Of a stretch of DNA of 64,000 bases, positions 1 to 64,000 are shown piece by piece. This stretch comes from Clostridioides sp. (lineage in GTDB: Bacteria; Bacillota; Clostridia; Peptostreptococcales; Peptostreptococcaceae), in NCBI GenBank assembly GCA_031261505.1, contig JAISJN010000003.1, positions 6,141 through 70,140 of the forward strand, in the 5' to 3' direction. The notes beneath the pieces are model-generated. The model did no database searches. It was not told the origin of the DNA and saw only the letters and a list, made by a program, of their open reading frames with translations. Positions within the stretch are counted from its first letter, which is position 1; each line of letters begins with the position of its first letter. The position numbers were made by a program, and so were the translations under genes.

Positions 1-670
1 ACCCAACATTATTTACATTAGATTGCCATTCCCAAGGTTTATATTTATTATTCTTTTTGTCAAAGCAAGGTGCAAGATGATGGTTTTCAAAATTCGTCTC
101 ATTCAGTCCTAATTCATGCAACCATTTTTCCATAGCAAGTTTGTAATCAAGACCTACAAGCCTAGAAATTAATAGTCCAACAACTGCATATCCAAAATTC
201 GAGTAAGCATATCTGTATCTCTTATTGCTATCAAATTTAAAATTTTCTAATCCCTTAAGCACCGCTTGTTCATTTAAGGCATCAAAATACGGATTTTTCT
301 CTCTCGTACCACCAGATAAACCAATTTTAAGATATTTGAGCCAACTATAAGGCATTGCCATGCTAAAGCCGGATGTGTGCGTTGCCACTTGTCTAATGGT
401 TGGGTAACTGCCACTTAGCAAATTTGTGATAATTTGATTAATCCTAGTGTCTATCGCGATATGGTTGTTTGCTAACAGTTCTGCAAGAACTATACCGCTA
501 AATACTTTTGTTAATGAACCAATTTGATAACGATACGTTTCTCCCAGAATTTCTTCGCCAGGTTCATCATAAGTTTTTATTCCTGTTATCCCATTTTCTA
601 ATTTACCGACGGTTAACCGAACACCTTGATGCCCCGTAACGATTTCTTTAATTAATTGTTCTGATTTCAA
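1..670 (-). CDS. beta-lactamase-related serine hydrolase (class C / PBP4*-like fold); 3' end runs off the window
   Basis: My own minus-strand translation from TTG at 670 (GAGGTGG lies 4 nt upstream) gives LKSEQLIKEIVTGHQG...YQIGSLTKVFSG (SxxK), IRQVATHTSGF and YAYSNFGY (YxN). It is absent from the ORF track because it is open at the window edge. Confidence 0.75.
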   Translation of the reverse strand, partial: MKSEQLIKEIVTGHQGVRLTVGKLENGITGIKTYDEPGEEILGETYRYQIGSLTKVFSGIVLAELLANNHIAIDTRINQIITNLLSGSYPTIRQVATHTSGFSMAMPYSWLKYLKIGLSGGTREKNPYFDALNEQAVLKGLENFKFDSNKRYRYAYSNFGYAVVGLLISRLVGLDYKLAMEKWLHELGLNETNFENHHLAPCFDKKNNKYKPWEWQSNVNNVG

Positions 671-797
671 CTTGCCACCTCTCTTCTAACCATTCAATTT
701 CTAAACGGTTGTGATTCCAGTTAAAAACAAGATTTAGCGTAATAATACAGACTAGCAAAACTAAAATATTTTTATTCTTTACCTGTTTTTTTAACAT
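648..797 (-). CDS. 49-aa ORF with a membrane-anchor-like N-terminus; possibly the detached leader of the downstream hydrolase
   Basis: ATG at 797 follows GGAGGG. Translation is MLKKQVKNKNILVLLVCIITLNLVFNW..., ending at TAA 648-650. It overlaps the hydrolase start in another frame. Confidence 0.3.
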   Translation of the reverse strand: MLKKQVKNKNILVLLVCIITLNLVFNWNHNRLEIEWLEERWQVEIRTIN

Positions 798-813
798 TGC
801 TATCCCTCCAAAA

Positions 814-1422
814 CTACTTCATCAAATTCGCCATAAAATAGTCAATATGTTTTTTAACCAATGTCATCGCATTTTCTTTGTCTTCCATTTGGTCATAAAG
901 GTTCATCATCATATAGATTGGCGCAAAATATTCTAAGGCTAATACTTGTGAATCTTTATCAGAATTTGAAGCCTCTTTGATTAAATCTTTGGCATTTCCA
1001 ATAATACCTCCTGTTAAATACTCATTAAGAAGTTTTGCCATTTTTGGATTTCGATACTGCTCTAGTGTCAGCACCTTACGAAAACTTGAGGCAAAGCTAT
1101 CTTTCGTCCAATATCTAAACATATCAAGGCTGAACTTCTTAATTTTTTCAAAATTTAATTCTTTATCTGAATTAGATGCAGTTTCAAAACTTCCAACCGG
1201 AATATCGAACTTTTTTGTATGTTCCATGTTTTTCTCTTTCATACGCTCTACGATGCTGTCAAAAATCGCCTGTTTACTCTCATAATGCTTATATAAAGCA
1301 GCTTTTGTAATGCCGATTTTCCCGGAAATCGCACTCATTGATACGCCTTCATAACCCTCTTTTGCAAACAACTCTAAAGCTGTTAATAATATCAGTTCTT
1401 TTGTGTTTTTCAAAATAACCAC
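814..1422 (-). CDS. TetR/AcrR family transcriptional regulator
   Basis: N-terminal HTH ILLTALELFAKEGYEGVSMSAISGKIGITKAALYKHYESKQAIF is typical of TetR_N; 202 aa. Confidence 0.9.
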   Translation of the reverse strand: MVILKNTKELILLTALELFAKEGYEGVSMSAISGKIGITKAALYKHYESKQAIFDSIVERMKEKNMEHTKKFDIPVGSFETASNSDKELNFEKIKKFSLDMFRYWTKDSFASSFRKVLTLEQYRNPKMAKLLNEYLTGGIIGNAKDLIKEASNSDKDSQVLALEYFAPIYMMMNLYDQMEDKENAMTLVKKHIDYFMANLMK

Positions 1423-1634
1423 TCCTAGCTAAGTAACTGTTCGTTTACCTAATATTATAGTTACCATTCGGTTACTTGTCAAGTGATGATCGAAAACAAA
1501 AAAGTAGATGATATTATTTCTAACCCCCCTTAACTAATTGTGATTTCTTAAACTTCAAATTCAATCGAATCAATGCAAAATAAAAAGGACTTCTTAGCTC
1601 TACTCGCTTAGAAATCCCTTTATTTTGTAATTTT

Positions 1635-2081
1635 CTATTTTAACTTGCCATTAAGGAGGAATATTTCTTTTCTAGCAATCCTTATAGAAATTGACCAAAT
1701 AACAAAATAGATGAATATAAAAATTATTGTTGTCACAAGAACTGACCATATTGATAATGGAAACCAACCTGCACAAATAGCTAAAGGCATGAAGATAAAA
1801 TAAGTTATGCAGAAATGGATAACAGTCATTTTTGTAATACTCCACTCTGTTTCAGTAAAGATCAAAGAGCTAAGGGTAAAAGTTATCCCTAATAAACTCC
1901 ACAAAACAATTGAAACACTCATTGCATTTAGCTCTGTCGAAAATAGTTTGATAAACTCTGGGGAACTCGGGCTAAAGGAATTAGAATGAGAAGCATAAGA
2001 GAATATCAAGGCCAATATTGTGCCTATAAAGTTTCCTATAACTATACCCAATCCAATTTTTCTAATTACTAATTTACTCAT
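1635..2081 (-). CDS. DUF3021-type small membrane protein (usual partner of a LytTR regulator)
   Basis: 148 aa with 4 predicted TM helices. Its start overlaps the upstream LytTR gene stop by 4 nt. Confidence 0.75.
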   Translation of the reverse strand: MSKLVIRKIGLGIVIGNFIGTILALIFSYASHSNSFSPSSPEFIKLFSTELNAMSVSIVLWSLLGITFTLSSLIFTETEWSITKMTVIHFCITYFIFMPLAICAGWFPLSIWSVLVTTIIFIFIYFVIWSISIRIARKEIFLLNGKLK

Positions 2082-2524
2082 AATCCAATCCTCTCCTTTA
2101 TTTTTCCTAAATAACTTCTTGATGAATAACTAACAACACCATTTTTCAAATGTATCTCAATAAGACCATTCCCACTAAGTCGGAAGTGTTCAATCATTTT
2201 TAAATTAATGATCTCACTGTGAGAAATACGCATGAAATCATTAGTTAATATCTCTTCCAACTGATAAAGTCTTGCATCAACAACAAATTCGGCTGTTGAT
2301 GTTTGTGCATAAAGCAATTTGTTTGCGGTAAAAAAACGGTAAACCTCGTCAGCTTCTAAAGGATAAATATTACCATTATTTTTCCCAACAAGCTTATCTA
2401 GCTTTTCATGTTGCTCAATAAGCAAAATAATTTTTTGAATGAGCTGTGTCATTCGATTTGCTTTGATTATTACTTTTTCCTCTCCGTCTAGAATATCTTT
2501 GCTAATGTCCAATTCAACTCTCAT
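2078..2524 (-). CDS. LytTR-family DNA-binding protein
   Basis: C-terminal LytTR-like segment FMRISHSEIINLKMIEHF...IEIHLKNG...SRSY. I moved the start to the ATG at 2524, which is preceded by AAAGGAGGTG. The track ORF starts at 2557. Confidence 0.85.
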   Translation of the reverse strand: MRVELDISKDILDGEEKVIIKANRMTQLIQKIILLIEQHEKLDKLVGKNNGNIYPLEADEVYRFFTANKLLYAQTSTAEFVVDARLYQLEEILTNDFMRISHSEIINLKMIEHFRLSGNGLIEIHLKNGVVSYSSRSYLGKIKERIGL

Positions 2525-2721
2525 TTCTACACCTCCTTTAAATACATTAAACCTCAATTTCTTTATAATTGGAAGTCTATTTCGCTATATGGCAGGTTTG
2601 GTAAGATAGGTGGTCATTAAAAACTACAAATATTCAAATTGATTCATCCTTTATAGCTTACGTTTAGGGCTACTCGTAGAAATTGAGTGGTGTAAATGTC
2701 GGTATTACAAGGACTTTAGAA

Positions 2722-2754
2722 CGTGAAAAGCACCCTACCAATTTGGTAGAGTGC
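2722..2754 (-). terminator. rho-independent terminator downstream of argG
   Basis: Minus-strand hairpin GCACUCUACCAAAUUGGUAGGGUGC followed by UUUUCACG. Confidence 0.55.
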
Positions 2755-2756
2755 TA

Positions 2757-2865
2757 TAAGTGATTAAATGGTGATTCAACGCTTTCAGTGGGAGATTTGA
2801 CCTCCACTGAAATGAGATTTATGCCCGCCACCTGTAGAGGTGGGGGACATTTATCTCAAGTTATA
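2757..2865 (+). repeat. double-hairpin intergenic repeat, full copy (A)
   Basis: ...AAATGGTGATTCAACGCTTTCAGTGGGAGATTTGACCTCCACTGAAATGAGATTTATGCCCGCCACCTGTAGAGGTGGGGGACATTTATCTCAAGTTATA. It matches 98 of 100 nt of the copy at 32633-32732. Confidence 0.9.
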
Positions 2866-2944
2866 CTACTTTCACAGCTTTACATTTTATCTTGCTTGAA
2901 AAGATTCACGCTACTGTATCTATCGTTCCACCTCTATTTCTAGC

Positions 2945-4150
2945 TTATTTACTTCTAAGCGATTTCATAGCCTTTATCTTCAATGGAAGTGTGAAGAGAT
3001 TTATAAAACCTTCTGCATCCTTGTGGTCGTATAGATCACTTGCTCCGAAAGAAGATATCCCCTGGTCGTATAAGGCGTTTTCTGCAAATATACCAGCTGA
3101 TTTTATATTCCCCTTGTATAACTTTAATTTTACACTACCTGTCACATTTTCCTGTGTGATGTCTACAAATGCTTCTATAGCCTCTCTTAAAGTCGTATAC
3201 CATAGACCATCGTAGATGAGCTCGCTGTATTTAAGAGCTATCAACTGTTTGTAGTGAAGTGTGTCCTTATCTATGGTTGCACTTTCTAATTTATTATGTG
3301 CCTCGTAGAGTATAGTTCCTCCCGGTGTTTCGTATACTCCCCTTGACTTCATTCCAACCAATCTATTTTCTAGTAAATCTATTACGCCTATCCCGTGTTT
3401 CTTACCTAGTGAGTTTACCTTTTTAATCAATTCTACTGGAGCCAATTCCTCACCGTTTACCTTCTTAGGCACTCCTTTTTCAAAGTATATTTCTACGTAT
3501 TCGGCTTCGTCTGGAGCATCTTCAGGATCTATACATTCCTTGTACACGTCTTTTTTATGCTCGTTTGCTAGGTTTTCTATATCCCCGCCCTCTGTCGACA
3601 CATGCCATAGGTTGGCGTCTACTGAGTATATTTTTTCCTTAGTCGCAGTTACTTCTATATTGTGTGCATTTGCGTAGTCTATTGCATCTTCCCTAGACTT
3701 TATATCCCAAATCCTCCAAGGAGCTATTACCTTTATGCTAGGGTCTAAGGCTGCTATCGTAGCCTCGAATCTAACTTGATCGTTTCCCTTACCAGTGCAT
3801 CCGTGGCAGATAAATTTTGCCCCTTCCTTATGCGCTACCTCAACTAATTTTTTAGCTATTATAGGTCTAGCAAGTGATGTCCCCAGTAGATATTTGCCTT
3901 CGTATTTCACCTCTGCCTTGATTGCGCTAAATATTGTAGTCGTTACGAATTCTTCGCTTATATCGTCTACGTACGCTTTTGAAGCTCCACTATTAAGCGC
4001 TTTCTCGTACACATCTTCCATCTTGTCTTCCTGTCCGACGTTACCACATACTGCGATTACCTCGATATCTTCGTAGTTTTCCTTTAACCAAGGTATTATT
4101 ATCGATGTATCTAATCCACCTGAATATGCTAAAACAACTTTTTGTGCCAT
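2945..4150 (-). CDS. argG: argininosuccinate synthase
   Basis: [16 protein letters not shown] (N-type ATP-PPase motif); 401 aa; family-typical throughout. Confidence 0.97.
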
Positions 4151-4176
4151 TGTAATTTCCCCCTTCTATTAATTTA

Positions 4177-4220
4177 CGCCCTCCACCTATATATGTATGG
4201 GACATAAATTTCAAGTTATA
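4177..4220 (+). repeat. degenerate right-half remnant of the intergenic repeat
   Basis: CGCCCTCCACCTATATATGTATGGGACATAAATTTCAAGTTATA versus consensus GCCCGCCACCTGTAGAGGTGGGGGACATTTATCTCAAGTTATA. It lies between the T-box terminator and the argG start. Confidence 0.5.
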
Positions 4221-4314
4221 TTTGTATTTGCTCTTCGACTGAATCGTCGATACGTCGCCCTCTGCAGTAGGGTTTCGTTTTCCTGTTTTCTTCTATGAAT
4301 TTATTTTTAACGTT

Positions 4315-4545
4315 AAAAAAGCCCCTTAGTCAAACGACTAAGAGGCGAATATCCGCGGTACCACTCTAATTGATGGGAGTAATCCCATCATCTCTATCTC
4401 TTAAGGCGAGAATTCCTATCATCATACTTAGTTTCCGATGATCTCCTCCAAAGCTCTCTTCACTGTAGATTTCTCTGCCACTCTTTCACCGAATGTTGGC
4501 TCTCTGTAAGATTCCACTATAGCTACTCTCTTTTTCACAGGATTT
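4315..4545 (-). promoter_or_regulatory. T-box leader (tRNA-sensing riboswitch) controlling argG
   Basis: The minus strand reads AGAGAGUA ... AGAGAG ... GGUGAAAG ... then the conserved AAUUAGAGUGGUACCGCGG. The terminator GCCUCUUAGUCGUUUGACUAAGGGGCUUUUUU follows. Confidence 0.85.
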
Positions 4546-4563
4546 AATTATCATGTTAGAAAT

Positions 4564-4592
4564 ATGATAATTTATTTTACTTATTTTGTCAA
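4564..4592 (-). promoter_or_regulatory. sigma-A-type promoter for the argG T-box leader
   Basis: Minus strand TTGACA, 17 nt spacer, TATCAT, just upstream of Stem I. Confidence 0.55.
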
Positions 4593-4613
4593 CTGAATTT
4601 TTGAAATTAAATT

Positions 4614-4655
4614 GAGAAAGATGTCAATCCACTTTTATGTGGGACATCTTTCTTG
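4614..4655 (-). terminator. hairpin terminator after the histidine kinase gene
   Basis: Minus-strand inverted repeat AGAAAGAUGUCCCAC...GUGGAUUGACAUCUUUCU followed by an A/U-rich tail. The U-run is weak. Confidence 0.4.
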
Positions 4656-4693
4656 TTTTACTCGGTTATACCAAGATATACTTTACCTTTAAT

Positions 4694-6127
4694 CTACTGT
4701 GCAGACTGAGTGTGGTTGTTTGCAAGCGTAAATGTAATCGTAGTACCTTCATTTTTTACGCTTTCAATGTTTAAGTGACCGCCGTGCAACTTAACTATTT
4801 CATTGCTTATAGCTAGCCCCAATCCACTTCCTGCCTTGTTGTAATCTTCTTGGAAGAATTTATCCATTACCTTAGTCAAGTTTTGCTCTTCTATACCTGC
4901 CCCGTTGTCCTCTACCTTGATAGTAGTCATTTCATCGGTTTGAGATACATCTAGCTTTACGTATCCACCGGCGTCTGTAAATTTGAGTGAGTTTTGAATC
5001 AAGTTTATCAACACCTGTCTAAGCCTATTCTTATCCCCTTGAATTTTTTGCATCTCATCGCTCTCAAATTCAAACTTGAGTTCTACGTCCTTTTCGAATG
5101 CCTTAACCTTGAGTTGATTTATTACACCTACTACAAGCCCAGCTATATCGACCTCTTCTATGCTCGTCTTTATTCTATCAGATGAAAGCCTAGAGAAGTC
5201 TAGAAGTTCCTCTACTAGCTTTATAAGCCTAGTGGTCTCATCTTGAATTATTCCAAGTCCCATATCGAGTTCATCCCTAGTTATCCCTTCAAATCCGAGG
5301 GTCTCACTCCACCCCTTTATAGATGTAAGTGGGGTTCTAAGTTCATGCGAAATAGACGAGATAAATTCGTCTTTTAAAATTTCACTTCTATGAATTTCAA
5401 ATGCCATATGCTCAAATGTCTGAGCTAGTTCTCCAAGCTCATCGTCTACTATGGCTTTTGTCTTATGTTTAACCTTATAATTACCATTTGCCAGATCATT
5501 TGCAAGTGATTTGAGCTCACTTATAGGTGTTATAAGCGTCTCTGCCAATTTCAAACTCATTGCAACTGCTATTAAAAGTATTAAAATACCCGCTATTATG
5601 AGCCATAATGCCTGTTTTAAGATTGCGTTGTCTATTTCCTCCAAAGATGTCGTATACCTTACGACACCTTCAATTGTATTATTCGATTTTAGTGGTACTG
5701 AAATACTCATAACGTGTTCGTTGGTGTCTGGCATTCTGTATATGTACGGAATCTTATCCATAGAATCATTGAGTGCCTTATCCACATCGTCGTAATGTAC
5801 CTCTTGGTTCGATTTGAATCCATATTGGTCTAGTATTACCTTCTTATCCTTGTCTATTATGGATATACCAAATTTAGAGTTTTTATCAAGCCCCTGACCC
5901 TCATAGATATTATTTATCTTTTTCTCGAAGCTCTTATTGTCCAAAGTATTTTTTGGACTACTCCAATCTGTAAAGTTTGATTGAGAAATCAGCTGCTGTC
6001 TAGCAGACTCGTAGTTGGTGTTTCTTATATAGACGACAAAGACCGATTCAAATAGGATAACCATCATTACGATTATTATAAAGTAGTTCTTAATAATCTT
6101 TTTCCTAAGTCCTTCAAAGTGTAACAC
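4694..6127 (-). CDS. sensor histidine kinase (TM-sensor-TM-HAMP-HisKA-HATPase)
   Basis: H-box SHELRTPLTSIKG, N-box LINLIQNSLKF, G1 DNGAGI, G2 GSGLGLAI. Confidence 0.92.
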   Translation of the reverse strand: MLHFEGLRKKIIKNYFIIIVMMVILFESVFVVYIRNTNYESARQQLISQSNFTDWSSPKNTLDNKSFEKKINNIYEGQGLDKNSKFGISIIDKDKKVILDQYGFKSNQEVHYDDVDKALNDSMDKIPYIYRMPDTNEHVMSISVPLKSNNTIEGVVRYTTSLEEIDNAILKQALWLIIAGILILLIAVAMSLKLAETLITPISELKSLANDLANGNYKVKHKTKAIVDDELGELAQTFEHMAFEIHRSEILKDEFISSISHELRTPLTSIKGWSETLGFEGITRDELDMGLGIIQDETTRLIKLVEELLDFSRLSSDRIKTSIEEVDIAGLVVGVINQLKVKAFEKDVELKFEFESDEMQKIQGDKNRLRQVLINLIQNSLKFTDAGGYVKLDVSQTDEMTTIKVEDNGAGIEEQNLTKVMDKFFQEDYNKAGSGLGLAISNEIVKLHGGHLNIESVKNEGTTITFTLANNHTQSAQ

Positions 6128-6129
6128 GA

Positions 6130-6852
6130 TTATTCTTCGTCCTTTCCCTCTTCCTTCTTATCTTCACCTTTTCTAAAACAATATCCATATCCCCAGACAG
6201 TCTGGATGAATTTAGGTTTAGAAGGGTCGTCTTCGATCTTGTTTCTTATCCTTCTGATGTTTACATCGACTATCTTGAAGTCGTACAGGTAGTTTGCCCC
6301 CCAAACCTCATCTAGTATTTGATCCCTGCTTAGCGACTGAGTCGCATTTGACATAAGGTACTTGACGATAGAGAATTCAGTAGGTGTAAGTTCTATCTCC
6401 TGTTCGTTTTTAAATAGCCTTCTCTTTACCATGTCTAGTGTAAATGGAGGTATAATGAGTTCATTTACATTTACCTCTTCGAGATTTACCCTTCTCAACA
6501 GAGCCGACACCCTAAATAAAAGTTCTTTTATGCTGAATGGCTTTACGATGTAATCGTCCGCTCCTGAAATAAATCCCTCGATTTTATCGTCTTCCTGAGA
6601 TTTTGCAGTCAACATTATTATTCCAACTCTGTCGTAATTTTCTCTTATATACTTGCATACTTCTATACCACTCATATCTGGTAGCATGACATCTAAAAGA
6701 GCAAGTGAAATATCTTGCTCCTGTGTTATTTTTTCTATAGCTTCTCCGCCAGTTCCCGCTTCTATTATTTCATAGCCTTCTCTTTTTAAGTTGATGCTGA
6801 CAAAGCTCCTTATTCCTATTTCATCTTCTAATACCAGTATTTTTCCTTTCAT
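6130..6852 (-). CDS. OmpR-family response regulator
   Basis: Receiver domain (LVLEDE...DVMLPDMSG...KPF) plus winged-helix output (TPTEFSIVKYL...VWGYGY). Confidence 0.94.
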   Translation of the reverse strand: MKGKILVLEDEIGIRSFVSINLKREGYEIIEAGTGGEAIEKITQEQDISLALLDVMLPDMSGIEVCKYIRENYDRVGIIMLTAKSQEDDKIEGFISGADDYIVKPFSIKELLFRVSALLRRVNLEEVNVNELIIPPFTLDMVKRRLFKNEQEIELTPTEFSIVKYLMSNATQSLSRDQILDEVWGANYLYDFKIVDVNIRRIRNKIEDDPSKPKFIQTVWGYGYCFRKGEDKKEEGKDEE

Positions 6853-6867
6853 TCTAATACCCCCATC

Positions 6868-8247
6868 TTATTTATACATCAATGAAAAATATTCTTTAAT
6901 CATAGGCATGTTGAGATTTAACCTCTTAAGTTCTTCTACGTTGTTAAGTGTCAACATGTATACGTAATGTTCGTTTTCATCAAGAGTGAATCCTTCTCCA
7001 CCTTCGCCCAATACCTGTTTTTGTTTTGAATCGAGGCTGCTCTTATTCTCTACGATTATGCTAAATAAATCCTTGCGCTTAGAGTCGATTGAATCGTAGT
7101 AATAGAACTTATAAGTCGTATAGCTTTGCTTCTTTCCACTTGCAAGTTCCTCTTCCACAATTATATTGCCAGCCAATTTGTTCGGTATCGATACCTTGTA
7201 GTTGTACTTGTAGTTGTAGTATATCTGACTTACAAATACCTTTGTACTGCTGTTTCCACTCCATTTATACCAGCATACATTTGCTTCTACAGCTGATTTA
7301 TACTTCACGTTGTTAGTAGGTATTTCTAAAACTCCGTCCCTGTCAATGTCGGCTATAGGTATATAGTACGGCTTGATTATCTCGTTGTCGTTAAACACCT
7401 TTTCGAGCTGTCCAGTTGTAGATAGGTATAAAATATTCGTCGCGTAATAACTTCCGTTTATAATTGGATAGTCGATGACTACTCCTTTTTTTCGTGGCTG
7501 TTTTGATACGTCTCCATACCTCAAGTACATATCGCTTATATTTTTTACATTTTCGAGCACTGTCGGCTTTTTATAGGTAAGTCCATCCACGAAATTCACT
7601 ATGTTTGCATAAGCCTTGTTAGTCTTTGGATCTAGGTATACGAGGAGTATATCCAGATTATTATCTCCGTTCATATGTCCAGCCATTACTTGTAAATCAG
7701 TGAGTGAATCTTTATTTTCAACCCATTCAGGTACTATGTCGTATAGTTTTTTGATTTTATGGTTATCGAATTCATATACGTACATATTGGTCTTATCCTT
7801 TGTTTTGACAGTTAGCACAATTTCTTTTTTCCCATCGTTTCTCAAATCTAAGAAGTTTGCGTATTCTATTGAATCGCCATCTATCATCTCTTCATCGTCG
7901 TGTGAGTAGATTTCATTCCCCTTGCTCAAAACCAAGAAACCTACTTGATTTGATTTTCCTTCATCTATTGTTTCTAATTTCTTAAATGCCACAACTTCTT
8001 TGACGCCATCTCCATTTAAGTCTACTTGATTTATTTTTCCAACCTCTGTTGAATTAGATGGGAAGGTAAACGAGGTATTTAGAGGCAGCAATTTACTTAT
8101 TCCATCCTCTAGTCTCATTTCTTCCCTATCGTAAGTAGGTCGTATTGCTAGGTTGTCTACCGTTCCAACACTTAGTTTACATCCCGTAGCAATCGCAATG
8201 GTCAATATCGTTATGGCAGCTAAGATAAGTAATTTAAATGCCTTCAT
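6868..8247 (-). CDS. lipoprotein with FG-GAP/VCBS-like Ca-binding repeats, co-oriented with the two-component system
   Basis: Lipobox LTIAIATGC. Repeated DxNxDGxxE-type motifs: DLNGDGVKEVV, DLRNDGKKEIV, NGDNNLDILL, DIDRDGVLEI. Only 15 nt separate it from the response-regulator gene. Confidence 0.7.
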   Translation of the reverse strand: MKAFKLLILAAITILTIAIATGCKLSVGTVDNLAIRPTYDREEMRLEDGISKLLPLNTSFTFPSNSTEVGKINQVDLNGDGVKEVVAFKKLETIDEGKSNQVGFLVLSKGNEIYSHDDEEMIDGDSIEYANFLDLRNDGKKEIVLTVKTKDKTNMYVYEFDNHKIKKLYDIVPEWVENKDSLTDLQVMAGHMNGDNNLDILLVYLDPKTNKAYANIVNFVDGLTYKKPTVLENVKNISDMYLRYGDVSKQPRKKGVVIDYPIINGSYYATNILYLSTTGQLEKVFNDNEIIKPYYIPIADIDRDGVLEIPTNNVKYKSAVEANVCWYKWSGNSSTKVFVSQIYYNYKYNYKVSIPNKLAGNIIVEEELASGKKQSYTTYKFYYYDSIDSKRKDLFSIIVENKSSLDSKQKQVLGEGGEGFTLDENEHYVYMLTLNNVEELKRLNLNMPMIKEYFSLMYK

Positions 8248-8263
8248 CTTTAACCTCCGAATT

Positions 8264-9415
8264 TTAACCGTTTATTGCCTTTGGTGGCCTTGGGCCAACG
8301 TATTGATAGTAGTAAGTCTTTAGCATTCCGTTGTATAACTTTCTCTTTCTGTCGGCTTCCCTTCCAAATTCGTACTCGAATTCTTCAAACGAAGTTATTA
8401 AGTAGTAAGACCAGTTGTTTAGCCTTTTGAAAGCGTATCCCAGCTCCTTGTACAGTAGTTGAATGCTCTCCTTCTCCTCAAGCCTTTCACCGTATGGAGG
8501 GTTTGTTATGATAAATCCATACTCATCGTCGCTCTCGAATTTCGTCGCATCCCCTACTTCAAAGTCTATATAGTCTGAGACTCCTGCTATCTCTGCATTT
8601 TCTCTAGCTATCTCAACAGACTCTGGGTCTATATCATAGCCTCTAAGCTTAAACTTCACACTCTCATCTATAGCCTCAAAAGCTTTCTTTCTCTCTTCCC
8701 ACCATATTTTCTTATCATATGTTCTCCATTTTTCTGATATAAATTCCCTATTTAACCCAGGAGCCATATTCAATCCCATCATAGCTGCCTCTATCAATAT
8801 GGTACCCGATCCACACATTGGGTCGACCAAAATTCTACCTGGTCTCCACGGCGTTAGGTAGACTAGGCCTGCTGCTAGAGTCTCTCTTATTGGAGCCTTG
8901 TTCGCCTTTTCCCTATATCCCCTCTTGTGAAGTGCATCTCCTGTCGTATCCACGGTAATTACTACCTTGTCCTTGTGTATAAACACAAATATAGGGTATT
9001 TTTCCTTATCTTCTTTTAACATCCCTGTCTCCATGTACTTTTTCTTCAAACTATCAACTATAGCTTTTTTTACAATAGACTGGACATCCGGTGTCGAATG
9101 TAGCTTTGATTTAATCGACGATGCCTTTGATATTGGGAACTCTGCCCCATATGGTATGTACGTCGACCAATCTATTCTCTTTGTATTTTCGTACAAATCA
9201 TCAAAACTCTTTGCTTCGAATTCAGCCACCTTTAAATGTACTCTCTCTGCACATCTAAGCCATAGATTCGATTTTGCTATTCCATCTTCATCTGTCTTAT
9301 ATGTTATCCTTCCATCTTCGGTTTTGATTATTTCAAACCCTAGGTTTTTTATTTCTCTCGCCAATATCTTTTCCATTCCGAAAAAGCAAGGTGCTACTAA
9401 TGTGTAATTTTTCAT
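8264..9415 (-). CDS. THUMP-domain class I SAM-dependent RNA methyltransferase (RlmL/YpsC-like)
   Basis: VDPMCGSGTILIEA (motif I) and ITNPPYGERL (motif IV); 383 aa. Confidence 0.88.
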   Translation of the reverse strand: MKNYTLVAPCFFGMEKILAREIKNLGFEIIKTEDGRITYKTDEDGIAKSNLWLRCAERVHLKVAEFEAKSFDDLYENTKRIDWSTYIPYGAEFPISKASSIKSKLHSTPDVQSIVKKAIVDSLKKKYMETGMLKEDKEKYPIFVFIHKDKVVITVDTTGDALHKRGYREKANKAPIRETLAAGLVYLTPWRPGRILVDPMCGSGTILIEAAMMGLNMAPGLNREFISEKWRTYDKKIWWEERKKAFEAIDESVKFKLRGYDIDPESVEIARENAEIAGVSDYIDFEVGDATKFESDDEYGFIITNPPYGERLEEKESIQLLYKELGYAFKRLNNWSYYLITSFEEFEYEFGREADRKRKLYNGMLKTYYYQYVGPRPPKAING

Positions 9416-9704
9416 CTTTCCTCCAAATTTCTATATATCAGACTTCTATATTTCTTCCATTTACTTCATTGATTATTCGATTTTTTCTGCAATTTCAGTA
9501 ATCTAACCTTCGTATCCTTAATTCTATACATCATTTTTATTATAACATTTATAGAGCAGTTTAGGTAATAATTGTCCAAATATCTTAGGTGAATTATCCA
9601 ATTTTAATTGCGATTCAATCATTTAAGTAGAGATACTTCGCTCGTAAATGAAATTTGTCTTCAACAATCTAAACATGGATAATATGTTTCTCAAGTTAAA
9701 GCAA

Positions 9705-9757
9705 AAATCAAAAAGACAAGAGGATATGGTTCCAGATCTCTTGTCTTTTTGATTTTT
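9705..9757 (-). terminator. long-stem bidirectional terminator after the ArsC-family gene
   Basis: AAAATCAAAAAGACAAGAG...CTCTTGTCTTTTTGATTTT, a stem of about 19 bp flanked by A/T runs. Confidence 0.6.
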
Positions 9758-9778
9758 GAATATATTTACTTTGATTTT

Positions 9779-10138
9779 TTATTTTGATTTGAGTAGGACT
9801 TCCTTCCACTGATCCTCTTTAAATCCTAGAAGAACCTTGTCTCCATCTACCAGCATTGGTCTTTTTATGAGCATTCCATCGGTAGAAAGAAGAGCTAGTA
9901 ATTTGTCTACGCTCTCTGTTTTTACGACGTCCTTAAGGCCCATCTCCCTGTACTTCATCCCACTTGTATTGAAAAACTTCTTGATGTCGTATCCACTGCT
10001 CTTATATATAGACTCGAGCTCTTCCTTGGTTGGCGGAACTTCTACCATGTCGATATCGTCGTAAGTAAATCCGTTATCGTCCAACCATTTTTTCGCCTTC
10101 TTAACTGTAGAGCATCTAGAATATCCGTATATTTTCAT
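9779..10138 (-). CDS. ArsC/Spx/YffB-family thioredoxin-fold protein
   Basis: MKIYGYSRCSTVKKAKKWL...LIKRPMLV, 119 aa; classic family signature. Confidence 0.85.
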   Translation of the reverse strand: MKIYGYSRCSTVKKAKKWLDDNGFTYDDIDMVEVPPTKEELESIYKSSGYDIKKFFNTSGMKYREMGLKDVVKTESVDKLLALLSTDGMLIKRPMLVDGDKVLLGFKEDQWKEVLLKSK

Positions 10139-10151
10139 ATTTTCCTCCTGT

Positions 10152-10250
10152 GTTTAAATGTTGATTCAACGCTTTCAGCCTGAAATTTGACCCACACCGA
10201 AATGAGATCTACGCCAGCCACCTATAAGTGTTGAACATTTCTCTCAATAT
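10152..10250 (+). repeat. intergenic repeat, diverged copy (B); its right end supplies the ABC ATPase stop codon
   Basis: GTTTAAATGTTGATTCAACGCTTTCAGCCTGAAATTTGACCCACACCGAAATGAGATCTACGCCAGCCACCTATAAGTGTTGAACATTTCTCTCAATAT. Confidence 0.7.
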
Positions 10251-10930
10251 AGGGTAGAGTCTATTTCGCCTCTCGTTTTGATACTGTCTATTATCCCGTC
10301 CTTTATATTTATCAGTTTATCTGCCACGCTATTTGCAAAGGCGACGTCATGTGTGATAATCAGTATCGTTATACCCTTGTTTTTTAATCTTTCAATTATA
10401 GTTATTACCCTTTTTATCGTTTCTGAATCAAGTGCAGAGGTAGGTTCATCAAAACAAAGTACTTTTGGAAGCATTCCACAGGCTCTAGCTATTGCTACCC
10501 TCTGTTGCTGACCACCTGATAATTCAAATGGATAGGCATTTTCCTTATCCTCTAAATCAACTAATTTCAATAATTCTCTCGCTCTAGAAATCGCTTCTTC
10601 TTTTTTTACACCGAACACATGGATAGGCGCTTCAATTATGTTTTCAAGTACTGACATATGTGGAAATAGGTTGAAATTTTGAAAGACAAGCCCTATTTCT
10701 CCTCTGATTTTCTCCCTATCCTTAGGAGTCCTTACAACCTCGTCCTCTTCTATATATATCTCGCCGCTGTCCTGATCTTCTAGACCGTTTACAATCCTCA
10801 ATATAGTAGTCTTCCCCGCTCCTGATTTTCCAAGCAAGACCCCTGTCTCGCCCTGTCGTAATTCAAAGGAAATATCGTTTAAAACTTTCTTCCCATTGAA
10901 TGATTTATTTATGTTTACTAGCTTTAGCAT
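10244..10930 (-). CDS. amino-acid ABC transporter ATP-binding protein
   Basis: Walker A GKSGAGKTT, signature LSGGQQQRVAIARA, Walker B VLCFDEPTSALD. Confidence 0.94.
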   Translation of the reverse strand: MLKLVNINKSFNGKKVLNDISFELRQGETGVLLGKSGAGKTTILRIVNGLEDQDSGEIYIEEDEVVRTPKDREKIRGEIGLVFQNFNLFPHMSVLENIIEAPIHVFGVKKEEAISRARELLKLVDLEDKENAYPFELSGGQQQRVAIARACGMLPKVLCFDEPTSALDSETIKRVITIIERLKNKGITILIITHDVAFANSVADKLINIKDGIIDSIKTRGEIDSTLY

Positions 10931-10947
10931 GCTTACCTCCTGCTCTC

Positions 10948-11015
10948 CTTAAATGGCGATTGCTTGATTTTGTAGTTTTCCACCTCTGAAATCATGAATC
11001 ACCATCTAAATCTTA
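10948..11015. repeat. palindromic mini-element made of two inverted left ends of the repeat
   Basis: TTAAATGGCGATTGCTTGATTTTG...CTGAAATCATGAATCACCATCTAAA. It sits between the permease stop and the ATPase start. Confidence 0.5.
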
Positions 11016-11624
11016 TTTATAATAAGAGAATTTCTTTTCCAACATATTCAGCAACTGTGTCAAAACGGCTATCATTGCCAGGTAGATAATCCCAGCCTCC
11101 ACTAACGGCATAAGGCTTACCTCTCTATTGGCGGCGATCTGGGCAACCCTCAATATATCGTTTAAGCCGATTATATATACTAGAGAAGTATCCTTCACCA
11201 AGGTTATTATTTCATTAGAAATAGGTGGGAGAATTCTCTTTAAGACTTGAGGGAATATTATTCTTCTGTACATCGTCAATTTACTAAATCCGAGTACCTT
11301 ACAGGCTTCGTTTTGCCCCTTATCTATGGATAGCACTCCACCTCTGAATATTTCTGCAAAGTACGCAGCATAGTTCAGAGTAAATGCGAGAACTGCAGAT
11401 TCAAATCTGTCAAATACTACCCCCACTAATGGGAGCCCAAAATAGATGATAATTATCTGAAGCAATAATGGAGTACCCCTCATTACTAGTATATACAAGC
11501 TGGTAATAGAACTTATAATTTTATTACCGGATAATTTCAAAGACGTTACGACAATACCAAGGGGTATAGAAAATACTAGGGTCAAAGCAAATAACGAAAC
11601 TACTATTTTAAATCCTTCAAACAT
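11013..11624 (-). CDS. amino-acid ABC transporter permease (HisM/GlnP type)
   Basis: EAA-type loop and polar amino-acid permease fold. I moved the start to the ATG at 11624, which follows GAAGGTGGG. The track ORF begins at TTG 11642. Confidence 0.9.
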   Translation of the reverse strand: MFEGFKIVVSLFALTLVFSIPLGIVVTSLKLSGNKIISSITSLYILVMRGTPLLLQIIIIYFGLPLVGVVFDRFESAVLAFTLNYAAYFAEIFRGGVLSIDKGQNEACKVLGFSKLTMYRRIIFPQVLKRILPPISNEIITLVKDTSLVYIIGLNDILRVAQIAANREVSLMPLVEAGIIYLAMIAVLTQLLNMLEKKFSYYK

Positions 11625-11659
11625 CTTCCCACCTTCTTTCAAGTTTTCTTTCCAATTTT

Positions 11660-11748
11660 CAAATATTCATTGCATTATGTGGGATCTCTACTCCACTTAA
11701 ATGAGATCGTCACCACCACTAAGTGGTGGTTGACTTATTCTCAATTAA
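11660..11748 (+). repeat. intergenic repeat, diverged copy (C)
   Basis: ...GTGGGATCTCTACTCCACTTAAATGAGATCGTCACCACCACTAAGTGGTGGTTGACTTATTCTCAATTAATG. Both hairpins are retained with different stem sequences. Confidence 0.6.
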
Positions 11749-11753
11749 TGTCT

Positions 11754-12530
11754 CTATTTAAACCATTTTTTATATATTGTATCGTAGGTTCCGTCGTCCT
11801 TCATTTCTTTCAAGGCTCCATCTATCTTATCGGCTAGTTCCTTGTTCTTTTTAGCAGTACCTACAGCGTAGTCTTCAAGTCCAAGGTTGTCGTCTAATAC
11901 CTTGTAATCGTCAGTTCCCTTTTGACTGATATAGTATCTTATAAGCACTTCATCACCTACTACCGCAGTCGTTCTTCCAACTTCCAAATCTCTAAGCGCC
12001 TTGTCAAATGTATCGTATAATACCGGTTTACCGTCTTTTAAACTCGTTTGGAATTCCTTATCTGCCTCTATTGCCTCTACTGACGAAGAACCTTGTTGAG
12101 TTCCAACTTCCTTGCCTTTTAAATCTATCTTAGAGTCTATGTTTGAATTTTTCATAGCTACTATTATCTGCTTGTTTTGTAAATACGGTTCTGTGAAGTT
12201 TACCTGTTTTTTTCTTTCCTCTGTCACTGTATACCCATTCCAAAGTACATCCACATTTCCGGCATTTAGTTCTGTTTCCTTCATAGACCAGTCTATCGCT
12301 TGGAACTTAACTTCTTTATCTATTCTCTTAAAAGCTTCTTTTGCCAAATCCACGTCAAATCCTACTGTTTCACCTTTGTCATCTAAAAATCCCATAGGTA
12401 CGAATGTGTTGTCGAATCCGACTACGACGGTTTTATCGTCCTTTCCCTTGTCTTGATTTGCTGTCGTCGAACATCCAGCCATTCCTGTCACAAGTACTAG
12501 AATTGTGAGTAGCATTCCTAATTTTTTCAT
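11754..12530 (-). CDS. amino-acid ABC transporter substrate-binding lipoprotein
   Basis: Lipobox LVTGMAGCS. Family-3 SBP features: GFDVDLAKE, WNGYTVTEERK. Confidence 0.9.
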   Translation of the reverse strand: MKKLGMLLTILVLVTGMAGCSTTANQDKGKDDKTVVVGFDNTFVPMGFLDDKGETVGFDVDLAKEAFKRIDKEVKFQAIDWSMKETELNAGNVDVLWNGYTVTEERKKQVNFTEPYLQNKQIIVAMKNSNIDSKIDLKGKEVGTQQGSSSVEAIEADKEFQTSLKDGKPVLYDTFDKALRDLEVGRTTAVVGDEVLIRYYISQKGTDDYKVLDDNLGLEDYAVGTAKKNKELADKIDGALKEMKDDGTYDTIYKKWFK

Positions 12531-12744
12531 AATATTACCTCCTAATTTTTAATTATTTCGATATTTAATGGTATTCATATATTTCTATTTTGATTTTACA
12601 ATGAGTCTTCTGATTTCAATTTAATGTTCAGCTTTCTGTAGAATATTAAATAGAAATTGTGTATCCTTCGATTTCTTCTGTTTGTATAAGTATCCATTCA
12701 TCGATTTTAATAAAATTGATCAGCGCGCATGAAAAATTGTATTA

Positions 12745-13012
12745 AAAAACTCCCGTCATCTAGCTGCTTAGCTAGAGGACGGGAGTATACTCTCGTGGTT
12801 CCACCTCTTTTTATTAATGCCTCACGACACTAACCTCATCGAGTACGATTTTATTTATACTCTAGCACTGTAACGGGTGCAAGGATACCGGAAACCTCCT
12901 AATAAGACTAGGTCCTTTCAGAGTCCTGCTCAGAGATGTGTTCAAAGTAGTATCTAATGCTCCTCTCACCGACCGGAAACTCTCTGGTTAAGATATCTTA
13001 CTCCTACTATTT
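12745..13012 (-). promoter_or_regulatory. T-box leader controlling the ABC transporter operon; probable His (CAC) specifier
   Basis: The minus strand reads GAUGAGAAAUAGUA ... AGAGAG ... GGUGAGAG ... GAA-CAC-A ... AGAGGUGGAACCACGAG. The terminator CUCCCGUCCUCUAGCUAAGCAGCUAGAUGACGGGAGUUUUUU follows. Confidence 0.85.
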
Positions 13013-13206
13013 CTCATCAACGCATTTGTTGTTTGTATTCAATATTTTTCTGTATTAAATATATAATATATCATTCTGATAATAATGTCAAGAAGTATTT
13101 TTAAAATTTTCTGATACAGTTTTAGAGCTATCCACTGTCAGGCAATCAGTATTTGAACGCTACCTCGAATTATCAAATCGCAGCTCATTGAAACATATCT
13201 GATTGT

Positions 13207-14523
13207 TTAATTCCAGGGAACTACCTCGACCTCTCCATAAGACCTAGGCTCTAACCTGTTTGAGTACTCTCCCCTGTATCCTATCACATAGAGCATCACA
13301 AGTTCCACATACCTTGTCCCTATAGAAATTATATTCCAAGTATCCTCTACTTCGAGCCTTGCTTTTTTTGGTTTTCTGCTAGGATGAATTATAGTATTTC
13401 TATAGAAAATCAATAAGTCTACTCCATCGTCAAATTTATCGTTGATCCAGTCGTCAAAAAATACAAGTTCTTCTTTTCCGTAATGTATCTTGCATACGTC
13501 TAGGAGCATCCTTATATTCTTCGATGTGACGTTCTTGTCAAATTCTTCGTCGCTCATTATCTTTCCCTGTTCGACTAATGCAATGTATGCTAGGGTTTCA
13601 AGCGCTACCTGAATCGATACTACACTATTTTCAAGTGTGATACTGTTTAGCGATTCAATGTACCAGTTATTTACATTTCTTATTGCCTTTCCAAAATAGT
13701 CATCCTCTAGCTTCTTACACATCAAGCCAAGGTATTTCTCTATATTGTGGTGGTTTGAAATCGTATCAGTCCAATTGGGTACGAATTTAAACGGAGAAAT
13801 CTCTGGCTCACACCATATCTGGTAGACCTGTCTGTCAGACCTATATCCCTTAGCAAAGCAGAACCCTACATACCTTCCACAGGCAAAACTTAATGCAGCG
13901 GATAGATCGTCGAGCAGACTCACGACGTTAGAACTCTTTAATCCTTCTCCATCTTTCCTGAATATCCTGCCCATATGAGTTATTATCATACCTGATTTAT
14001 CCTTCAACTCCTCGTATAGTTCTTTTCTAAAATCTTCCCTCTTATCTAAGATGACGTTGTAGTCTCCTAACTCAAATTCCATTCGTCCAGCGTACAAAGC
14101 CGCTTCGGATTTTATTAGCTTGCCCGTATACTTATTCATGTTTATAATACCGAAATCAACGTAATCTACAATTGAATTCTTAGATCTAATAAGGTTTTCA
14201 TTTATGTATCCAGATACCGAAAATTCACTTATGTTTTTTATACTTATGGACGATATCTTAAATCCATGTACCTCCAGAATTGCATTGTCCAAACTCAAAT
14301 CCATACCGCCTATGTCGACGTCGTCTATTGGCGTTGCAGTAAGTATATTCGCCTCGAAATTTATTGTTACTGGAGGTGTCATCTTGAGATACACCAAGCC
14401 GTTACATTTGTATTTTTTATCTAAATAAACGCAAAATCGCCCCTTGTGAACGATTAAATCTTCACATACATCGTACCTGTACAATTCTGATGAAATAGGA
14501 CTGTTAAACAAAGTTCTCACCAC
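13207..14523 (-). CDS. hypothetical protein; beta-rich N-terminal region plus helical C-terminal region with a HEPN-like RNxxxH motif
   Basis: 438-aa ORF with FYRNTIIHPSRK near the C-terminus. I recognise no other family signature. It is a stand-alone gene with its own flanking AT-rich spacers. Confidence 0.55.
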   Translation of the reverse strand: MVRTLFNSPISSELYRYDVCEDLIVHKGRFCVYLDKKYKCNGLVYLKMTPPVTINFEANILTATPIDDVDIGGMDLSLDNAILEVHGFKISSISIKNISEFSVSGYINENLIRSKNSIVDYVDFGIINMNKYTGKLIKSEAALYAGRMEFELGDYNVILDKREDFRKELYEELKDKSGMIITHMGRIFRKDGEGLKSSNVVSLLDDLSAALSFACGRYVGFCFAKGYRSDRQVYQIWCEPEISPFKFVPNWTDTISNHHNIEKYLGLMCKKLEDDYFGKAIRNVNNWYIESLNSITLENSVVSIQVALETLAYIALVEQGKIMSDEEFDKNVTSKNIRMLLDVCKIHYGKEELVFFDDWINDKFDDGVDLLIFYRNTIIHPSRKPKKARLEVEDTWNIISIGTRYVELVMLYVIGYRGEYSNRLEPRSYGEVEVVPWN

Positions 14524-14591
14524 CTGTCATTACTTATTTTACACGTAACCTTAGTATACTACATTTATACTGGATTAACCTCTTAAAACTT

Positions 14592-14640
14592 TTTAAAAAG
14601 CACACTGTCCCAAAATAAAAATACTATTTTGGGACAGTGT
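14592..14640 (-). terminator. rho-independent terminator after the C_GCAxxG_C_C gene
   Basis: Perfect 16-bp inverted repeat ACACTGTCCCAAAATA / TATTTTGGGACAGTGT, followed on the minus strand by CUUUUU. Confidence 0.7.
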
Positions 14641-14647
14641 ATCCTAC

Positions 14648-15034
14648 CTATTTATTATCCATCACATTTTTTAAATTATCATATGCGAAGTCTATTATTT
14701 CATCACATGAATTTTTATCTTCCTTAAGCTCTAGACAGATAGCAGTCCCGTACCTCTCATCTATAGAATCCATAGCTTTTTTTACACATGGTTTAGCAAT
14801 ATTTGCTTCTAAGCCGTTCTCTCTTCCCTTTAGGTAACCTATGATTATATTTGCTGCATTTACAGCTCCACATAGACTTCCAACTGCATTTCCTCCACCA
14901 AGTCCGCTTCCTATAGCTACTGGTATATCAGTCCCGTGTTCTTCGTTGTACGCCTTTATAACACATTCCGCACAGTTTAATCCCTGTCCGTGGAATTTTG
15001 AGGCCTTCATCTTATCTTCCATTTTTAAAATCAC
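14648..15034 (-). CDS. C_GCAxxG_C_C family redox protein
   Basis: GLNCAECV...GSLCGAVNAA...ICLELK...C; 128 aa. The start (GTG 15034 or ATG 15022) is uncertain. Confidence 0.85.
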   Translation of the reverse strand: MILKMEDKMKASKFHGQGLNCAECVIKAYNEEHGTDIPVAIGSGLGGGNAVGSLCGAVNAANIIIGYLKGRENGLEANIAKPCVKKAMDSIDERYGTAICLELKEDKNSCDEIIDFAYDNLKNVMDNK

Positions 15035-15073
15035 CGCTTATCCTTTGTAAATTTATCGAACTTTAGTACTCAA

Positions 15074-18000
15074 CTAAGCTTCAGCTAAGTTTTTAAATGC
15101 CTTAGACAACATCAGCTTGATTCTGTTTAATTGATTGACCTCACTTGCCGAAGGGTCGTAGTCTATAGGTATTATATTGGCATTTTCATATATTCTCTTT
15201 AATTCTTTAATTGAGCCCTTACCTATAATATGGTTTGGTAGGCAACCAAACGGCTGCATACATATTATATTTTCTACCCCATCGTTTAGAAGTTCAATCA
15301 TCTCACCTGTGAGCAGCCAACCTTCCCCGGTTTGATTTCCGAGGGATACTACTGACTTAGTCTCGTCGGCTAATTTGTATATTCTCTCAGGCGCTGAGAA
15401 TCTTTCGCTTTTTTCAAGTGCTTTTTTGTATGTTCTCTGGTAGACTTCGATTATCGAGATGAAAGCTTTACCAAATAGCTTGCTCTTCTTAGTACCTTCT
15501 AAGTACTTCTGTTTGTATATAGTGTTGTAAGAGCAACTTAGGAAGAAGTTTATCAAATCTGGAACTACTGCTTCTGCCCCCTCTGACTCGAGTATATCCA
15601 CCAAATTGTTATTTGCAACCGGATGGAATTTAACTAGGATTTCTCCTACGAGTCCAACCTTTGGTTTCACCTCATCTGTAATTTCTAATGTATCAAAGTC
15701 CTCTACTATTCCCTTTATATTGTGTTTAAACTCTGATATCTTAGCCTTTACCAATGATTCCTTGCATATTCCCTTCCATTTCTCATACAGGTTATTCGCA
15801 CTTCCCTTTACTTTTTCGTAAGGTCTAACCCTGTATATAACCTTCATAAGTAGGTCGCCGTACACTGCCGACATAAATAACCTGTTCACTAGTTTTAATG
15901 AAACCTCATCCATTATGCCGTTTTCTTCGATTCCGTTTACACTTAAGGCGATGACTGGCACATTTCCAAATCCAGCATCCCTCATAGCCTTTCTCAAGAA
16001 TCCTATATAGTTTGTAGCTCTACAGCCTCCACCTGTCTGAGTTATCGCAACAGACACGTTGTCTAAATCGTATTTTCCAGATTTAAGCGCCTTTATAAGT
16101 TGACCTACAACTATTATAGCTGGGTAGCAGGCGTCGTTGTTTACGTATTTCAGACCTTCATCCACTATGGATTTATCATCGTCATTTACTACTTTGATAT
16201 TTATTCCACTTAGGTTTAGAGCATCTTCAATAAAATCAAAATGTATTGGCGACATCTGTGGTGCTAGTATAGTGTGGCCTTTTTTAAGTCTAGTGCCCTT
16301 TGCGTATTTCTTGACCTTATTGACTGGTGTTCTGTCATGGAGTTTTTTGCTCTCTTCTCTTTCAAGCATAGCAGCTTGTAGAGATCTAAGTCTTATCTTC
16401 GCAGCACCTAAGTTGTTTCCTTCATCTATCTTTATTACCGTATATATTTTAGCTCGCTCACTTAGTATTTCTTCTACCTGGTCTGTTGTTACCGCATCTA
16501 GACCACATCCGAAAGAGTTTAGCTGTACCAATTCTAGGTAGTCTTTTTCACTTACGAATGCTGCAGCCTTGTACAGTCTAGAGTGGTATACCCATTGGTC
16601 TACAACCCTAAGCGGTCTCTCTAGATTTGCTAGATGAGCTATTGAATCCTCTGTTAAGACAGCCAAACCTAATGAGTTTATAAGCTCTGGCATACCGTGG
16701 TTTATCTCTGGATCTATATGGTATGGTCTACCTGAAAGCACTATCCCCTTCAGATTGTTTTCCTCCATATCCTTTATAGCATCCTCACCCATTTTCATTA
16801 TTTCATTTTTGAATGATTCCTGCTCCACAGTAGCCTTGTCGACTGCTTCGTCTATCTCTTTCTTGCTTATGCTCCAGGCTTGCCTTTCGGTACACGCCTC
16901 GTCATTTAGCTTAAATTCTTCGTACAGCCTTCTTTTGAGTACATCTTTATCGTTCAAACTCATGAAAGGATTGATAAAGTTTATATTCTTATCCCTTATG
17001 TTTTCCACGTTGTTTTTTATTACCTCTGAGTACGAGATTACAACTGGACAGTTGTAGTAGTTGTCAGCCTGCTGATCTTCCTTGTTCTCGTTCGTAATAC
17101 TTGGATAGAATATCGAATGTACACCCTTGGATATCAAGTTTTCAATATGTCCGTGAACTAGTTTAGCTGGGTAGCAGACAGTCTCAGACGCAATACTTGT
17201 GATCCCTTTTTCGTATAGAGATTTAGACGACCTGTCTGAAAGCACAACTCTAAAACCTAAACTAGTTAGTAGGGTATGCCAAAATGGATAGTCTTCGTAC
17301 ATGTTCAACGCCCTAGGCACTCCGAGTTCGCCCCTCTTTGCATCTTTTAGTTCTAGTGATTTATACCCAAACACCCTCTTGTATTTGTATTCAAACATAT
17401 TAACTGGTTTTTTTGTGTTGTCGGCTACCTTTCCTCCGTAGAGTACTTCTCCCCTCTCGCACCTATTTCCAGATATGTATACTTCTTCATCAGCGAATTT
17501 ATTTATAGTTAGGAGACAGTGATTTGAGCAACCCTTACATCTAGTTACCTCTACATCTAGGTTGATTTCCTCCATCTCTTTCTTATCTATCATTGTAGTC
17601 TTATACTTAGTTTCTTCGTGGACTTTTTCTGTATCCCTGACTAATGCTACAGATCCGTCACTCATTTCCTGTTCATTTGATGCACATCCACATATGTTGA
17701 ATTCTTCTTCAATATCCGTACAATGTACATGAGATGAACAAGAAGCACAGTGTGAGCCTGTATTCGATATAGTAGTAGTCGTACCTATTACGTCCTCTAT
17801 TTTTCCTATTGGTTCGCTGTAATCCGAGCTGTCGTCTAGGTTTTCTATCATGTATTTATCCCTTGATATTATAGCAGCTCCAAATGCCCCCATTATCCCA
17901 GAAATATTAGGTCTAACAACATTCCTATCGATTAATTTTTCAAAGCTTCTAAGCACTAGGTCGTTGTAGAACGTACCACCTTGCACGACGATGTTCTTTC

Positions 18001-19591
18001 CTAAGTCATCGGTATTTCTGATTTTGATTACCTTGAATAAGGCGTTTTTTATGACAGAATAAGATAGACCGGCCGAAATATCAGCAACTGTAGCCCCTTC
18101 CTTCTGTGCCTGTTTTACATTTGAGTTCATAAACACAGTACATCTAGATCCTAGGTCTACTGGATTTTTAGAAAATGTTCCAGCCTTTGCAAACTCATCT
18201 ATACTCATTGATAGAGATTGGGCAAATGTCTCTAAGAATGATCCACAGCCAGATGAACACGCCTCGTTCAATATTATGCTATCTATTACTCCGTCTTTTA
18301 TCTTCAGACATTTCATATCCTGCCCACCTATATCCAAGATGAAGTCTACATTTTCGTTAAAGAATTTCGCAGCCTTGTAATGTGCAATCGTCTCTATCTC
18401 TCCATTATCTAGCTTAAGCGCCTTTTTAATTAAGCCCTCACCGTATCCTGTAACTGTAGAGTAGACTATCTCAGCATCAGAAGGAAGTATATCGTAGATT
18501 TCCTCTAAGACCCTCATAGTTGTTGCTAGAGGTGCTCCTTCATTACTTCCGTAATGAGAGTACAAAAGATTTCCGTCGTCGTCAACTAAGGCGAGTTTCG
18601 TAGTCGTAGAACCTGCATCTATCCCTAGGTAGCAATTTCCACTGTGGTTTTTAAGTTCTTTTGTCTTGACCTTGTCTACGCTATGTCTTTCTTTGAACTC
18701 TTCGTATTCTTCCTCATCCTTAAATAGGACATCTATAGTGCTATTATCATTTATATTTAGGTTATCTACCTTTTCTAATCTATCTATCAAATCAGCTAGG
18801 GATAACGTCTTTTCTTCATCTATAGCTAGTATACTTGCACCCAGGGCTACGTAAAGCTGAGCATCTTCTGGGAAAATTATATCTTCATCTGGTAAATTTA
18901 ACACCCTTTGGAATGCAGCTCTCAGTTCCGATAGGAAGTAAAGCGGTCCACCCAAGAAGGCAACCTTTCCCTCTATTTTTTTACCACAAGAAAGCACACT
19001 CACCGTCTGTACAACTACAGCGTTGAATATACTCATAGCTAAGTCAGTTTGTTTTGCTCCATCGTTTAAAAGCGGCTGAATATCAGTCTTCGCAAATACC
19101 CCACATCTAGATGCGATAGGGTATATAACCTCGTAATCCTTCGCAAGTTCGTTTAATCCACTTGCATCTGTCTGCAATAGCGATGCCATCTGATCTATAA
19201 ATGCACCTGTTCCACCCGCACATATCCCGTTCATCCTCTGGTCTATTCCATTTGAGAAATATGTTATCTTAGCGTCTTCACCACCGAGTTCAATTACTAC
19301 ATCTGTATCTGGGTGGTAAAATTCAATTGCCTTCGTACTAGATATTACCTCTTGTGCAAACGTAACTCCTAATTTCTTTGCTATACCTATACCCCCAGAA
19401 CCAGTTACTACAATAGTTATTTGATTGTCTCCAAATTTTTCGTACACAGAGTCCAAAGTCTCTCTGACCGATTTTATCACGTCTGAATAATGTCTTTTAT
19501 ATTCCTTATATATTATTTCGCCATTTTGCTGAACTACTATTTTAACAGTAGTAGATCCAACATCTACCCCTACACGTAATAACTTCTCCAT
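15074..19591 (-). CDS. giant BadF/BcrA/HgdC-type activase (two ATPase modules) fused to a 2-hydroxyacyl-CoA-dehydratase-like domain
   Basis: Two [10 protein letters not shown] / [10 protein letters not shown] acetate-sugar-kinase-fold starts. A Cys-rich linker ([11 protein letters not shown]...CGC; RCKGCSNHC...C) and a C-terminal dehydratase-like half follow; 1505 aa. Confidence 0.85.
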
Positions 19592-19902
19592 TTCCTTACC
19601 TCCATTACATAACTACTCTAATCAGTTCTGTATTCAATTTTCATAAGTTCATTAATATTAACTATGTTAGTAAGTCCAAATCTATGATCGATCCAACTAA
19701 ATAAGATAGTTTCAACCCTATTATACATTTTTAGACTTTTAACGTCAAACTTGTATACGTTAAAAATATGTTAAGAACAGTGACTGTAGAGTAGTCTAAA
19801 TCTAAATTAAATAAATAAAAGAACCGATTTTTAGATAAAAAATTCAGTTCTATATATAAGTAATACCCTATTAAATTCCAGCTAAACGATTTTATTAAAT
19901 GA

Positions 19903-19975
19903 CGGGCATAAATCTCAAGTTAAATGGTTATTCAACTAAAATAAGAAAGATGCCCCCACTTCGAGACATCTTCCT
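19903..19975 (+). repeat. repeat fragment (right-end/left-end junction plus hairpin)
   Basis: GGGCATAAATCTCAAGTTAAATGGTTATTCAAC ... AAGATGCCCCCACTTCGAGACATCTT. Confidence 0.45.
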
Positions 19976-20017
19976 TATTTTAGCTAAAGTACCTATTGTC
20001 ATATAAATATATACGTT

Positions 20018-20521
20018 CTAGTTGAATACTTTTTCTATTTTCTTTCCATATTTGCTTTCTACGATCTTGTAGACTGGTATCCCAACTATCGTTATAACAA
20101 CGAATTCTCCAAGGCCAACCTGCGCCATAGATAAAAATAGAGGAAGTCCAGCAAATGTATTTAACATCCAACCTACTATGACTGCATTCGCGATCATAGG
20201 CCAAAGAGATGCTAAAACGAGACTGAGATTGCCCTTACCTAATAAGCGACCTGTATTGTACACCAAGACAGCACTTATAAATGTAGCTATCGTACCGAAG
20301 ACCGTATCTGGAACTCCGTATACACCTAGGACATTTGCAAGAAAACAACCTATGGTAAGACCTGGTATGTATTTCTTATCTACAAATGCAAGCAATATCA
20401 TTATCTCGGATACCCTAAATTGGATATTCGAATAACTCATAAATCCTAACCCCACGGTCAAGACTGCGTAAATTGCTGCAATTACCGCTGTAACTGCAAT
20501 TTCTTTAGTATTTAATTTCAT
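20018..20521 (-). CDS. queT: queuosine-precursor transporter QueT (ECF S-component-like)
   Basis: 167-aa multi-TM protein, MKLNTKEIAVTAVIAAIYAVLTV...FRVSE, directly behind a preQ1-I riboswitch. Confidence 0.85.
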   Translation of the reverse strand: MKLNTKEIAVTAVIAAIYAVLTVGLGFMSYSNIQFRVSEIMILLAFVDKKYIPGLTIGCFLANVLGVYGVPDTVFGTIATFISAVLVYNTGRLLGKGNLSLVLASLWPMIANAVIVGWMLNTFAGLPLFLSMAQVGLGEFVVITIVGIPVYKIVESKYGKKIEKVFN

Positions 20522-20560
20522 AGCTCCACCTCAATATATAAAATATCGAGCCTTAAATTA

Positions 20561-20601
20561 CCGTAGTTTTTTTTATAGAGAGGAGGCTCACGAACTCTCT
20601 G
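20561..20601 (-). promoter_or_regulatory. preQ1-I riboswitch
   Basis: Minus strand CAGAGAGUUCGUGAGCCUCCUCUCUAUAAAAAAAACUACGG. It has a P1 stem, an A-rich tail and a 3' end that can pair with the loop, like the Bacillus queC element ...CCCUCUAUAAAAAACUAAGG. Confidence 0.85.
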
Positions 20602-20850
20602 ACTACCAATGCAATATTATACTCCTATTTGAGAAATATTTCACTAGTTTTCTATGAAGGACGATTGTTTTTTTGCCTGTTCTTAAGTCTGTCCCCTAAG
20701 AGATCACCTATTTTTTTAAACTCTCCTATTTCTTCAGCTACTTCCATCCTATCGTTTCCCGCTTCTTTTTTGCCGCTCTTATCATCTGATTTTATTCTAT
20801 TTTCAACGCCTTTAATATTCATACACAATACTCCTATCATTATTAGAATT

Positions 20851-20960
20851 AGATATCTTTCTCAAGTTAAATCCTGATTACTTGATACGGGATATCTTTC
20901 TCAGCTTATTATTTGCAATTTATCTATTTTAATTCAAATACCTGATTTAACTTGAGAATT
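20851..20960. repeat. cluster of repeat end-fragments without hairpins
   Basis: AGATATCTTTCTCAAGTTAAATCCTGATT...GGGATATCTTTCTCAGCTTA, and inverted TGATTTAACTTGAGAA. Confidence 0.45.
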
Positions 20961-21062
20961 ATTAACCCTCAATCATCATTTAATACATATCTATATCAGA
21001 CGAGTCATAGATTTATATTAATGATTTATTTCTATATTATTCAGATAAGGGGTGAAATGTGA

Positions 21063-22289
21063 TTGATATTGAATTTAGGTACAACTCAAACTCTAACAGT
21101 AGCTATAATTTTCTATTTTATCGGAGACTTCTTGAAAAATAAGTTGAGACTCTTCGACGAGCTATGTATACCAGCGCCGATTATAGGGGGGTTGTTATTT
21201 GCCGTGTTGAACTTCTCGCTCACAAAATTAGGCGTAGTCGACATAAATATATCAGCTGAATACACCACCTTGTTCATCTACATATTTTTCTCGACTATTG
21301 GCCTTAAAATCAGCTTTAAACTTATTAAGAGCGGCGGGAGTCTACTCTTTAGATACTGGCTGCTCTGCGGAGTCCTCGTGGTATTTCAAAATATAATTGC
21401 AATCTTTGCCTCTAAGGCATTGAACATCAATCCACTTCTCGGGTTGATGTGTGGAAGTATCTCAATGGAGGGAGGGCATGGATACGCTGCAGCCTTTGGG
21501 CAAACAATTCAGGCACTCGGACAAGGCAACGCCGTCGACTTCGGTGTTACCGCTGCGACATTCGGCTTGATATTTGGTGGGATTCTTGGAGGTCCAGTTT
21601 CAAGATTTTTGATAGAGAGACACTCTCTTTGTGGAAAAAAACACAGAACGCACGCATCAGATAACCTACATAAGTCAGATTGTGCCGTCAACCTGCGCTC
21701 AAACAGCTCGTGGAACATCAACCTAAGCCCGCTCTCATTCTTAGAGCATCTACTTGTGATCCTCATCTGTATAAACTTAGGTGATATCCTGTCTAGGCTT
21801 GCCTATAGATTAAACGGATTTATAATGCCCGTGGTAGTATCTAGTATGCTGATGTCTGTAATCTTTAAAAACATAAATGATAAGGTTAACTTTGCCGAGC
21901 TCGACACTAAGTTTTTAAATCTGCTAGGCGATCTATCCCTAGGAATGTTTCTAACAGTCTCGCTCATGAATATAGACCTCTATGAATTATCCGGTGTTCT
22001 TCCTATAATATGTTCTCTCGTATTTTTACAGGTAGCATTTATAATCCTCTTTGGTGTATTCGTATGCTTCAGAGTCTTGGGCAGGGATTACAACGCTGCA
22101 GTAATGATAAGTGGCATGATTGGTCACGGCATAGGTGCAACCCCAAATGCGATGGCAAACATGGCTACCCTCACCGACAAATACGGAGAATCACCTCGAG
22201 CTATCTTGGTAGTTCCACTGGTCAGCTCTTTTCTAATAGATATAATTGGAGTACCATGTATACTTTATTTTATAAATATTTTAAGTTAA
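21063..22289 (+). CDS. gltS: sodium/glutamate symporter
   Basis: 408-aa polytopic protein with GltS-type layout (TLxVAIIFYFIGDFL..., GHGxGATPNAMANM). TTG start after AAGGGG. Confidence 0.85.
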   Translation: MILNLGTTQTLTVAIIFYFIGDFLKNKLRLFDELCIPAPIIGGLLFAVLNFSLTKLGVVDINISAEYTTLFIYIFFSTIGLKISFKLIKSGGSLLFRYWLLCGVLVVFQNIIAIFASKALNINPLLGLMCGSISMEGGHGYAAAFGQTIQALGQGNAVDFGVTAATFGLIFGGILGGPVSRFLIERHSLCGKKHRTHASDNLHKSDCAVNLRSNSSWNINLSPLSFLEHLLVILICINLGDILSRLAYRLNGFIMPVVVSSMLMSVIFKNINDKVNFAELDTKFLNLLGDLSLGMFLTVSLMNIDLYELSGVLPIICSLVFLQVAFIILFGVFVCFRVLGRDYNAAVMISGMIGHGIGATPNAMANMATLTDKYGESPRAILVVPLVSSFLIDIIGVPCILYFINILS

Positions 22290-22350
22290 ACCACTTATGT
22301 TAAATCTATAAATTAATTAAAAAGTTTATTCTTCCTTTTACATAAATAAA

Positions 22351-22390
22351 AAGTTCTTAGACAGAAACTCAATCTAAGAACTTTTTATTT
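22351..22390 (+). terminator. rho-independent terminator after gltS
   Basis: AGTTCTTAGA...TCTAAGAACT followed by TTTTTATTT. Confidence 0.6.
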
Positions 22391-22462
22391 AAATATTGAT
22401 TGCGTGGTGGTTCATTATGTCGCTTACTAATTTGACCACTGCTTAAGCGATGATACCACCTA
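22390..22462 (+). repeat. degenerate repeat copy overlapping the bioY stop
   Basis: AAATATTGATTGCGTGGTGG...resembles the left part of copy I (GATATTGATTGTGTGGTGTGG). Confidence 0.35.
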
Positions 22463-22996
22463 ATAACTTTTCAAATTTACCCTTCTTTCCACCGCTGCCC
22501 CTATTACAGATACCATTGCTATCTTCACTAAATCAAGAGGGACAAATGGTATTACACAAGCTGTAAGTGACTGAATGATGTTCATATCTGTAACAAACAT
22601 GAACACAGCGACACCTAGTCCGTAGTCGAGTAGCAATCCAAGCAAAAGGCCAATCGCATTCATCTTATTAGAACTGAATTTGTCTGAAAAATACCCTACT
22701 ATAAGCGCCATCAGCGGAAAACCTAGTATAAATCCTCCAGTAGGCCCTAAGACAGTTCCAATTCCGCCCTTCATACCTGCGAACACAGGAAGTCCAATCG
22801 CTCCTATGAACACATATAATAGTAGGGAAATAAATGCCCTTCTTCCACCCAGCATGATTCCAGCCAATCCGACGGCAAATATCTGCATAGTCAGCGGCAC
22901 AACCGTAAATGGCAATGGAATTGAGATTTGAGACAGTATCGCCGTCAAACTAGCAAATATCGCACATATGGTTAAATCTCTAGTGTTAATTTTCAT
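22460..22996 (-). CDS. bioY: biotin transporter BioY
   Basis: DLTICAIFASLTAILSQISIPLPFTVVPLTMQIFAVGLAGIMLG, the BioY signature; 178 aa. Confidence 0.9.
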   Translation of the reverse strand: MKINTRDLTICAIFASLTAILSQISIPLPFTVVPLTMQIFAVGLAGIMLGGRRAFISLLLYVFIGAIGLPVFAGMKGGIGTVLGPTGGFILGFPLMALIVGYFSDKFSSNKMNAIGLLLGLLLDYGLGVAVFMFVTDMNIIQSLTACVIPFVPLDLVKIAMVSVIGAAVERRVNLKSY

Positions 22997-23236
22997 AAGT
23001 TTCTCCCTTCAATTACATAAATTTTAAAGTTATTTTGTATACATTGTAATGTATATTTTTACACATTGTCAAACAGTTTTACCTGCCCATGTCTATAGTG
23101 GCAATTATTTCATGTTTCAACATTTGATTTAACATTCCCTTAACATTATTTTAACATATAATTAATATTATAACACATAATATGTAGTAATCTATAAAAT
23201 AGACATATTATGATAAAATGTAGAGGAGGTTTCAAA

Positions 23237-24850
23237 TTGGGTATTGCAATTAATATTTTAGGCGGTCTCGGTCTTTTCCTATACGGTATGACCTTAATGG
23301 GAGATGCTCTTCAGAGAGCTGCGGGAAATAAATTGAAACAGGTGGTCGAATTTTTGACTAGCAACGTTGTTTCTGGAGTTTTGGTAGGTACGGTAGTAAC
23401 TGGTATTATCCAAAGTTCAAGTGCTACGACAGTTATGGTGGTAGGATTCGTAAACGCTGGTATAATGTCATTACAACAGGCGATAGGGGTAATAATGGGT
23501 GCAAACATAGGGACTACGGTCACTGCACAGTTGGTTTCCTTTAATATGGACGGGCTTGCTCCATTGGCACTTGGAATAGGTATTATATTTTATTTATTTT
23601 CATCTAGTGATAAAGTCAAGAGTACAGCAGAAATTCTAATCGGATTTGGTATACTTTTCACAGGTATGTCATTTATGGAGAATTCAGTTGCTCCACTAGC
23701 TAAATTCCCAGCTTTCACTAATGCTCTACTTTACTTTGGTAAAAATCCAGTTCTTGGAGTTATATGTGGTTTTGCCATCACTGGTATTATCCAGAGTTCT
23801 GGTGCTTCAATGGGTATGCTTATAGCCTTATCTTCACAGGGTATACTCCCACTTACGGCAGCATTACCAATCCTATACGGGGATAACATAGGTACTTGCG
23901 TAACTTCACTTATATCTAGTATAGGTGCGAGCAGAAATGCGAGAAGAGCTGCAGTAATGCATCTTTGCTTTAACATTATAGGTACAATTTTATTCATGGT
24001 GGTTCTAAACAGACCTATATCAATTATAGTCACTCATTTAGATCCGACAAATACAGCTAGACAACTTGCAAATGCACATACATTGTTTAACTTAACAAAT
24101 GTAATTATATTATTACCATTTACAAAATACATAGTGAAACTAGCTACTAAACTAGTTCCTATTAAAGAAAACGAAGAAGAAGAACATTCAACTAGCACTA
24201 AATACTTGGATGAAAGAATGATCGAAACTCCATCTTTCGCATTATCAAACACAGTTTTAGAAGTTGTTAGAATGGGTGGAAAGGCAGAAAAGACTTTTAA
24301 GAGCGCTATGTCGGCTATACTTACATACAGTGAGGAAGATAACCGAAAAGCATTTGAGTACGAAAAGACTGTAAATAAACTACAAAAAGACATACTTAAC
24401 TATATACTTAAACTTTCTCAGTCTCATCTCAACGACGAAGAAAGATCTATGGTCAACTCTCTTTACCACGTAGTAAACGACATAGAGAGAATTTCAGACC
24501 ATGCAGAAAACATTGCGGAACTTGCATCTGATTGTAGGAAGAACCACGTTGACTTCTCAGACACAGCTATAACTGAGTTAAAAGAAATCTACGGCAAGAC
24601 ATTGAACAACCTAGATTGTTCCTTTGAAGCTCTAAAGAACATGGACTTCTCACTTGCTAGACAGGTACTCGCAACTGAGGAAGAAGTAAATGTACTCGAG
24701 AAGAGATACAGAAATGCACATATAAATAGGTTAAACGAAGGATCATGTACTATAGATGCTGGCATTGTATTCCTTGATATGCTTACTAATATCGAGAGAA
24801 TTTCAGACCACTGTAAAAATATATCTAGAATAGTACTTGATTATCAATAA
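23237..24850 (+). CDS. Na/Pi cotransporter family protein with C-terminal PhoU-like repeats
   Basis: Duplicated QSSSATT / QSSGASM motifs and two ERISDH PhoU-type motifs. I moved the start to TTG 23237, 7 nt after AGAGGAGG. The track ORF begins at 23210. Confidence 0.9.
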   Translation: MGIAINILGGLGLFLYGMTLMGDALQRAAGNKLKQVVEFLTSNVVSGVLVGTVVTGIIQSSSATTVMVVGFVNAGIMSLQQAIGVIMGANIGTTVTAQLVSFNMDGLAPLALGIGIIFYLFSSSDKVKSTAEILIGFGILFTGMSFMENSVAPLAKFPAFTNALLYFGKNPVLGVICGFAITGIIQSSGASMGMLIALSSQGILPLTAALPILYGDNIGTCVTSLISSIGASRNARRAAVMHLCFNIIGTILFMVVLNRPISIIVTHLDPTNTARQLANAHTLFNLTNVIILLPFTKYIVKLATKLVPIKENEEEEHSTSTKYLDERMIETPSFALSNTVLEVVRMGGKAEKTFKSAMSAILTYSEEDNRKAFEYEKTVNKLQKDILNYILKLSQSHLNDEERSMVNSLYHVVNDIERISDHAENIAELASDCRKNHVDFSDTAITELKEIYGKTLNNLDCSFEALKNMDFSLARQVLATEEEVNVLEKRYRNAHINRLNEGSCTIDAGIVFLDMLTNIERISDHCKNISRIVLDYQ

Positions 24851-24912
24851 AAATCATAAATTTACTCGCAGATGAATATACATTACTATCGACTAATATA
24901 GGTGGTGATTTT

Positions 24913-25209
24913 ATGGCGTCTGCTCCAAGAAAAAAATCAAGAGATGGACTTGTACGTGAAGGCGAAAAGTTATTAATAATTAAGATATTCACTCATACTG
25001 GAGATAAGGTCGAGGTCAAACTTCCGATGGAGTTTGCAAAGATGATGATTGAAGGCAATGTTCTCGATTTCTTCGAAGACAGCGAAGGCTCTATATCTAG
25101 TGAAAAAGCTACAGAGTTAATAGCTCAAGCTTTTGACTACAACCTCTCTGGTGAGATCATCTCACTTGAAAGGCATAATAAAGACCTCATCAAGGTCTAC
25201 CTCGATTAA
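24913..25209 (+). CDS. small hypothetical protein (98 aa)
   Basis: Good RBS (AGGTGGTG), followed by a strong terminator. I see no recognisable motif. Confidence 0.55.
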   Translation: MASAPRKKSRDGLVREGEKLLIIKIFTHTGDKVEVKLPMEFAKMMIEGNVLDFFEDSEGSISSEKATELIAQAFDYNLSGEIISLERHNKDLIKVYLD

Positions 25210-25214
25210 AAAAA

Positions 25215-25238
25215 GGACTGCTATGCAGTCCTTTTTTT
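25215..25238 (+). terminator. rho-independent terminator
   Basis: GGACTGC-TAT-GCAGTCC followed by TTTTTTT. Confidence 0.8.
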
Positions 25239-25321
25239 ATGTTCATTTTTTATCTTTATTAAACCATCTTTCAATATTTATTGAATCATTAACAATATTC
25301 ATTAAATCATTAATTTAGTAT

Positions 25322-26209
25322 TTATCTCTTCATCGAATCCAGGTATTCAACTGCGCTTAGAGCTGCTATCTGACCCTGTCCCGCTGATTTTATATACGAG
25401 TACGGCTTACCTACACAGTCTCCAGCAGCAAAGCAACCAGGTATGTTCGTCCTCATCATAGCATCTACCATGACGTGTCTGTCTTTGGTATCGAGTCCCG
25501 GAACTAAGGCTGCAGGAGTTGTACTGTCCTTAATTACAAATACACCATCTACTGCGAGTTCATCGTGATTTTTGAAGTGAAGGTGGTCGACTAAGTTTTC
25601 ACCAGTGATCTTTGTAGGCTTATCTTTAATTATTTCGATATCGCTATTTAAATCAAGGCTAGACCTCATCATACCAACCTCTGGGAACATCGGCACAAAA
25701 TAAGTCTTAGATGTCAACTCACTGAGGTAATTTGCATCGCTTAAAGCCTCTTTATTGTACCCGATGACTGCAACTGACTTGTCTTTGTACAACATACCAT
25801 CGCAGGTAGCACAATAACCTACACCTTTCCCTAGAAATTCCTCTTCTCCACTTATAGGTTTTGAAAACTCAACCCCTGTAGCCACTATGACTGTAGTCGC
25901 TTCAAACATCTCTTGACCAGACATAAGTGCAAAATAATCACCCATTGAGTACACGCTGTTTATCTTTTTATTATCTATTGATATATCCATGCTTTCTATG
26001 TGTTTTTTAAACCTATCCTTTAGTTCCTCGCCTGAAATATCGTAAAATCCCAGGTAATTATCTACTGATGGAGCTTTCACCAATTTAGAGCTCAACTCGT
26101 CATTTCCAAAGAGTATAAAATTTTTATTCCTAATCTTTGCATTTACTGCAGCTGATAACCCCGCTGCTCCGCTTCCTATTATTGCTATGTCATAACGCAT
26201 ATTTTTCAC
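25322..26209 (-). CDS. trxB: thioredoxin-reductase-like FAD/NAD(P) oxidoreductase
   Basis: GSGAAGLSAA FAD motif, redox-active CATCDG, C-terminal GD motif AAGDC. Confidence 0.85.
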   Translation of the reverse strand: MKNMRYDIAIIGSGAAGLSAAVNAKIRNKNFILFGNDELSSKLVKAPSVDNYLGFYDISGEELKDRFKKHIESMDISIDNKKINSVYSMGDYFALMSGQEMFEATTVIVATGVEFSKPISGEEEFLGKGVGYCATCDGMLYKDKSVAVIGYNKEALSDANYLSELTSKTYFVPMFPEVGMMRSSLDLNSDIEIIKDKPTKITGENLVDHLHFKNHDELAVDGVFVIKDSTTPAALVPGLDTKDRHVMVDAMMRTNIPGCFAAGDCVGKPYSYIKSAGQGQIAALSAVEYLDSMKR

Positions 26210-26365
26210 CTATTCTATTCAAATTATTTCGTTATTTTTTCTATAGTTTACTATTAAAGCACATTCTCATCAAGATAATTTTCCCCTAAATAAGAATAGC
26301 ACCCGCCTAAATAGTTGGGTGCCACCTTCCTAAATAGAGTCTATACTATATAGTATTCATCTATC

Positions 26366-26683
26366 TTATAAATGTGACTTAACTTTTGATTGAATTCTTT
26401 CTTTAGGCATGAAACCAACCATAGTATCTACAGCCTTACCATCCTTGAAGACCATCATAGTCGGTACAGTTGAAACTTGGAATTTTTGTGCTATTTCTAA
26501 ACTTTGATCTATATCTAACTTTAGGAATTTAGCTTCACCCTTCATTTCTTCTCCTAGCTCTTCGAATACTGGTCCTAACATATTGCAAGGTCCACACCAA
26601 GTGGCGAAGAAGTCTACTACAACTACTCCCTTTTCATCCTCAACTTGATTTTTAAATTCGTTTGTGTTTATTATCTTTGCCAT
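26366..26683 (-). CDS. trxA: thioredoxin
   Basis: WCGPC active site; 105 aa. Confidence 0.94.
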   Translation of the reverse strand: MAKIINTNEFKNQVEDEKGVVVVDFFATWCGPCNMLGPVFEELGEEMKGEAKFLKLDIDQSLEIAQKFQVSTVPTMMVFKDGKAVDTMVGFMPKERIQSKVKSHL

Positions 26684-26817
26684 ATCTAATTACCTCCCAT
26701 ATTTATTCCTATATATTATTATATGTTACATATTAACAAAACTATGCTACTGTTTAAAAGCACCTTACTATAATACTATAGATACCCATTAAATAGTAAT
26801 AAAAACATTTTTTCAAT

Positions 26818-28065
26818 CTATTTTCCTAAAAAATTGCTCTGAATTGGTATTTCAAGTTTAAATGTAGTTCCAATACCGAATTGCGAGTCTACTTTTATAT
26901 CTATATATAAATTGTCCGCAAGTAATTTTGCAATCGAAAGCCCAATTCCCGATCCATCGATATCCTTATCTCTCACATTTTCACTCCTGAAGAACCTATC
27001 GAATATATGTGGTATCTCCTCTTTTTTGATTCCATACCCAGTATCCGATATAGATACACTCGCAAATCCATCAAACTTATCTTCCTCTATTTTCATGGTG
27101 ATTACATCATCTGCTGAAGTGTACTTAAACGCATTGTCTATAAATATCTTGATCAGTTTTTCAAGCTCTGCTTTATCTGTTGTGATATCGATTTTGTCAC
27201 AGTCAGAGGTCAATTCGAATCGTTTGCCCTGCATCTGCGCTATATCCTCGTAGTCTTCACAGATTTCGTTCAAGAACCCTATCGCTTCAATCTGCTCTAC
27301 ATGAAGTGAGATAACTGCATCCGCCTTGCTCAAATCCAGTAGATCGCTTACCATCTTCTTTATTTTCCTAGTCTCTCCCATAGCTATAGCAATCTTTTCA
27401 ACCTCGTCGTTAACAGTGTTGTTCGGATGCTTTAGCATTCCCTCAAGCTTGGACGACACAATCGTAATCGGAGTTCGAAGTTCATGTGATGCGTCTTGAA
27501 TAAACTTGGCTTGATTATCCCACACGTCCTCAATAGGGACGAGCGCTTTTTTTGTAAGGTACACAGCCACAAAATACGTCAGAATCATAGAGAACACCGC
27601 AGCCATAAGCAAGGTCCACATGAGCTGATTACGCGCACCCAATTCTGAATCTATATTTCTTATCACCTGTACATTATACTTCCCATTTACTATATCTAGT
27701 ATTCTAAAGTTAAAACCATTTTTTTGGTATGTAAATAGCTCTCTTTCTTTTTTATTTTCTACAGACGGAAGTATCTCTCCGAAATACTCATTTCTAGTGT
27801 AGTATATTATACGCTTTTCACTATATACATAAACCATATCCTTTGGGTCTCTAAGCTCGATAGGTCGCATGTATGAAGTATTTTGCATCTGCATCATTAT
27901 ATTCTGGTATTCACTCGTTATATCTGAATCCACGTTTTTATATGTAGTTACTGTAAAATATGAGAATATAAGGACTGACAAGAGCAGCATAAATCCTCCT
28001 ACAACCAAAATATAAGTTTTTATCAATTGTTTCTTCGTTTTTGTGAATATATCGTTATTCTTCAA
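26818..28065 (-). CDS. sensor histidine kinase
   Basis: H-box SHELRTPIT, N-box IDNAFKY, G1 DTGYGI, G2 GSGIGLSI. Confidence 0.92.
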   Translation of the reverse strand: MKNNDIFTKTKKQLIKTYILVVGGFMLLLSVLIFSYFTVTTYKNVDSDITSEYQNIMMQMQNTSYMRPIELRDPKDMVYVYSEKRIIYYTRNEYFGEILPSVENKKERELFTYQKNGFNFRILDIVNGKYNVQVIRNIDSELGARNQLMWTLLMAAVFSMILTYFVAVYLTKKALVPIEDVWDNQAKFIQDASHELRTPITIVSSKLEGMLKHPNNTVNDEVEKIAIAMGETRKIKKMVSDLLDLSKADAVISLHVEQIEAIGFLNEICEDYEDIAQMQGKRFELTSDCDKIDITTDKAELEKLIKIFIDNAFKYTSADDVITMKIEEDKFDGFASVSISDTGYGIKKEEIPHIFDRFFRSENVRDKDIDGSGIGLSIAKLLADNLYIDIKVDSQFGIGTTFKLEIPIQSNFLGK

Positions 28066-28723
28066 AAATGTATCCCACCTTACGCTTTGTCTTTATACAT
28101 TTATCGTATCCGTACTTGCTCAGTTTTTTTCTTAAAATACTCACGTACACCTCTACTATCTCAATGGTTGCATCTGAGTCAATCCCCCAAATTCTATCGT
28201 AAATCTGTTCTTTAAGTAAAATTGAGCCCTTATTTAAAAGGAAGTACTCTAATAGATTGAACTGTTTGTTTTGAAGTTCAATCTCTTCTTCCCCTACGAA
28301 CAGCTTTCTCTTATTCAAATCCAAAGTCATCTCTCCATGCTTTAGCGTATTTTCATCTTTTATCTTTCCGTTCGTCCTGAGTATTGCATACACTCTAGCT
28401 ACCAATTCCTCCATGTAAAAAGGCTTTGTAAGATAGTCGTTGGCACCTATTTTAAAAGCTTCCATCTTGTCTCCGAGTCCCTCTTTAGCAGTCAGGATAA
28501 GCACCGGTGTATCTATATTTTCGCCCCTAGCCTTGCTTAATATTTCAATTCCAGTTAAATTTGGAAGCATTAGATCTAGAATTACTAAATCGTAGATGTT
28601 TTGCTCCATTAAATAGAGACCCTCTTCCCCATCTCTGCTCGTTTCCACTTCAAAATGATTTTTCATCTCGCTTGAAATCGTATCTAAGAGCTCGCGATTA
28701 TCTTCAACTATTAGTATTCTCAT
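28055..28723 (-). CDS. OmpR-family response regulator
   Basis: Receiver domain (ILIVEDN...DLMLPNLTG...KPF) plus winged helix. It overlaps the kinase gene by 11 nt. Confidence 0.94.
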   Translation of the reverse strand: MRILIVEDNRELLDTISSEMKNHFEVETSRDGEEGLYLMEQNIYDLVILDLMLPNLTGIEILSKARGENIDTPVLILTAKEGLGDKMEAFKIGANDYLTKPFYMEELVARVYAILRTNGKIKDENTLKHGEMTLDLNKRKLFVGEEEIELQNKQFNLLEYFLLNKGSILLKEQIYDRIWGIDSDATIEIVEVYVSILRKKLSKYGYDKCIKTKRKVGYIFEE

Positions 28724-28746
28724 AGTACACCCCTCACAATATATAT

Positions 28747-28840
28747 CTTTAGAAAGATGTCCCCTACCTGTGCAGGTGGGGGACGCTCTTATTCCAGCTG
28801 TGTTTTAATCCACCTCTGAAATCCTTGAATCATAACTAAA
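28747..28840 (-). repeat. intergenic repeat, inverted orientation (D)
   Basis: AGAAAGATGTCCCCTACCTGTGCAGGTGGGGGAC...CCACCTCTGAAATCCTTGAATCATAACTAAA. It sits between the lipoprotein stop and the response-regulator start. Confidence 0.7.
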
Positions 28841-28845
28841 CCGAC

Positions 28846-29691
28846 TTAATGGATTATAGCTATATGAGATTTAAAATCGACATCTACACTCTCATTTTCT
28901 TTTAAATCATCATACATATAACCAACTATCTCTATGCTCTGACATCCCTTATCCGTAGTGACTTCTACACTCGTCTCATCTGACGGTTTAAGTACAGTTC
29001 CACATGATATATGGTCTACACTTGTGTATTCGCCTTTATCGTTTAAATGTGCAACTGTTAGAATTATATTTCCTAAACCTGTAGCAGATGTATTTTTTAT
29101 TTTTACGTTAAATGTTTTAGCTTTTTCCGTATCCAATGTCTCTGTAGCCGAAACTAATAATGATTCATACTGTTTACTATTCTGTATTTTTAGTGATCTT
29201 TTTTCGATAGATACTTTTCCAGTTGCTATATCTACGTTTATACATTTAGATTGTGCGTAGTATTCGTATGATTTGATTTTTATCGAATCTACAAACTCAT
29301 TCGGCACTATTTCTACAAATCCCTTCTCATTCGGCTTTAAAGTCATATCGAAGGCTACAGTAGCATCTTCAGTTATTACATTTCCAGTCTTATCGTACTC
29401 GCTATAGTGGAGTTTTGTATACGCTACATTGAAGTTTGCATTGTTTTCTATTTTTTCGGAGATCGACTTGTCTTCTTCTGTCTTAGATTCGAGTTTATCA
29501 AACCTAATCTTTCCTAACTTTATCGCATTTGCATTGTCCTTATCTACAGCTACCTTTGGTCCTTCTTTTTCGTCTATATTTATCTTAATATCCGTACTAT
29601 CAATAACCTTTTTAGTTTGTGTACACCCAGACAAAGAAGCTCCAAGAATAACTATAATAGATAAAACTGCACCAATTTTTGTTTTTTTCAT
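28846..29691 (-). CDS. lipoprotein of unknown function
   Basis: Signal peptide plus lipobox GASLSGC; 281 aa. Confidence 0.7.
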   Translation of the reverse strand: MKKTKIGAVLSIIVILGASLSGCTQTKKVIDSTDIKINIDEKEGPKVAVDKDNANAIKLGKIRFDKLESKTEEDKSISEKIENNANFNVAYTKLHYSEYDKTGNVITEDATVAFDMTLKPNEKGFVEIVPNEFVDSIKIKSYEYYAQSKCINVDIATGKVSIEKRSLKIQNSKQYESLLVSATETLDTEKAKTFNVKIKNTSATGLGNIILTVAHLNDKGEYTSVDHISCGTVLKPSDETSVEVTTDKGCQSIEIVGYMYDDLKENESVDVDFKSHIAIIH

Positions 29692-29783
29692 ATTAAGCTC
29701 CTCTTGTTGAAATAATATTTCTCAAATTCAACTTTGATATTTCACATTGTAATTTTTCCCTCAAATGAATTTAATCATACTGA

Positions 29784-30500
29784 TTACAAAATGTTCTTGT
29801 AGTTTTTCATAAAATCCTTCAACGCCTGTGTCAATACTACTGGTTTGCTGAATTTAGAGTTGCTACATAATCTCTCAAACTCACTCCATGTATTGCTGTC
29901 GACCCTTATAGTAGTCGATTTCACATCTTTTAATTTTACGGTTTCAACTATTATATCATCTCTTTCGTCATTTGTCTGAATTTCTGCAGATATTTTATCC
30001 TTGACCTGTAGATACCAGTCGTACACCTCGCAAAGTTTATCCATGTCCTCTGGAGTTATATTTATCTTTTTAGTGGTTTTTACAACTTTTCTCTTTTGTT
30101 TAGGCACGTCTTTCTTCACTTTCTCTTTTGTTTCGTTTTTATTTTTCTTACCTGATTTTTCTTTGATATTTTTTGTTTTTCTTGCATTGTCCATGCTCTT
30201 GGTATCTGATTCTAGCTTTCCGATAGCTTCTATAAAGTTCAACTGCTCTGTACCCGATTCATTTACTTTTTTTTCTTTACCTGCTTTATTTCCTTTAGGT
30301 AATTTGCTTTCCTGACTTTCTTTATTTATGTCATTTTCTTCATTTACATATTCGCCCTTAACGGACTTATACCCATTTTTATTTAAAAAGGCTCTTAAAG
30401 TTCCTGGTTTTATATCCATATTATTTGATATTTCATTAAATGACAATTCACTTTTTTGAAGCTCTAAAAATTTATTTAATCTCTCATTATTATCTAGCAA
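29784..30500 (-). CDS. Lys/Glu-rich DNA-binding-type protein (N-terminal HTH-like, C-terminal ribbon-helix-helix-like)
   Basis: FNEISNNMDIKPGTLRAFLNKNGY (HTH-like), then a K/E-rich linker of about 100 aa. The C-terminus TTIRVDSNTWSEFERLC...KPVVLTQALKDFM is RHH-like. I chose the TTG at 30500, after GGGGGG. The track ORF extends into repeat E1. Confidence 0.55.
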   Translation of the reverse strand: MLDNNERLNKFLELQKSELSFNEISNNMDIKPGTLRAFLNKNGYKSVKGEYVNEENDINKESQESKLPKGNKAGKEKKVNESGTEQLNFIEAIGKLESDTKSMDNARKTKNIKEKSGKKNKNETKEKVKKDVPKQKRKVVKTTKKINITPEDMDKLCEVYDWYLQVKDKISAEIQTNDERDDIIVETVKLKDVKSTTIRVDSNTWSEFERLCSNSKFSKPVVLTQALKDFMKNYKNIL

Positions 30501-30521
30501 TAAAATCCCCCCATGTATTCT

Positions 30522-30626
30522 ATCTTTTCTCAAGTTAAATCTTGATTGCGTGTTGGGGATTTGCCCCAACTGAAATGAGAATTATGTCCGCCATCTGTAA
30601 TGATGGCGGATATCTTTCTCAAGTTA
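30522..30626 (+). repeat. intergenic repeat, tandem unit E1
   Basis: ATCTTTTCTCAAGTTAAATCTTGATTGCGTGTTGGGGATTTGCCCCAACTGAAATGAGAATTATGTCCGCCATCTGTAATGATGGCGGATATCTTTCTCAAGTTA. Confidence 0.88.
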
Positions 30627-30723
30627 AATGTTGATTCAACGCTTTCTGCTGGGGATTTTCCCAGCTGAAATGAGAATTATGTCTGCCATCTGTAATGATG
30701 GCGGATATCTTTCTCAAGTTATA
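30612..30723 (+). repeat. intergenic repeat, tandem unit E2 (shares the TCTCAAGTTA junction with E1)
   Basis: ATATCTTTCTCAAGTTAAATGTTGATTCAACGCTTTCTGCTGGGGATTTTCCCAGCTGAAATGAGAATTATGTCTGCCATCTGTAATGATGGCGGATATCTTTCTCAAGTTATA. Confidence 0.9.
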
Positions 30724-30762
30724 TTGTACCACAGAATTCGACTAATTTCCTAAATATTGCTG

Positions 30763-30850
30763 TTTAAATGCTGATTCAATGTTTTTAGCATGATATTTTA
30801 ACACATTTGAATGAGAATTATGCTGACTCTAGAGATCTCTGGCGATTTTT
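30763..30850 (+). repeat. intergenic repeat, decayed third unit E3
   Basis: TGTTTAAATGCTGATTCAATGTTTTTAGCATGATATTTTAACACATTTGAATGAGAATTATGCTGACTCTAGAGATCTCTGGCGA. Confidence 0.55.
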
Positions 30851-30920
30851 TTAAAGTAGCACCTTAAGATGTGGTATAATTTTTGTATAAGAATTAATTT
30901 GTGAGGTTATGGAGGTTATT

Positions 30921-31349
30921 ATGAAAGAAAACGATGTAGTAGAATTATTTTCTCAAGGATTTGACTGTGGTCAGGTTGTTTTAGGAGAGATGTCTTCTAA
31001 GCTTGAAATCGATATTGAGACGGCGAGAAGAATGTCAGCCTGTTTTGGAGCTGGTATGTTCGACGGAGATACCTGTGGTGCAATAACTGCAGCCTATATG
31101 GCTCTAGGTTTAAAATACGGACATGACAAGCCCTTTGATGGAGATTCAAAGGTTGAAAACATGATGAAACTTACACAGTTTAAAGATGAGTTTTTACATA
31201 ATCACAATTCATTGATATGCAGAGATTTGCTTGGATACGATATAACAAATCCAGACGATTCAGAAAAAATAAGTGAAAAAAATCTTCTTATGACATTTTG
31301 TCCAAAGTTGGTAGTAGAGGTAATCGAGATTCTAGACAATATTTTATAA
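30921..31349 (+). CDS. C_GCAxxG_C_C family redox protein (second paralogue)
   Basis: GFDCGQVV...GDTCGAITAA...LICRDL...FCPKL. ATG 30921 follows GGAGG. The stop TAA lies inside the end of repeat F. Confidence 0.85.
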   Translation: MKENDVVELFSQGFDCGQVVLGEMSSKLEIDIETARRMSACFGAGMFDGDTCGAITAAYMALGLKYGHDKPFDGDSKVENMMKLTQFKDEFLHNHNSLICRDLLGYDITNPDDSEKISEKNLLMTFCPKLVVEVIEILDNIL

Positions 31350-31437
31350 CTTGAGATAAATGCCATCAACCTCTGAGGGTGGCTGGCATTTATCTCATTT
31401 CAGCTGGGGTAAAATCCACCACCTCTATAGGTGGTAA
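31345..31437 (-). repeat. intergenic repeat, inverted orientation (F)
   Basis: TATAACTTGAGATAAATGCCATCAACCTCTGAGGGTGGCTGGCATTTATCTCATTTCAGCTGGGGTAAAATCCACC plus an extra CCACCTCTATAGGTGG hairpin. Confidence 0.75.
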
Positions 31438-31572
31438 TGGGTTAATCCTTAAAATAAGAACAGCCCCTATCAAATATGATTGGAGGCTGTTCTTTAGTTA
31501 AGGATTATTTTATACTGAGAGGTTTTACCCCCGAATAAGCAAAAACATGACTGCTATAGGCGATTACGACAG

Positions 31573-32583
31573 TTAAACTAAGGCGCCGCCACAGCTTGAG
31601 CCAGCTCCTGCTGTACAGGCATAGCAGTGGTTACCTGTTTCTATCCTTCTTTTTTCTATATTTACTCCTCTTAGTTCAGATATGTTTGTAATCGCTCTGC
31701 CAAGAGATTTTTCTTCTATTTCGATACAGTCGCCTTCCTTGCATTCAACCATATTTACACCCATTCCTATAGCCTGGTTGAAATCACAATCGTATAAACT
31801 TCCGTCATATGCAACTGAAATCTGGTCTCTACACATCATATTTGCAACGGCATCTGGATTGTAGTTTTCATATAGGTCGGCTTCGTAGTTTTCTAGTTCT
31901 CCCACTGTCTTTAAGTCATATTTAAACCTTCCGATTGGAACATTTGTTATAGTGAATAAATTATTAAATTCTATCCCCCAGTCCTCGCGAAGCCTTAGTC
32001 TGTAATCCTCTTCTAAACCAGCCTGTTCTGGAGGTAGGAATCCACCACCTGGATTATATACTAGGTTTAGCACCAAGCCTTCTTCAACACCGTAGCCTAC
32101 CTCGTTTAATTTTTTGAGCATTTTAATCGCCACCTCGTAGGTTCCATCTCCCCTCTGGTAGTTGACGTTTTCTTCGAGGTAACAAGGCATTGAGCCTACT
32201 AATTCCACCTTGTGTTTAAGGTATAAATCTATGTACTGACTGTATTTAGGATCGTCTAAGATCACCATATTAGTCCTAACTATTATCTTATCTGCTATTT
32301 TACTGCCTTCTTCTATTAGATACTCTAGATTTGGATTCATTTCTGGAGCACCACCAGTGATGTCCAAGACCTTAAATCCATTCTCTTTAAATACCTGTAG
32401 ACAGTCTTTGATAGTATTTAGGTCCATAGTCTCATTCCTATTTGGACCGGCCTCTACATGGCAATGTCTACAGGCTAGGTTACAGACCTTACCTATGTTT
32501 ACCTGCATGGTTGATAGTTCTTCATTTGTAAATAATAATTTCTTCCTCTCAACCCTGTCTTCGAAATTAAGTTGCTTATTCAT
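31573..32583 (-). CDS. radical SAM / Cys-rich-domain enzyme of the ArsS (TIGR04167) type
   Basis: CNLACRHC (CxxxCxxC), GGAPEMNP, SLYDCDFNQ, and C-terminal HCYACTAGAGSSCGG. Confidence 0.85.
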   Translation of the reverse strand: MNKQLNFEDRVERKKLLFTNEELSTMQVNIGKVCNLACRHCHVEAGPNRNETMDLNTIKDCLQVFKENGFKVLDITGGAPEMNPNLEYLIEEGSKIADKIIVRTNMVILDDPKYSQYIDLYLKHKVELVGSMPCYLEENVNYQRGDGTYEVAIKMLKKLNEVGYGVEEGLVLNLVYNPGGGFLPPEQAGLEEDYRLRLREDWGIEFNNLFTITNVPIGRFKYDLKTVGELENYEADLYENYNPDAVANMMCRDQISVAYDGSLYDCDFNQAIGMGVNMVECKEGDCIEIEEKSLGRAITNISELRGVNIEKRRIETGNHCYACTAGAGSSCGGALV

Positions 32584-32608
32584 ATATATCTCCCCATTTC
32601 TCTATTTA

Positions 32609-32732
32609 TTTTAAATGATTGCTCAACAAGTTAAATGGTGATTCAACGCTTTCAGTGGGAGATTTGACTCCCACTGAAATGAGATTTATGCCCGCCACCT
32701 GTAGAGGTGGGGGACATTTATCTCAAGTTATA
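32609..32732 (+). repeat. intergenic repeat, full copy (G), inside the rSAM operon
   Basis: It has a partial extra left end (TTAAATGATTGCTCAAC) followed by a complete unit that matches 98 of 100 nt of copy A at 2766-2865. Confidence 0.92.
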
Positions 32733-32753
32733 TCACATCAATCTTATATTTCG

Positions 32754-33521
32754 TTATTTTCGATTGTATAAGTCTGCTATCTTTTCGGCCTTGACTCCTC
32801 TTCTGTACATGCCCTGTAATTTCTGCATCTTGTACATTGTTTTGACGACACCACAGTCTAAAAATCTCCTGCTAGAGGTCGTTATAACTGTTTTCGTCTG
32901 ACCTATCTTAAAGTTTTTTTTGATATCCATGGAAAGCTGGTAGTCTTCCATAAGTGGAATCTCACGGTATCCTCCGAGTCTGTAAAATAGTTCTTTTTTT
33001 AAGAATATACCTTGGTCTCCAAAGGCTATATTCCTGAGCCTTACCCTTAGATTTGACATGAATCCACAACATCTCATTAGAAATTTATCGCTATCAAATT
33101 TAATTTTAAAGCATCCCGCATTATATCCTATAGAAACAACCCTACAAATATCTTCTATTGCGCTACTCGGTGGAAGGCTATCTGCGTGCAAGAAAAACAG
33201 TATCTCTCCACTGCTGGCATTTGCACCAGCGTTCATCTGCACAGCTCTCCCTCTATCTGAAGAAATTACCTTAATCTCAGGTTGGACTCTCACTTTATCT
33301 GACATATTACAGAACTTATCATTTAAAGCGCTCTTTTTGTTTGAAATCACCTTTGAATTAAAATCTTCTGCCGACTTTAAAAGTCTTTCGAGCGTGGCGT
33401 CCCTACTGCCACCGTCGACAAATATAACTTCAAAATCGCCTCTGAGTCCAGTTGTCGTAGCAAACATCTCTGAGACTCTATCTTCTTCATTTAATACTGG
33501 TACGACTATAGATACCTTCAT
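32754..33521 (-). CDS. family-2 glycosyltransferase (TIGR04283-like, rSAM-associated)
   Basis: MKVSIVVPVLNEE...FVDGGSRD...FLHADS, the GT-A signature; 255 aa. Confidence 0.82.
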   Translation of the reverse strand: MKVSIVVPVLNEEDRVSEMFATTTGLRGDFEVIFVDGGSRDATLERLLKSAEDFNSKVISNKKSALNDKFCNMSDKVRVQPEIKVISSDRGRAVQMNAGANASSGEILFFLHADSLPPSSAIEDICRVVSIGYNAGCFKIKFDSDKFLMRCCGFMSNLRVRLRNIAFGDQGIFLKKELFYRLGGYREIPLMEDYQLSMDIKKNFKIGQTKTVITTSSRRFLDCGVVKTMYKMQKLQGMYRRGVKAEKIADLYNRK

Positions 33522-34309
33522 TTTTTATCTCCAAAATCACCTGGCGATACCTTTTTAGCTAAGATTACAGACACAACCGCCAATAGTACGAGTAAGACTA
33601 TTGACAGGATGAACGCAGGGTCCTTGACATCTACAGCCTTGTCCCCTATGTTTAAAAACACTAGCGTACCTGGAAGTATACCAATTATAGTTGCGCTCAA
33701 GTAGCTTCCAAAACCGATGCTTGTAAGTCCAGCCCCGTAGTTTATCACGTTATAAGGCATGAATGGAATCAGCCTTAAGATAAATATTATCATAAATCCA
33801 CGTTTACCGTCTGCCTTGTCAAACTGCTCCATCCATTTTTCAGGGAGTTTGTCCGCAAGAAAACCCTTGACCATGTCCTTGGCGAGAAACTTGGCCATAA
33901 AGAACATGAGTATGCAGTTTATTCCAGCTCCTATCACCGTGTATAACGTGCCAGCCCAAAGTCCAAATGATAGACCTGCAGCTAGAGCCAGTACTGGAAC
34001 TGGGAAAAACGCCATTGGCAAAAGCGTAAATAACAATATATATACGAGCGGTCCTACTCTACCATAGCCACTTATATAAGCCCTTATATTTTCTGCGTCG
34101 ACACCTCTGAAATATTTAAAATAAATAAATACAAGTACGCCTACAACCGCGATTGTCAACAGCGTCTTATGCTTTTTACCGGCCTTTGCACCATTTTCAT
34201 CATCAGACTGATCCTCCTTGTGATTCCTGTTTGTCTCAGTGTCTTCATTTACTTTACCTAACTTGTTTAGATTCTCGACCTTATTTTCTTCTTCCATATT
34301 ATTTTTCAC
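33518..34309 (-). CDS. TVP38/TMEM64 (DedA-superfamily) membrane protein with an acidic N-terminal tail
   Basis: LLPMAFFPVPVLALAAGLSFGLWAGTLYTVIGAGIN...LRLIPFMPYNVINYGAGLT. Confidence 0.85.
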   Translation of the reverse strand: MKNNMEEENKVENLNKLGKVNEDTETNRNHKEDQSDDENGAKAGKKHKTLLTIAVVGVLVFIYFKYFRGVDAENIRAYISGYGRVGPLVYILLFTLLPMAFFPVPVLALAAGLSFGLWAGTLYTVIGAGINCILMFFMAKFLAKDMVKGFLADKLPEKWMEQFDKADGKRGFMIIFILRLIPFMPYNVINYGAGLTSIGFGSYLSATIIGILPGTLVFLNIGDKAVDVKDPAFILSIVLLVLLAVVSVILAKKVSPGDFGDKK

Positions 34310-35006
34310 TGCCTTTACTTGTGTTATTCTTCTTCTCGCTGAATATCTTCTTTAATAAGAACACCAGTACAGATACCGCAAATAGAATCAACAGACCCAT
34401 CACAAATTTTCTCGCACCACCTGTTAGCATTCCTCCTACGTAAGAGTAAATAATAGTCGCAGGCAGCTGTCCTAATCCTGTAGCAATTATAAATGAGCTA
34501 AAAGACATAGACGTAAGCCCTGCCGCGTAACTTACTATATCAAATGATACAAATGGAAGCAGTCTGCATATCAGTATAGTGTGTTTTCCGTATTTTTCAA
34601 AAAATACATCCACGCTTTCTATAGCCGTCTTCGTAGTTAATTTTTCTACTATATCTCGTCCGAGTACATTTGCTATATAGAAACAAATCATAGCGCCAAC
34701 CATCGAACTCGTCCAAGATAAAATCGCACCCTGCCACCATCCAAACACGGCGGCGTTTGCAAATGTTATTAGAAATGCTGGGATTGGAGCTGCTAACGAT
34801 TGGAATATCATAAGCATGAACGACACTACCCAAGACCAGATTCCAAATGATCTTATGTACTCTACTACTCCTTCTACATCTACGCTAGACAGTATTACAG
34901 TTATCTTATTTATCTGTGCCTTAACCGATGGTACGAAAAAGTATATCAAAATTGCTGCAATTAAGACCGCCAACGTAGACAATCTTACTACTTTCTTATT
35001 TTTCAT
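34299..35006 (-). CDS. TVP38/TMEM64 (DedA-superfamily) membrane protein
   Basis: QSLAAPIPAFLITFANAAVFGWWQGAILSW...CRLLPFVSFDIVSYAAGLT. Confidence 0.85.
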   Translation of the reverse strand: MKNKKVVRLSTLAVLIAAILIYFFVPSVKAQINKITVILSSVDVEGVVEYIRSFGIWSWVVSFMLMIFQSLAAPIPAFLITFANAAVFGWWQGAILSWTSSMVGAMICFYIANVLGRDIVEKLTTKTAIESVDVFFEKYGKHTILICRLLPFVSFDIVSYAAGLTSMSFSSFIIATGLGQLPATIIYSYVGGMLTGGARKFVMGLLILFAVSVLVFLLKKIFSEKKNNTSKGSEK

Positions 35007-35063
35007 AATTTATGTCCCCTCTTTAATTTAGTAGCGTACATTCTGTACTAATTTAGTTTTATT

Positions 35064-36197
35064 TTAAAAGAAATCCCTTTCGATTGAGATTAAGAAATCT
35101 TCTTCTAAATACGATTTGATTTTTCTATATGTATCTTCATTTCTGATGAGTTTATCTGGGCTTTGGTACTCAACCCATGCCATAGCGCTCCAAGTGATCC
35201 CCCTCAAGCAGGTAAATGTAATATACGTATTCAATTTTTCATATATGCCATCTATGTCAAACCTTCCATTCACTTCTTTTATGTACATCCTTACAAACTC
35301 GTCTATATCTTCCTTAGAAAGCCTGATATCCGTCTTCCAAAGTGTTGTTGTAGGCGCTAGAAAATGTCCTAAATCCTGCTCTACTTCACCAATGAGCGGC
35401 TTCTCCCAGTCTATTATATAATTATTCTGTCCCTCTCCGTTTATCAGGAAATTACCTGAATTGAGTTCTGTGTTTATTATATGTAAGCCTTCCCTCTGTT
35501 CTACCTTGTTGATATCTCTATCCTCGGCGTATCTATCCAATGTATCTACATACAAATCATCGCTGTCAAACTTATCTATATCAACCGTATCGCTATCTAT
35601 GATAGCTCTACATTTATCGCAACTGCGTTTTTTCACAATAAGTCTAGCCTTGTCTAAAAGCCTGCTTATTATCTCCTTGCTCGTTTCATCTGCCGAGTTT
35701 GAGTTTAAGTATACCGAAGACATATCTTCACATTCTTCAAGCATAGCCTTAAGTGGATCTTGAGGAGATATAAGGATATGCTCTTTGGGAATTTCCGTGC
35801 TGTGTATATCGGCTAGGCAGGCAGCTGCAATATGCAAATCCTTTGTGTAATCCAGCGCTACTCCTGGAAGGTATTCCATCACCAAAACGCCGTAGTCCAA
35901 CTTCTCACGTGAGTCGTCTAGGTATATAGGCATAGGAGTCCTGCTAGAATTTTTAAGTATCTCGAGTGCATTGTACTCGTATTCTATCTGATTTTCAAGA
36001 TGCATCTGGCTTGCAGTATTCAACCTCAAGACGTATTTTTCCTCCCCAGAAACTCCAAATACATAATTGACATTGTATTCACCCTGTCCTAGGAGTTGCA
36101 CGTATACCTCAGATTCCCCATCTATTCCAACAGCCTTTTTAAAAGACTTATCATCTATATATTTTTTTATTTCGTCAATTTTCATATTAACCTGCAC
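35064..36197 (-). CDS. aminoglycoside-phosphotransferase / choline-kinase-fold protein with an atypical catalytic loop
   Basis: VMEYLPG hinge and IIDWEKP...DLGHF (the DxE and downstream motifs). The catalytic loop reads IINTELNSGNFLI where HxDxxxxN is expected. Confidence 0.78.
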   Translation of the reverse strand: MQVNMKIDEIKKYIDDKSFKKAVGIDGESEVYVQLLGQGEYNVNYVFGVSGEEKYVLRLNTASQMHLENQIEYEYNALEILKNSSRTPMPIYLDDSREKLDYGVLVMEYLPGVALDYTKDLHIAAACLADIHSTEIPKEHILISPQDPLKAMLEECEDMSSVYLNSNSADETSKEIISRLLDKARLIVKKRSCDKCRAIIDSDTVDIDKFDSDDLYVDTLDRYAEDRDINKVEQREGLHIINTELNSGNFLINGEGQNNYIIDWEKPLIGEVEQDLGHFLAPTTTLWKTDIRLSKEDIDEFVRMYIKEVNGRFDIDGIYEKLNTYITFTCLRGITWSAMAWVEYQSPDKLIRNEDTYRKIKSYLEEDFLISIERDFF

Positions 36198-36858
36198 TCT
36201 CTACCCTTCCAATCTCAACTAGATATTCAGTCGTGTTCTTGCATCTGTATTCTCCGCTTTTTATTCCTTCGCAAAGCTTTTCCAAATCTTCAGGTTCGTC
36301 TATATCTAGACAGCAACTTGATATGCCATAGCTGAGATTTAATCTATTTAAGTTTTCTAATGTATTTTCTATAACTTTTTCATGCCCGTATCCCTCTATA
36401 TCGAAAACTTCAAAATTTGCCCTCTTCATTCCAATAATGAAATAACCACCGTCAAAAGTAGGTTTTAAATATACTTCCTTGGTTTTCAATACCTCAAACG
36501 CCTCTTCAATATCTTCAAGCTTGAGTGTAGGTACATCTGTACCCATCAGCACGCATGAATCGTAACCCATTGCAAGAGATTCCTGTATAGCAGTCCCCAT
36601 CTTCTTTCCTAGGTCGCCTGAAACTTGTGGTATGAATTTTTCTTGATCTGGCATGATATTTTTTAGAATTTCTACCCCGTCATCTGGAGTGTAAAACAAG
36701 ATTATATCCCTTTTACTTCTGCTACACGTCTCGTATATGTCCTTGATAAACGCCTCGTGAATTTTAGCACATTGTCCTTTTGTCAAACACGATTCCAACC
36801 TGGTCTTAGTCATACCTGGTATTGGAACTCGCGATAAAATTATTATTACCTCTCTCAA
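36187..36858 (-). CDS. DUF2064 / TIGR04282-like (CofC/MobA-fold) transferase, rSAM-associated
   Basis: IIILSRVPIPGMTKTRL...GTDVP...DGGY. Probable TTG start at 36858, 5 nt after GGGAGGA. The track ORF begins at 36882. Confidence 0.78.
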   Translation of the reverse strand: MREVIIILSRVPIPGMTKTRLESCLTKGQCAKIHEAFIKDIYETCSRSKRDIILFYTPDDGVEILKNIMPDQEKFIPQVSGDLGKKMGTAIQESLAMGYDSCVLMGTDVPTLKLEDIEEAFEVLKTKEVYLKPTFDGGYFIIGMKRANFEVFDIEGYGHEKVIENTLENLNRLNLSYGISSCCLDIDEPEDLEKLCEGIKSGEYRCKNTTEYLVEIGRVESAG

Positions 36859-37112
36859 ATAAATCCTCCCTGTGAACTTCAATAATTATTCCTATAAAAT
36901 CTCAAAAAATCTGCATTAAGATCAACGTCGAGATTAATGTCCCTATCTTTACTATACGAAAAATACGATGTGATGTCAATTTATGTGATAATTAAAATCA
37001 AACTATGTATTTTTACATAAATATAGGACCTCTCTTATCGCGATGATAATGATCGGCCCTAATTACTTGTTTGTTTATTATCTATCTTCATGTTAGCCAC
37101 TGAACTGAAAAA

Positions 37113-37832
37113 CTATGCATTAGTCCATTCGACAGAATTGACCTGCCTTAGCTTTTCATTCCTCTTTAAGTCTATACTTTTGATATTTATTCTGTCGCAG
37201 TTTAGATACTCAAGATCTAGATTTTGAGATACGTCCAATACTGCTATATCGTTGAACTCACAGTTTAAATGACGCAGTTTGGTATTTTGTCTTAAATTAA
37301 TTCGCTTTAGATTGTTCATAACACAATCGAGGTAAATAAGCTCTTTGTTTTGTGTTAAATCCAACTCTACCAACTGATTGAATCCACATTTCAACTTAGC
37401 TAATTTAGTTAAATTTCTGAGATCTATTCTAGTAAAATCATTCAAATCCATATATAGGTAAACGATTTTCACATTATTGCTGAGATCTATCTCTTTTAAC
37501 GTATTACAGGCAATTTCGAGGTGATATATTTCTCTATTATTTGTCAAGTCCAGCTGTCTTAGCTTGTTTGTAGAACAGTATAGTCCTCTGAGTTTTTTAT
37601 TATTACTTACGTCTAATTCTGTCAAAGCGTTCACACTGCAGTTCAATTGCTCTAATTCTGTCAGATACTCAATTCCTTTCAAGCTTTTTATCTTTCTGTT
37701 GGAAATATCTAACTCTCTGATACTATTAAACATATCTGGAGTTACCACATCATTGAGTCCGACCCTTACTAACTTCTGAATTCTCTTTCGGAAAATCTCA
37801 TCCGGAAATTCGACTTTGAATATTTTTTTCAT
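37113..37832 (-). CDS. leucine-rich repeat protein, no signal peptide
   Basis: About nine 22-residue LxxLxCxxNxLxxLDLxxN repeats (LTELDVSNNKKLRGLYCSTNKLRQLDLTNN...). The N-terminus is hydrophilic. Confidence 0.85.
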   Translation of the reverse strand: MKKIFKVEFPDEIFRKRIQKLVRVGLNDVVTPDMFNSIRELDISNRKIKSLKGIEYLTELEQLNCSVNALTELDVSNNKKLRGLYCSTNKLRQLDLTNNREIYHLEIACNTLKEIDLSNNVKIVYLYMDLNDFTRIDLRNLTKLAKLKCGFNQLVELDLTQNKELIYLDCVMNNLKRINLRQNTKLRHLNCEFNDIAVLDVSQNLDLEYLNCDRINIKSIDLKRNEKLRQVNSVEWTNA

Positions 37833-38115
37833 GCTGATTCCCCCTTACATATTCAGGTCCTTTATTCGTTTTTTCCACCTTAAATAAAATGTAATTTTCA
37901 TTCTTTTTCAAATTGATTATATTTTTATTATATACTTTTTGGGGACTATATTCAAGCCTAAATCACCTATATTGTATACGGAATATCCATTATTTTCTTT
38001 TGAAAATTATAATTTTTCTGTTTTTTACAAGTCGCCGAATCTTGAATATATAAAAACTAAAAACACTGAATCCCACACTCGTATATACTATGAGTGTAAA
38101 ATTCAGTTTTTTAAT

Positions 38116-38200
38116 TGGTGCGGATGAAGGGAGTCGAACCCCCACGCCGTAGGCGCTAGATCCTAAGTCTAGTGCGTCTGCCAATTCCGCCACATCCGCA
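38116..38200 (-). tRNA. tRNA-Leu (anticodon UAG), CCA encoded
   Basis: Minus strand GCGGATGTGGCGGAATTGGCAGACGCACTAGACTTAGGATCTAGCGCCTACGGCGTGGGGGTTCGACTCCCTTCATCCGCACCA. It has a 7-bp acceptor stem, anticodon loop CTTAGGA, a long variable arm and GTTCGA in the T loop. Confidence 0.93.
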
Positions 38201-38370
38201 TGTCTTGGCTACCTTCTTATTATACAACCTTCCTCAAAAAAAATCAAGATGATTGAGCATAAATTTAAATTTTTCGACTAAATTCTGTTAATAAACAAAA
38301 TAACCCCATAGCGCAGACATTATTGTCCCCATGCTATAGGGTCTATTTTAAATCTAAAAATTATTATTTG

Positions 38371-38462
38371 ATTAAATAATGATTGTGTTGTAGAGGATTT
38401 TGCCTCCACCGAGGTGAGAATTATCCCCGCACCTATATAGGCAGGCGACATCTTTTCCAATC
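38371..38462 (+). repeat. intergenic repeat, diverged copy (H)
   Basis: GATTAAATAATGATTGTGTTGTAGAGGATTTTGCCTCCACCGAGGTGAGAATTATCCCCGCACCTATATAGGCAGGCGACATCTTTTCCAA. Confidence 0.6.
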
Positions 38463-39469
38463 TATGAATTGAGCCATTCGGGATGAGCACAGCTATCGTC
38501 TATGCCGTACGGATATGCTGCAGTAGTGAAATAAGAAACTGGTTTGTTTGTATCTCCGTCGATTACTGTAGTATAACCTCCATCGTAATTTGTAACGTAA
38601 ATTTGATTTGTAACTGCATTTACAGCTAGTATACCCGGTAGTTTTCCTACTGGAATGGTTGCTATTACTTTAAACGATCTCCAATCTATTACAGATACAT
38701 CATTTGATTTGCCATTTGCTACATAAACCAGACCGTTATTTGGATTTACGACTATTCCAGCTGGTCCATCACCCACTGGCACTGTGGCTATTACGGTATA
38801 TGTCTTACCATCTATTACACTTACGTTATTATCGTGGAAGTTTGTAACGTAGATTATATTCCTATCCTGGTCTGAATCGACCTTTGAAGGTAACTCACCA
38901 ACAGGAACGGTTGCAACAACTTGATTTGTCTTACCATCTATAACTGATACATTATCAGTAAGATTGTTTGGCACGTAGATCATATCTGTACTATACTCTA
39001 CCTCAAGTCCGTAAGGCTGTGATCCAACCGGTATTGTAGCGACTATCTGATTTGTTCTTTCATCTATTACCATTGTAGCATTTAACCCAGTCGCTATTAC
39101 ATACACCATCTGAGTGTACGGATTTACCTCTATTTCAGTCGGATTTACAGTACCTTTTGGCAGCTCCATGCCAATAGGTATAGTAGTTACAGAATAATTA
39201 TTCTTTTCATCTATAACACTTATATAATTAGATATTGTACTTCCAACGTACATCACCTGAGTTACGGGATCATAGGCTACACCCCTCGGTGCTTCTCCGA
39301 CTGGAATAGTTTTTATCACTTGCAGAGTTTTTGCATCTACTACACTTAGACTATTGTCAAAGTAATTTGATACGTATATAAGACATTTTTTAGAATCTGG
39401 ACACTCACATTGATAACAATAACATGGACTATGACGGCCACATTTGACACATACTTTACAGGTTTTCAT
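38462..39469 (-). CDS. YVTN/YncE-type beta-propeller repeat protein with an N-terminal Cys-rich cluster
   Basis: About seven 42-residue repeats (VSVIDxxTxxVxxTIPVGxxPxGxxxxP). The N-terminus is MKTCKVCVKCGRHSPCYCYQCECPDSKKC with no signal peptide. Confidence 0.85.
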   Translation of the reverse strand: MKTCKVCVKCGRHSPCYCYQCECPDSKKCLIYVSNYFDNSLSVVDAKTLQVIKTIPVGEAPRGVAYDPVTQVMYVGSTISNYISVIDEKNNYSVTTIPIGMELPKGTVNPTEIEVNPYTQMVYVIATGLNATMVIDERTNQIVATIPVGSQPYGLEVEYSTDMIYVPNNLTDNVSVIDGKTNQVVATVPVGELPSKVDSDQDRNIIYVTNFHDNNVSVIDGKTYTVIATVPVGDGPAGIVVNPNNGLVYVANGKSNDVSVIDWRSFKVIATIPVGKLPGILAVNAVTNQIYVTNYDGGYTTVIDGDTNKPVSYFTTAAYPYGIDDSCAHPEWLNS

Positions 39470-39871
39470 AATTCTTCTCCTTCTTCAATTGAAAATAGTA
39501 CGCATTGTGACTTTTCTCCCCCTGCAGACTTTTGCATCTCACACTGCATACCTCGTTTAGAATTGACATATTCTTATAGGTGTCTGACGCACTAAATTGA
39601 CTATTATTAAATTATGTCGTACTCAAGTTAAAGATTAAATTAATAAGATTAAATTTAAATTACTGATATCAAAAAATTTTACGACCTAAGGAATTTAATA
39701 GCAATTTAGAGATTTAGAAATTTATACTTTGACACTCTACAGTATTATATGTGATACAAATTAAAATGTGCCTATTTCGCATAAAAAAAGTGTCACTATA
39801 ATTTACAGTAACACTTTTTTCAATATATAATTTTCTTATCTTCAATCAATCATTATCAAATTGCATGGCTA

Positions 39872-39952
39872 GAAATACATCCCCACCTCTACCTGTGGCT
39901 TGTATAATTCTAGTTTTATGTCTATCACCTAAAGGTGCAATCATCATTTGAT
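39872..39952 (-). repeat. intergenic repeat, inverted and diverged
   Basis: ACATCCCCACCTCTACCTGTGGCTTGTATAATTCT...CACCTAAAGGTGCAATCATCATTTGATTG. Confidence 0.5.
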
Positions 39953-39962
39953 TGTTTGAGGT

Positions 39963-41714
39963 TTAATTCTCTCCGACTGCATTTTTACATTCAACTTCAT
40001 ATGCTAACACATCCGCTTCTTCTATCCTCTTTCCAAGTATCTGTAATCCAATAAATATTGCCAGTATCGCAACTGGTAGCACGATGTATATTGGAACTCC
40101 TAATCCTGCAGGAAGGTATCCAAACACTATAGAGATGACAGCAGTAAAGACCGCATAAGGCATCTGTGTGTTCACGTGGTCGAGATGCTCGCAACTTGCA
40201 CCCATTGATGAAAGTATCGTCGTATCCGAAATAGGTGAACAATGGTCTCCAAATATCGCCCCTGTAAGAACAGCACTAGTACTTGTAACTATGAATCCCA
40301 TGTCAGGGTTCATAGAATGCGCAAGTGGTATCGCAAGAGGCATCAATATACCCATTGTTCCGTATGAAGTACCAGTAGCGAACGATATAATCGATCCCAA
40401 TATAAATATGAGTGTTGGCAACAAGAAGTTTGGCATATTTCCTGAAAGCAATTGAATCAAGAATTTAGCTGTCCCAAGCTCTTTGATGACTGAGCTCAAC
40501 GACCAAGCGAGTATTAGTATAACACCTGTTATAACCAAGGTCTTCATACCATCTACCCATACGTCTATTGCCTCTGTTATCGTAAATATCTTCTTACCTA
40601 CTGCCATTACTATTCCAACTACACTTGCTAGCAATGCAGACTGGAATAATGCTATAGATGCATCGGACGCACTAAATGCCTGTTTTATAGCTTCAAATGA
40701 CAAAGGTGCATTCTTGAATAATTGGATTAATCCTTTGTCGTCTCCAGCCATTATTCCTGAATAACCGCTAGAGTAGAATGATATTAGAGCTGCTACTATC
40801 AAAGTACCTATTGGAATAATTGCATTCCACACACTTAGTTTAACGCCTTCTTTCGGCTCTAAATCGTCCTGAATTTTAACTTCTTCCTGTCTAGGATTTA
40901 CTGTAGTCTGTCTTGCTCTTATCTCTGCCTTTCTCATAGGCCCAAAATCCTTCATGAGAATAGCTGAGAAGAATATAAACGCTAGTATGAGTATATTGTA
41001 GAACCTAAAAGGTATCGTCTGAAGGAATACTCCAAATGCATCTGCCTTTACTCCAATACTTGCAAAAGCGTTGTTTATAAGTCCTACCTCAAGTCCTATC
41101 CAAGTCGATATAATAGCTAGCCCTGCAACTGGTGCTGCTGTCGAGTCTATTATGAAAGATAGTTTCTCTCTAGATATCTTCATCTTATCTGTTACTGGTC
41201 TCATTATAGGTCCTACTATAAGTGAGTTTGCGTAATCGTCAAAGAATACTAAAAGTCCAAGCAACAATGTTATGAGCTGAGTACCTTTTTTAGTCTTCGC
41301 CTTGTCCGCAAGCACCTCTGCTATGGCCTTTGCTCCACCCATCTTCGCAACCAGGTGTATTACTCCTCCTATCGCTAGTACTTGTAATATAATTCCTGCG
41401 TTCCACGGATCTGCTAGCGAGTTTACTGATCTTGTCACTAAATCTAAAAATGAATTAATTAATGCTTGGAATACATTGTTTCCTGTAGTATTAATTATAA
41501 ATCCTCCTGCCAGTATTCCTAGCATCAACGACACTACGACGTTCTTAGTTATGAATGCAAGCGCTATAGCCACTATTGGCGGAATCAACGTCAACACTCC
41601 AAATTTAGCTGCATTAATAGCTGCTGCGTCTGCCTCCTCGGCAAAACCCACGACGGTGAAAAGACTAAGTATCATCATTGTCGTAAGAATAGTATAAATC
41701 CTTCTATTTCTCAT
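39963..41714 (-). CDS. NhaC-family Na+/H+ antiporter-type transporter (probable lysine-related transporter, given its leader)
   Basis: 583-aa polytopic protein with NhaC-type segments (FDDYANSLIVGPIMRP, GAIFGDHCSPISDTT). It sits behind a lysine riboswitch. Confidence 0.88.
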   Translation of the reverse strand: MRNRRIYTILTTMMILSLFTVVGFAEEADAAAINAAKFGVLTLIPPIVAIALAFITKNVVVSLMLGILAGGFIINTTGNNVFQALINSFLDLVTRSVNSLADPWNAGIILQVLAIGGVIHLVAKMGGAKAIAEVLADKAKTKKGTQLITLLLGLLVFFDDYANSLIVGPIMRPVTDKMKISREKLSFIIDSTAAPVAGLAIISTWIGLEVGLINNAFASIGVKADAFGVFLQTIPFRFYNILILAFIFFSAILMKDFGPMRKAEIRARQTTVNPRQEEVKIQDDLEPKEGVKLSVWNAIIPIGTLIVAALISFYSSGYSGIMAGDDKGLIQLFKNAPLSFEAIKQAFSASDASIALFQSALLASVVGIVMAVGKKIFTITEAIDVWVDGMKTLVITGVILILAWSLSSVIKELGTAKFLIQLLSGNMPNFLLPTLIFILGSIISFATGTSYGTMGILMPLAIPLAHSMNPDMGFIVTSTSAVLTGAIFGDHCSPISDTTILSSMGASCEHLDHVNTQMPYAVFTAVISIVFGYLPAGLGVPIYIVLPVAILAIFIGLQILGKRIEEADVLAYEVECKNAVGEN

Positions 41715-41770
41715 TTTAACCCCTCCCTAATTTGTGAATATCCAAGCTAAGCACGATTGTATAAATACCG

Positions 41771-42035
41771 AAAAAAAAGCCTCAGGCTCACACCCAAGGC
41801 TTTTTTATATCCAATAAACCGGTATACTGAGATTCAGTAGACCAATAAATTAATTTTTTCCTCAAATGATAGCTCATCACAACTACTATGTGACAGTTAT
41901 ACATATATTCTATGTATACCCAGCCTCGAAACCTCAAAGTTTTGATTCCTGACTTCGGCAATATTTCCTTTCACGACGAATCTCTGCACTTAACTCCTCG
42001 TCGCTACTGATAAACACTGCGCCTCTACCTCATAT
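41771..42035 (-). promoter_or_regulatory. lysine (L-box) riboswitch with terminator
   Basis: The minus strand reads GGUAGAGGCGCAGUGUUUAUCAGUAGCGACGAGGAG...GAAAGGAAAUAUUGCCGAAGUCAGG...AACUGUCAC. The terminator AAAAAAGCCUUGGGUGUGAGCCUGAGGCUUUUUUUU follows. Confidence 0.88.
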
Positions 42036-42109
42036 TCACTTATATTATTAACTTAATTACAAGTATATATTATTTTCGAAGGTTTAACAAGTATATTTTA
42101 CAAAAACCC

Positions 42110-43009
42110 TTATCTTTTAAAATATTCCTCTAGGATACTTGATAAAATTTCCTCTGTTCCGTGTATTCCAAAGTTCTCGCTTATACGTGCCTTTTTCTTC
42201 AAGACCTCGTCCATATTTTCTATGTCGCCATGCCTTAAAATATACGAATTTGAGCCTGTTCCAAGCATACCAAAATCCATTATCGAATCGCCTATCGCAT
42301 TATGCTCCGATATACCGATTTTATCCGATACAAATTCTATAGCTTTTTCTTTCGTAAGTTTTTCCGGAGTAAAATACACCTTCCTCCCGTTTACGTAGTA
42401 CTTCCAACCAAGAGTTGGCAAGATTTTTATAAATCCCGACATACGCTGAATATCAAACTCATCTGGGTCTACTACCAAGTAGAAAAACTTATCCTCTGCT
42501 ATTCTAAACTTTTTGATTCCTATATCACATCCATGGTTTCGTTTAGCTATCCCCTTGATTTTACTAGTTTTGAAGTTTCCTTTAGCTACAGAGTTCTTTT
42601 GCGTTTCACCTATGGTGAAGTTCAACTTCTTAAACTCCTCTACTACATTTTCAATCGACTCAGATTCCTTTAGATTTTTTCTGACTATTTCCTTCCACTC
42701 TTGTGATTCCTCTCCGTTTTCTAGCACAATACCTCCGTTTGTCGTTATTGCCCAAGGGAAATTTATTCCGAACCTTGAAAAATCAATCCTCTTAAACTGC
42801 TCGACTGTCCTCGTAGTAGTAGGTACAAAATAACCTAACTTTCCAATTTGCCTTATATAGTCGATTGTAATTTTTGAAATAAAAGAGATCTCTTTGCCCT
42901 CGTACATCTCTATATTTAAATAGTTCTCATCTACAATGCCATCTTTCCCCTCCGCTATAAACCTTTTTGAATAAATTACGCTTCTGTCTAAATCTGAGAA
43001 AACAAGCAC
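42110..43009 (-). CDS. HAD-superfamily phosphatase (Ter-associated biosynthetic module)
   Basis: Motif I FSDLDRS, motif II PTTTRT, motif IV GDSIMD; 299 aa. Confidence 0.72.
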   Translation of the reverse strand: MLVFSDLDRSVIYSKRFIAEGKDGIVDENYLNIEMYEGKEISFISKITIDYIRQIGKLGYFVPTTTRTVEQFKRIDFSRFGINFPWAITTNGGIVLENGEESQEWKEIVRKNLKESESIENVVEEFKKLNFTIGETQKNSVAKGNFKTSKIKGIAKRNHGCDIGIKKFRIAEDKFFYLVVDPDEFDIQRMSGFIKILPTLGWKYYVNGRKVYFTPEKLTKEKAIEFVSDKIGISEHNAIGDSIMDFGMLGTGSNSYILRHGDIENMDEVLKKKARISENFGIHGTEEILSSILEEYFKR

Positions 43010-43013
43010 GTAT

Positions 43014-44120
43014 CTACACTTCCTTTAAATTTTTTATTATGCCACAACATCTATATGCATTTAAATCCTCTTGTACAACCTCTACTCCCTTTTCTTTCGC
43101 CAATACGAATATATGCGCTAATGACTCATCTTCCATATCTCTAACCAGTATTTTATACGGTATTCTCCTCAGAAGTACTCTTGTAGCCTCACCTACCCCA
43201 GGCTTAATGAAATTCACGTCCTCAATATCGTACTTATCCATTATCATCTCGACGTCTAAGCCTCCGACCTTTGTGATTTCATCGGCTGACCAATATTTCA
43301 TTTCAGCATCTATATTATCGTACTGTCCTTTGAAACACGATTCTATCGTGTCCAAATATTTATTTGATTCATCGTGCTCTAGAAGGTGTTTGTAAAACTT
43401 TGCGCCGTGAAAATCTTCTTCTCCGATTAAATCATCTCTGAGAACAGTTCTACTAACCAGTCCAGACACGGTAGAGTTCAGGCAGGCACTTGGAATCAGA
43501 AAATCTTCCCGTATCCCGTACAAACCTGAATATCCAGCTGGATCAGCCAGTACAGCTAGGGTTGAGTCAAATTTTCTGCCGTATTTCTCACCTAGATCCT
43601 CACACGCCCTGTCTAATTCTCTTGATATAGTTCCCTTGCCAGTCCATCCATCTATGAACTGGATTTTCGAGTTTGAGTGATTTTCTAGGATGTATTTGAT
43701 AGCATTTTGGTCTATACCCTTGTCCCTTATAATCGAAATCGTGTAATGTGGTAGCTCTAGATTATACCTTTTCTTAAGGTACCTCTTAGCAAGTATCCCT
43801 ATTGGTATACCCGCTCTGGCAAGAGATGCCAAAACCACATCTCTTCCGTTTTTAGCTATAATTTTTTCACACATAACACCTATAGAAAATGCAAGTTTAT
43901 CCTTGGTTTCTGTGAGTTTATCCCTATACAACTCCAAATACTCATCGCTCACTTGGTATTCTATCGGAATCATTTCTGAATAATGTGTTCCGCCTTGTAT
44001 TTTTCTTTCTCTTTCTTCATTACCCTGTTCCTGTATGTCATCAGAGATGTCCTTTAGCAAGAAGACGACATCGTCTGTACTGTACGATCCAAATTTACTC
44101 AATTTCTCTCCCCCCGTCAC
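43014..44120 (-). CDS. Ter-associated PRTase-fold protein (family often annotated 'cysteine protease StiP')
   Basis: FGSYSTDDVVFLLKDIS...IQGGTHYSEMIPIEY...VVLASLARAGIPIG. This is my recollection of the family signature; no search was run. Confidence 0.7.
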   Translation of the reverse strand: MTGGEKLSKFGSYSTDDVVFLLKDISDDIQEQGNEERERKIQGGTHYSEMIPIEYQVSDEYLELYRDKLTETKDKLAFSIGVMCEKIIAKNGRDVVLASLARAGIPIGILAKRYLKKRYNLELPHYTISIIRDKGIDQNAIKYILENHSNSKIQFIDGWTGKGTISRELDRACEDLGEKYGRKFDSTLAVLADPAGYSGLYGIREDFLIPSACLNSTVSGLVSRTVLRDDLIGEEDFHGAKFYKHLLEHDESNKYLDTIESCFKGQYDNIDAEMKYWSADEITKVGGLDVEMIMDKYDIEDVNFIKPGVGEATRVLLRRIPYKILVRDMEDESLAHIFVLAKEKGVEVVQEDLNAYRCCGIIKNLKEV

Positions 44121-44210
44121 TGTTTTATCTCGTTTCCGACTTGATTTTTAATTATCTTATCTGAACCTGTGATTTAAATATCTATCTGAGTTCATTCTCG
44201 ATTTCAATCC

Positions 44211-45584
44211 CTAGCTACAGTAGACTACAGTTAACTTATCTATATTTGAAGATTTGAACACAGATATTATCTCGTCTAACTCTTCTTTTTTTCCATGTAG
44301 CTCGACAAAAAGATAAGATTCTGTAAACTCATTCAACTCCAAATTGTAGATATAGTTTACTACATCTGAATTGTATAAGCTATTTATCTGTTGCTTAGTC
44401 CTGATTGGATAGCAGATTTCGTCTATAGCAATTATCGGGCTCCTAGTAGTCGAATAATAGTAGATATCCGCTGCCTCCTCGTTTTCCTTTGCAAACATCA
44501 TGGGTATATACATAAATTCTTCTGTCCCTAGAAACAATATCTTTCTAGTTTTTTTGTCAGCTGATATATTTAGTTTACTATTTTCTCTTCTTATTATTTC
44601 TTTTAGTCTTATCTGGTCTTTCCTATCCATTCCAAATCTTCCCGTGTATTTAACGTAGTTTCTATCGCCAATGTACTCGTCAAGGTCTAGATTGACAAAT
44701 TCTAGCTCTAAATCTCTTCCTGCTAAATCTTTTTTAAATGGCAAAATCATTTCTTTCTGAAGTTTGCCTTCTTTTGCATCTGAGTTGACTTCGCCATACT
44801 GAATTTCTTGTTCTGATTCAATCTCCTCTGTCACTGCTAGTTCTGATTCTACCTCATCTGTTATCGCTGATAGTTCACAATCGTCTATTTCAAATTCAAA
44901 TCTTCCCTTGAACAGGTATACAAAGTTTATCTCACAGCCAAACTCTCGCTCAATATATTTAACTCTATCCATACTTTCTTCATCGACCCAGTTTAGTATA
45001 GAGCAGATTGTGTAACTATCCTTGTGAGATATCGACTCTATCTGTTTTATTATGTTCATACAGGTATTTGCCGTTGTTATCTCATCGTCGATAAGAATTA
45101 TATTCTTTACCTCTGAGAACCTTTCTAAGCCTTCACTGTATAGATTTTGCTCTGTGGCGTGCGAATGTTCTTCTAGAAATTCAATTCTATCTATACTGTC
45201 AATCTTTTCTCTAGTAGTGTGGATAAACTCGTAATCACCAACTATATTATCAAAAAAGCTATGGCCAAGAGCGGTGCTCGTCTCTGCAAATGAAATGATC
45301 GTTCCAGAGTTTACGTTATTAAAGTTTCTTGTATTGAAATCACTCTCCTCTGGCTCAACATATTTATCCATAATATTATTATTGTAAACTAACGCTAATT
45401 TCTTACCTAGCTCGTCCATCTCGCTCGGTCTGCAGGCAAGATGTTTTCCAAGCTGCTTTGAAATAAATAAAAACCTTCTTTTTTTATTTTTCCTAACTCC
45501 TATTTCTAAATAATCGTCGATATTTAGATTCAAGGGGTTGTCCGTTATGGTGAAGTCACATCTAAAGTTCAAACAATTCTTCAT
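44211..45584 (-). CDS. Ter-associated phosphoribosyltransferase-domain protein with a C-terminal extension
   Basis: KRRFLFISKQLGKHLACRPS and the PRPP loop NIILIDDEITTANT; 457 aa. Confidence 0.78.
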   Translation of the reverse strand: MKNCLNFRCDFTITDNPLNLNIDDYLEIGVRKNKKRRFLFISKQLGKHLACRPSEMDELGKKLALVYNNNIMDKYVEPEESDFNTRNFNNVNSGTIISFAETSTALGHSFFDNIVGDYEFIHTTREKIDSIDRIEFLEEHSHATEQNLYSEGLERFSEVKNIILIDDEITTANTCMNIIKQIESISHKDSYTICSILNWVDEESMDRVKYIEREFGCEINFVYLFKGRFEFEIDDCELSAITDEVESELAVTEEIESEQEIQYGEVNSDAKEGKLQKEMILPFKKDLAGRDLELEFVNLDLDEYIGDRNYVKYTGRFGMDRKDQIRLKEIIRRENSKLNISADKKTRKILFLGTEEFMYIPMMFAKENEEAADIYYYSTTRSPIIAIDEICYPIRTKQQINSLYNSDVVNYIYNLELNEFTESYLFVELHGKKEELDEIISVFKSSNIDKLTVVYCS

Positions 45585-46659
45585 TGGATACCCCCTCGTT
45601 TAATACCCCGTATATTTTGCCGAGTTTGATCGTTTTTTCCGCCCATCTCATAAGTGGACTCATCTCATTCATCTTTTGACCCGAGGTGCTTTTTGACACT
45701 CCGTAATCTCCACCTTGATTTTTGAGTATCTCCACTGCATCTAAATAATCCTCGTACTTCACAGAGTACATAGCCTGTACAAACTGTACTTGGTTTGGAT
45801 GGATGACCGTCTTGCCCACCAGACCGTGGTATTTATCGAGTTCTATCTCTTTTATGTAGTTCATCCTTAACGCCTCGTCCTTCATATCAAACACCTCGGA
45901 TACGCCTCCACTTACAGGCAGTCCCAGCTCTGGCCTGTTTAGCAATGTCGTTATATCGCCTATGAAACTCGAGCATATATTGTTCTCGTATATTGTGAAC
46001 TTTTCGTTTCTCCTTATCCCAAATGCTCCTAGTATATCAACTAAGCCTACCCTTACTCCGAGTACCCTATCTCTGTACTTTAGAAGAGTGTTGTAGAGTT
46101 CTGAAAACGCTGTGTTTTTTATTTCCCTGTAAATAAACTCCTTGCTCTCTATTATCGGCATCACATACATCTTAGTCAGTCCCCATGAGTCCAGTGTTTT
46201 TATAAATTCTTCTATTTTCTCTGAACTAGCCTTTGGAATCAATATTCCAGATATGACAGCTGAATTCTTACGTATTGCATCCTTCATCAAATTTAACTGC
46301 TCTAGGTCTCTTATCCTCAGAAAGACAACTGGAAATCTCGATTTATTTATTATTTCGTTTTCACTAGTTTCTTGACATCTTGTGCTCAGTCTATTCAATA
46401 TGATTTTTACATTTTCAATAGCCTGTTCTTCCCCAGTCTCGCCTATAGCATCTTCAAGGCAGATAGCAAGTGGTTTGACATCCCTATAACGCCCAGATAA
46501 TGCCTTTATTATCATCTCGAGCTGTGTGGCTGGTATGTACAAAAACGCACCGAGTGCATACCTGAGGATCTCTATATCAGTTGATGAGTCAAGTTCAATC
46601 GGAGCTTTGTAAAACAACCTACTCATATCTTCCTCTCTTAAATAGTTAAAATACTTCAT
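45562..46659 (-). CDS. HpcH/CitE-like TIM-barrel C-C bond lyase (Ter-associated biosynthetic module)
   Basis: LAICLEDAIGE and GKTVIHPNQV are citrate-lyase-beta/HpcH-type motifs. It overlaps the next gene by 23 nt. Confidence 0.75.
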   Translation of the reverse strand: MKYFNYLREEDMSRLFYKAPIELDSSTDIEILRYALGAFLYIPATQLEMIIKALSGRYRDVKPLAICLEDAIGETGEEQAIENVKIILNRLSTRCQETSENEIINKSRFPVVFLRIRDLEQLNLMKDAIRKNSAVISGILIPKASSEKIEEFIKTLDSWGLTKMYVMPIIESKEFIYREIKNTAFSELYNTLLKYRDRVLGVRVGLVDILGAFGIRRNEKFTIYENNICSSFIGDITTLLNRPELGLPVSGGVSEVFDMKDEALRMNYIKEIELDKYHGLVGKTVIHPNQVQFVQAMYSVKYEDYLDAVEILKNQGGDYGVSKSTSGQKMNEMSPLMRWAEKTIKLGKIYGVLNEGVSNEELFEL

Positions 46660-46681
46660 TTTCCACCCCTATGTATTCTAA

Positions 46682-46711
46682 AATGGGCAAGTTACGCAAC
46701 CTGCCCATTTT
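46682..46711 (-). terminator. terminator-like hairpin between telA and the biosynthetic module
   Basis: AATGGGCAGG-TTGCGTAA-CTTGCCCATT on the minus strand, flanked by A and U runs. It lies only about 22 nt upstream of the HpcH-like start codon. Confidence 0.6.
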
Positions 46712-46836
46712 TATATATTCATTTTCATATTTATTAGCTGACACATTTTTAAATGGCTATCGCATATTAAGGATACACCTAGACTAAAATGCATATCTAT
46801 CTTATCCACATAGCAAATTCATAAATATCCATCGAC

Positions 46837-47973
46837 TTATTTATTGTATATTATGCTTGTGTTTAGCTCTTCAAGTCTCTTAGTGTTGACTTTTATCTCG
46901 CTTCTGCCATTTTCTTCAATTCTCATAGTTTCTTCTATCCCAGCCTTTATAGTCTGGTGCATTCTCTCTAGAGTCTCTATCTGTATAGAGCTACTTCCAG
47001 CCATCTTGGCTATCTGTGCACTCTGGCTTGCTACGTTTTGAGCGTTCTTCATTAGAAGTTCGTTTGTCTTATCGTCGAGTGCCTTCAACGACTGAGCCTG
47101 AAGTTCTTGTTTTTTAAGAAGTATAGCCTGTGATAAACATTGTTTAAACACTGGTAGGGTAACTACAAATGCGCTGTTTATCTTTCTGACTAGGTTGTAG
47201 TTGTTGTGTTGCATACCTTTTAACATCGGTATGGTTTGAATAGCTATGTTTTCAGCTATTCTAAGATCGTAGACCCTTTGGTTTAGCATATCGTATATCT
47301 TTAGTAGATCCTGATAGTTGACTAGATCCATCTGGTCTCCCGATGTCTCAGATAGATTTTTGTAATATGGAAGTATATCGTTATCCATCTCTTCAACAGC
47401 CATCTCTCCCGCTACTATATACTTCTGTAGCTCGTTGTAGAAATCGAAGTTCTCGTTTAACATTGCTCCTAGTTGTTTATTTGAAGTACCTATCTCTCTT
47501 TCGTAGTTTTCAAGTTCTATCTGGATCTTTTCCACTTCTCCACCGAGTGTCTCGTATTTTTGGAACATCATATCCAGTGCAGAACTAGCCTTTTTAAATA
47601 TCTTCTGTATTAGATTAGGCTCTTTTGTATCTTTGAAATCGTCTATATCAAACTTGTCCATTATTTTAGCTAGAGAGCCTAGCATTTTTGAGTTTTCTTC
47701 GTTTTTATTCAATCTTATGCTGTTTAGCAAATTGTCGGATACCTTTGCAACCCCTTCTGAGGCACTTCTTCCAAATTTTAAGATTGTATCAGGGTTTTCC
47801 ACTTCTATTAGAGAAGTCAAGGCTTCTACTTCTCTCGATTGTCTGAGTTCGTTTTTCTTGTTGTTTGTGTATTCAACTATATCAAAATTATCTTCTACTT
47901 CTGGTTTTCCTTGCTCTATTATGCTTTGCGATTCGTTTGCTCTGCCCATGTTTCCATTCATTTTTATTCCCAT
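46837..47973 (-). CDS. telA: TelA / YceH-type toxic-anion-resistance protein
   Basis: 378-aa all-helical protein with family-typical layout. It sits in the conserved position next to the YceG-like and TerD genes. RBS AAGGGGAGGA. Confidence 0.8.
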   Translation of the reverse strand: MGIKMNGNMGRANESQSIIEQGKPEVEDNFDIVEYTNNKKNELRQSREVEALTSLIEVENPDTILKFGRSASEGVAKVSDNLLNSIRLNKNEENSKMLGSLAKIMDKFDIDDFKDTKEPNLIQKIFKKASSALDMMFQKYETLGGEVEKIQIELENYEREIGTSNKQLGAMLNENFDFYNELQKYIVAGEMAVEEMDNDILPYYKNLSETSGDQMDLVNYQDLLKIYDMLNQRVYDLRIAENIAIQTIPMLKGMQHNNYNLVRKINSAFVVTLPVFKQCLSQAILLKKQELQAQSLKALDDKTNELLMKNAQNVASQSAQIAKMAGSSSIQIETLERMHQTIKAGIEETMRIEENGRSEIKVNTKRLEELNTSIIYNK

Positions 47974-47987
47974 GATTTATCCTCCCC

Positions 47988-48081
47988 TTAGATATTGATT
48001 GTGTGGTGTGGAATTTTTTCCACTCAAATGAGATTTATGCCCGCCACCTATAGAGGTGGGTGACATTTGTCTCAAGTTATA
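47988..48081 (+). repeat. intergenic repeat (I) between the YceG-like gene and telA
   Basis: TTAGATATTGATTGTGTGGTGTGGAATTTTTTCCACTCAAATGAGATTTATGCCCGCCACCTATAGAGGTGGGTGACATTTGTCTCAAGTTATA. Confidence 0.82.
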
Positions 48082-48086
48082 ATATT

Positions 48087-49682
48087 CTATCTCATTTTTC
48101 CAAATAATTTCTTAAACAGAGGTACTTCCTTGTCCAAATTATTCATATGTAGGTCGTACTCCATCTTTTCCAACCTGTGAATATCTATTAGCTTGCCGGA
48201 TATCATATTTTCTATATTGTTTTCTCCACCAGGGGTAAGCACAACTACATCAAACCCAACCTTGCTTAGGAGCAGTATAAGAAAACAAGTTTCCTTTGGA
48301 AATATATAGTCCTTTCCTACAAACACGACTAGCTTAGGTGTTACCCCCGAATAGTCGAAGTTATTTAACATCCTTACAAACTGCCTATCCATATTTAACA
48401 CTGCATGCAGTCCTTTTATACGCTCTTCACTGTCGAGTCCTGTGGTGAATAGGTTACCCTCAAACAGCTCTTCTACCTTGTCTAATATCATAATCTGAGT
48501 ATTTATGCTCAGGCTGGAAGTCTGGTACTCCGGATTATTTAAAATATCCTTTTTCTCTATTTTTCCAGCTGCCGATATTAAAAACGACATACCGAAATCC
48601 GCTCTGGTAAACTCCTTTGAAAAGACTCCTGGTCTTCCAAAGTATTCTATGAAGTATGCGTACTCCGAATTCTTCAACTTATTTATAAATTCGATATATT
48701 TGCTTGAATCCCTGTATATTCCGTCTATTTTTGTCAAAAATACTGGCATTTGAACTAACTTATTGTCAAATCCGAACCCTGGTCTGAGTTTTGCCGGCTC
48801 GCTCCAGTATATACTTATCTCGTCAACTGTAGTACTCAAGAGTAGATTTTTTATTATCCTATCTTGAAGCTGCCAAGGTTTTATAAACCCAGATTCCTCC
48901 ATGAGTTCCCTTCCTATACGCTCTGACGCCTGTGCTCCTACCGTATAGGCTTTTTTGACAGATCCCTTTTCTACCTTTCTACCAAGTTCTTTTCTATCTT
49001 CAAAAGTCATATTCTCCGTTGAAAATCTCTCCTCAATTACTTCAAGGTTGTTCTGCCTTTTCACATCTAATACCCCTATATCCGTTTTTTTGTTAGGACT
49101 TAGGTATATCACGTCAAATCCAGCTAAAAACATCACATCAAAAAACAGAAGCTCGTGTTTTTTAGCTTCGCCGTAGAATATTATCTTGGGGCTGTCGATC
49201 TTATCTATAGTCAAACTTCCTATGTATTCCTTAATCCAGGACATTATCTTTATTATAAAATTTTCTTTCATCCTGTCGTTTGCAAATTCTTTTGAGTTTT
49301 CCTTCAAAACGATATCCATGGACTGTTTGATTTTGAAATTGATGCTCTCGTTTTTAACAAGTTGGATATCTATGCTTTCAATGCTATTTCTATAGCTTTT
49401 TAGCTTGTCTTTGAAATAATTTATCGTGTCAAAATCGTTTGGATTCGATATATTTCCAGTAAACACTGCTATATCCTTCCTATTATCGATTTTATAGCTC
49501 ATCTTAAATATCTCAAGATTATATAAACTTTCCTCATTTAAACCAAAATACAAAATAAAATAGCTTAAAAAACCCTTCGAAGGAGTGAAATTTCCTCTAT
49601 CTGCCTGGCTAGAGAACAATCTTTCAAATACCGCTGCATCGCTCACTCTACTTCCCTCATTTCCTTCAAAATTTTGCCCCAA
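48087..49682 (-). CDS. YceG-like protein (uncharacterised Ter-cluster component)
   Basis: 531 aa; size and position match Bacillus yceG between the TerD genes and yceH/telA. The start is uncertain: the track start is TTG 49682, and GTG 49646 follows GAGGGAAG. Confidence 0.65.
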   Translation of the reverse strand: MGQNFEGNEGSRVSDAAVFERLFSSQADRGNFTPSKGFLSYFILYFGLNEESLYNLEIFKMSYKIDNRKDIAVFTGNISNPNDFDTINYFKDKLKSYRNSIESIDIQLVKNESINFKIKQSMDIVLKENSKEFANDRMKENFIIKIMSWIKEYIGSLTIDKIDSPKIIFYGEAKKHELLFFDVMFLAGFDVIYLSPNKKTDIGVLDVKRQNNLEVIEERFSTENMTFEDRKELGRKVEKGSVKKAYTVGAQASERIGRELMEESGFIKPWQLQDRIIKNLLLSTTVDEISIYWSEPAKLRPGFGFDNKLVQMPVFLTKIDGIYRDSSKYIEFINKLKNSEYAYFIEYFGRPGVFSKEFTRADFGMSFLISAAGKIEKKDILNNPEYQTSSLSINTQIMILDKVEELFEGNLFTTGLDSEERIKGLHAVLNMDRQFVRMLNNFDYSGVTPKLVVFVGKDYIFPKETCFLILLLSKVGFDVVVLTPGGENNIENMISGKLIDIHRLEKMEYDLHMNNLDKEVPLFKKLFGKMR

Positions 49683-49783
49683 AGATTACAACCTATTTCT
49701 GTTATCTTTGAGGCAAGAACTTATATATTTTATTATATAACTATTTTATTTTTATGTCTTGTATTATTTTAATTTTCTTAATC

Positions 49784-52531
49784 CTATGCTTCTTCTTTGT
49801 TTGATAATATTCTTATTATAAACTTAACCAACTCGTTCACTACTATTACAGATATCGCTGTACCAAGTACTTTTAACCACGTATTTACATCTAGAGCAAC
49901 TGAGTTGAAGAAACTTTTAAATACCTGTGTGAACAGTACCTGCGCTAGACCAGTTGCAAGTATTATCTCTACCGCAAGCCTGTTCTTAGTGAAGTTTGGC
50001 AATATACTATCAGATCCAAACTCTCTACAGTTGAATGCATTAAACAACGCACTGAATGCGAATAAGGCAAATAAAACTGTTCCCTTTGATGCATCCGATA
50101 CTTCAAGGAAGTTGAAAGATGATTGTAATAGGATTAGAGCCGTGATATACAGGGCATTTAATACTATTGTGTACGCCATTTTTCTATTAATGATATTTGC
50201 TTCCCTATCTACTGGTTTTCTGTTGAGTACGTGTTCTCTAACTGGTTCCAGACCAAGTGCTAATGCTGGAGGTCCATCCATGATTATATTTACCCATAGT
50301 AGCTGAATAGTAGTAAATGGCATATCCTGACCTAGTATCTGAGATGCTATTGCAACCAAGAATGCTATGATATTTACTGTGAACTGGAATTGGAGGAATC
50401 TCTGGAAGTTGTCATAGATACCTCTACCCCATTTGATACCTTGAACTATAGTGCTGAAACTATCATCTGTAAGTATGATATCTGCTGCGCTCTTAGTTAC
50501 CTCTGTACCACTTATCCCCATTGCAATACCTACATCTGCCTTGGATAATGCAGGGGCGTCGTTTATACCGTCACCAGTAACCGCAACGACCTCTCCGTCT
50601 TTTTGTAGGGCTCTTACTATTCTCATCTTTGTCTCTGGCTTATTTCTAGCTACGACTCCGATACTTCTTATCTCTTCTTCCAACTCGTTGTCTGAAAGTG
50701 TATCGATGTAAGTTGCCTCTACAGCCCTCATTCCTTCTGGAAGTAGACCTAGTTCTTCTCCTATCGCCTTAGCTGTGATTATATTGTCACCTGTAAGCAT
50801 CTTGACCGCTACACCAGCGTGTCTAGCTTTCTCTACAGCGTCTAACACGTCCACTCTAAGTGGGTCTCTGATTCCTACGAATCCACTGAATACTAGGTTG
50901 TTCTCTAATAGACCGATGTTTACGAAATCGTCCTCTGTGCTTATCGCTGCTTCTTCGTCTGCTATTGTTACATCCCTATAGGCAAATCCCAAGGTTCTCA
51001 TAGATTTTACCTGTAGTTTTTTTATTTCTTTTAATACCGCTTCTTTTACATTTATAGTCATAGGAACGATTTCGTCACCTTTTTGTACATATGAGCATAG
51101 ATCTAGTATTACCTCTGGTGCTCCCTTTGTAAGTAGGATGTACTTGCCGTTGTCTTCGTACATAGATGACATCCTCTTAGTTTCTGACGAGAATGGACTC
51201 TGTGCGACTACTTCCGACTGAGCTCTTACGCTTCTGTAGTTCTTGTCGGCGTTTAATAAAAGCAAGGCGCATTCTGTAGCACTTCCGAGATACTTGATTC
51301 CATCAGCTGATTTCTCTATATCTGCAGTCGAGTTAAGTATACAGTTTTCAATGAAGTAACTGTTTGAGCTATTTATATTTACACCCTTGTCTTCACCGTC
51401 TACATGTACAAATTCTACAGTCATCCTGTTTTGTGTGAGTGTACCTGTCTTATCTGAACAGATGACAGACACTGAACCGATTGTCTCACAAGCTTCTTTC
51501 TTGGTAACAAGTGCATTGATATTTGCCATCTTCTGCATAGTGATAGCGAGTGTCATGTTTACCATTGTAGGCAACCCTTCTGGCACTGCTGCGACTATCA
51601 AGGCAACACAGACTGTAAATGCTGTCTTTGCTGGTCCTATAGATTCCATAAACGGCATAAATCCTGATACATCTAGGTTTAATACACCCTTTCTCACCAT
51701 CTGAATTATCATGAATATAAACAGCAATCCAGCTATAGCACTTGAAATTTGAGATACAAACGCTCCTAGATTTCCAAGTTTAGTCTGTAGTGGAGTCTGC
51801 TCTTCAGATCCTGTAAGATTACCTGCTATCTGACCCATTTCACTGGCGTCACCGATAGATGTTACAACCAGTTGACCTCTACCATAGGCTACAAGGGTAC
51901 CACCAAATACCATGTTTATCTGTTTCGCAGGTATTGGATCCTGTATCATTATTTCTCCTCTGGCGTCGATTCTCTCTTCGTCTATTAACACATCGCTCTT
52001 TTTAGAAACGTCATCCGATTCCCCTGTGAGCATATCTTCTCTTATTTTTAGGTTTACACTTTCTATAAGTCTACCATCGGCTGGAACCATATCGCCAGTT
52101 TCTATATGTACTATATCTCCTGGTACTAGTTCGCTTTTTGATACTTGACGCACCTTGCCGTCTCTGAGTGCCCTTACCTCTATGTTTTCAGTCATCTTTG
52201 ACAATGCGTCGGCTGCCTTCTTGGATTTTCCCTCGGTAATCATTCCTATTGCTATACCGATGATTATTGCTGCTATAATACCTATAGCGTCGTGTACCTC
52301 TCCTATAAGTGCACTCACCAAAGCTGCAATTATAAGTATCACAATCATAGGCTCTAAAAGTGCATCTTTTAACTTATCGAAGAAGCTCTCCTCTTCCTTT
52401 GGTGTGAACTCGTTGAGGCCGTACTTTTCTCTTCTCGTCTTGATTTCGCCATCGTCTAACCCGCACTCCGGATCGACCGATAACTCATCCAGGACTTCAT
52501 TCACTTTACTATTATAATACTTCATTATCAA
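49784..52531 (-). CDS. P-type ATPase, Ca2+-transporting (P2) type
   Basis: CSDKTGTLT, PEGLP (TM4), TGDN, GDGINDAPAL, NIIMDGPPA (TM6); 915 aa. Confidence 0.92.
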   Translation of the reverse strand: MIMKYYNSKVNEVLDELSVDPECGLDDGEIKTRREKYGLNEFTPKEEESFFDKLKDALLEPMIVILIIAALVSALIGEVHDAIGIIAAIIIGIAIGMITEGKSKKAADALSKMTENIEVRALRDGKVRQVSKSELVPGDIVHIETGDMVPADGRLIESVNLKIREDMLTGESDDVSKKSDVLIDEERIDARGEIMIQDPIPAKQINMVFGGTLVAYGRGQLVVTSIGDASEMGQIAGNLTGSEEQTPLQTKLGNLGAFVSQISSAIAGLLFIFMIIQMVRKGVLNLDVSGFMPFMESIGPAKTAFTVCVALIVAAVPEGLPTMVNMTLAITMQKMANINALVTKKEACETIGSVSVICSDKTGTLTQNRMTVEFVHVDGEDKGVNINSSNSYFIENCILNSTADIEKSADGIKYLGSATECALLLLNADKNYRSVRAQSEVVAQSPFSSETKRMSSMYEDNGKYILLTKGAPEVILDLCSYVQKGDEIVPMTINVKEAVLKEIKKLQVKSMRTLGFAYRDVTIADEEAAISTEDDFVNIGLLENNLVFSGFVGIRDPLRVDVLDAVEKARHAGVAVKMLTGDNIITAKAIGEELGLLPEGMRAVEATYIDTLSDNELEEEIRSIGVVARNKPETKMRIVRALQKDGEVVAVTGDGINDAPALSKADVGIAMGISGTEVTKSAADIILTDDSFSTIVQGIKWGRGIYDNFQRFLQFQFTVNIIAFLVAIASQILGQDMPFTTIQLLWVNIIMDGPPALALGLEPVREHVLNRKPVDREANIINRKMAYTIVLNALYITALILLQSSFNFLEVSDASKGTVLFALFAFSALFNAFNCREFGSDSILPNFTKNRLAVEIILATGLAQVLFTQVFKSFFNSVALDVNTWLKVLGTAISVIVVNELVKFIIRILSNKEEA

Positions 52532-52561
52532 TATCCTTCTCTTTTTTTAGTCTTATTTAAA

Positions 52562-53179
52562 TTAGAAACTTATAGAGCTCAAATTTCTGAGTACTTCTGT
52601 CAAGCTTGCAAATTTATATCCTTCACCTATCGCTTCAAACTCCCAGCTTCCATTTTTTCTAAAGATACAGCCTACTACTAGAGTTGTCTTGTCAGCATAA
52701 TTATCAGATAGATTGTACTTGACTATCTCTTTTCCGCTCTTTTGATCCACAACTCTTATAAATGCATTCTTTATCATTCCGAAATCTTGGTTTCTCTTTA
52801 TGCAGTCGTATATATTTACTATGAATAGAAGTTTTTCTATTCTGCCAGGTACGCTGTCAAGGTCTACGAGTATCTGTTCATCGTCGCCAGCGCCATCTCC
52901 TGTAAGGTTGTCACCAGTATGAATTACCGAATTATCTCTGCTCTTTAGGTTAGCAAAGTATATAAAATCTTTTACATTACCTAAGGCTCCATTTGAATCT
53001 AACATGAACACCGATGCATCACAGTCTATATCCGGTGCACCCATCCCAACTAATTTTTTGAAAAATCCTCCGCTAGATGCTGAAACTGGATCCCAGCCTA
53101 GTCCAACCAATATTTTACTTAGACCTGGATTTGACTTCCTAAGGTCTATCTTCTCACCTTTAGCTAAATTAATAGACAT
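52562..53179 (-). CDS. terD: TerD-family stress protein (longer paralogue)
   Basis: LAKGEKIDL...GLGWD...GDNLTGDGAGDDEQI. Confidence 0.9.
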   Translation of the reverse strand: MSINLAKGEKIDLRKSNPGLSKILVGLGWDPVSASSGGFFKKLVGMGAPDIDCDASVFMLDSNGALGNVKDFIYFANLKSRDNSVIHTGDNLTGDGAGDDEQILVDLDSVPGRIEKLLFIVNIYDCIKRNQDFGMIKNAFIRVVDQKSGKEIVKYNLSDNYADKTTLVVGCIFRKNGSWEFEAIGEGYKFASLTEVLRNLSSISF

Positions 53180-53196
53180 ACTTTCCCTCCTGACTC

Positions 53197-53775
53197 CTAT
53201 ACGCTAAGTCCATAGTTTCTGCAAAGTGATTCTAGGCCACCTTCGAAACCTGCACCCACTGCGCTAAATTTCCATTCTCCATTGTATTTATATATCTCAC
53301 AAACGGTTATTGCTGTCTCTACGCTGAATTCTTCGCCTAGGTCATATCTTAATATCTCTTCATCATCTGCTGTATTCAACACTCTGACATAAGAATTTGA
53401 AACCTGTCCAAAGTTCTGTCTTCTCTCCTCAGCCTCATAAATTGTAACTGTTACCGCTATTCTCTCTATATGGTTAGGCATTGCTGGAAAGTCTACTATT
53501 ATTTCCTCGTCATCTCCATCGCCTTCTCCTGTCCTGTTGTCTCCAAGATGTTCTACTGCACCTGAGGTGTGTTTCAGATTATTGTAGAATATAAAGTCTT
53601 CATCATGCTCAACCCTCTTTGAATTTCCAACCATGAAAACACTTACGTCTAGGTCGAAATCGTTACCGCTATCAAAAGAGTTCGTATCCCATCCAAGTCC
53701 TAATTTTATCTTCTTCAGTCCTGGATTACCTTTAGTTAAATCAATTTTTTGACCTTTTTTTAAAACTATCGCCAT
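53197..53775 (-). CDS. terD: TerD-family stress protein
   Basis: LKKGQKIDL...GLGWD...[15 protein letters not shown]. Confidence 0.93.
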
Positions 53776-53831
53776 TAGTTCTCCCCCTATCCTTTTTCTG
53801 TATCGCCTTTGTATATGATACTATTTTTATT

Positions 53832-54410
53832 CTATAGATTTATGCCAAAATTGCCGCAAAGGGCCTCTAGTCCACCTTCAAATCCCGATCCTAGGGCGTT
53901 AAATTTCCATTCGCTGCCGTGTCTGTATATATCTGCGACTACTACAGCTGTCTCAATGCTGAAATCTTCGCCTAGTTCGTATTTTATGAGTTCTTCATTT
54001 GTATCGTTGTTTACTATTCTTATAAATGAATTTTCTACCTGACCGAAGTTCTGTCTTCTTGAAACTGCATCGTGTATAGTCACAGTAAATGAAATCTTGT
54101 CTATTGTAGATGGTATCTTTGACAAGTCTATTAAAAGTTGTTCATCGTCTCCCTCACCTTCACCAGTCCTGTTGTCACCTAGATGTTCTATTGCACCTGA
54201 GGTGTGTTTTAGATTATTGTAGAATATGAAATCTCCATCGTTTGTAACCTTTCCATTTGATCCAGTTAAAAATGCCGCTGAATCCAAATCGAAGTCTGAG
54301 CCTCCATCGTATTTATTTGTGTCCCAACCAAGACCTACTAGTATATTTTTTAGACCTGGGTTAGATTTAGTCAAGTCTACCTTTTGTCCTTTTGCCAAAG
54401 TTATTGCCAT
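53832..54410 (-). CDS. terD: TerD-family stress protein
   Basis: LAKGQKVDL...GLGWD...[15 protein letters not shown]. Confidence 0.93.
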
Positions 54411-54578
54411 ATTAACCCCTCCTCAATTTAGAGACCTAAGTCTCCTAAGATATCAATAAAAAAGTGAAATTTTGTATTCTCTTACACTTTTTCTTAATTG
54501 TGAAATATTTATACTCATTATATCATTTTTTTATTGCAAAGTACTGTTTTTAATCTTTTTCTAATCTTATTTTTAGAA

Positions 54579-55403
54579 TCACCTTACATGGTTTTTCTCA
54601 ATTACATTTTCAATCACCATATAAAACATTACCGAAACCAAGATGAAACAAATTCCAATTATATTGTATCCACCTCCGAAAATCAATGAAATGTCTGGCA
54701 CAGTGTCAGGCATCATCTGCATGGCGATTACGGATATAGAATTGTTTATAAAATGAAGCATCATCGCTGGGTATATCGATCCCGCCCTATATGCTGAGTA
54801 CGCAAATAAGACGCCTAGAATTGCTGTCGGTATCACCCTTATTAAATTATAGTGCAAAGATCCAAATAGAATTGAGCTTCCTAAAATAGCTAGAGCTACG
54901 GCTGTTTTTTTCGAAGTCTTAGTAGTCTGCACATTCTTAAACGCAGAGAATATAAATCCTCTAAATAGAAGTTCTTCGCATATAGCTGGAGTTCCTGCAG
55001 TTATAAGTATGTTAAATAACAGACCTCCGTCAAAGTTCAACGCCTTATTTAGCGAGTCTACCACCTCAGTACTGTTTGGTACTACATTTATCAGTATGGC
55101 CGTAACCATGAGTATAATCACATAGCCGGATATATATATGCCAAGCGCTAAGAATACGTATTTTAACTTTGGAACCCTTAGTTGAAATACCTCTTTTAAA
55201 TCTGCCTTGATGTATAGCGAATATATAATTGGTATCGACGCTAATACAAGCTCGGTGGCGACTATCCCTCCAGTCGGATGAGTGTACTGCAGGTACGCAC
55301 CAATGGTAAATAGAAATACCAATGCCAATAAGTACGCAATCAAACCGTCTCCCGGCCTAGGCATACTTTTATTTTCTATATTTGATCTCCTCGTGAACAG
55401 CAT
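54579..55403 (-). CDS. CPBP-family (CAAX-type) intramembrane metalloprotease
   Basis: EELLFRG (motif 1), FGSLH (motif 2), HFINN (motif 3). I trimmed the start to ATG 55403 to avoid overlap with the GIY-YIG gene. The track ORF begins at 55496. Confidence 0.85.
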   Translation of the reverse strand: MLFTRRSNIENKSMPRPGDGLIAYLLALVFLFTIGAYLQYTHPTGGIVATELVLASIPIIYSLYIKADLKEVFQLRVPKLKYVFLALGIYISGYVIILMVTAILINVVPNSTEVVDSLNKALNFDGGLLFNILITAGTPAICEELLFRGFIFSAFKNVQTTKTSKKTAVALAILGSSILFGSLHYNLIRVIPTAILGVLFAYSAYRAGSIYPAMMLHFINNSISVIAMQMMPDTVPDISLIFGGGYNIIGICFILVSVMFYMVIENVIEKNHVR

Positions 55404-55422
55404 GAATTTCTTATCCAAATTA

Positions 55423-55746
55423 TCACTCCTCTCCAACTGCAAATTTTTCTGTAAATTCACAGACTTCGTACTCCGCAAAGTCCTCGAAATAATCACTGAG
55501 CTTGTCTGGATTTTTAATTAATATAAGTTTTTTATTTCTGCTGAGCTTCTTTATCCCGTATTCGAGTTTCATAGCCTTGCTTTTGGAATCGCTGCCAAAC
55601 AATGCCTCTAAGTCTGAAAATCCCCTAGCCCTGGTATATTTAGAGTTAATTCCATTCCTATGTTCCCCTAATCTTCTTTTAATATCCGTTGTGTATCCAG
55701 TGTATAGACTTCCGTCCTTACAGCTTATTATGTACGTGTAAAACAA
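55423..55746 (-). CDS. small GIY-YIG nuclease-family protein
   Basis: FYTYIISCKDGSLYTGYTTDIKRRLGEHRNG. TTG start after GGGGG. Confidence 0.88.
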   Translation of the reverse strand: MFYTYIISCKDGSLYTGYTTDIKRRLGEHRNGINSKYTRARGFSDLEALFGSDSKSKAMKLEYGIKKLSRNKKLILIKNPDKLSDYFEDFAEYEVCEFTEKFAVGEE

Positions 55747-55931
55747 ACTTTCTTACCCCCAATCAACTTTGGCTTCGGTGTACTCCAACCATTAAATCTC
55801 CATTTAGCCTTCTAACTCGCAGCGCTTTGTATTGCACCGCCCAGTCGAACTGCTAATTCGAACTTCTAAGTTGAGCCACACCTTGATAATTACAGTATAT
55901 CATTATTCATAAATACTAAACAGCCTAAAAT

Positions 55932-56007
55932 GGGGATAGGCACTCATATCGCTGTTCGCCTTCGGTATTACGCCGATTGTCAAACGAGCGGTATGAGCGC
56001 CTATCCC
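55932..56007 (-). terminator. unusually long imperfect hairpin downstream of cysE (terminator or small structured RNA)
   Basis: The minus strand GGGAUAGGCGCUCAUACCGCUCG...CGAACAGCGAUAUGAGUGCCUAUCCCC is followed by AUUUUAGG. Confidence 0.4.
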
Positions 56008-56058
56008 AAGTACAGATGCAACAACCATCAGACATTTCATTCACCTTCCTTATACTCC

Positions 56059-56619
56059 TTATAGACTTCTTAAAAAAGGATGGTTCTCAATGTGATTGTT
56101 CACATTATTCTTTCTCACAATTCTTCCCGGTATTCCTACTACTGTCACGTTATCTGGAACATCATCGAGTACAACTGCATTTGCCCCTATCTTTGTATTG
56201 GAACCGATATTTACAGGTCCTAGCACCTTGGCTCCAGCTCCTATAAACACGTCGTCTCCAACTGTTGGATGCCTCTTACCAGTGTCCTTACCCGTTCCAC
56301 CTAAGGTAGCTCCGTGGTAGATAGTAACCCTGTTTCCGACTTCTGCAGTCTCTCCTATAACTACACCCATGCCATGGTCTATCAATATACTATCTCCCAT
56401 CTTTGCACCTGGGTGAATTTCTATTCCAGTAAAAAACCTCGAGATCTGTGATAACAATCTAGCTGTGAAAAATCTTTTTCTCTTGTACAGAGCATGAGAC
56501 CATCTATGAACAATCCTAGCGTGTACGCTTGGATAGAGTAGAAATACTTCTATCTTTTTCATAGACGCTGGATCGTTTTCTATTATATATTCTATATCTT
56601 TTTTTATTCCATTAAACAT
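56059..56619 (-). CDS. cysE: serine O-acetyltransferase
   Basis: Hexapeptide repeats and [16 protein letters not shown]; 186 aa. Confidence 0.93.
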
Positions 56620-56644
56620 CGAAATACTCCCCCTAATTTTTTGC

Positions 56645-57547
56645 TTATTCTATTATACCCATGGACATGTATTTGTCGATTCCATCGGGTGCAACTGTCA
56701 CTATTTTTTTGCCAGGGTTGTTTTTCGCTACCTGTATAGCTGCAAATATATTTGCCCCAGATGAGATTCCAACTAATATACCTTCCTTCTTTGCCAATAC
56801 TCGTACTGTATCGAATGCATCGTCGTCATCGACTGTTATTATTTCATCCACTAGGTCGGCGTCGTAGTTCTTAGGTACAAAATTTGCGCCTATTCCCTGG
56901 ATTTTATGTGGTCCAAACTCTCCCTTTGAAATTAGAGGTGATTTTGTTGGCTCTACCGCTATTACTTTTACATTTGGATTTTTTTCTTTTAGGTATTTTG
57001 CTATACCAGCTAGAGTACCTCCAGTTCCTACACTGATTACCACTATATCTACATCTGGTAGGTCTGAGTATATTTCTTTTGCCGTAGTATTGTAATGTAT
57101 CTTAGGATTGTCTTCGTTCTCAAATTGTTTTAGAGATTTGTAGTTTGGATTCTCCACTAGCAGGTCTTCCGCTTTTTTAACGGCACCGTCCATGCCTTCC
57201 TTGCCGTCTGTCAATATAAGTTCGGCACCGTATGCCTTCATTAGATTTCTTCTCTCTACGCTCATTGTTTCTGGCATAACTATCAGCACTTCATACCCCT
57301 TTGTCTTTCCAATCATGGATAATGCTATCCCTGTATTTCCACTTGTAGCCTCTACAAGTACATCTCCAGGATTTAACTCTCCTCTTTCCTCCATTCCCTC
57401 TAACATTCCAAGCACTGCCCTATCCTTCACGCTACCACCTGGATTTACTTTTTCTAATTTTACGTATACCTCGCTGTCTAGCTCTAAGTTGCCCAGTTTA
57501 TACAACGGTGTGTTCCCTATTAGCTGCAGTACATTTTCATATATCAT
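56645..57547 (-). CDS. cysK: cysteine synthase A (O-acetylserine sulfhydrylase)
   Basis: NPGGSVKDR (PLP lysine), TSGNTG, GTGGT; 300 aa. Confidence 0.95.
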
Positions 57548-57589
57548 TTCATTTCCCCCTAGATTGAATTAATCGCTATCGTCTTTTAA

Positions 57590-57604
57590 TTATCATTTTG
57601 ATAA
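57590..57604. promoter_or_regulatory. 15-bp palindrome TTATCATTTTGATAA, copy 1 (candidate operator, downstream of the predicted -10)
   Basis: Perfect inverted repeat, nested inside a larger CTATCGT...ACGATAG inverted repeat. Confidence 0.5.
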
Positions 57605-57614
57605 CGATAGTTAT

Positions 57615-57643
57615 ATTATACAATTATCATTTTGATAATGCAA
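57615..57643 (-). promoter_or_regulatory. sigma-A-type promoter of cysK-cysE
   Basis: Minus strand TTGCAT, 17 nt spacer, TATAAT. Confidence 0.6.
57624..57638. promoter_or_regulatory. 15-bp palindrome TTATCATTTTGATAA, copy 2 (candidate operator filling the -35/-10 spacer)
   Basis: Identical 15-mer to copy 1, 34 bp away. Confidence 0.5.
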
Positions 57644-57880
57644 GTGTTTTTTGATATCTAGTGTTTTTAATAGAATTGAATTTGCAAAAATAACCTGTAC
57701 AGCTATCCTGTGAGCTTTAGTATTGCTAAACAAAAAATAAATTTTTAAAAACTCAAGGCTTATTTTAACTAAACTATTTATCAATATTTGTAAACTCAAA
57801 AATCTAACCCTTCCTTTAAGCCTTGCAGCGACTCCAAATACAAGATTATAAATATATTCTGCTTTTTTGAAAATTTTAAC

Positions 57881-57909
57881 TTGATTATATTAGCTTATTA
57901 TTGTATAAT
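57881..57909 (+). promoter_or_regulatory. sigma-A-type promoter for the YitT-family gene
   Basis: TTGATT, 17 nt spacer, TATAAT. Confidence 0.6.
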
Positions 57910-58043
57910 ATTTGTTTTCTGGAAACCGGGGTGTACAAATGTTTATTTTAGATATATAATAAGTGAAAGTCCTGGAAACACTTTATTACAGAATAATACT
58001 GTTCCTAAATTAGGACTTACAAACAATGAAGGGATGTTTTATT

Positions 58044-58664
58044 ATGATAAGCCGGACGAATGTAGAAAGACTATTGTTGATAATAGTAGGATCTTTCATC
58101 TTGGCCTTTAGTATGTACAATTTTTATTATCTAAACAATATAACAGAAGGAGGAGTTCTCGGGATACTGTTGCTTCTAAAAAACTTATTCAACATTAAAC
58201 CGTCTATTGCGAATATAATTATAGATTATTCTCTATTCGCACTTGGGTATAAGTTCTTTGGAAAGAAATTCTTCATATCTTCGATTATTGCATCTGCGTG
58301 TTTTTCGGTCTTCTACTCTTTATTTGAGTCTATTGGACCTATATTGCCAGCTCAACACAACCTACTGATTTCTACGATTCTCGCAGGAACAACGGTTGGT
58401 ATAGGGGCAGGACTCGTCGTTAGGGCTGGATGTGCTGCTGGTGGAGACGATGCTCTTGCACTTATAATTTCAAAGCACACTAGATTGACGCTAGGCAGCG
58501 TTTATATGATTGCAGACTGCAGCATACTTCTATTGTCTCTGCTCTATCTATCGGGTATGGACGTCTTGTACTCCGTGATAGCCGTTACAATAAGTGGAAG
58601 GGTCATCGACCTCATATACAGAGGTGGCTCGTTTGCCGATCCAAAGCCAGTTGCTGGAGCTTAG
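58044..58664 (+). CDS. YitT-family membrane protein
   Basis: Multi-TM protein with GGVLGILLL...GTTVGIGAGLVVRAGCAAGGDD. ATG 58044 follows GAAGGGA. The track ORF begins at 58026. Confidence 0.85.
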   Translation: MISRTNVERLLLIIVGSFILAFSMYNFYYLNNITEGGVLGILLLLKNLFNIKPSIANIIIDYSLFALGYKFFGKKFFISSIIASACFSVFYSLFESIGPILPAQHNLLISTILAGTTVGIGAGLVVRAGCAAGGDDALALIISKHTRLTLGSVYMIADCSILLLSLLYLSGMDVLYSVIAVTISGRVIDLIYRGGSFADPKPVAGA

Positions 58665-58705
58665 TTTAATTAAATAAATACTTAAATTTAGTATAACCTA
58701 ATATG

Positions 58706-58745
58706 GGTGCTTCCAGTCTGGATGATTGGAAACACCTTTTTAAAA
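58706..58745 (+). terminator. rho-independent terminator after the YitT-family gene
   Basis: GGTGCTTCCA...TGGAAACACC followed by TTTTT. Confidence 0.6.
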
Positions 58746-58826
58746 TCTAAAAAGAACCTGCACAGATAAACTGGCAGGCCCTTTTTGTGTTTTGTTGAAT
58801 TTTATGATGTGAACTTTGTACCGGTC

Positions 58827-59189
58827 TTAATACCAGTCATCGCAGCCTCTATGGCATCTGCGTCTGCAGTCCCAGTCTCTATGATGTTTGTGTCCACAGC
58901 TACAGTCATTATAACATCCGTCGTATTCATAGTCATTGTACTCATTAGGATCGAACATGTTTCTGTATGAATAACTATGACAACCATTTTTATGTCTTGG
59001 TTTTGGTTCTGGTTTAACGAATATTGGTCTGACACCATGATGTCCACAAACTGTTACATGACCGCTGCCTGGATGACAGTGTTGAGTTTTGCTCCAGTGG
59101 AAGTTGCGAGCAGTGCTGTCACATGGATCACTACAAGAATTGTTACAAGAGTTGTTGCAAGAATTGTTACAAAATTTATTACAAGCCAT
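58827..59189 (-). CDS. Cys/His-rich small protein with a triple CNNS repeat
   Basis: MACNKFCNNSCNNSCNNSCSDPC...CHPGSGH...CGHH...CSCGHKHHRDWDCRRRCHRGC. ATG 59189 lies 9 nt after AAAGGGGA, and a hairpin terminator lies downstream. Confidence 0.65.
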   Translation of the reverse strand: MACNKFCNNSCNNSCNNSCSDPCDSTARNFHWSKTQHCHPGSGHVTVCGHHGVRPIFVKPEPKPRHKNGCHSYSYRNMFDPNEYNDYEYDGCYNDCSCGHKHHRDWDCRRRCHRGCDDWY

Positions 59190-59296
59190 ATATTTCAATC
59201 CCCTTTATTATACAAATCTGAGTGAGCTTTTCACTCACACTATATTGTATGTTCTTTTGCCAAAAAGGTTCCTAAAACCGCGACTTTTTTTGTTAA

Positions 59297-59890
59297 TTAC
59301 ATTTTTATCTCAAATACAAACTCTGCTCCTGTATCTACCTTGCAGTACAGCTGTACCTTTCCTCCATGTCTACCCACCATAGATTTGACCTGTGATAACC
59401 CCGTATCTTTGCGCTCAAATTCCAACTTACCACTTACCATAGCCTTTTCAAACTTTTCGATCACTAACCTTTTCTTATCTTCTGATATTTCAGTACTTGC
59501 ATCGGTTATAACAATCACTAGTTTTTCTCCTGATACTGAGATATCGATTTTTACCATTCCATTTTCTATATTATACTTTATTGCTATGCTCAGTAAATTT
59601 AACATAATCATCTCTATTTTCTTCCTGTCATAACTCATCACCAAACTGTCCGTACAGGAACCAAATATCAACTCTACGTTTTTTGTCGTCGCAAAATCCA
59701 TCATGGCTTCACAAATCTCTTCTATCACAACAATTATGTTTCCCTCTTCATAACCATCATCCGTGCATTTTGTATCCATTTGCATTTCTAAAGTTTCTGT
59801 ACAAGTCTCATCCATAGCTGAAAAAGTTGCGTTTATGTCTCCACTTACTAAATCCGTTGACATACTGTACACATCCTTCCCCTTCATCAC
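59297..59890 (-). CDS. stand-alone, degenerate histidine-kinase-like ATPase (GHKL) domain protein
   Basis: The N-box-like motif is NLLSIAIKY. G1 reads DASTEI rather than DxGxG, and G2 reads DTGLSQV rather than GxGLGL. There is no DHp or phospho-acceptor His region and no TM segment. Confidence 0.65.
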   Translation of the reverse strand: MMKGKDVYSMSTDLVSGDINATFSAMDETCTETLEMQMDTKCTDDGYEEGNIIVVIEEICEAMMDFATTKNVELIFGSCTDSLVMSYDRKKIEMIMLNLLSIAIKYNIENGMVKIDISVSGEKLVIVITDASTEISEDKKRLVIEKFEKAMVSGKLEFERKDTGLSQVKSMVGRHGGKVQLYCKVDTGAEFVFEIKM

Positions 59891-59985
59891 AGTGTATGTA
59901 ATACGAAGTGTAAAAATCTACCCATATAAATTATATCATACCATACCCTTATTTTACACATTTAATCAATTAACGACAATATTTT

Positions 59986-60879
59986 TTACTTTAACTTTCT
60001 ATACTGCCTTCCAGCATTATCCTTTCCTTGAAGATAAAATGATCCCGCTCCATCTCCGCCTCTATAGCATAATCTGACATTTATTAGATATCCTATTATC
60101 AATACCCAGCTACTGAAATATATCCATGTGATCAGCACTATTATCTCAGCTATACTCCCGTATATTGCCTCGTAGTTCGCAAAATGGTTTGTGTATATGG
60201 AGTATAGATACGATACTAAAAACCACCCAAAAGTCGCAAAAACAGCACCTGGGAGCGCATCTCTGTATCTTATTTTTTTATTTGGAGTGTACTTGTAAAG
60301 TACTATAAATATAGTGATTATAGTAAGTATGCTGACTGTGTACCTGAGTATATTCCATATGGTTAAAAACAGTCTATTTAAACCTATGAATCCGAATATA
60401 ACAAATCCGATTTTTTCTCCGTATATCAAAAGTATGATTGAAGAAAATATCAAGACGAGAAGAGCTATTGTAAACAGAAAGGATATAGCCATTATCTTTA
60501 TAAACGACCTTGTCTCTTCGACGTTATACGCCTTATTCATACCCTTAATCAAGGCTTTAACCGACCTAGAAAACGTCCATATAGTCAAAAAGAAACTTGT
60601 GTACAAGAGGTTTGGATTCTTATTGTGCATGGCTGATGTTATTATGCTGTATATTATGTTGAACACACTAGCTGGCATGAGTCCAGCTATAGCACCTGTA
60701 TATTTATTTAGATGAAATTCTGGTATAAATGCAACCCCACTTATGAAAAATAGTATAAATGGGAAGATAGACAGCAAAATAAAGAAGGCTAATTCCGCTG
60801 CCCTCGAGCTCAATGCTCCGTAGTTGAATTTATTTACCAGCCTTCTTATAAGCTGAACTAAGTCGCTCAAAACCTTCAC
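59986..60879 (-). CDS. YihY/BrkB-family membrane protein
   Basis: SSRAAELAFFILLSIFPF..., 6 TM segments, 297 aa. Confidence 0.88.
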   Translation of the reverse strand: MKVLSDLVQLIRRLVNKFNYGALSSRAAELAFFILLSIFPFILFFISGVAFIPEFHLNKYTGAIAGLMPASVFNIIYSIITSAMHNKNPNLLYTSFFLTIWTFSRSVKALIKGMNKAYNVEETRSFIKIMAISFLFTIALLVLIFSSIILLIYGEKIGFVIFGFIGLNRLFLTIWNILRYTVSILTIITIFIVLYKYTPNKKIRYRDALPGAVFATFGWFLVSYLYSIYTNHFANYEAIYGSIAEIIVLITWIYFSSWVLIIGYLINVRLCYRGGDGAGSFYLQGKDNAGRQYRKLK

Positions 60880-61010
60880 TCCCTTCTATCTACTATGACC
60901 TAATCTATTATCCCCATAATATACATTTCTATTTTTATTATCAATATATTTTACTTAAATATATCCGATTTTATTCATAATAATTCTCAACTGACTAAAG
61001 TCAGGGGCTT

Positions 61011-61108
61011 TTTGAATTCTGATTCAACTATTTCAGTTGGAAATTCATCCACTGAAATTCTAATTATGCCCCCACCTGTAGAGGTGGGGGCATAATTAGC
61101 AAGTTAAA
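61011..61108 (+). repeat. intergenic repeat (J)
   Basis: TTTGAATTCTGATTCAACTATTTCAGTTGGAAATTCATCCACTGAAATTCTAATTATGCCCCCACCTGTAGAGGTGGGGGCATAATTAGCAAGTTAAAA. Confidence 0.78.
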
Positions 61109-61148
61109 ATCTATCTGTATGAACTTAACTATACTTCTCTATACTAAA

Positions 61149-62105
61149 CTATCTTTTTATCTCTGCACTCTTTTCGAGCTCAGATATGTGTTTAGCGTAT
61201 TTTTCATTTGTTACAGCTGCTATGATCTTATTTCTCGCATCGTGGAAACTTATTTCTTTGTCTTTCTTATCTGTTATCTTTACGATGTGATATCCAAAGC
61301 TTGTTTCAAATACCTTTGAAACATCTCCTCTAGCTACGTTAAATACATGTTTAGAGAACTCAGCATCGTATTTGTCTGGAGTAAAGTATCCAAGTTCTCC
61401 ACCGTTTTTACCAGTTGCCTTGTCATCTGAACTAGACTTTGCGACATCGGCAAATACAGCTCCGTTTTTTATATCGTTTAAAAGCTTGTCAGCCTTTTCT
61501 TTTGATTTAGATTTTTCCTCGCTGCTCACTGGATTGCCGTCGTCGTCTAAGGTAGATACTAGTATCTGTGATGCACTTACCTCAGGTACTGTGAAGTCAT
61601 CCTTGTGTTTAGAGTAGTAATCCTGTATATCTGCATCGCTTATTTCGAGCTTGTCTTCAAAATCTTTTTTGTATTTTTCTAAGACCAAGTCTTTTTCAAT
61701 AGTCTTTTTCAAATAGGCATCGTCTACTCCAGCCTTGGCTAGAATTTTCTTGTAACCAGGATTTTGAGCCACTGCATCTACTAAAGTAGAGTATTTTGTC
61801 TCTACCTCGTCCTTGCTCACCTTTATACCCTTAGCTGTAGCTGACTGATATACGATTTCGTTGTCGACCATAAATGATAATATATTCTCGTCGCGTTTCT
61901 TTTTTCCGTCTTTATCTAAATTCTCATCCTGCTGCTCAAACGATTGACCTCTTAGGTATTCATTTGTAGCAGATAAGACTGATTTTGTCTTATTGTAATC
62001 GTCCTTAGTTATGTTGGTATCGTTGACTTTGGCTAGGTTACTTCCACAGCCAGTCAAAGAAATTACCATCATTCCTAAGATCCCTATATATAATCCTTTT
62101 TTCAC
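61149..62105 (-). CDS. prsA: PrsA-type foldase lipoprotein (parvulin PPIase)
   Basis: Lipobox ISLTGCG; the PPIC domain ends FGYHIVKITDK. Confidence 0.88.
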   Translation of the reverse strand: MKKGLYIGILGMMVISLTGCGSNLAKVNDTNITKDDYNKTKSVLSATNEYLRGQSFEQQDENLDKDGKKKRDENILSFMVDNEIVYQSATAKGIKVSKDEVETKYSTLVDAVAQNPGYKKILAKAGVDDAYLKKTIEKDLVLEKYKKDFEDKLEISDADIQDYYSKHKDDFTVPEVSASQILVSTLDDDGNPVSSEEKSKSKEKADKLLNDIKNGAVFADVAKSSSDDKATGKNGGELGYFTPDKYDAEFSKHVFNVARGDVSKVFETSFGYHIVKITDKKDKEISFHDARNKIIAAVTNEKYAKHISELEKSAEIKR

Positions 62106-62135
62106 AAATATTCACCTCAACTATTCTTTAGTTTT

Positions 62136-62984
62136 TTACTGTAAGTTTCTAAGCCAATAGTTACGTGGAACTTCATTTTGTCCTATCGCTTTGAATTCGA
62201 ACCCTTCAGATGCCAAGAATTTAATCATAGGTTCTAGGGCGTCTAAACTCTGTTTTTTCTCATGGAATAAGACAACTATATTATCCTTGCCTACAGATTG
62301 TGTCTTTACTGCATCTAATATCTGTGCAGAATTAGATTTCCAATCCAAAGTATCTATATCCCAGTCCCAGATTTTATAGCCGGCATTTACCATTGCATCG
62401 TATGACGCCTGTGGGGTATTCGGTTTACTTCCATAAGGTATTCTTATTACCTTTGAAGTTTTACCTGTTAGATCAGTGAATATCTTACTACATTGGTCAA
62501 ATTCTTCTTTTGCCGCAGATGGTGATGTGTATAGCTTGTGTATATCGTGAGACATACTGTGGAATCCAGCTGTACTATCGCTATTTGCTATATTCTTTGC
62601 CTGTTGTGGAAACGCCTTCATATTAGGACCTATCATAAAGAAAGATGCTTTTGCATTGTTTCTCTTTAATATATCTAGCATCTGGTCTGTAAATTTCGAT
62701 GGACCATCGTCAATCGTCAAATATACGACCTTTCCCGATGTCTTACCTGGTCCTTTATTTATTTCTTCCGAAGCATCTGATACAATGCTCGTTATTGTGT
62801 TAGTTGACAGTTCTATATCTCTTGAAGCCTCTTCAGCTGAAGCATTTGAACTAAAGACTCTTATTCCTGCAAATACAGCTGCTACACATACTACCAGTAT
62901 ACATACCACTAATGCTATCTTTCCACCGTTAACTGTCTTTTTGTTTCTACTGTTGCTGTAGCTGCGTCCTCTTTTCTTACTCAT
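62136..62984 (-). CDS. polysaccharide deacetylase (NodB-domain) membrane-anchored protein
   Basis: YLTIDDGP (motif 1) and HSMSH (motif 2), with an N-terminal TM anchor. ATG 62984 follows GGGAGGGA. The track ORF begins at 63002. Confidence 0.88.
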   Translation of the reverse strand: MSKKRGRSYSNSRNKKTVNGGKIALVVCILVVCVAAVFAGIRVFSSNASAEEASRDIELSTNTITSIVSDASEEINKGPGKTSGKVVYLTIDDGPSKFTDQMLDILKRNNAKASFFMIGPNMKAFPQQAKNIANSDSTAGFHSMSHDIHKLYTSPSAAKEEFDQCSKIFTDLTGKTSKVIRIPYGSKPNTPQASYDAMVNAGYKIWDWDIDTLDWKSNSAQILDAVKTQSVGKDNIVVLFHEKKQSLDALEPMIKFLASEGFEFKAIGQNEVPRNYWLRNLQ

Positions 62985-63273
62985 ACTATCCCTCCCATTC
63001 ATAACTCTGTTACAGATTTACGCTGCAAGCACTCTTAGACGGGTTGCCCCTGTCGCCAAATCTAATGTATTTTTTGCTCACAACCACACCGATTAAGAAT
63101 TAATTCTATCTTAACCGCCCATTCTTATATTAAACTATAAATCGAGGATTTTTGCAACGTTATATAAAAAAATAGGAGCATTCGACATTATTCTATCCTA
63201 CTTATTCTAATGGTTCTATCTTATTTATTATATTTCCTTAAGATTTATTACGTTTCCTTAAGTTTAAACTAAG

Positions 63274-63380
63274 TTATATAACTTGAGAAAAATACCCCCA
63301 ACCTCCTATAAAGTCAGCGGTCGAAATTCTCATTCCTAGGATAGTAAAATCTCCAACAAGATAATCAAGGCTTAAAATTT
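63274..63380 (-). repeat. intergenic repeat, inverted and decayed (K)
   Basis: TTATATAACTTGAGAAAAATACCCCCAACCTCCTATAAAGTCAGCGGTCGAAATTCTCATTCCTAGGATAGTAAAATCTCC... Confidence 0.55.
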
Positions 63381-63469
63381 AGATTTTTTTCACTAATTGC
63401 TAAATACTGTGATAAAATAAACGTAAATATAGTATAATATATTTAATTAAACGTAAAGGGATGATATCT

Positions 63470-63646
63470 ATGTATCGATTTGATGATTATGTTACTTTGA
63501 CCGACGATCCTGAACTACCGAAGGAAATCAGGAACAAATGCCTCAGAATTTTTAGCATATCTGAAAATTTAGAAGACATTATAGTTGTGCACAAGCTGAA
63601 GCTTTACACAATCCAGGAAAAGCATATTAAAGAGACTCAAAATTAG
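63470..63646 (+). CDS. small hypothetical protein (58 aa from the second ATG)
   Basis: AAAGGG lies 9 nt upstream of ATG 63470. A terminator-like hairpin lies downstream. No recognisable motif. Confidence 0.4.
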   Translation: MYRFDDYVTLTDDPELPKEIRNKCLRIFSISENLEDIIVVHKLKLYTIQEKHIKETQN

Positions 63647-63758
63647 TCTCATCAATTTTGATACGTGATTTCCAGGTATATATCTTTTACAATCAATTTA
63701 TGCTATGAACACTTTAAGCTTCATCGCCTGAGTGTTGTAGGCAGTTTATCTGGAAAAA

Positions 63759-63794
63759 ATCCCACCCATCTGTGAAGGTGGGTGATATTTTTTC
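63759..63794 (+). terminator. rho-independent terminator (its stem resembles hairpin 2 of the repeat family)
   Basis: CCCACCCATCTGTGAAGGTGGGTG followed by ATATTTTTTC. Confidence 0.55.
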
Positions 63795-63880
63795 TATATT
63801 GTATTCTGTATATTATTGAGTAGACAATCACATTAAGGGTAAATATATACCTAAATAAAAAAATAAAGAGGAGGATGAAT

Positions 63881-64000
63881 ATGAATTATAAATCACTTAT
63901 TGAAAACACAAAATCGGTCAGAGAATTTACAACAGAACCTATAGAAGACACAAAGATTAGCGAGTTAAAGGCTTTTGCCAGGGCGTCTAGGAGGCTTGTC
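63881..64000 (+). CDS. nitroreductase-family protein, 5' part only (runs off the window)
   Basis: My own translation is MNYKSLIENTKSVREFTTEPIEDTKISELKAFARASRRLV, which carries the typical R-x-F nitroreductase N-terminus. RBS AAGAGGAGG. Confidence 0.75.
   Translation, partial: MNYKSLIENTKSVREFTTEPIEDTKISELKAFARASRRLV

Follow-up and report, generated by a model that had tools for sequence, protein, structure and literature searches.

The REP, REPIN and BIME sequences of Enterobacteria and Pseudomonas are mobilised by RAYT transposases. In Streptococcus pneumoniae, the BOX elements are composite repeats of the form boxA-boxB(n)-boxC, for which TIR-like ends resembling ISSpn2 have been reported (PMC3049150). 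A survey by Cozzuto et al. (2008) of 40 bacterial genomes described 92 stem-loop repeat families, most of them previously undescribed (PMC2267715).

The window considered here, a 64-kb stretch of DNA analysed in its entirety, derives from an uncultured member of the Peptostreptococcaceae, a gut-type anaerobe related to Clostridioides whose ArgG is at most 87% identical to any other sequence. A covariance model (R1) deployed together with an nhmmer profile recovered 15 full copies of one repeat (E = 1e-20 to 2e-7; ~95–109 nt, with a typical unit of ~105 nt) plus at least eight fragments (Table 1), and the covariance model and the placement of the copies both bore out an initial annotation of the window as carrying a dense intergenic family of two-hairpin repeats of the REP/MITE kind. 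All 14 full copies listed in that annotation were recovered with start offsets of a few bases, although the copy at 9599-9703 was absent from its list; the fragments reported at 4177, 10948, 19903, 20851 and 22390 proved real, some of them weak, and were joined by others at 63751-63796, 4603-4664 (−), 39611-39648 and 20943-20962 (−). The decamer TCTCAAGTTA, allowing no more than one mismatch, occurred 17 times in the window compared with 8.4 ± 2.7 times in shuffled sequences. It is probable that these repeats are lineage-specific, non-autonomous, structured interspersed elements of the general kind that includes REP/REPIN, BOX and other stem-loop families.

Table 1. Full copies and fragments of the repeat in the 64-kb window, with scores and genetic context.
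Coordinates	Strand	Feature	Score	Context and remarks
2760..2868	+	Full copy, long-left-arm subfamily	R1 116 bits, E 9e-20	76 nt downstream of argG stop codon; 28/29 pairs standard or G-T
4141..4223	+	H2-only fragment, core 4168-4213	R1 E 0.007; nhmmer E 1e-7	T-box leader on one side, argG ribosome-binding site on the other
4603..4664	−	Degenerate H2/right-end fragment, weak	nhmmer E 1.3e-3; R1 E 1.4	Adjoins histidine-kinase stop codon
9599..9703	+	Full decayed copy	R1 60 bits, E 6e-9	59% of pairs intact; 75 nt downstream of ArsC-like gene
10150..10256	+	Full copy	R1 77 bits	Fills spacer between ABC ATPase and ArsC-like genes; supplies TGA stop of ORF 10244-10930 (overlap 13 nt); left end 11 nt upstream of next gene's start codon, ribosome-binding site between
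10945..11024	+	Fragment, left arm + H1	nhmmer E 3e-4; R1 E 0.24	Between permease and ATPase genes
11655..11753	+	Full copy, short-left-arm subfamily	R1 52 bits, E 2e-7	Fills solute-binding-protein/permease spacer; 0 nt to upstream stop codon
19899..19987	+	Right-end/left-end junction fragment (GGGCATAAATCTCAAGTTAAATGGTTATTCAAC) + decayed H2	R1 E 2.5	Direct-repeat family D10, 79% over 38 nt
20852..20962	both	End-fragment cluster: GATATCTTTCTCAAGTTAAATCCTGATT..GGATATCTTTCTCA on +, TCTCAAGTTAAA on −		Exact decamer matches at 20860 (+) and 20948 (−)
22385..22422	+	Truncated copy, short-type left arm TTTAAATATTGATTGCGTGGTG + ATTATGTC	R1 E 3.5	
28739..28844	−	Full copy, minority orientation	R1 75 bits, E 9e-12	Fills 122-nt spacer; both neighbouring genes on − strand
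30531..30619	+	Tandem unit 1, short-left-arm subfamily	R1 58 bits	Head-to-tail; preceded by right-end remnant 30517-30537
30620..30726	+	Tandem unit 2, long left arm	R1 105 bits, E 1.5e-17	TCTCAAGTTA junction in common with unit 30531
30760..30863	+	Third unit, decayed	R1 65 bits	In one divergent intergenic region with units 30531 and 30620
31342..31438	−	Copy without left arm	R1 65 bits; family D9	Between convergent genes; terminal TTA (+ strand TAA) is stop of ORF 30909-31349
32627..32735	+	Best-preserved full copy	R1 121 bits, E 1e-20	29/29 Watson-Crick pairs; fold −48 kcal/mol, z = −7; between two − strand genes
38368..38469	+	Full copy, short left arm	R1 71 bits	Terminal CTA is TAG stop of ORF 38462-39469; tRNA-Leu ~170 nt downstream
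39611..39648	+	Right-end fragment (ACTCAAGTTAAAG)	Family D12, 74% over 38 nt	Decamer with one mismatch at 39621
39861..39955	−	Copy with H1 mostly deleted, minority orientation	R1 57 bits, E 3e-8	7 nt downstream of antiporter gene stop codon
47984..48084	+	Full copy, short left arm	R1 90 bits, E 1e-14	Fills 113-nt spacer between YceG-like and TelA genes; stop codon 2 nt off; left end abutted by ribosome-binding site
61008..61111	+	Full copy	R1 79 bits	Fold −46 kcal/mol, z = −8.3; H2 a perfect 18-bp stem, 100% complementary, with several compensatory changes
63274..63379	−	Full copy, partly decayed	R1 66 bits, E 4e-10	Upstream of polysaccharide deacetylase gene
63751..63796	+	Isolated H2-like module (CCCACCCATCTGTGAAGGTGGGTG)	Family D2, 63%; nhmmer E 6e-5	

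The unit comprises, in order, a left arm (TT)AAATGnTGATTCAACGC that defines two subfamilies, long and short, a 12-bp hairpin (H1), a second hairpin (H2) directly abutting it, and a right end TCTCAAGTTA. The arms of both hairpins were recovered as inverted repeats. H2 is an interrupted hairpin of ~18–20 bp formed by two inverted 20-mers, and had at first been drawn too short: its actual arms are TGAGATTTATGCCCGCCACC and GGTGGGGGACATTTATCTCA (~20 nt per arm, 80% complementary). The proposed identity of the decamers at the two ends applies at head-to-tail junctions but not elsewhere: TCTCAAGTTA is found at the left end only next to a second copy or what is left of one (30531, 30620, 19913 and, in part, 32627). 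The left boundary of most copies is simply ..TTA followed by AAT; TTA is present on the left of approximately two-thirds of the copies, and a GTTA terminus in about the same proportion. Inverted-repeat analysis detected no terminal inverted repeats in the element and, for that reason, the MITE label is apt for the general REP/MITE kind but not in its strict sense. Partial forms also occur, including H1 or H2 modules on their own and copies with internal deletions, and some copies are arranged as head-to-tail tandems.

Every copy is intergenic, as originally claimed, though intergenic DNA represents only 17% of the window. Copies account for 14% of that intergenic DNA, occupy 12 of the 38 spacers that measure 60 nt or more, and fit tightly between stop codons and ribosome-binding sites; within the solute-binding protein/permease/ATPase/ArsC-like operon, no spacer is without an element. 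The suggested donation of stop codons to neighbouring genes was substantiated at 10244 and 31347, while the case at 11013 falls within a weak fragment, and a third donation, not previously listed, was found at 38462. In one orientation the GC-rich stem is followed by a moderately T-rich tail, and copies lie near gene 3' ends; that T-rich-tail strand is not the mRNA strand in most copies, and a terminator scan of the transcribed strand did not single the copies out. The genes flanking the copies are functionally unrelated, and the flanking housekeeping genes RlmL/response regulator/histidine kinase/argG retain the synteny seen in relatives.

Repeats of ~100 nt forming imperfect palindromes just past stop codons are also what integron attC sites in a cassette array or CALIN would provide, and the ATTCAAC in the left arm of five copies fits RYYYAAC. 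Gene context and core-site tests nevertheless refuted this reading, to which we attach practically no credence: a right-end GTTRRRY is present in 0/15 copies, the copies occur in both orientations at irregular spacings of 0.1 to 13 kb, the flanked genes are the syntenic housekeeping genes of the relatives, and the window contains no integrase.

Intact copies yielded fold z-scores of −6.4 to −8.7, with a stable two-hairpin fold on either strand. Pairing tests conducted on an R1-based alignment, and on a second alignment built without the model, gave 80% paired cells as against 74% in shuffles (0/500 reaching the observed value), a level that fell to 38–53% when the partner was slid; double-sided, compensatory changes were recorded at 15 of the 29 pairs, a number attained by 2/500 shuffles. 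The covariation previously taken as evidence of selected structure is real but moderate. Pairing declines as overall copy divergence rises (rho = 0.51, p = 0.05), which suggests that structure is required at copying and not kept at each locus. Pairwise identity between copies extends from 93% to ~40%, with a median of 54%.

These data bear directly on the alternative that the elements are host-selected cis-acting RNAs, kept for an RNA function and not merely tolerated, that serve as intercistronic or 3'-UTR hairpins stabilising upstream cistrons, marking processing sites or attenuating read-through. Many copies do lie exactly between co-directional genes, all the spacers of the solute-binding protein operon included, an arrangement resembling that of REP in malEFG and hisJQMP; both strands give highly stable folds, compensatory changes are present, and the commoner orientation gives the mRNA the less terminator-like strand. 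We nonetheless consider such selection unlikely, given that pairing decays with copy age to the point where several copies retain only 48–62% of pairs, that G-U pairs show no significant excess over A-C mismatches (33 vs 22, p = 0.18), that copies are found in both orientations and also within 5' regions and divergent intergenic DNA (30531-30863), that relatives with the same operons lack the element, and that the flanking genes share no functional theme. A family of small RNA genes, each independently transcribed, would similarly account for stable conserved folds of ~100 nt, but is very improbable: promoter-like hexamers are not consistently associated with the copies, most of which lack a canonical terminator on either strand, many are truncated or decayed, copies overlap stop codons and ribosome-binding sites belonging to the adjacent genes, and no Rfam family matches.

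For interspersed elements, by comparison, an influence on mRNA would be incidental. Most copies appear to be placed within transcription units or at their ends and would therefore put stable hairpins into mRNAs, with 3'-end protection and uneven within-operon expression, as for REP in malEFG, as plausible outcomes; these would be side effects and not the reason that the elements exist.

A mobile or selfish character is indicated by the spread of identities, the decay of pairing, the partial modules, the tandems and the two left-arm subfamilies. Further signs are an empty site in relatives, where the DNA of fragment 4141..4223 is missing at the equivalent position (L082, L085), and an independent assembly that breaks inside a copy, Logan contigs L086 and L081 terminating within copy 2760 at 2793 and 2836, respectively. 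The assembly break is also the sole, indirect sign of the hundreds of copies that the initial annotation predicted for the whole genome. Only one young pair was seen, copies 2760 and 32627, which are 30 kb apart in unrelated contexts yet 93% identical in the model alignment with short flanks counted in (98% in an ungapped 102-nt comparison), so that the recent spread could also be gene conversion or recombination.

We infer that the elements spread around the chromosome through a trans-acting factor encoded outside the window, inserting at or beside AT-rich sites containing TTA/TAA in short intergenic spacers. New copies would often land directly behind an existing one, thus generating head-to-tail tandems. 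Propagation probably depends on the hairpins, and active lineages would therefore keep their pairing via compensatory changes, while inserted copies would subsequently undergo neutral decay. Since either end has an almost invariant TTA, and since close strains offer no empty site for comparison, target-site duplication is not demonstrable.

A more specific version of such mobility, which we regard as possible but doubtful, holds that the repeats are derivatives of single-strand-DNA transposons, either of IS200/IS605 (PATE-like) or RAYT-mobilised (REPIN-like), whose hairpins are recognised by a Y1 HUH transposase encoded elsewhere that inserts 3' of ..TTA without duplication. Prominent hairpins near both ends despite the lack of terminal inverted repeats are consistent with this, as is H2, an inverted 20-mer pair like that of a REPIN which also occurs alone (family D2). 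The left-flank TTA and GTTA terminus would explain head-to-tail tandems with one common junction, and most copies run with a single replication strand (GC skew uniformly negative; 11 to 4). On the other hand, that bias falls short of significance (p = 0.12), the window has no Y1 transposase gene, and the ends are explained just as well by a DDE enzyme that duplicates a 3-bp TTA. H1 and H2 also differ from one another, in contrast to IS608-type ends, whose left and right hairpins are similar. The absence of any transposase from the window, as initially annotated, was upheld by gene-content checks, and no mobilising enzyme is present among its genes.

None of the collections searched contains a match to the element sequence. 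Exact-pattern scans of GTDB species genomes, of viral contigs and, with two patterns, of JGI metagenomes returned no match, nor did similarity searches of plasmids and phages or a profile search of 1.38 Mb of argG neighbourhoods from 80 relatives; the element was likewise not found in contigs of the closest relatives (ArgG 84–87% identical). Rfam searches were also without a match, in agreement with the original impression that this was no named family.

Amongst known systems, BOX, RUP and SPRITE behave similarly to the present family (PMC3049150). BOX shares with it an intergenic location as 100–200 nt repeats in a low-GC Gram-positive genome, modules found alone or in varying number, extensive predicted stem-loops, an ORF through the unit, no encoded transposase, and co-transcription with flanking genes (predicted for the present element). 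There is, however, no evident sequence relationship, and two abutting independent hairpins replace the A/C pairing around B, while the TIR-like ends of BOX have no equivalent. REP/REPIN/BIME sequences correspond in that the inverted 20-mers of H2 constitute a long imperfect hairpin found alone or within a composite, in that copies occupy 3' ends and the gaps separating co-transcribed genes and form clusters and tandems, and in their likely effects on mRNA stability. The present unit, by contrast, also has an unrelated second hairpin and unpaired arms that are conserved; the literature searched contained no report of RAYT/REPIN in Firmicutes. Classical MITEs (RUP, Correia/NEMIS, ERIC) are comparable in size, copy density, intergenic location, lack of coding capacity and the occasional contribution of stop codons, but differ in their terminal inverted repeats, demonstrable duplication of TA or another target, and identified parent IS. 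As a repeated intergenic family with a common predicted secondary structure, the element also falls within the definition of Cozzuto et al. (2008), although its host lineage lay outside their survey (PMC2267715). Taken together, the family seems to be a hitherto unnamed case of the small selfish repeats that are widespread among bacteria, and not a new type of system.

The repeat unit quoted in the initial annotation is indeed present in the sequence at 2757-2870, and exact-seed repeat finding grouped it with other copies (families D1-D6). Six copies were used to make an nhmmer profile, which was iterated once; it recovered the same set as a covariance model built on 15 aligned copies, namely 15 full-length copies (E 1e-20 to 2e-7), each designated here by its start coordinate. 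All 14 of the full copies originally listed were among them, copy 9599-9703 being additional to that list, and the five proposed fragments (4177, 10948, 19903, 20851 and 22390) proved to be genuine remnants. Intergenic DNA amounts to 10.9 kb in the window, and the copies account for 1,540 nt (14%) of it; of the 38 spacers that are 60 nt or longer, 12 contain copies. The decamer TCTCAAGTTA, with at most one mismatch allowed, occurred 17 times in the window as against 8.4 ± 2.7 expected.

The anatomy of the repeat was described on the well-preserved unit 32627-32735, in which a left arm is followed by a 12-bp hairpin (H1), an interrupted hairpin (H2) that abuts H1 without a spacer, and a short right end. 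H2 consists of two inverted arms of ~20-21 nt each, 80-100% complementary and separated by 4-6 nt; a second hairpin had been recognised from the outset, but was described as shorter than it is, its arms actually extending to ~20 nt. Folding energies of intact copies ranged from -41 to -48 kcal/mol; for the best-preserved of those folded, z-scores lay between -6.4 and -8.7, whichever strand was taken. Examination of three well-preserved copies detected no terminal inverted repeats: their outermost ends do not pair mutually, and the only inverted repeats present are the internal arms of H1 and H2. Two subfamilies were distinguished by their left arm, which is long (TGATTCAACGCTTTCAG) in one and short (TGATTGYGTG) in the other; in the short form the outer stem of H1 lacks its 5' half.

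Modules of the repeat were also found singly or rearranged, and in the head-to-tail array of three units the first and second have a single TCTCAAGTTA/AAT junction in common (the stroke marking the boundary). The decamer, initially assigned to both ends of the repeat, is so placed at head-to-tail junctions (30531, 30620, 19913 and partly 32627) but not elsewhere, the general end rule being ..TTA/AAT on the left and ..GTTA/ on the right. A stop-free reading frame spans the entire repeat (LNGDSTLSVGDLTPTEMRFMPATCRGGGHLSQVI; 32633-32730 and other '+'-oriented copies), and its translation, used to look for chance ORFs derived from copies elsewhere, had no word-sharing protein among 5.8 billion; in the window, three repeat copies coincide in part with spurious ORFs 50-56 aa long.

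Coordinates of the repeat, its modules and other features of the window
Feature	Position (nt)	Strand	Sequence or remark
Full copies (starts)	2760, 9599, 10150, 11655, 30531, 30620, 30760, 32627, 38368, 47984, 61008	+	
Full copies (starts)	28739, 31342, 39861, 63274	-	
Further remnants	63751-63796, 4603-4664, 39611-39648, 20943-20962		
H2 alone	4168-4213, 63751-63796		
Left arm and H1 only	10945		
Ends only	20852-20962, 39611		
Head-to-tail array	30531-30863		Three units (30531/30620/30760)
Left arm	within 32627-32735		(TT)AAATGGTGATTCAACGC
H1	within 32627-32735		TTTCAGTGGGAG-ATTTGA-CTCCCACTGAAA, 12 bp
H2	within 32627-32735		TGAGAT..ATGCCC.CCACCT-GTAG-AGGTGG.GGGCAT..ATCTCA
Right end	within 32627-32735		AGTTA
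SBP gene	11754-12530		Operon 9599-12530
Permease gene	11013-11642		Operon 9599-12530
ABC ATPase gene	10244-10930		Operon 9599-12530
ArsC-like gene	9779-10138		Operon 9599-12530
T-box leader	4338-4547	-	Upstream of argG
T-box leader	12772-13029	-	Upstream of amino-acid ABC transporter operon
Lysine riboswitch	41862-42035	-	Upstream of NhaC-family antiporter (39963-41714)
ter-like stress cluster	42110-54410		Large; TelA, StiP, PRTase_2/TRSP, TIM-barrel C-C bond lyase, YceG_bac protein
TerD paralogues	52562-54410		Three in tandem; also surface as DNA repeat family D5
tRNA-Leu (anticodon TAG)	38116-38199	-	Solitary; ~170 nt from copy 38368-38469
ORF	6868-8247	-	459 aa, lipoprotein-like, weak FG-GAP match only
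ORF	13207-14523	-	438 aa, no Pfam match
ORF	15074-19591	-	1505 aa, two acyl-CoA dehydratase activase (BcrAD/BadFG-type ATPase) domains and long C-terminal region
ORF	58827-59198	-	123 aa, Cys/His-rich, NNSC repeats

Covariation was measured on two alignments, one generated by MAFFT blind to structure and the other guided by the model, and the results agreed. Standard pairs filled 79-80% of cells as opposed to 74% in column shuffles, the observed value being reached by none of 500, and 37-53% when the pairing partner was slid by 1-3 columns. Two-sided changes were recorded at 14-15 of 29-30 pairs, a level matched by 2-14 of 500 shuffles, and the covariation score was 0.20-0.23 compared with 0.08-0.12 for slid partners. 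The earlier contention that selection acts on the structure holds inasmuch as pairing has been kept through compensatory change, but does not extend to upkeep at each locus, since pairing decays with divergence: the paired fraction per copy drops as divergence at unpaired positions rises (Spearman 0.51, p = 0.05), and just 48-62% of pairs survive in old copies. The excess of G-T wobble cells (33) over A-C cells (22) was not significant (p = 0.18), and hence no RNA strand is singled out. Pairing that is kept by compensation yet decays in old copies fits a fold required when copies are made; it is what one expects of a repeat whose fold is needed during copying and is afterwards left to decay. 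The decaying pairing and the lack of a significant G-T/A-C asymmetry are not the pattern expected if the host were preserving a working RNA locus by locus.

With respect to placement, the initial claim that every copy is intergenic was borne out: coding sequence makes up 83% of the window, yet no copy falls within a gene. Several copies occupy an entire intergenic spacer: copies 11655 and 28739 lie 0-1 nt from a stop codon, and copy 47984, the one repeat in the ter-like cluster (between the YceG-like and TelA genes), lies 2 nt from a stop codon with a ribosome-binding site abutting its left end. Three copies supply the stop codon of the upstream gene; the donations previously proposed at 10244 (TGA within TTGAGA of the repeat) and 31347 (TAA, the terminal TTA of the repeat on the opposite strand) are correct, and another occurs at 38462 (TAG, the terminal CTA on the opposite strand). 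Genes in the window lie mostly on the - strand, with GC skew negative throughout, and the repeat is disposed in 11 + and 4 - copies, + being antisense to most neighbouring genes; this orientation bias was not significant (p = 0.12). Throughout the operon 9599-12530, a repeat copy or fragment is present in every intercistronic spacer and at the 3' end, an arrangement resembling that of REP in malEFG and hisJQMP.

The longest ORF call at 29784-30569 (-) starts at a TTG inside copy 30531-30619, such that its first ~13 codons are repeat; the true start of this gene probably lies further downstream, and the repeats can thus mislead start-codon prediction. The spacer between the argG start codon and the T-box terminator (4150-4338) is ~55 nt longer than in two contigs from relatives (L082:7722-7885 and L085:9830-10025). 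The extra ~55 nt, missing from the leaders of the nearest relatives, include an H2-only fragment, so that a module of the repeat resides within a regulated 5' leader.

The window is otherwise ordinary chromosome, carrying argG, two-component systems, an amino-acid ABC transporter, thioredoxin and its reductase, a fused acyl-CoA dehydratase activase, the ter-like cluster, a P-type ATPase and cysteine synthase. Both T-boxes and the lysine riboswitch exceed Rfam gathering thresholds. The ORFs at 6868-8247, 13207-14523 and 58827-59198 could be assigned to a family faintly at best. Fused activase ORFs of the kind at 15074-19591 are typical of anaerobic amino-acid fermenters.

The ArgG protein shares 86% identity with its Clostridioides difficile counterpart and 84% with the one from Peptacetobacter; its best non-self match among 5.8 billion proteins was 87%, and the window's own protein is known from two contigs only, values which indicate that the host is an uncultured member of the Peptostreptococcaceae. 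Its GC content is 36%, versus 29-31% in the nearest relatives. Logan contigs assembled from SRR14710919 (L081 and L086) are 100% identical to the window and represent the same organism sampled by independent short reads. The contigs on either side of copy 2760-2868 end at 2793 and 2836, both within the repeat, and the shared core 2794-2835 was left unassembled; contig ends inside a repeat are the usual signature of multi-copy sequence in de Bruijn assembly. Exact-pattern scans, using patterns that recover 4-5 copies in the window, gave no matches in 185,579 GTDB species genomes, in viral contigs or, with two independent patterns, in JGI metagenomes. Similarly, the best copy had no blastn match in plasmids or phages, and the nhmmer profile found no copies in the argG loci of 80 relatives (1.38 Mb) or in contigs of the nearest relatives.

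Taken together, the repeat is most likely a lineage-specific, non-autonomous, structured interspersed repeat. A selfish, mobile origin is supported by the wide age spectrum of the copies, which includes one young pair 93% identical and 30 kb apart, by the decay of old copies and the occurrence of modules, deletions and tandems, and by absence from relatives combined with confinement to tolerated slots between genes.

TTA flanks most copies on both sides (..TTA/AAT...GTTA/), the left flank being ..TTA in about two thirds of copies, and head-to-tail junctions have a single TTA in common; the motif is near-invariant, so duplication and conserved termini look alike. A spread mode involving a 3-bp TTA duplication would fit both the TTA ends and the tandems with one junction. 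Single-strand insertion of the IS200/IS605 or RAYT type, 3' of ..TTA and beside an element ending in TTA, fits equally well: it accords with a repeat devoid of terminal inverted repeats and with an H2 that is REPIN-like, whereas the dissimilarity of H1 and H2 tells against it, as does the missing enzyme, no transposase, integrase or Y1/RAYT domain having been detected in any ORF of the window. Insertion at or beside a stop codon would regenerate a stop codon, since TTA is TAA on the other strand, and this could explain the close apposition of copies to gene ends.

Once resident, copies may plausibly act upon mRNA through 3'-end protection, uneven operon expression or occlusion of a neighbouring ribosome-binding site, effects for which REP, BOX and ERIC serve as analogues (PMC3049150). 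It is unlikely that this two-hairpin unit without terminal inverted repeats represents a novel way for small elements to move in Clostridia. On that reading, folded single-stranded DNA or RNA would be recognised by a transposase or recombinase not previously connected with such repeats in Bacillota, TAA/TTA at gene ends would be targeted with regeneration of stops, and a proportion of copies would, through domestication, have become intercistronic RNA-stability elements. General concepts are unchanged by the repeat unless its mobilising enzyme turns out to be new, and it would assume greater importance only in the unlikely event of novelty in that enzyme or in an RNA role acquired by domestication.

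Its more immediate value concerns the assembly, annotation and typing of the host lineage. The repeat fragments short-read assemblies of that lineage, as illustrated by the independent assembly broken within a copy, produces spurious small ORFs and displaces apparent gene ends, three stop codons being repeat-derived; it would also serve as a ready strain-typing marker. It illustrates cleanly how repeats can be lodged in the short gap from a stop codon to the next ribosome-binding site, and this tight placement makes it a candidate for studying the effects of insertion on operon expression.

Comparison with known classes served to narrow the affiliation of the repeat. It is not a MITE in the strict sense, by virtue of having no terminal inverted repeats. 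Integron attC core sites conform to RYYYAAC (R'') and GTTRRRY (R'); the former motif occurred in 5 of 15 copies and the latter in none, which led to rejection of the attC relationship that a left-arm ATTCAAC had suggested. An integron cassette array was likewise discounted, given copies in both orientations, syntenic housekeeping genes on the flanks and no integrase in the window. An intrinsic terminator or SPRITE-like identity was dismissed because terminator-like sites within 28.5-48.4 kb numbered 10 against 8.9 expected, just two of them in copies and both on the + strand, whereas the flanking genes are on the other one. No enrichment was seen for promoter-like or terminator-like motifs, and copies were not flagged as terminators on the transcribed strand. 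The initial view that this is not a named family was upheld: Rfam gave no match at any copy at gathering thresholds, the best match in a permissive sub-threshold search scoring 25 bits against a threshold of 60, and the literature searched described no repeat family for Peptostreptococcaceae or Clostridia.

The closest likenesses lie elsewhere. H2 takes the form typical of REP/REPIN elements, namely short imperfect palindromes arranged as an inverted pair to give a long hairpin, and it also stands alone at two sites. IS200/IS605-derived PATEs have in common with the repeat their hairpins and absent terminal inverted repeats, but not the likeness of left and right hairpins, H1 (CAGTGGGAG/CTCCCACTG) being unrelated to H2 (CCGCCACC/GGTGGGGG), and the repeat is not assigned to that class. 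As in BOX-like composites, separable modules occur in varying number and arrangement (H1-, H2- and end-only, and tandem), albeit in a host that is not a streptococcus. Functionally and structurally, the repeat belongs with REP/REPIN, BOX and the catalogued bacterial stem-loop repeat families, to which it adds a Clostridia case and of which 92 have been catalogued in 40 genomes (PMC2267715).

Follow-up and report, generated by a model that had tools for sequence, protein, structure and literature searches.

A close described counterpart of the locus analyzed here is the arsenosugar pathway of Synechocystis, which employs ArsM and the radical SAM enzyme ArsS, and in which ArsS adenosylates DMAs(III) to yield 5'-deoxy-5'-dimethylarsinoyl-adenosine (DDMAA; PMC13598754). 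No published description of the late steps after DDMAA was found. ArsM-linked ArsS clusters of Bacteroidota, Proteobacteria, and Planctomycetota are typically arranged in the order CMD (TIGR04169), ArsS, rhodanese (NF045521), glycosyltransferase (TIGR04283/04282), purine nucleoside phosphorylase (PNP), and ArsM (NF038099), with or without a TVP38 protein and an FAD oxidoreductase.

Several other systems offer partial parallels. Methionine/5'-deoxyadenosine salvage proceeds either through the phosphorylase MtnP or through the nucleosidase MtnN followed by MtnK, an APH-fold 5-methylthioribose kinase. Anomeric sugar kinases with the APH fold include MtnK, NahK, and AmgK; in AmgK/MurU and FKP, a kinase is paired with a nucleotidyltransferase, FKP being bifunctional (kinase and NDP-sugar pyrophosphorylase). 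For the ydjX-ydjY-ydjZ-ynjA-ynjB-ynjC-ynjD-ynjE operon of E. coli, no paper assigning a function was found, the sole annotation being that of ynjE as a molybdopterin synthase sulfurtransferase.

The present locus lies in a 64-kb stretch of Clostridioides sp. DNA, hereafter the window. The original prediction described six tightly packed minus-strand genes, and the ORF check bears this out: all six ORFs are on the minus strand, neighboring genes overlap by 11, 11, and 4 nt, one gap measures 57 nt, and 170 nt precede the radical SAM gene. The features are as follows.

36951..36979, minus strand: promoter-like site TTGACA-17-TATAGT upstream of DUF2064, the first gene (consensus scan, 11/12)
36187..36858, minus strand: DUF2064/TIGR04282 protein, CofC-like nucleotidyltransferase fold (profile matches, RBS-supported start)
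35064..36197, minus strand: APH/choline-kinase-fold small-molecule kinase, unnamed family (PF01636, AF2 model, Foldseek)
34299..35006, minus strand: YdjZ-type DedA/TVP38 (VTT domain) membrane protein (PF09335, E. coli YdjZ identity)
33518..34309, minus strand: YdjX-like DedA/TVP38 (VTT domain) membrane protein (PF09335, YdjX identity)
32754..33521, minus strand: GT2 glycosyltransferase, TIGR04283 family (TIGR04283 score)
32584..32753, no strand: spacer with a dispersed two-hairpin repeat (blastn copies)
31573..32583, minus strand: ArsS-type radical SAM enzyme (TIGR04167, PF04055, PF12345)
30909..31349, plus strand: C_GCAxxG_C_C family Cys-rich protein (TIGR01909), convergent with ArsS

The promoter-like site, a pattern match alone, has the top consensus-scan score of the region. 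The longest DUF2064 ORF spans 36187-36882; however, the TTG at 36858, the start taken in the original prediction, sits 6 nt after a GGGAGG ribosome-binding site and is the likelier one. An alternative ATG at 36185 gives a 373-aa form of the kinase (P0001).

The family assignments of the original prediction were right, since the ArsS, TIGR04282, and TIGR04283 proteins all exceed the NCBIfam cut-offs (402.7 bits against 300, 174.2 against 134, and 236.4 against 182, respectively) and the APH and VTT domains were matched (PF01636, 51 bits, N-lobe only; PF09335, 98 bits for 34299-35006 and 93 bits for 33518-34309). DUF2064 further matches PF09837 (83 bits) and PDB 3cgx (E 1e-25), and it surpasses the Pfam threshold for the CofC guanylyltransferase (PF01983, 35.7 bits, cut-off 22); the N-terminal region of the GT2 protein resembles the polyprenyl-phosphate glycosyltransferases ArnC/GtrB/DPMS. 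The gene set is syntenic in >25 independent Clostridial lineages, so the arrangement is not due to chance, and the locus, with an ArsS-type radical SAM enzyme at its core, represents a genuine gene cluster that is widely conserved in gut-type Clostridia. It is also uncharacterized, as had been proposed: neither a curated family nor a paper covering the kinase or the Clostridial cluster was found.

The radical SAM enzyme belongs to the same equivalog family as Synechocystis ArsS and has in common with it the CX3CX2C motif (CNLACRHC), the DUF3641 domain (PF12345, 168 bits), and a C-terminal Cys motif, here GSSCGG; the motif HCYACTAGAGSSCGG is present, PF04055 is also matched, and there is an insert of ~19 aa. 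Sec-containing TIGR04167 members carry a GxxU Sec motif (PMC13188914), whereas the window enzyme has Cys where the selenoprotein members have Sec. It is 47% identical to the nearest arsM-linked ArsS, within the 43-91% mutual spread of arsM-linked enzymes; kinase-linked and arsM-linked ArsS proteins share 47-55% identity, compared with a median of 54% among the arsM-linked proteins themselves. Of 97 columns conserved in arsM-linked ArsS, 78 are identical in all kinase-linked ArsS, and the anaerobe group shows consistent exchanges at three sites (Q36L, M271A/T, and G322A).

The original prediction held the arsenosugar label to be unsafe and noted that no arsenic genes accompany the cluster. The absence itself is real: no ArsM, PNP, CMD, or rhodanese homologue was detected in the 64-kb window by tblastn or HMM, and the gene at 9779-10138 is, as supposed, of the Spx/MgsR type (TIGR01617, 106 bits, cut-off 75) and not an arsenate reductase. 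About 100 Clostridial loci were examined as well, and none has arsM within 8-10 kb. However, ArsS proteins 72-91% identical to arsM-linked ArsS also lack arsM within 10 kb; the missing gene is weak evidence against arsenic.

Common to the arsM-linked clusters and the window are ArsS, TIGR04282, and TIGR04283, along with Cys-rich redox helpers and a TVP38/DedA protein. They differ in that the window contains a Glu-type APH-fold kinase instead of PNP, a YdjZ orthologue and a YdjX-like protein instead of one generic TVP38 and an FAD reductase, and a C_GCAxxG_C_C protein, with no ArsM, CMD, or rhodanese. An ArsS-centered survey of 80 species loci from many phyla gave CMD in 46, DUF2064 in 41, GT2 in 30, arsenosugar-type ArsM in 28 (NF038099, 567 bits), PNP in 18 (PRK08202, 344 bits), and the kinase in 1; in none of them did the kinase co-occur with PNP or ArsM. 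ArsS clusters of other phyla contain arsM (28/80) and PNP (18/80) and never the kinase, whereas Clostridial clusters contain the kinase, sometimes a nucleoside hydrolase, and never the phosphorylase. The hydrolase, of the IU type, is found in L088-L090 and 5 metagenomic lineages, and L014 displays the order CMD>ArsS>IUNH. Since all kinase loci are Clostridia, the alternation of kinase and PNP is confounded with phylogeny. TVP38-type DedA proteins also belong to the arsM-containing ArsS clusters L028, L045, and L076, and the view that the kinase and DedA genes count against the arsenosugar label is not supported.

The cluster extends beyond the coordinates first given for it. The C_GCAxxG_C_C protein (TIGR01909, 53.1 bits, cut-off 47.4) is 58% identical to an M. 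mangenotii protein in the equivalent position, and most Clostridial loci have its gene beside that of ArsS or of the kinase.

With about 215 clusters at 50% identity, the family of the kinase is compact, and it has no name. The AF2 model of the kinase (pLDDT 87) matches APH(9), ethanolamine/choline kinases, and NahK with a Foldseek probability of 1.0 (TM 0.60 for NahK); sugar kinases have no edge in this comparison, as choline/ethanolamine kinases and APHs score equally well, and no NCBIfam model of MtnK or any sugar kinase is matched. The catalytic loop NTELNSGN had been called unusual. The Asp-to-Glu change is real, Glu244 occupying the catalytic-base position and aligning with the Asp of APH(9), but it is no peculiarity of this protein: NTE(L/V)NxxN is the hallmark of the whole family, and NTE[LV]NxxN together with DWE is kept in about 100 of 104 representatives. 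The pattern of the ATP/Mg site is intact in sequence (R58, E74, N249, and D263), and Glu244, Asn249, Asp263, and many further residues are strictly kept across about 215 clusters, which points to an active site under selection. Relatives of solved structure in the alignment (APH(9)-Ia) show no Glu at the catalytic Asp, and thus a different activity is possible. A lineage-specific disordered insert occupies about aa 195-235.

The kinase directly follows DUF2064/GT2 in 8/8 genome contexts and 18/23 metagenomic lineages; 22 of the best 150 family representatives are 470-660 aa long, and 9/10 long representatives scanned are DUF2064::kinase fusions. DUF2064::GT2 fusions are common across loci, and DUF2064::CCG fusions also occur. 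Conversely, in many kinase clusters ArsS is missing from the surrounding 10 kb and a YnjB-type ABC importer is present instead, and in some lineages (the L119 group) the kinase is apart from DUF2064/GT2.

The VTT protein at 34299-35006 is 55% identical over its full length to E. coli YdjZ (E 1.6e-93), and an orthologue is present in 7/8 distinct Clostridial clusters examined (none shown in L006, L088). Its neighbor, with a hydrophilic N-terminal extension of ~55 aa, is 30% identical to YdjX and 63% to the neighboring M. mangenotii protein. These two genes are all that the window holds of the ydjX-ynjE set; relatives additionally encode YdjY (44%), a YnjB-type binding protein (36%; NF008633, 459 bits), a YnjE-like rhodanese (38%), and a YnjA-like CMD. 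E. coli itself has no ArsS, DUF2064, GT2, or kinase, and the DedA module is, therefore, not pathway-specific. The repeat insertion reported before the radical SAM gene was confirmed as a dispersed ~100-nt repeat (32631-32732) in the 170-nt gap, with blastn copies in the window at 2764-2865 (98%), 48020-48081, 10154-10223, 30569-30724, 31345-31403, and 61064-61090. The repeat spacer sits where relatives encode a 110-aa CMD/AhpD-like protein (TIGR04169), which is directly upstream of ArsS in L001, L005, L006, and L007; CMD precedes ArsS in the 46 species loci mentioned above (51/91 loci counted in all).

We propose, at an even chance, that the locus is a Clostridial variant of an ArsS-centered pathway building 5-deoxy-5-X-ribosides, i.e., arsenosugar-type compounds. 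The ArsS homologue would take the 5'-deoxyadenosyl group from SAM and attach it to a substrate with a trivalent heteroatom, most probably a methylated arsenical (for example, DMAs(III)), to generate 5'-X-5'-deoxyadenosine; adenine may then be removed by a housekeeping MTA/SAH nucleosidase or by the IU-type nucleoside hydrolase of some relatives. The Glu-type kinase, a candidate 5-X-5-deoxyribose 1-kinase, would phosphorylate C1 of the resulting 5-X-ribose, the CofC-like DUF2064 would turn the sugar-1-phosphate into an NDP-sugar, and the GT2 enzyme would pass the 5-X-ribosyl group to an acceptor (glycerol, glycerophosphate, or a lipid). More speculatively, the DedA pair probably serves transmembrane movement of a substrate or lipid-linked product, and the C_GCAxxG_C_C protein probably deals with the heteroatom in its thiol-bound state. 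Adenine removal and phosphorylation would jointly be the job of the single PNP in arsM-linked clusters of other phyla, for which the extra kinase most likely stands in. MtnP alternates in this way with MtnN plus MtnK, where the substrate is likewise a SAM-derived 5'-substituted 5'-deoxyadenosine; however, the window kinase is not a member of the MtnK family, it has Glu for Asp, and its proposed product goes to a nucleotidyltransferase and a glycosyltransferase, not an isomerase. The succession of kinase and nucleotidyltransferase, often fused, recalls AmgK/MurU, NahK, and FKP, except that the nucleotidyltransferase here is CofC-like and not of the GlmU/RmlA type. Because of this sequence from 5'-X-5'-deoxyadenosine through 5-X-ribose, its 1-phosphate, and the NDP-sugar to the riboside, the kinase fits arsenosugar-type chemistry instead of contradicting it, as the original prediction had supposed.

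The identity of X bears on the first alternative, possible but doubtful, in which the same enzymology operates on a different element: the ArsS-like enzyme of anaerobic Clostridia would adenosylate a species of sulfur, selenium, or tellurium that a rhodanese, CMD, or C_GCAxxG_C_C protein delivers, yielding a thio- or seleno-ribosyl glycoconjugate. The arsM-free Clostridial neighborhoods, the consistent residue switches of the anaerobe group, and the Sec-containing members of TIGR04167 itself are in line with it, as are the accessory thiol/persulfide proteins (C_GCAxxG_C_C, CMD/AhpD-like, rhodaneses, and CCG Fe-S disulfide-reductase-like), whose families include selenoproteins, and the extracytoplasmic lipoprotein rhodaneses with the YnjB/YnjE/YdjXYZ-type module, also found in E. 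coli without ArsS. However, As-C bond formation is the only known biochemistry of the ArsS family, arsM-linked clusters contain CMD, rhodanese, and TVP38 proteins just as well, the divergence of ArsS stays within the spread of those enzymes, and arsM adjacency is often lost even between close homologues.

A Kennedy/Lic-type head-group pathway, near the idea of the original prediction, is unlikely. The kinase would phosphorylate a non-sugar alcohol, like choline/ethanolamine kinases, DUF2064 would make an NDP-alcohol like LicC/CofC, and the phosphorylated group, on a membrane lipid or polymer, would be flipped by DedA proteins. The likeness to LicA/LicC/LicD lies in the kinase, nucleotidyltransferase, and transferase logic and the APH/ChoK-fold kinase, but the last of the three is here an ordinary GT2 glycosyltransferase in place of a phospho-alcohol transferase, and the context includes a radical SAM adenosylating enzyme, whose product suits a sugar route, and nucleoside-cleaving enzymes, namely the hydrolase recruited by Clostridial clusters and, in the equivalent position of arsM-linked clusters, PNP, which yields ribose-1-phosphate. 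In favor of this reading are the choline and ethanolamine kinases among the top Foldseek matches, the precomputed PF01633 Choline_kinase match of many family members, the fact that CofC activates a phospho-acid and not a sugar, and the implication of DedA proteins in lipid/carrier-lipid translocation (weak UptA match, 46 bits). Least probable is that the membrane module and the ArsS trio are merely co-located, with the kinase-fold protein a catalytically dead scaffold, a notion arising from the missing HxD loop. The gene overlaps, the broad synteny, the DUF2064 fusions, and the strictly conserved active-site residues all oppose it, even though E. coli has the DedA/YnjA-E module alone, the kinase has neither canonical His nor Asp, and some lineages separate it from DUF2064/GT2 or ArsS.

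The kinase is, hence, best interpreted as a sugar-1-kinase that supplies a nucleotidyltransferase and a glycosyltransferase, as arsenosugar-type riboside synthesis needs, and its substitution for the phosphorylase would suggest, in a form open to testing, how the unsolved late steps of arsenosugar-type biosynthesis might run.

The original prediction placed six tightly packed minus-strand open reading frames in this operon, and all six are present as described, with overlaps of 11, 11 and 4 nt and gaps of 57 and 170 nt matching the claimed values. A conserved seventh member, on the plus strand, lies beyond the predicted coordinates.

Features of the operon and its flanks
36979-36951, strong promoter-like site TTGACA-17-TATAGT, a pattern upstream of the operon
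36187-36882, minus strand, DUF2064 protein in its longest form; a TTG start at 36858, which follows a GGGAGG ribosome-binding site, is more plausible
35064-36197, minus strand, APH-fold kinase
34299-35006, minus strand, first VTT/DedA protein (VTT-A)
33518-34309, minus strand, second VTT/DedA protein (VTT-B)
32754-33521, minus strand, GT2 glycosyltransferase
31573-32583, minus strand, radical SAM enzyme ArsS
30909-31349, plus strand, C_GCAxxG_C_C protein (TIGR01909, 53.1 bits against a cut-off of 47.4)

Each of the three signature proteins scores above the NCBIfam cut-off of the family to which it had been assigned: ArsS scores 402.7 bits against TIGR04167 (cut-off 300) and covers positions 3-303 of its 303, the DUF2064 protein scores 174.2 bits against TIGR04282 (cut-off 134), and GT2 scores 236.4 bits against TIGR04283 (cut-off 182). 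Pfam concurs, with DUF2064 and CofC above threshold, APH (N-lobe), two VTT domains, GT2, and Radical_SAM together with DUF3641. The DUF2064 protein is CofC-like (PF01983, 35.7 bits, cut-off 22) and matches PDB 3cgx with an E value of 1e-25. ArsS carries the CNLACRHC motif (CX3CX2C; PF04055, 52 bits) and the PF12345 (DUF3641) domain at 168 bits, and its C-terminal GxxC/U motif reads GSSCGG, with Cys at the Sec position; in the PDB, a sequence search with ArsS found nothing beyond a weak match to the radical SAM core (8wm2, E 7e-4). The C_GCAxxG_C_C protein is 58% identical to the product of the same-position gene in Metaclostridioides mangenotii. A second protein of this family is encoded at 14648-15034 (TIGR01909, 68.7 bits), adjoining the gene for a 1505-aa protein with acyl-CoA dehydratase activase domains (15074-19591). 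Rfam was searched over 30400-38500, at gathering thresholds and at E <= 1, for a riboswitch or leader that would reveal the ligand of the operon, and returned a tRNA only. The tRNA gene at 38119-38199, two T-box leaders (4338-4547 and 12772-13029) and a lysine riboswitch (41862-42035) show no association with the operon.

A dispersed repeat of about 100 nt lies in the 170-nt spacer, and blastn finds at least six further copies of it in the window; the copies lie at 32631-32732, 2764-2865, 10154-10223, 19903-19936, 30569-30724, 31345-31403, 48020-48081 and 61064-61090. The repeat is intergenic and REP/MITE-like, with two GC-containing hairpins, and some copies flank the C_GCAxxG_C_C gene. The copy at 32631-32732 occupies the exact site at which relatives carry a CMD/AhpD-like gene before ArsS. 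The product of that gene (CMD) has 110 aa and belongs to TIGR04169, 'arsenosugar biosynthesis-associated peroxidase-like', for which relatives score 190 against a cut-off of 120. Comparison of the spacer (32584-32753) with the CMD genes of four relatives (L005, 13237-13569; L001, 11729-12061; L006, 8459-8791; L007, 7236-7568) reveals no detectable remnant. A CMD gene masked by an in-frame Sec codon is ruled out, since the gap is just 170 nt and a six-frame HMM search finds nothing there. Lineage-specific insertions or extensions, absent from relatives, are present in the kinase (aa ~195-235 of 35064-36197, predicted to be disordered), in ArsS (aa ~273-295 of 31573-32583, holding two extra cysteines), in GT2, and in the YdjX-like protein VTT-B (aa 1-55 of 33518-34309). 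The operon of the window is a reduced variant, which is without CMD, rhodanese and CCG-domain protein and has insertions in kinase, ArsS and GT2.

The claim that the 64 kb hold no arsenic genes is borne out. With queries from families built on other loci, tblastn and six-frame HMM searches find no ArsM, purine nucleoside phosphorylase (PNP), CMD/AhpD-like protein or rhodanese in the window, and inspection of all of its ORFs yields no ArsB-, Acr3- or ArsR-like candidate. The ArsC-like gene at 9779-10138 is of the Spx type, as had been proposed (TIGR01617 Spx/MgsR, 106 against 75; arsenate reductase model, 42 against 106). A complete Ter-type stress cluster is located 5 kb from the operon (42110-54410), behind the lysine riboswitch and an NhaC gene (39963-42035), and encodes a HAD hydrolase, StiP with PELOTA, PRTase_2 with TRSP, a C-C bond lyase, TelA, a YceG-domain protein, a P-type ATPase and three TerD proteins; its position near a metalloid-related operon may be a coincidence.

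The bilobal fold of the kinase is supported by PF01636 (51 bits, cut-off 23.2) and by an AlphaFold (AF2) model that is confident (pLDDT 87) except in the insert at ~195-235. Foldseek gives a probability of 1.0 against APH(9), EK/ChoK and NahK, and APH(9), ethanolamine/choline kinases, homoserine kinase II and N-acetylhexosamine 1-kinase match about equally, with TM 0.5-0.6 throughout. These matches settle the fold, a generic APH/ChoK/NahK one, but do not discriminate the substrate. In place of the HxDxxxxN Brenner loop with its Asp base, the kinase has NTELNSGN; in a profile-to-PDB alignment, the catalytic Asp of APH(9)-Ia falls on Glu244 and the His on Asn242, while Asn249, the Mg-binding Asp263 (IDWE) and the other nucleotide- and Mg-binding positions are retained. 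The original prediction treated this loop as unusual. The replacements of Asp by Glu and of His by Asn are real, but they are no oddity of this protein, as the loop is an invariant hallmark of its family: I/V-N-T-E-L/V-N-x-x-N and (L/I)(V/I)DWE occur in ~100 of 104 representatives with a parsable region, and alignments of 12 and 54 members show no exception. This family-wide invariance also argues against a decayed pseudo-enzyme.

Detectable homologues of the kinase number 2936, the best named ones belonging to M. mangenotii (56%), Clostridium putrefaciens, C. cylindrosporum, Terrisporobacter, Dorea and Lachnospiraceae. When 1.84 billion representatives were searched with a profile, 215 clusters, defined at 50% identity, passed E <= 1e-30. 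They make up a compact, new family that no curated NCBIfam model covers by name and in which Glu takes the catalytic-base position. The NCBIfam matches of the kinase include no MtnK model, and MtnK is not in the top 50 Foldseek matches; an MtnK-like role would be a matter of analogy, not of family membership.

In all eight genome contexts, the kinase gene adjoins those for DUF2064 and GT2, and most of the eight also have one YdjZ-type and one YdjX-like DedA gene, a C_GCAxxG_C_C gene, and CMD directly before ArsS; a CCG-domain Fe-S protein and lipoprotein rhodaneses are frequent. The gene order of M. mangenotii is exactly that of the window, with CMD replacing the repeat. A kinase-centred metagenome scan returned 80 loci, mostly from the human gut and falling into 23 lineages at 90% identity. 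DUF2064 and/or GT2 immediately precede the kinase in 18 of these lineages, ArsS and CMD lie within 10 kb in eight, and a YnjB-type ABC importer and/or an IU-type nucleoside hydrolase (IUNH) is found in six; neither ArsM nor PNP occurs at any of the 80 loci. Among the best 150 kinase-family representatives, 22 are 470-660 aa long, and nine of ten scanned are DUF2064::kinase fusions, which occur in many representatives (e.g., P0122, P0124, P0125 and P0150). DUF2064::GT2 fusions are common, with examples in Dorea and many gut contigs, and one DUF2064::CCG Fe-S protein fusion was found (L125, 14439-16004). These fusions argue that kinase, DUF2064 and GT2 act consecutively.

IUNH is encoded in the Clostridial clusters L088-L090 and in five metagenomic lineages. 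Kinase clusters take two forms, one with ArsS and CMD and the other with a YnjB-type ABC importer and IUNH but without ArsS within 8-10 kb (loci compared: L088, L089, L090, L142, L147, L166, L167 and L170 versus L092, L094, L096, L103, L122, L141, L146 and L157). Their contents suggest de novo synthesis in the one and import and salvage of the nucleoside in the other. One locus (L014) combines CMD, ArsS and IUNH in this order. In the most abundant gut kinase lineage (L119 and 38 similar human-gut contigs), a lone kinase gene is separated by ~3.5 kb from genes for two rhodaneses and a GT2 of 450 aa, with no DUF2064 or TIGR04283 gene within 10 kb.

The neighbourhood of ArsS was also surveyed by an ArsS-centred scan of species-representative genomes, which gave 80 loci from many phyla and in which ORFs were clustered without bias and then annotated with HMMs.

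Neighbours of ArsS in the 80 species loci
CMD, 46 loci, in which it precedes ArsS (51 of 91 loci in the wider collection)
DUF2064, 41 loci
GT2, 30 loci
Arsenosugar-type ArsM, 28 loci (NF038099, 567 versus 400)
PNP, 18 loci, 11 of them with ArsM (PRK08202, 344 versus 218)
Fatty-acid-hydroxylase-like protein, 11 loci
Small rhodanese, 10 loci (NF045521)
TVP38 protein, 9 loci, 3 of them with ArsM
FAD oxidoreductase, 9 loci

The kinase is present in one of the 80 loci (Dorea) and never co-occurs with PNP or ArsM. ArsM is linked to ArsS neither in the window nor in any Clostridial locus examined, and such linkage is not a strict criterion for ArsS because other phyla show it in 28 of 80 loci only. 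Clusters linked to arsM, too, contain DedA, CMD and rhodanese genes, and the Clostridial form is marked out by the kinase in place of PNP and by the missing arsM.

Both DedA proteins carry the VTT domain (PF09335; 98 bits for VTT-A and 93 for VTT-B). VTT-A (34299-35006) is 55% identical to E. coli YdjZ over its full length (232 aa, E 1.6e-93), whereas the TVP38 proteins of arsM-linked clusters reach ~30% to either E. coli protein; VTT-B is YdjX-like, with ~30% identity to both YdjX and YdjZ. One YdjZ orthologue (53-60% identity where measured) is found in seven of eight distinct Clostridial clusters, and none lies within the fetched flanks of L006 and L088. The accessory gene content of related clusters is that of the E. 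coli ydjXYZ-ynjABCDE operon (L091, NC_000913.3 1833401-1840774), including counterparts of YdjX, YdjY (44%), the YnjB-type binding protein (NF008633, 459 bits), a YnjE-like rhodanese (38%) and a YnjA-like CMD. No functional study of this E. coli operon was found in the literature. Against the UptA flippase model NF052604, the DedA pair scores 46.3 and 27.6 bits, below the cut-off of 250. By analogy with the recurrent pairing of TVP38 proteins with reductases, the pair could import the heteroatom substrate; alternatively, it could translocate a lipid-linked product.

Methionine salvage alternates between MtnP and the pair MtnN and MtnK, and MtnK, NahK and AmgK are established precedents for APH-fold anomeric kinases. 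A parallel alternation in ArsS clusters would set PNP against a nucleosidase with the kinase. From family assignments, synteny, fusions and the mutually exclusive distribution of PNP and kinase, all of which are observed, we infer each catalytic step of a Clostridial pathway to a 5-substituted riboside. PNP, encoded beside glycosyltransferases, would phosphorolyse the ArsS-type nucleoside to adenine and a 5-substituted ribose-1-phosphate, and a nucleosidase followed by an anomeric kinase would yield the same product; in Clostridia, some clusters may have recruited IUNH for the cleavage. The CofC-like DUF2064 protein, often fused to the kinase, would then convert the sugar-1-phosphate to an NDP-sugar, and GT2, a frequent fusion partner of DUF2064, would transfer the sugar from it. 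Synechocystis ArsS adenosylates DMAs(III) to 5'-deoxy-5'-dimethylarsinoyl-adenosine (DDMAA) (PMC13598754). This first committed step is the only one biochemically established, and no published account of riboside formation in arsenosugar synthesis was found. The literature on TIGR04167/04282/04283, DUF2064 and DUF3641 yielded listings and no functional study. The original prediction, which called the 'arsenosugar' label unsafe, is partly supported: that label is not proven in this lineage and the kinase family is new, but the kinase and DedA proteins fit an arsenosugar-type riboside pathway instead of speaking against one.

The cluster might have nothing to do with arsenic: in gut Clostridia, an ArsS-like enzyme would adenosylate sulfur or selenium supplied by rhodanese, CMD or C_GCAxxG_C_C proteins. 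From the 5'-chalcogeno-5'-deoxyadenosine so formed, the Glu-type kinase, DUF2064 and GT2 would lead to an NDP-thio- or NDP-seleno-ribose, and YdjZ/YdjX would move the sugar once it is joined to a membrane acceptor. The accessory proteins are thiol/persulfide proteins whose families are rich in selenoproteins, ArsS of anaerobes shows three consistent switches (Q36L, M271A/T and G322A), and none of ~100 Clostridial loci has arsM nearby. This last point says little, however, because arsM is often missing from the 10 kb around ArsS proteins that share 72-91% identity with arsM-linked ones. Furthermore, the window ArsS retains 78 of the 97 columns conserved in arsM-linked ArsS, and its identity to the nearest arsM-linked protein (47%; 51-55% for Clostridial relatives) compares with a median of 54% (43-91%) among the arsM-linked proteins themselves. 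A sulfur or selenium pathway is rather unlikely, and we regard arsenic as about twice as likely as another heteroatom. Were the non-arsenic reading true, it would provide a first function for the orphan E. coli ydjXYZ-ynjABCDE operon, as a module for uptake and processing that serves the same chemistry.

For the arsenic-type riboside pathway that we favor, the contrast between PNP in arsM-linked clusters and IUNH with the kinase in Clostridia, together with the DUF2064::kinase and DUF2064::GT2 fusions, provides a complete and directly testable route for the late steps of arsenosugar synthesis, with one named gene per step. The Clostridial cluster also places the E. coli orphans YdjZ/YdjX and ynjA-E in a defined biochemical context. 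Since most of the 80 kinase metagenome contigs are labelled human gut and the relatives include Dorea and Lachnospiraceae, the pathway is relevant to the handling of dietary arsenic by the human gut microbiome or, should the substrate be another one, of selenium or sulfur.

Follow-up and report, generated by a model that had tools for sequence, protein, structure and literature searches.

The window, the whole 64 kb stretch of Clostridioides sp. DNA analyzed here, encodes ten co-oriented open reading frames between 42110 and 54410, all on the minus strand like every other feature described below, and this agrees with the preliminary description of the DNA. Nine of the ten proteins far exceed the Pfam gathering cut-offs, the exception being the product of 42110-43009. 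The first three genes encode TerD paralogs. TerD1 (53832-54410, 192 aa, Pfam TerD 278 bits) carries the Ca2+-binding-type motif DFDLD and a second such motif of 13 letters, matches Klebsiella TerD (PDB 2KXT) at 7.7e-73 with the acidic motifs kept, and is 85% identical to the first C. difficile TerD. TerD2 (53197-53775, 192 aa, 274 bits) is 61% identical to TerD1 and 88% to the second C. difficile TerD. TerD3 (52562-53179, 205 aa, 232 bits) is divergent and contains an insertion; its motifs are DIDCD and GDNLTGDGAGDDE, and its identity is 41-44% to TerD1 and TerD2 and 70% to the third C. difficile TerD. Upstream of TerD1, a candidate extended -10 promoter (TGaTATAAT, 54517-54525) can be read from the sequence. 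An AAAAATG[a/t]TATAAT element also precedes the first TerD gene in an uncultured Peptostreptococcaceae metagenome-assembled genome (L004) and in C. difficile (L082), and the element is likely to be the start of the cluster transcript.

The fourth gene (49784-52531) encodes a P-type (P2) Ca2+-translocating ATPase of the LMCA1/PMCA-like kind, with Pfam domains E1-E2_ATPase, Cation_ATPase_N and Cation_ATPase_C. It scores 626 bits against the NCBIfam model TIGR01517 for PMCA-type Ca2+ ATPases (cut-off 507), and the motifs DKTGT, TGES, PEGLP and NIIMD (M6) can be read in it. Its best solved relative is the Listeria monocytogenes Ca2+-ATPase LMCA1 (lmo0841; 6ZHF, 480 bits), which it resembles over the full length, the P2-ATPase motifs being common to both. 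It is a member of the Ca2+-pump family, with a predicted ion specificity. LMCA1 itself is not known to lie within a TerD cluster. The ATPase gene is followed by genes for a YceG-family protein (48087-49682, 531 aa, Pfam YceG_bac 251 bits), preceded by a promoter-like site at 49760-49732, and for a YceH-like TelA protein (46837-47973, 378 aa, Pfam TelA 340 bits) that shares 79% identity with TelA of C. difficile. The YceG protein is 58% identical to its C. difficile counterpart in an alignment that begins at residue 13, and its true start may sit approximately 12 codons further downstream. Its AlphaFold model (pLDDT 81, pTM 0.49) has no confident fold match in the PDB, and with no recognizable fold relative any role given to YceG is a guess.

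Between YceG and TelA lies one of about ten copies of a structured intergenic repeat of approximately 100 nt that is dispersed in the window. This copy (47980-48085, placed at 47988-48081 in the preliminary description) folds at -29.9 kcal/mol (z=-4.1) and has no U-tract on the sense strand. It is missing from the equivalent position in L004 and C. difficile, and the YceG-to-TelA gap of 113 nt compares with 5 nt and 0 nt in those two genomes; the repeat is a lineage-specific insertion. A terminator-like hairpin follows TelA at 46680-46711 (46682-46711 in the preliminary description), with a 14-bp stem, a folding energy of -19 kcal/mol (z=-3.4) and a distance of approximately 20 nt to the start codon of the lyase gene. 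A hairpin occurs at the equivalent position in L004, C. difficile and a further relative, L003, and 30 of 45 Firmicutes loci carry one ahead of the lyase gene, at a distance of 22-77 nt from its start codon, compared with 9 of 225 shuffles (4%). The hairpin sequences vary between lineages and have no evident shared protein-binding motif. The cluster had been described as split by both elements, which is true of the repeat and not of the hairpin, since the latter is conserved punctuation ahead of the enzyme genes rather than a disruption. As judged from its sequence and position, the hairpin is a likely intra-operon attenuator. The approximately 20 nt between it and the lyase start are too short for a promoter, so that expression of the enzyme genes relies on transcription from upstream; an alternative start may be provided by an internal promoter that overlaps the hairpin or by the promoter-like site ahead of YceG.

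The remaining four genes form the enzyme module. The first encodes a CitE/HpcH-like TIM-barrel C-C lyase (45562-46659, 365 aa, Pfam C-C_Bond_Lyase 317 bits), whose family profile shows weak similarity (E about 1e-6) to CLYBL, citrate lyase beta and malyl-CoA lyase and includes E69, D70, R115, E171, D208 and R216-R217 among 44 invariant columns. The second gene overlaps it by 23 nt and encodes a PRTase_2 phosphoribosyltransferase with a C-terminal TRSP domain (44211-45584, 457 aa, Pfam 206 and 122 bits); the DDEITT loop previously singled out as its PRPP loop corresponds to residues 166-171 (D166-D167-E168-I-T170-T171), with at least 95% conservation in 49 homologs. The third product, StiP (43014-44120, 368 aa), combines a PRTase-fold domain, formerly called PRTase_1, with a C-terminal PELOTA_1 domain (Pfam 350 and 110 bits). 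The last gene (42110-43009, 299 aa) encodes a HAD-IIB hydrolase of the sugar-phosphate-phosphatase type, which was assigned by profile and motifs: it has no Pfam match over threshold (S6PP at E=0.016) and its NCBIfam Cof-type HAD-IIB match (3.9e-9) falls under the cut-off, and its family profile matches 6D3V, a trehalose phosphatase of the HAD-IIB type with a solved structure, across almost the entire length (E=3e-19). The four HAD motifs, D6xD8, T65-T66-R67, K210/K220 and G240-D241-S242-x-x-D245, are each either invariant or conserved at 95% or more. Catalytic motifs are conserved in the PRTase_2 domain, the HAD phosphatase and the lyase, and the corresponding activities are predicted.

The three TerD proteins, YceG and TelA, together with each of the enzyme families expected by the preliminary description, are borne out by these assignments, and the domain content supports its Ter-type architecture of TerD, TelA and YceG accompanied by a biosynthetic module. 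Ter-type systems of such architecture were reportedly described by Anantharaman, Iyer and Aravind in 2012. Co-conservation with TerD had been put forward beforehand as one check on this reading, and among 65 related loci with enough flanking sequence, from two phyla, all 65 have the four enzyme genes in collinear order with at least two TerD genes within 10 kb. In these loci the enzyme genes hold together in a fixed order and never occur apart from TerD paralogs. Other components are less constant: YceG is present in 25 and TelA in 24 of the 65 loci, the YceG-TelA pair is absent from 40, and the ATPase is absent from 61. The cluster had been called minimal and unusual, but the identical ten-gene order is found in C. 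difficile and in L004. The copy described here is therefore an ordinary one, and the cluster belongs to a widespread, already known bacterial stress-response type. No solved structure turned up, nor, in the largely open-access literature searched, a paper naming the module product.

The C. difficile locus (L082/L083) is the closest counterpart, with identical gene order and domain content, proteins 44% to 88% identical, a hairpin between TelA and the lyase, and the extended -10 element before the first TerD. It differs in a shorter TelA-lyase spacer (63 nt compared with 177 nt), shorter HAD (263 aa) and PRTase_2-TRSP (412 aa) proteins, and its upstream neighbor, a divergent gene for a YceG_bac-trypsin fusion where the window has a CAAX protease gene. 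In the sequence collection, 4377 blocks list the C. difficile YceG ortholog. The locus includes TerD1 CDIF630erm_01811 and, five locus tags later, 01816, which is annotated as tellurite-associated, and both proteins are induced by antibiotics (PMC6262375). The host of the window is an uncultured termite-gut relative, and the window occurs in a single sequencing run, a DNA metagenome from termite gut.

The Bacillus "cluster 2" ter/yce genes, which in B. altitudinis 3W19 comprise three terD genes, terC, lyase, PRTase, StiP, HAD, yceG and yceH and whose ter proteins in B. altitudinis are induced by tellurite (PMC11994780), share with the window the three TerD paralogs, the order of the four-gene module, the YceG-TelA pair and often the terminator-like hairpin before the lyase. 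In Bacilli, however, YceG-TelA lies downstream of HAD rather than upstream of the module, and TerC is found directly upstream of the lyase, whereas the window lacks TerC and encodes a Ca2+ P-type ATPase. The enterobacterial terZABCDEF operon confers tellurite, phage and colicin resistance, and TerD, TerE, TerZ and TerA are TerD-domain proteins. That operon shares with the window the TerD family, including the Klebsiella protein so similar to TerD1, and differs in TerB, TerC and vWA. The preliminary description was right that TerC, TerB, vWA and ATP-grasp are lacking from the cluster: TerC and ATP-grasp gave no tblastn match in the whole 64 kb, and TerB and vWA were not found in the cluster or in its flanks of approximately 6 kb on either side, where the genes are unrelated to the cluster. 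Among 80 StiP-anchored loci, TerC is present in 38 and undetected in 42, ATP-grasp is undetected in 62, the ATPase is present in four, and TerC and the ATPase were found together in none of the loci compared. The rearranged Clostridium locus L025 keeps an orthologous ATPase (63-73% identity), and in L003, where gene order is likewise rearranged, the ATPase also stays with the cluster. Judged by position in only five loci that bear it, the ATPase may replace TerC. In actinobacterial loci, mostly from Streptomyces, neither TerC nor the ATPase was seen within 10 kb, so the system may be able to do without a membrane cation exporter.

On balance, we lean toward reading the region as the Peptostreptococcaceae form of a Ter/Yce stress-response operon that would work as follows. 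A single transcript would begin at the extended -10 promoter upstream of TerD1, and the hairpin after TelA would pass only part of the transcription; by this proposal, partial read-through would keep the enzymes at a lower level than the TerD and TelA proteins. The three TerD proteins would bind Ca2+ as cytoplasmic sensors or buffers, responding to a divalent-cation influx that would follow envelope or oxidative damage. The LMCA1-like pump would export Ca2+, taking the role of the cation exporter TerC in Bacilli, and YceG and TelA would act at the membrane. This link to Ca2+ is drawn entirely from homology and gene position. PRTase_2-TRSP and StiP-PELOTA could form a complex joining PRPP to an acceptor made or modified by the CitE-like lyase, after which the HAD-IIB phosphatase would strip the phosphate, and the end product might be a small ribosylated, nucleoside-like compound acting as an effector to tune the response.

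The ten genes might instead be three independent neighbors, adjacent for no other reason than a gene order inherited from a common ancestor: TerD and the Ca2+ pump for cation homeostasis, YceG-TelA for the envelope, and a small-molecule operon behind its own terminator. The strong hairpin does part the enzyme genes from the rest, a promoter-like site stands ahead of YceG, YceG-TelA and the ATPase are missing from most module-bearing loci, and B. subtilis-type clusters without the module exist (PMC11994780). However, none of the 65 loci has the module without TerD, the enzyme genes appear to depend on upstream transcription, TerD3, ATPase, YceG and TelA follow one another with minimal gaps or with overlaps in L004 and C. 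difficile, and the ATPase stays with the cluster through rearrangement, all of which makes separate units fairly unlikely. Abortive-infection-like antiphage defense, with the PRTase module producing a nucleotide-derived alarm and TerD, TelA and the ATPase mounting a membrane response, is also unlikely. Ter systems have been described in phage resistance, with PRTase and HAD proteins proposed as signal makers (PMC7824862), and several TerD genes occur with a Ca2+ P-type ATPase in huge gut phages (PMC12880540). The PRTase_2-TRSP gene weakly matches the PADLOC retron-associated PRTase_III-A (2e-6), but apart from this generic PRTase match the ten proteins matched no PADLOC system model. The surroundings are housekeeping genes, GC is uniform and there are no mobile-element genes around the cluster. 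The locus keeps its synteny and seems to be core in C. difficile, and it is retained across families, in contrast to defense islands, which vary.

Two further alternatives concern StiP, whose PELOTA_1 domain was missing from the preliminary description. The Acinetobacter baylyi StiP gave the family its Pfam and NCBI names, by which the protein would be a cysteine protease, and it has been treated as a protease outside nucleotide biosynthesis (PMC11994780); on this reading the four genes would not be a nucleoside-type pathway. This is very improbable. No cysteine is invariant or nearly so among 34 diverse homologs, and a high-confidence model (pLDDT 94.6) retrieved only PRTase-fold proteins and no protease among the 50 Foldseek matches listed, with PyrR, HGPRT and OPRT on top (probability 1.0, TM-score to target about 0.5). 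StiP is moreover fused to PRTase_2 in many lineages, as PRTase_2-TRSP-StiP-PELOTA in numerous relatives, Actinobacteria included, and also as ATP-grasp-PRTase_2-TRSP-StiP-PELOTA. The protease candidate was rejected on these grounds, and StiP is, as modeled, a PRTase-fold protein, mislabeled as the preliminary description had maintained. Its N-terminal fold resembles that of PyrR and the type I PRTases, with a TG-x-G-T phosphate-binding-type loop, at only 14-20% identity; it differs in having extra N-terminal elements, the PELOTA_1 domain and a single acidic residue in the loop, which is invariant as F155-x-D157-G158-W159-T-G-K162-G163. PyrR is a PRTase-fold attenuation regulator that binds mRNA. 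Instead of serving a metabolite pathway as an enzyme, StiP-PELOTA could be an RNA-binding protein that senses nucleotides in the manner of PyrR, or RNA could be what the module acts on, and such a protein may govern how far transcription reads through the hairpin that precedes its operon. The PyrR proteins as best structural matches, the RNA-binding-type PELOTA_1 domain, the PRPP-type loop DGWTGKG with only one acidic residue and the conserved hairpin directly upstream of the module are consistent with this reading, which we nevertheless regard as quite unlikely: HGPRT and OPRT match nearly as well at modest TM-scores, the hairpins lack an evident common motif for a protein to bind, and the actinobacterial fusion of StiP with the catalytic PRTase_2 is more in keeping with an enzyme complex.

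The ten open reading frames at 42110-54410, every one of them on the minus strand, encode with near certainty a Ter-type system. Nine of the ten proteins fall into Pfam families far above the gathering cut-offs: three TerD proteins (278, 274 and 232 bits), a P-type ATPase with N-terminal, E1-E2, cation-ATPase and C-terminal domains, a YceG_bac protein (48087-49682, 251 bits), TelA (340 bits), a C-C_Bond_Lyase (317 bits), a PRTase_2-TRSP protein (44211-45584, 206 and 122 bits) and a StiP-PELOTA_1 protein (350 and 110 bits), the StiP score of which places it in PF11202. The tenth gene (42110-43009) gave no Pfam match above threshold and is recognized as a HAD-IIB phosphatase by profile match and motifs. 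The assignment to the Ter family made in the preliminary description is supported by these results.

Most of the features that characterize Ter systems according to Anantharaman, Iyer and Aravind (2012), as relayed in PMC7824862 and PMC11994780, are found here. TerD is represented by three genes in the neighborhood, the core of the biosynthetic module by the PRTase_2-TRSP protein and the HAD-IIB phosphatase, its extended form by a second phosphoribosyltransferase (StiP) and the TIM-barrel C-C lyase, and the membrane-associated TelA and/or TerC component by TelA, TerC being absent. The module, that is, the four enzyme genes together, is also conserved with TerD across genomes. [quoted passage not shown]

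The related loci were collected by scanning one genome per species with a diverse StiP alignment as seed, which gave 80 loci from Peptostreptococcaceae, other Clostridia, Bacillaceae, Paenibacillaceae, Desulfosporosinus, Streptomyces and Nocardia. They were compared by tblastn with the ten window proteins as queries, and counts were taken over the 65 loci that span 19 kb or more. In all 65, the lyase, PRTase_2-TRSP, StiP-PELOTA and HAD genes lie in that order on a single strand, with at least two TerD genes, most frequently three, inside 10 kb of them. A lack of coconservation of the enzymes with TerD and TelA, which would have refuted the preliminary description, is clearly not what is seen. 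YceG was found in 25 of the 65, TelA in 24 and the ATPase in four. The nearest StiP homologs are 70-75% identical and belong to the Peptostreptococcaceae (Terrisporobacter, Intestinibacter, Clostridium sp.); StiP alone forms about 1,000 clusters at 50% identity, and the module is seen in Bacillota and Actinomycetota.

The cluster had been described as a minimal and unusual version, a view that is not borne out, because the same ten genes occur in the same order on the C. difficile chromosome (three TerD, ATPase, YceG, TelA, lyase, PRTase_2/TRSP, StiP/PELOTA, HAD) and in a Peptostreptococcaceae metagenome-assembled genome (L004), where a Na+/H+ antiporter gene lies downstream as well. The cluster proteins of the window and C. 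difficile are 44% to 88% identical, and the C. difficile YceG sequence alone was found in 4377 indexed blocks of the assembly collection. The window cluster thus has the family's standard architecture. A termite-gut metagenome is the sole sequencing run that carries the window sequence, and the cluster adds a further member, found in an uncultured Peptostreptococcaceae-like bacterium of the termite gut, to a widespread and already known system; this copy brings no new component. The identical system is present in genetically tractable C. difficile, and its product and trigger are better pursued there or in Bacillus, where the same genes exist.

The distinguishing feature of the clostridial form is its Ca2+ ATPase. 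The window protein scores 626 bits against the curated cut-off of 507 for TIGR01517, the NCBIfam equivalog of PMCA-type Ca2+ ATPases, and among solved structures it is closest to the Listeria Ca2+ pump LMCA1 (6ZHF, 480 bits); it is predicted to be a PMCA-type Ca2+-translocating P-type ATPase. An orthologous ATPase, 63-73% identical, is retained with the cluster despite the rearranged gene order of two loci (L003 and L025). Huge gut phages also carry several TerD genes plus a strongly expressed Ca2+ P-type ATPase (PMC12880540). The classical terZABCDEF operon has TerB and TerC beside its TerD-family genes, whereas the window cluster has neither. The preliminary description had noted that the cluster lacks TerC, TerB and ATP-grasp; TerC and ATP-grasp are absent from the whole 64 kb (tblastn), and TerB was not found in the cluster, where the ten genes belong to other families, or within about 6 kb to either side. 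TerC was detected in just 38 of the 80 loci, mostly in Bacilli, and given also the count for ATP-grasp, the lack of these genes is common. In the Bacilli loci examined TerC lies directly upstream of the lyase gene, and no locus in the set has TerC together with the ATPase. From their positions, and with five ATPase-bearing loci to go by, TerC and the Ca2+ pump seem to serve one system as alternative partners at the membrane, which would point experiments to divalent-cation handling.

Two proteins of the module have a phosphoribosyltransferase fold. The DDEITT loop reported for the PRTase_2-TRSP protein is confirmed at residues 166-171 and is at least 95% conserved in 49 homologs. At 457 residues the window protein is longer than its closest relatives (394-430), and a long acidic segment lies between its Pfam domains. 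The name StiP should not lead to treatment of the second protein as a protease. The preliminary description took it to be a mislabeled PRTase-fold protein, correctly in our analysis: the cysteine protease candidate was rejected because 34 diverse homologs share no invariant or nearly invariant cysteine, and the fold is that of a type I PRTase. Invariant residues in the same homologs include a PRPP-loop-like F-x-D-G-W-T-G-K-G motif. The high-confidence AlphaFold model (pLDDT 94.6, pTM 0.93) matches the type I PRTase-fold proteins PyrR, HGPRT and OPRT in the PDB with a probability of about 1.0, and there is no protease among the 50 matches listed. A 2025 paper treats StiP as "not involved in nucleotide biosynthesis" (PMC11994780).

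Among the nearest StiP representatives, many are about 800 residues long and combine their domains as PRTase_2-TRSP-StiP-PELOTA, and such a fused protein is encoded by actinobacterial loci. Because the two halves are fused elsewhere, the separate products of the PRTase_2-TRSP and StiP-PELOTA genes almost certainly act as one complex, and they are best studied as such. Fusions of about 800-900 residues occur in Actinobacteria and many metagenomic lineages (StiP representatives P0121, P0122, P0128 and P0181; loci L048 and L052-L081, at about 8500-11140); in P0128, a Ter-type ATP-grasp is fused ahead of PRTase_2-TRSP-StiP-PELOTA.

The HAD assignment draws on a profile of 31 orthologs that matches the solved trehalose phosphatase 6D3V over nearly its full length (E=3e-19) and sucrose phosphatase too, and on the motifs D6xD8, T65-T66-R67, K210/K220 and G240-D241-S242-x-x-D245, which are invariant or at least 95% conserved. 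The window HAD has 299 residues and those of its closest relatives 257-266. The lyase family has 44 invariant residues, and its profile is distantly akin to CitE, CLYBL and malyl-CoA lyases (E about 1e-6). PDB sequence searches with the single StiP, PRTase_2-TRSP, lyase, HAD, TelA and YceG proteins gave no significant match, and no close solved structure exists for any of the four enzymes. Our literature search found no paper naming the product of the module, and to that extent the earlier statement that its chemistry lacks an identified product stands. The Ter/Yce module is among the more widespread bacterial gene sets without known chemistry.

The YceG model is weaker (pLDDT 81, pTM 0.49), and Foldseek returned no confident structural relative for it, only marginal matches to tandem RecA-like ATPases (TM 0.17). 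An alpha/beta unit is present in both halves of the protein, near residues 165-196 and 449-486, and the two units have similar motifs, P-K-x-x-x-Y ... G-F-D-V/I ... P-x-G, which suggests an internal duplication. The ribosome-binding site of the annotated TTG start is weak, and alignments with relatives begin only at residue 13.

Between the TelA and lyase genes lies a hairpin (46680-46711) with a 14-bp stem, a folding energy of -19 kcal/mol and z=-3.4. About 20 nt separate its end from the lyase start codon, which leaves space for a ribosome-binding site and none for a promoter. Hairpins of differing sequence directly precede the lyase gene in L004, L003 and C. difficile, and a terminator-like hairpin within 130 nt upstream of the lyase was found in 30 of 45 Firmicutes loci, ending 22-77 nt from the start, versus 9 of 225 shuffled controls. 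Because of these equivalents in relatives, the hairpin is conserved punctuation. We infer that its best explanation is partial termination or attenuation, which would hold enzyme expression below that of the TerD and TelA proteins, and an attenuator-like hairpin in front of the enzyme genes matters in expression studies.

The second element in the cluster is a repeat at 47980-48085 in minus sense, one of about ten copies in the window of a dispersed element of about 100 nt that forms two hairpins, with compensatory changes in 7 of 22 pairs. The YceG-TelA gap measures 113 nt here versus 5 nt in L004 and 0 nt in C. difficile, a comparison that marks the repeat as a lineage-specific insertion. 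It is probably not a transcription terminator, because its sense strand has no U-tract. The cluster had been described as split by the hairpin and the repeat; both elements are real, but only the repeat is an intrusion, the hairpin being part of the conserved arrangement. Rfam gave no credible RNA family for either, at the gathering score on the window or at E<=1 on both spacers. Other minus-sense copies lie at 2764-2870, 10154-10260, 30527-30633, 30633-30728 and 32631-32737, a plus-strand copy at 31334-31425, and weaker copies at 19899-19936, 39881-39916 and 63265-63305. The intergenic repeats are dense, at roughly one per 7 kb with a tandem pair at one locus, and look like a REP/MITE-like or structured-RNA element of this genome. 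Upstream of the first TerD gene, an extended -10 element (TGaTATAAT, 54525-54517) common to L004 and C. difficile is likely to be the main promoter of the cluster. The 101-nt ATPase-YceG spacer has a promoter-like site on the minus strand (49732-49760, AAGACA-17-TATAAT, 10 of 12 positions), a possible internal promoter for YceG and TelA.

A mechanism that is moderately likely at best combines Ca2+ handling with a ribosylated small molecule. The TerD proteins would bind Ca2+ and sense or buffer cation influx after envelope or oxidative stress; the first TerD is very close to the solved Klebsiella TerD, which binds Ca2+, and keeps the acidic motifs. The LMCA1-like pump would export Ca2+, YceG and TelA would act at the membrane, and the PRTase complex, lyase and HAD phosphatase would produce a small ribosylated modulator of the response. 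In C. difficile, synthesis of TerD1 and TerD4 rises after metronidazole, and a protein annotated as tellurite associated, five locus tags after TerD1, is increased with fidaxomicin (PMC6262375). B. altitudinis over-expresses ter cluster proteins under tellurite (PMC11994780).

It is unlikely that the genes are merely independent neighboring units, a reading weakened by the invariant association with TerD and by the lack of promoter space after the hairpin. An anti-phage defense system is quite unlikely: PADLOC-DB v2 matched no defined defense system, its sole hit being a weak one of the PRTase_2-TRSP protein to PRTase_III-A (2e-6) with none for the other nine proteins, and the context of the cluster is core, syntenic and housekeeping. 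That StiP-PELOTA is a PyrR-like RNA-binding regulator, or the module RNA directed, is very unlikely. More improbable still is a Ca2+-gated small-molecule signaling circuit, in which envelope damage would raise cytoplasmic Ca2+, TerD would sense it and a dedicated LMCA1-like pump would reset it. The pump would be a functional stand-in for TerC, which, if true, would imply that Ter systems share divalent-cation export as their conserved function at the membrane. Module expression would be set by regulated read-through of the conserved hairpin, and the PyrR-like StiP-PELOTA may sense the ribosylated product of its own pathway and control that read-through.

The flanks are unrelated to the cluster. 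Upstream are genes for a CAAX protease, a hexapeptide transferase and a PLP enzyme; downstream are a lysine riboswitch and then a transporter of the Na+/H+-antiporter family. A mobile-element or defense-island setting was rejected given these housekeeping flanks and a GC content that is even throughout the window. The C. difficile locus (L082) has a divergent neighbor gene at 3490-4926 on the minus strand that encodes YceG_bac fused to a trypsin-like protease; in the corresponding place upstream of the window cluster lies the CAAX (Rce1-like) protease gene (54579-55496), on the cluster strand. The lysine riboswitch (41862-42035, minus strand, 109 bits) lies just past the HAD gene with no evident terminator between, directly upstream of the transporter gene (39963-41714, minus strand). 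Rfam at the gathering score also identified two T-box leaders and one tRNA gene among three minus-strand features at 4338-4547, 12772-13029 and 38119-38199.
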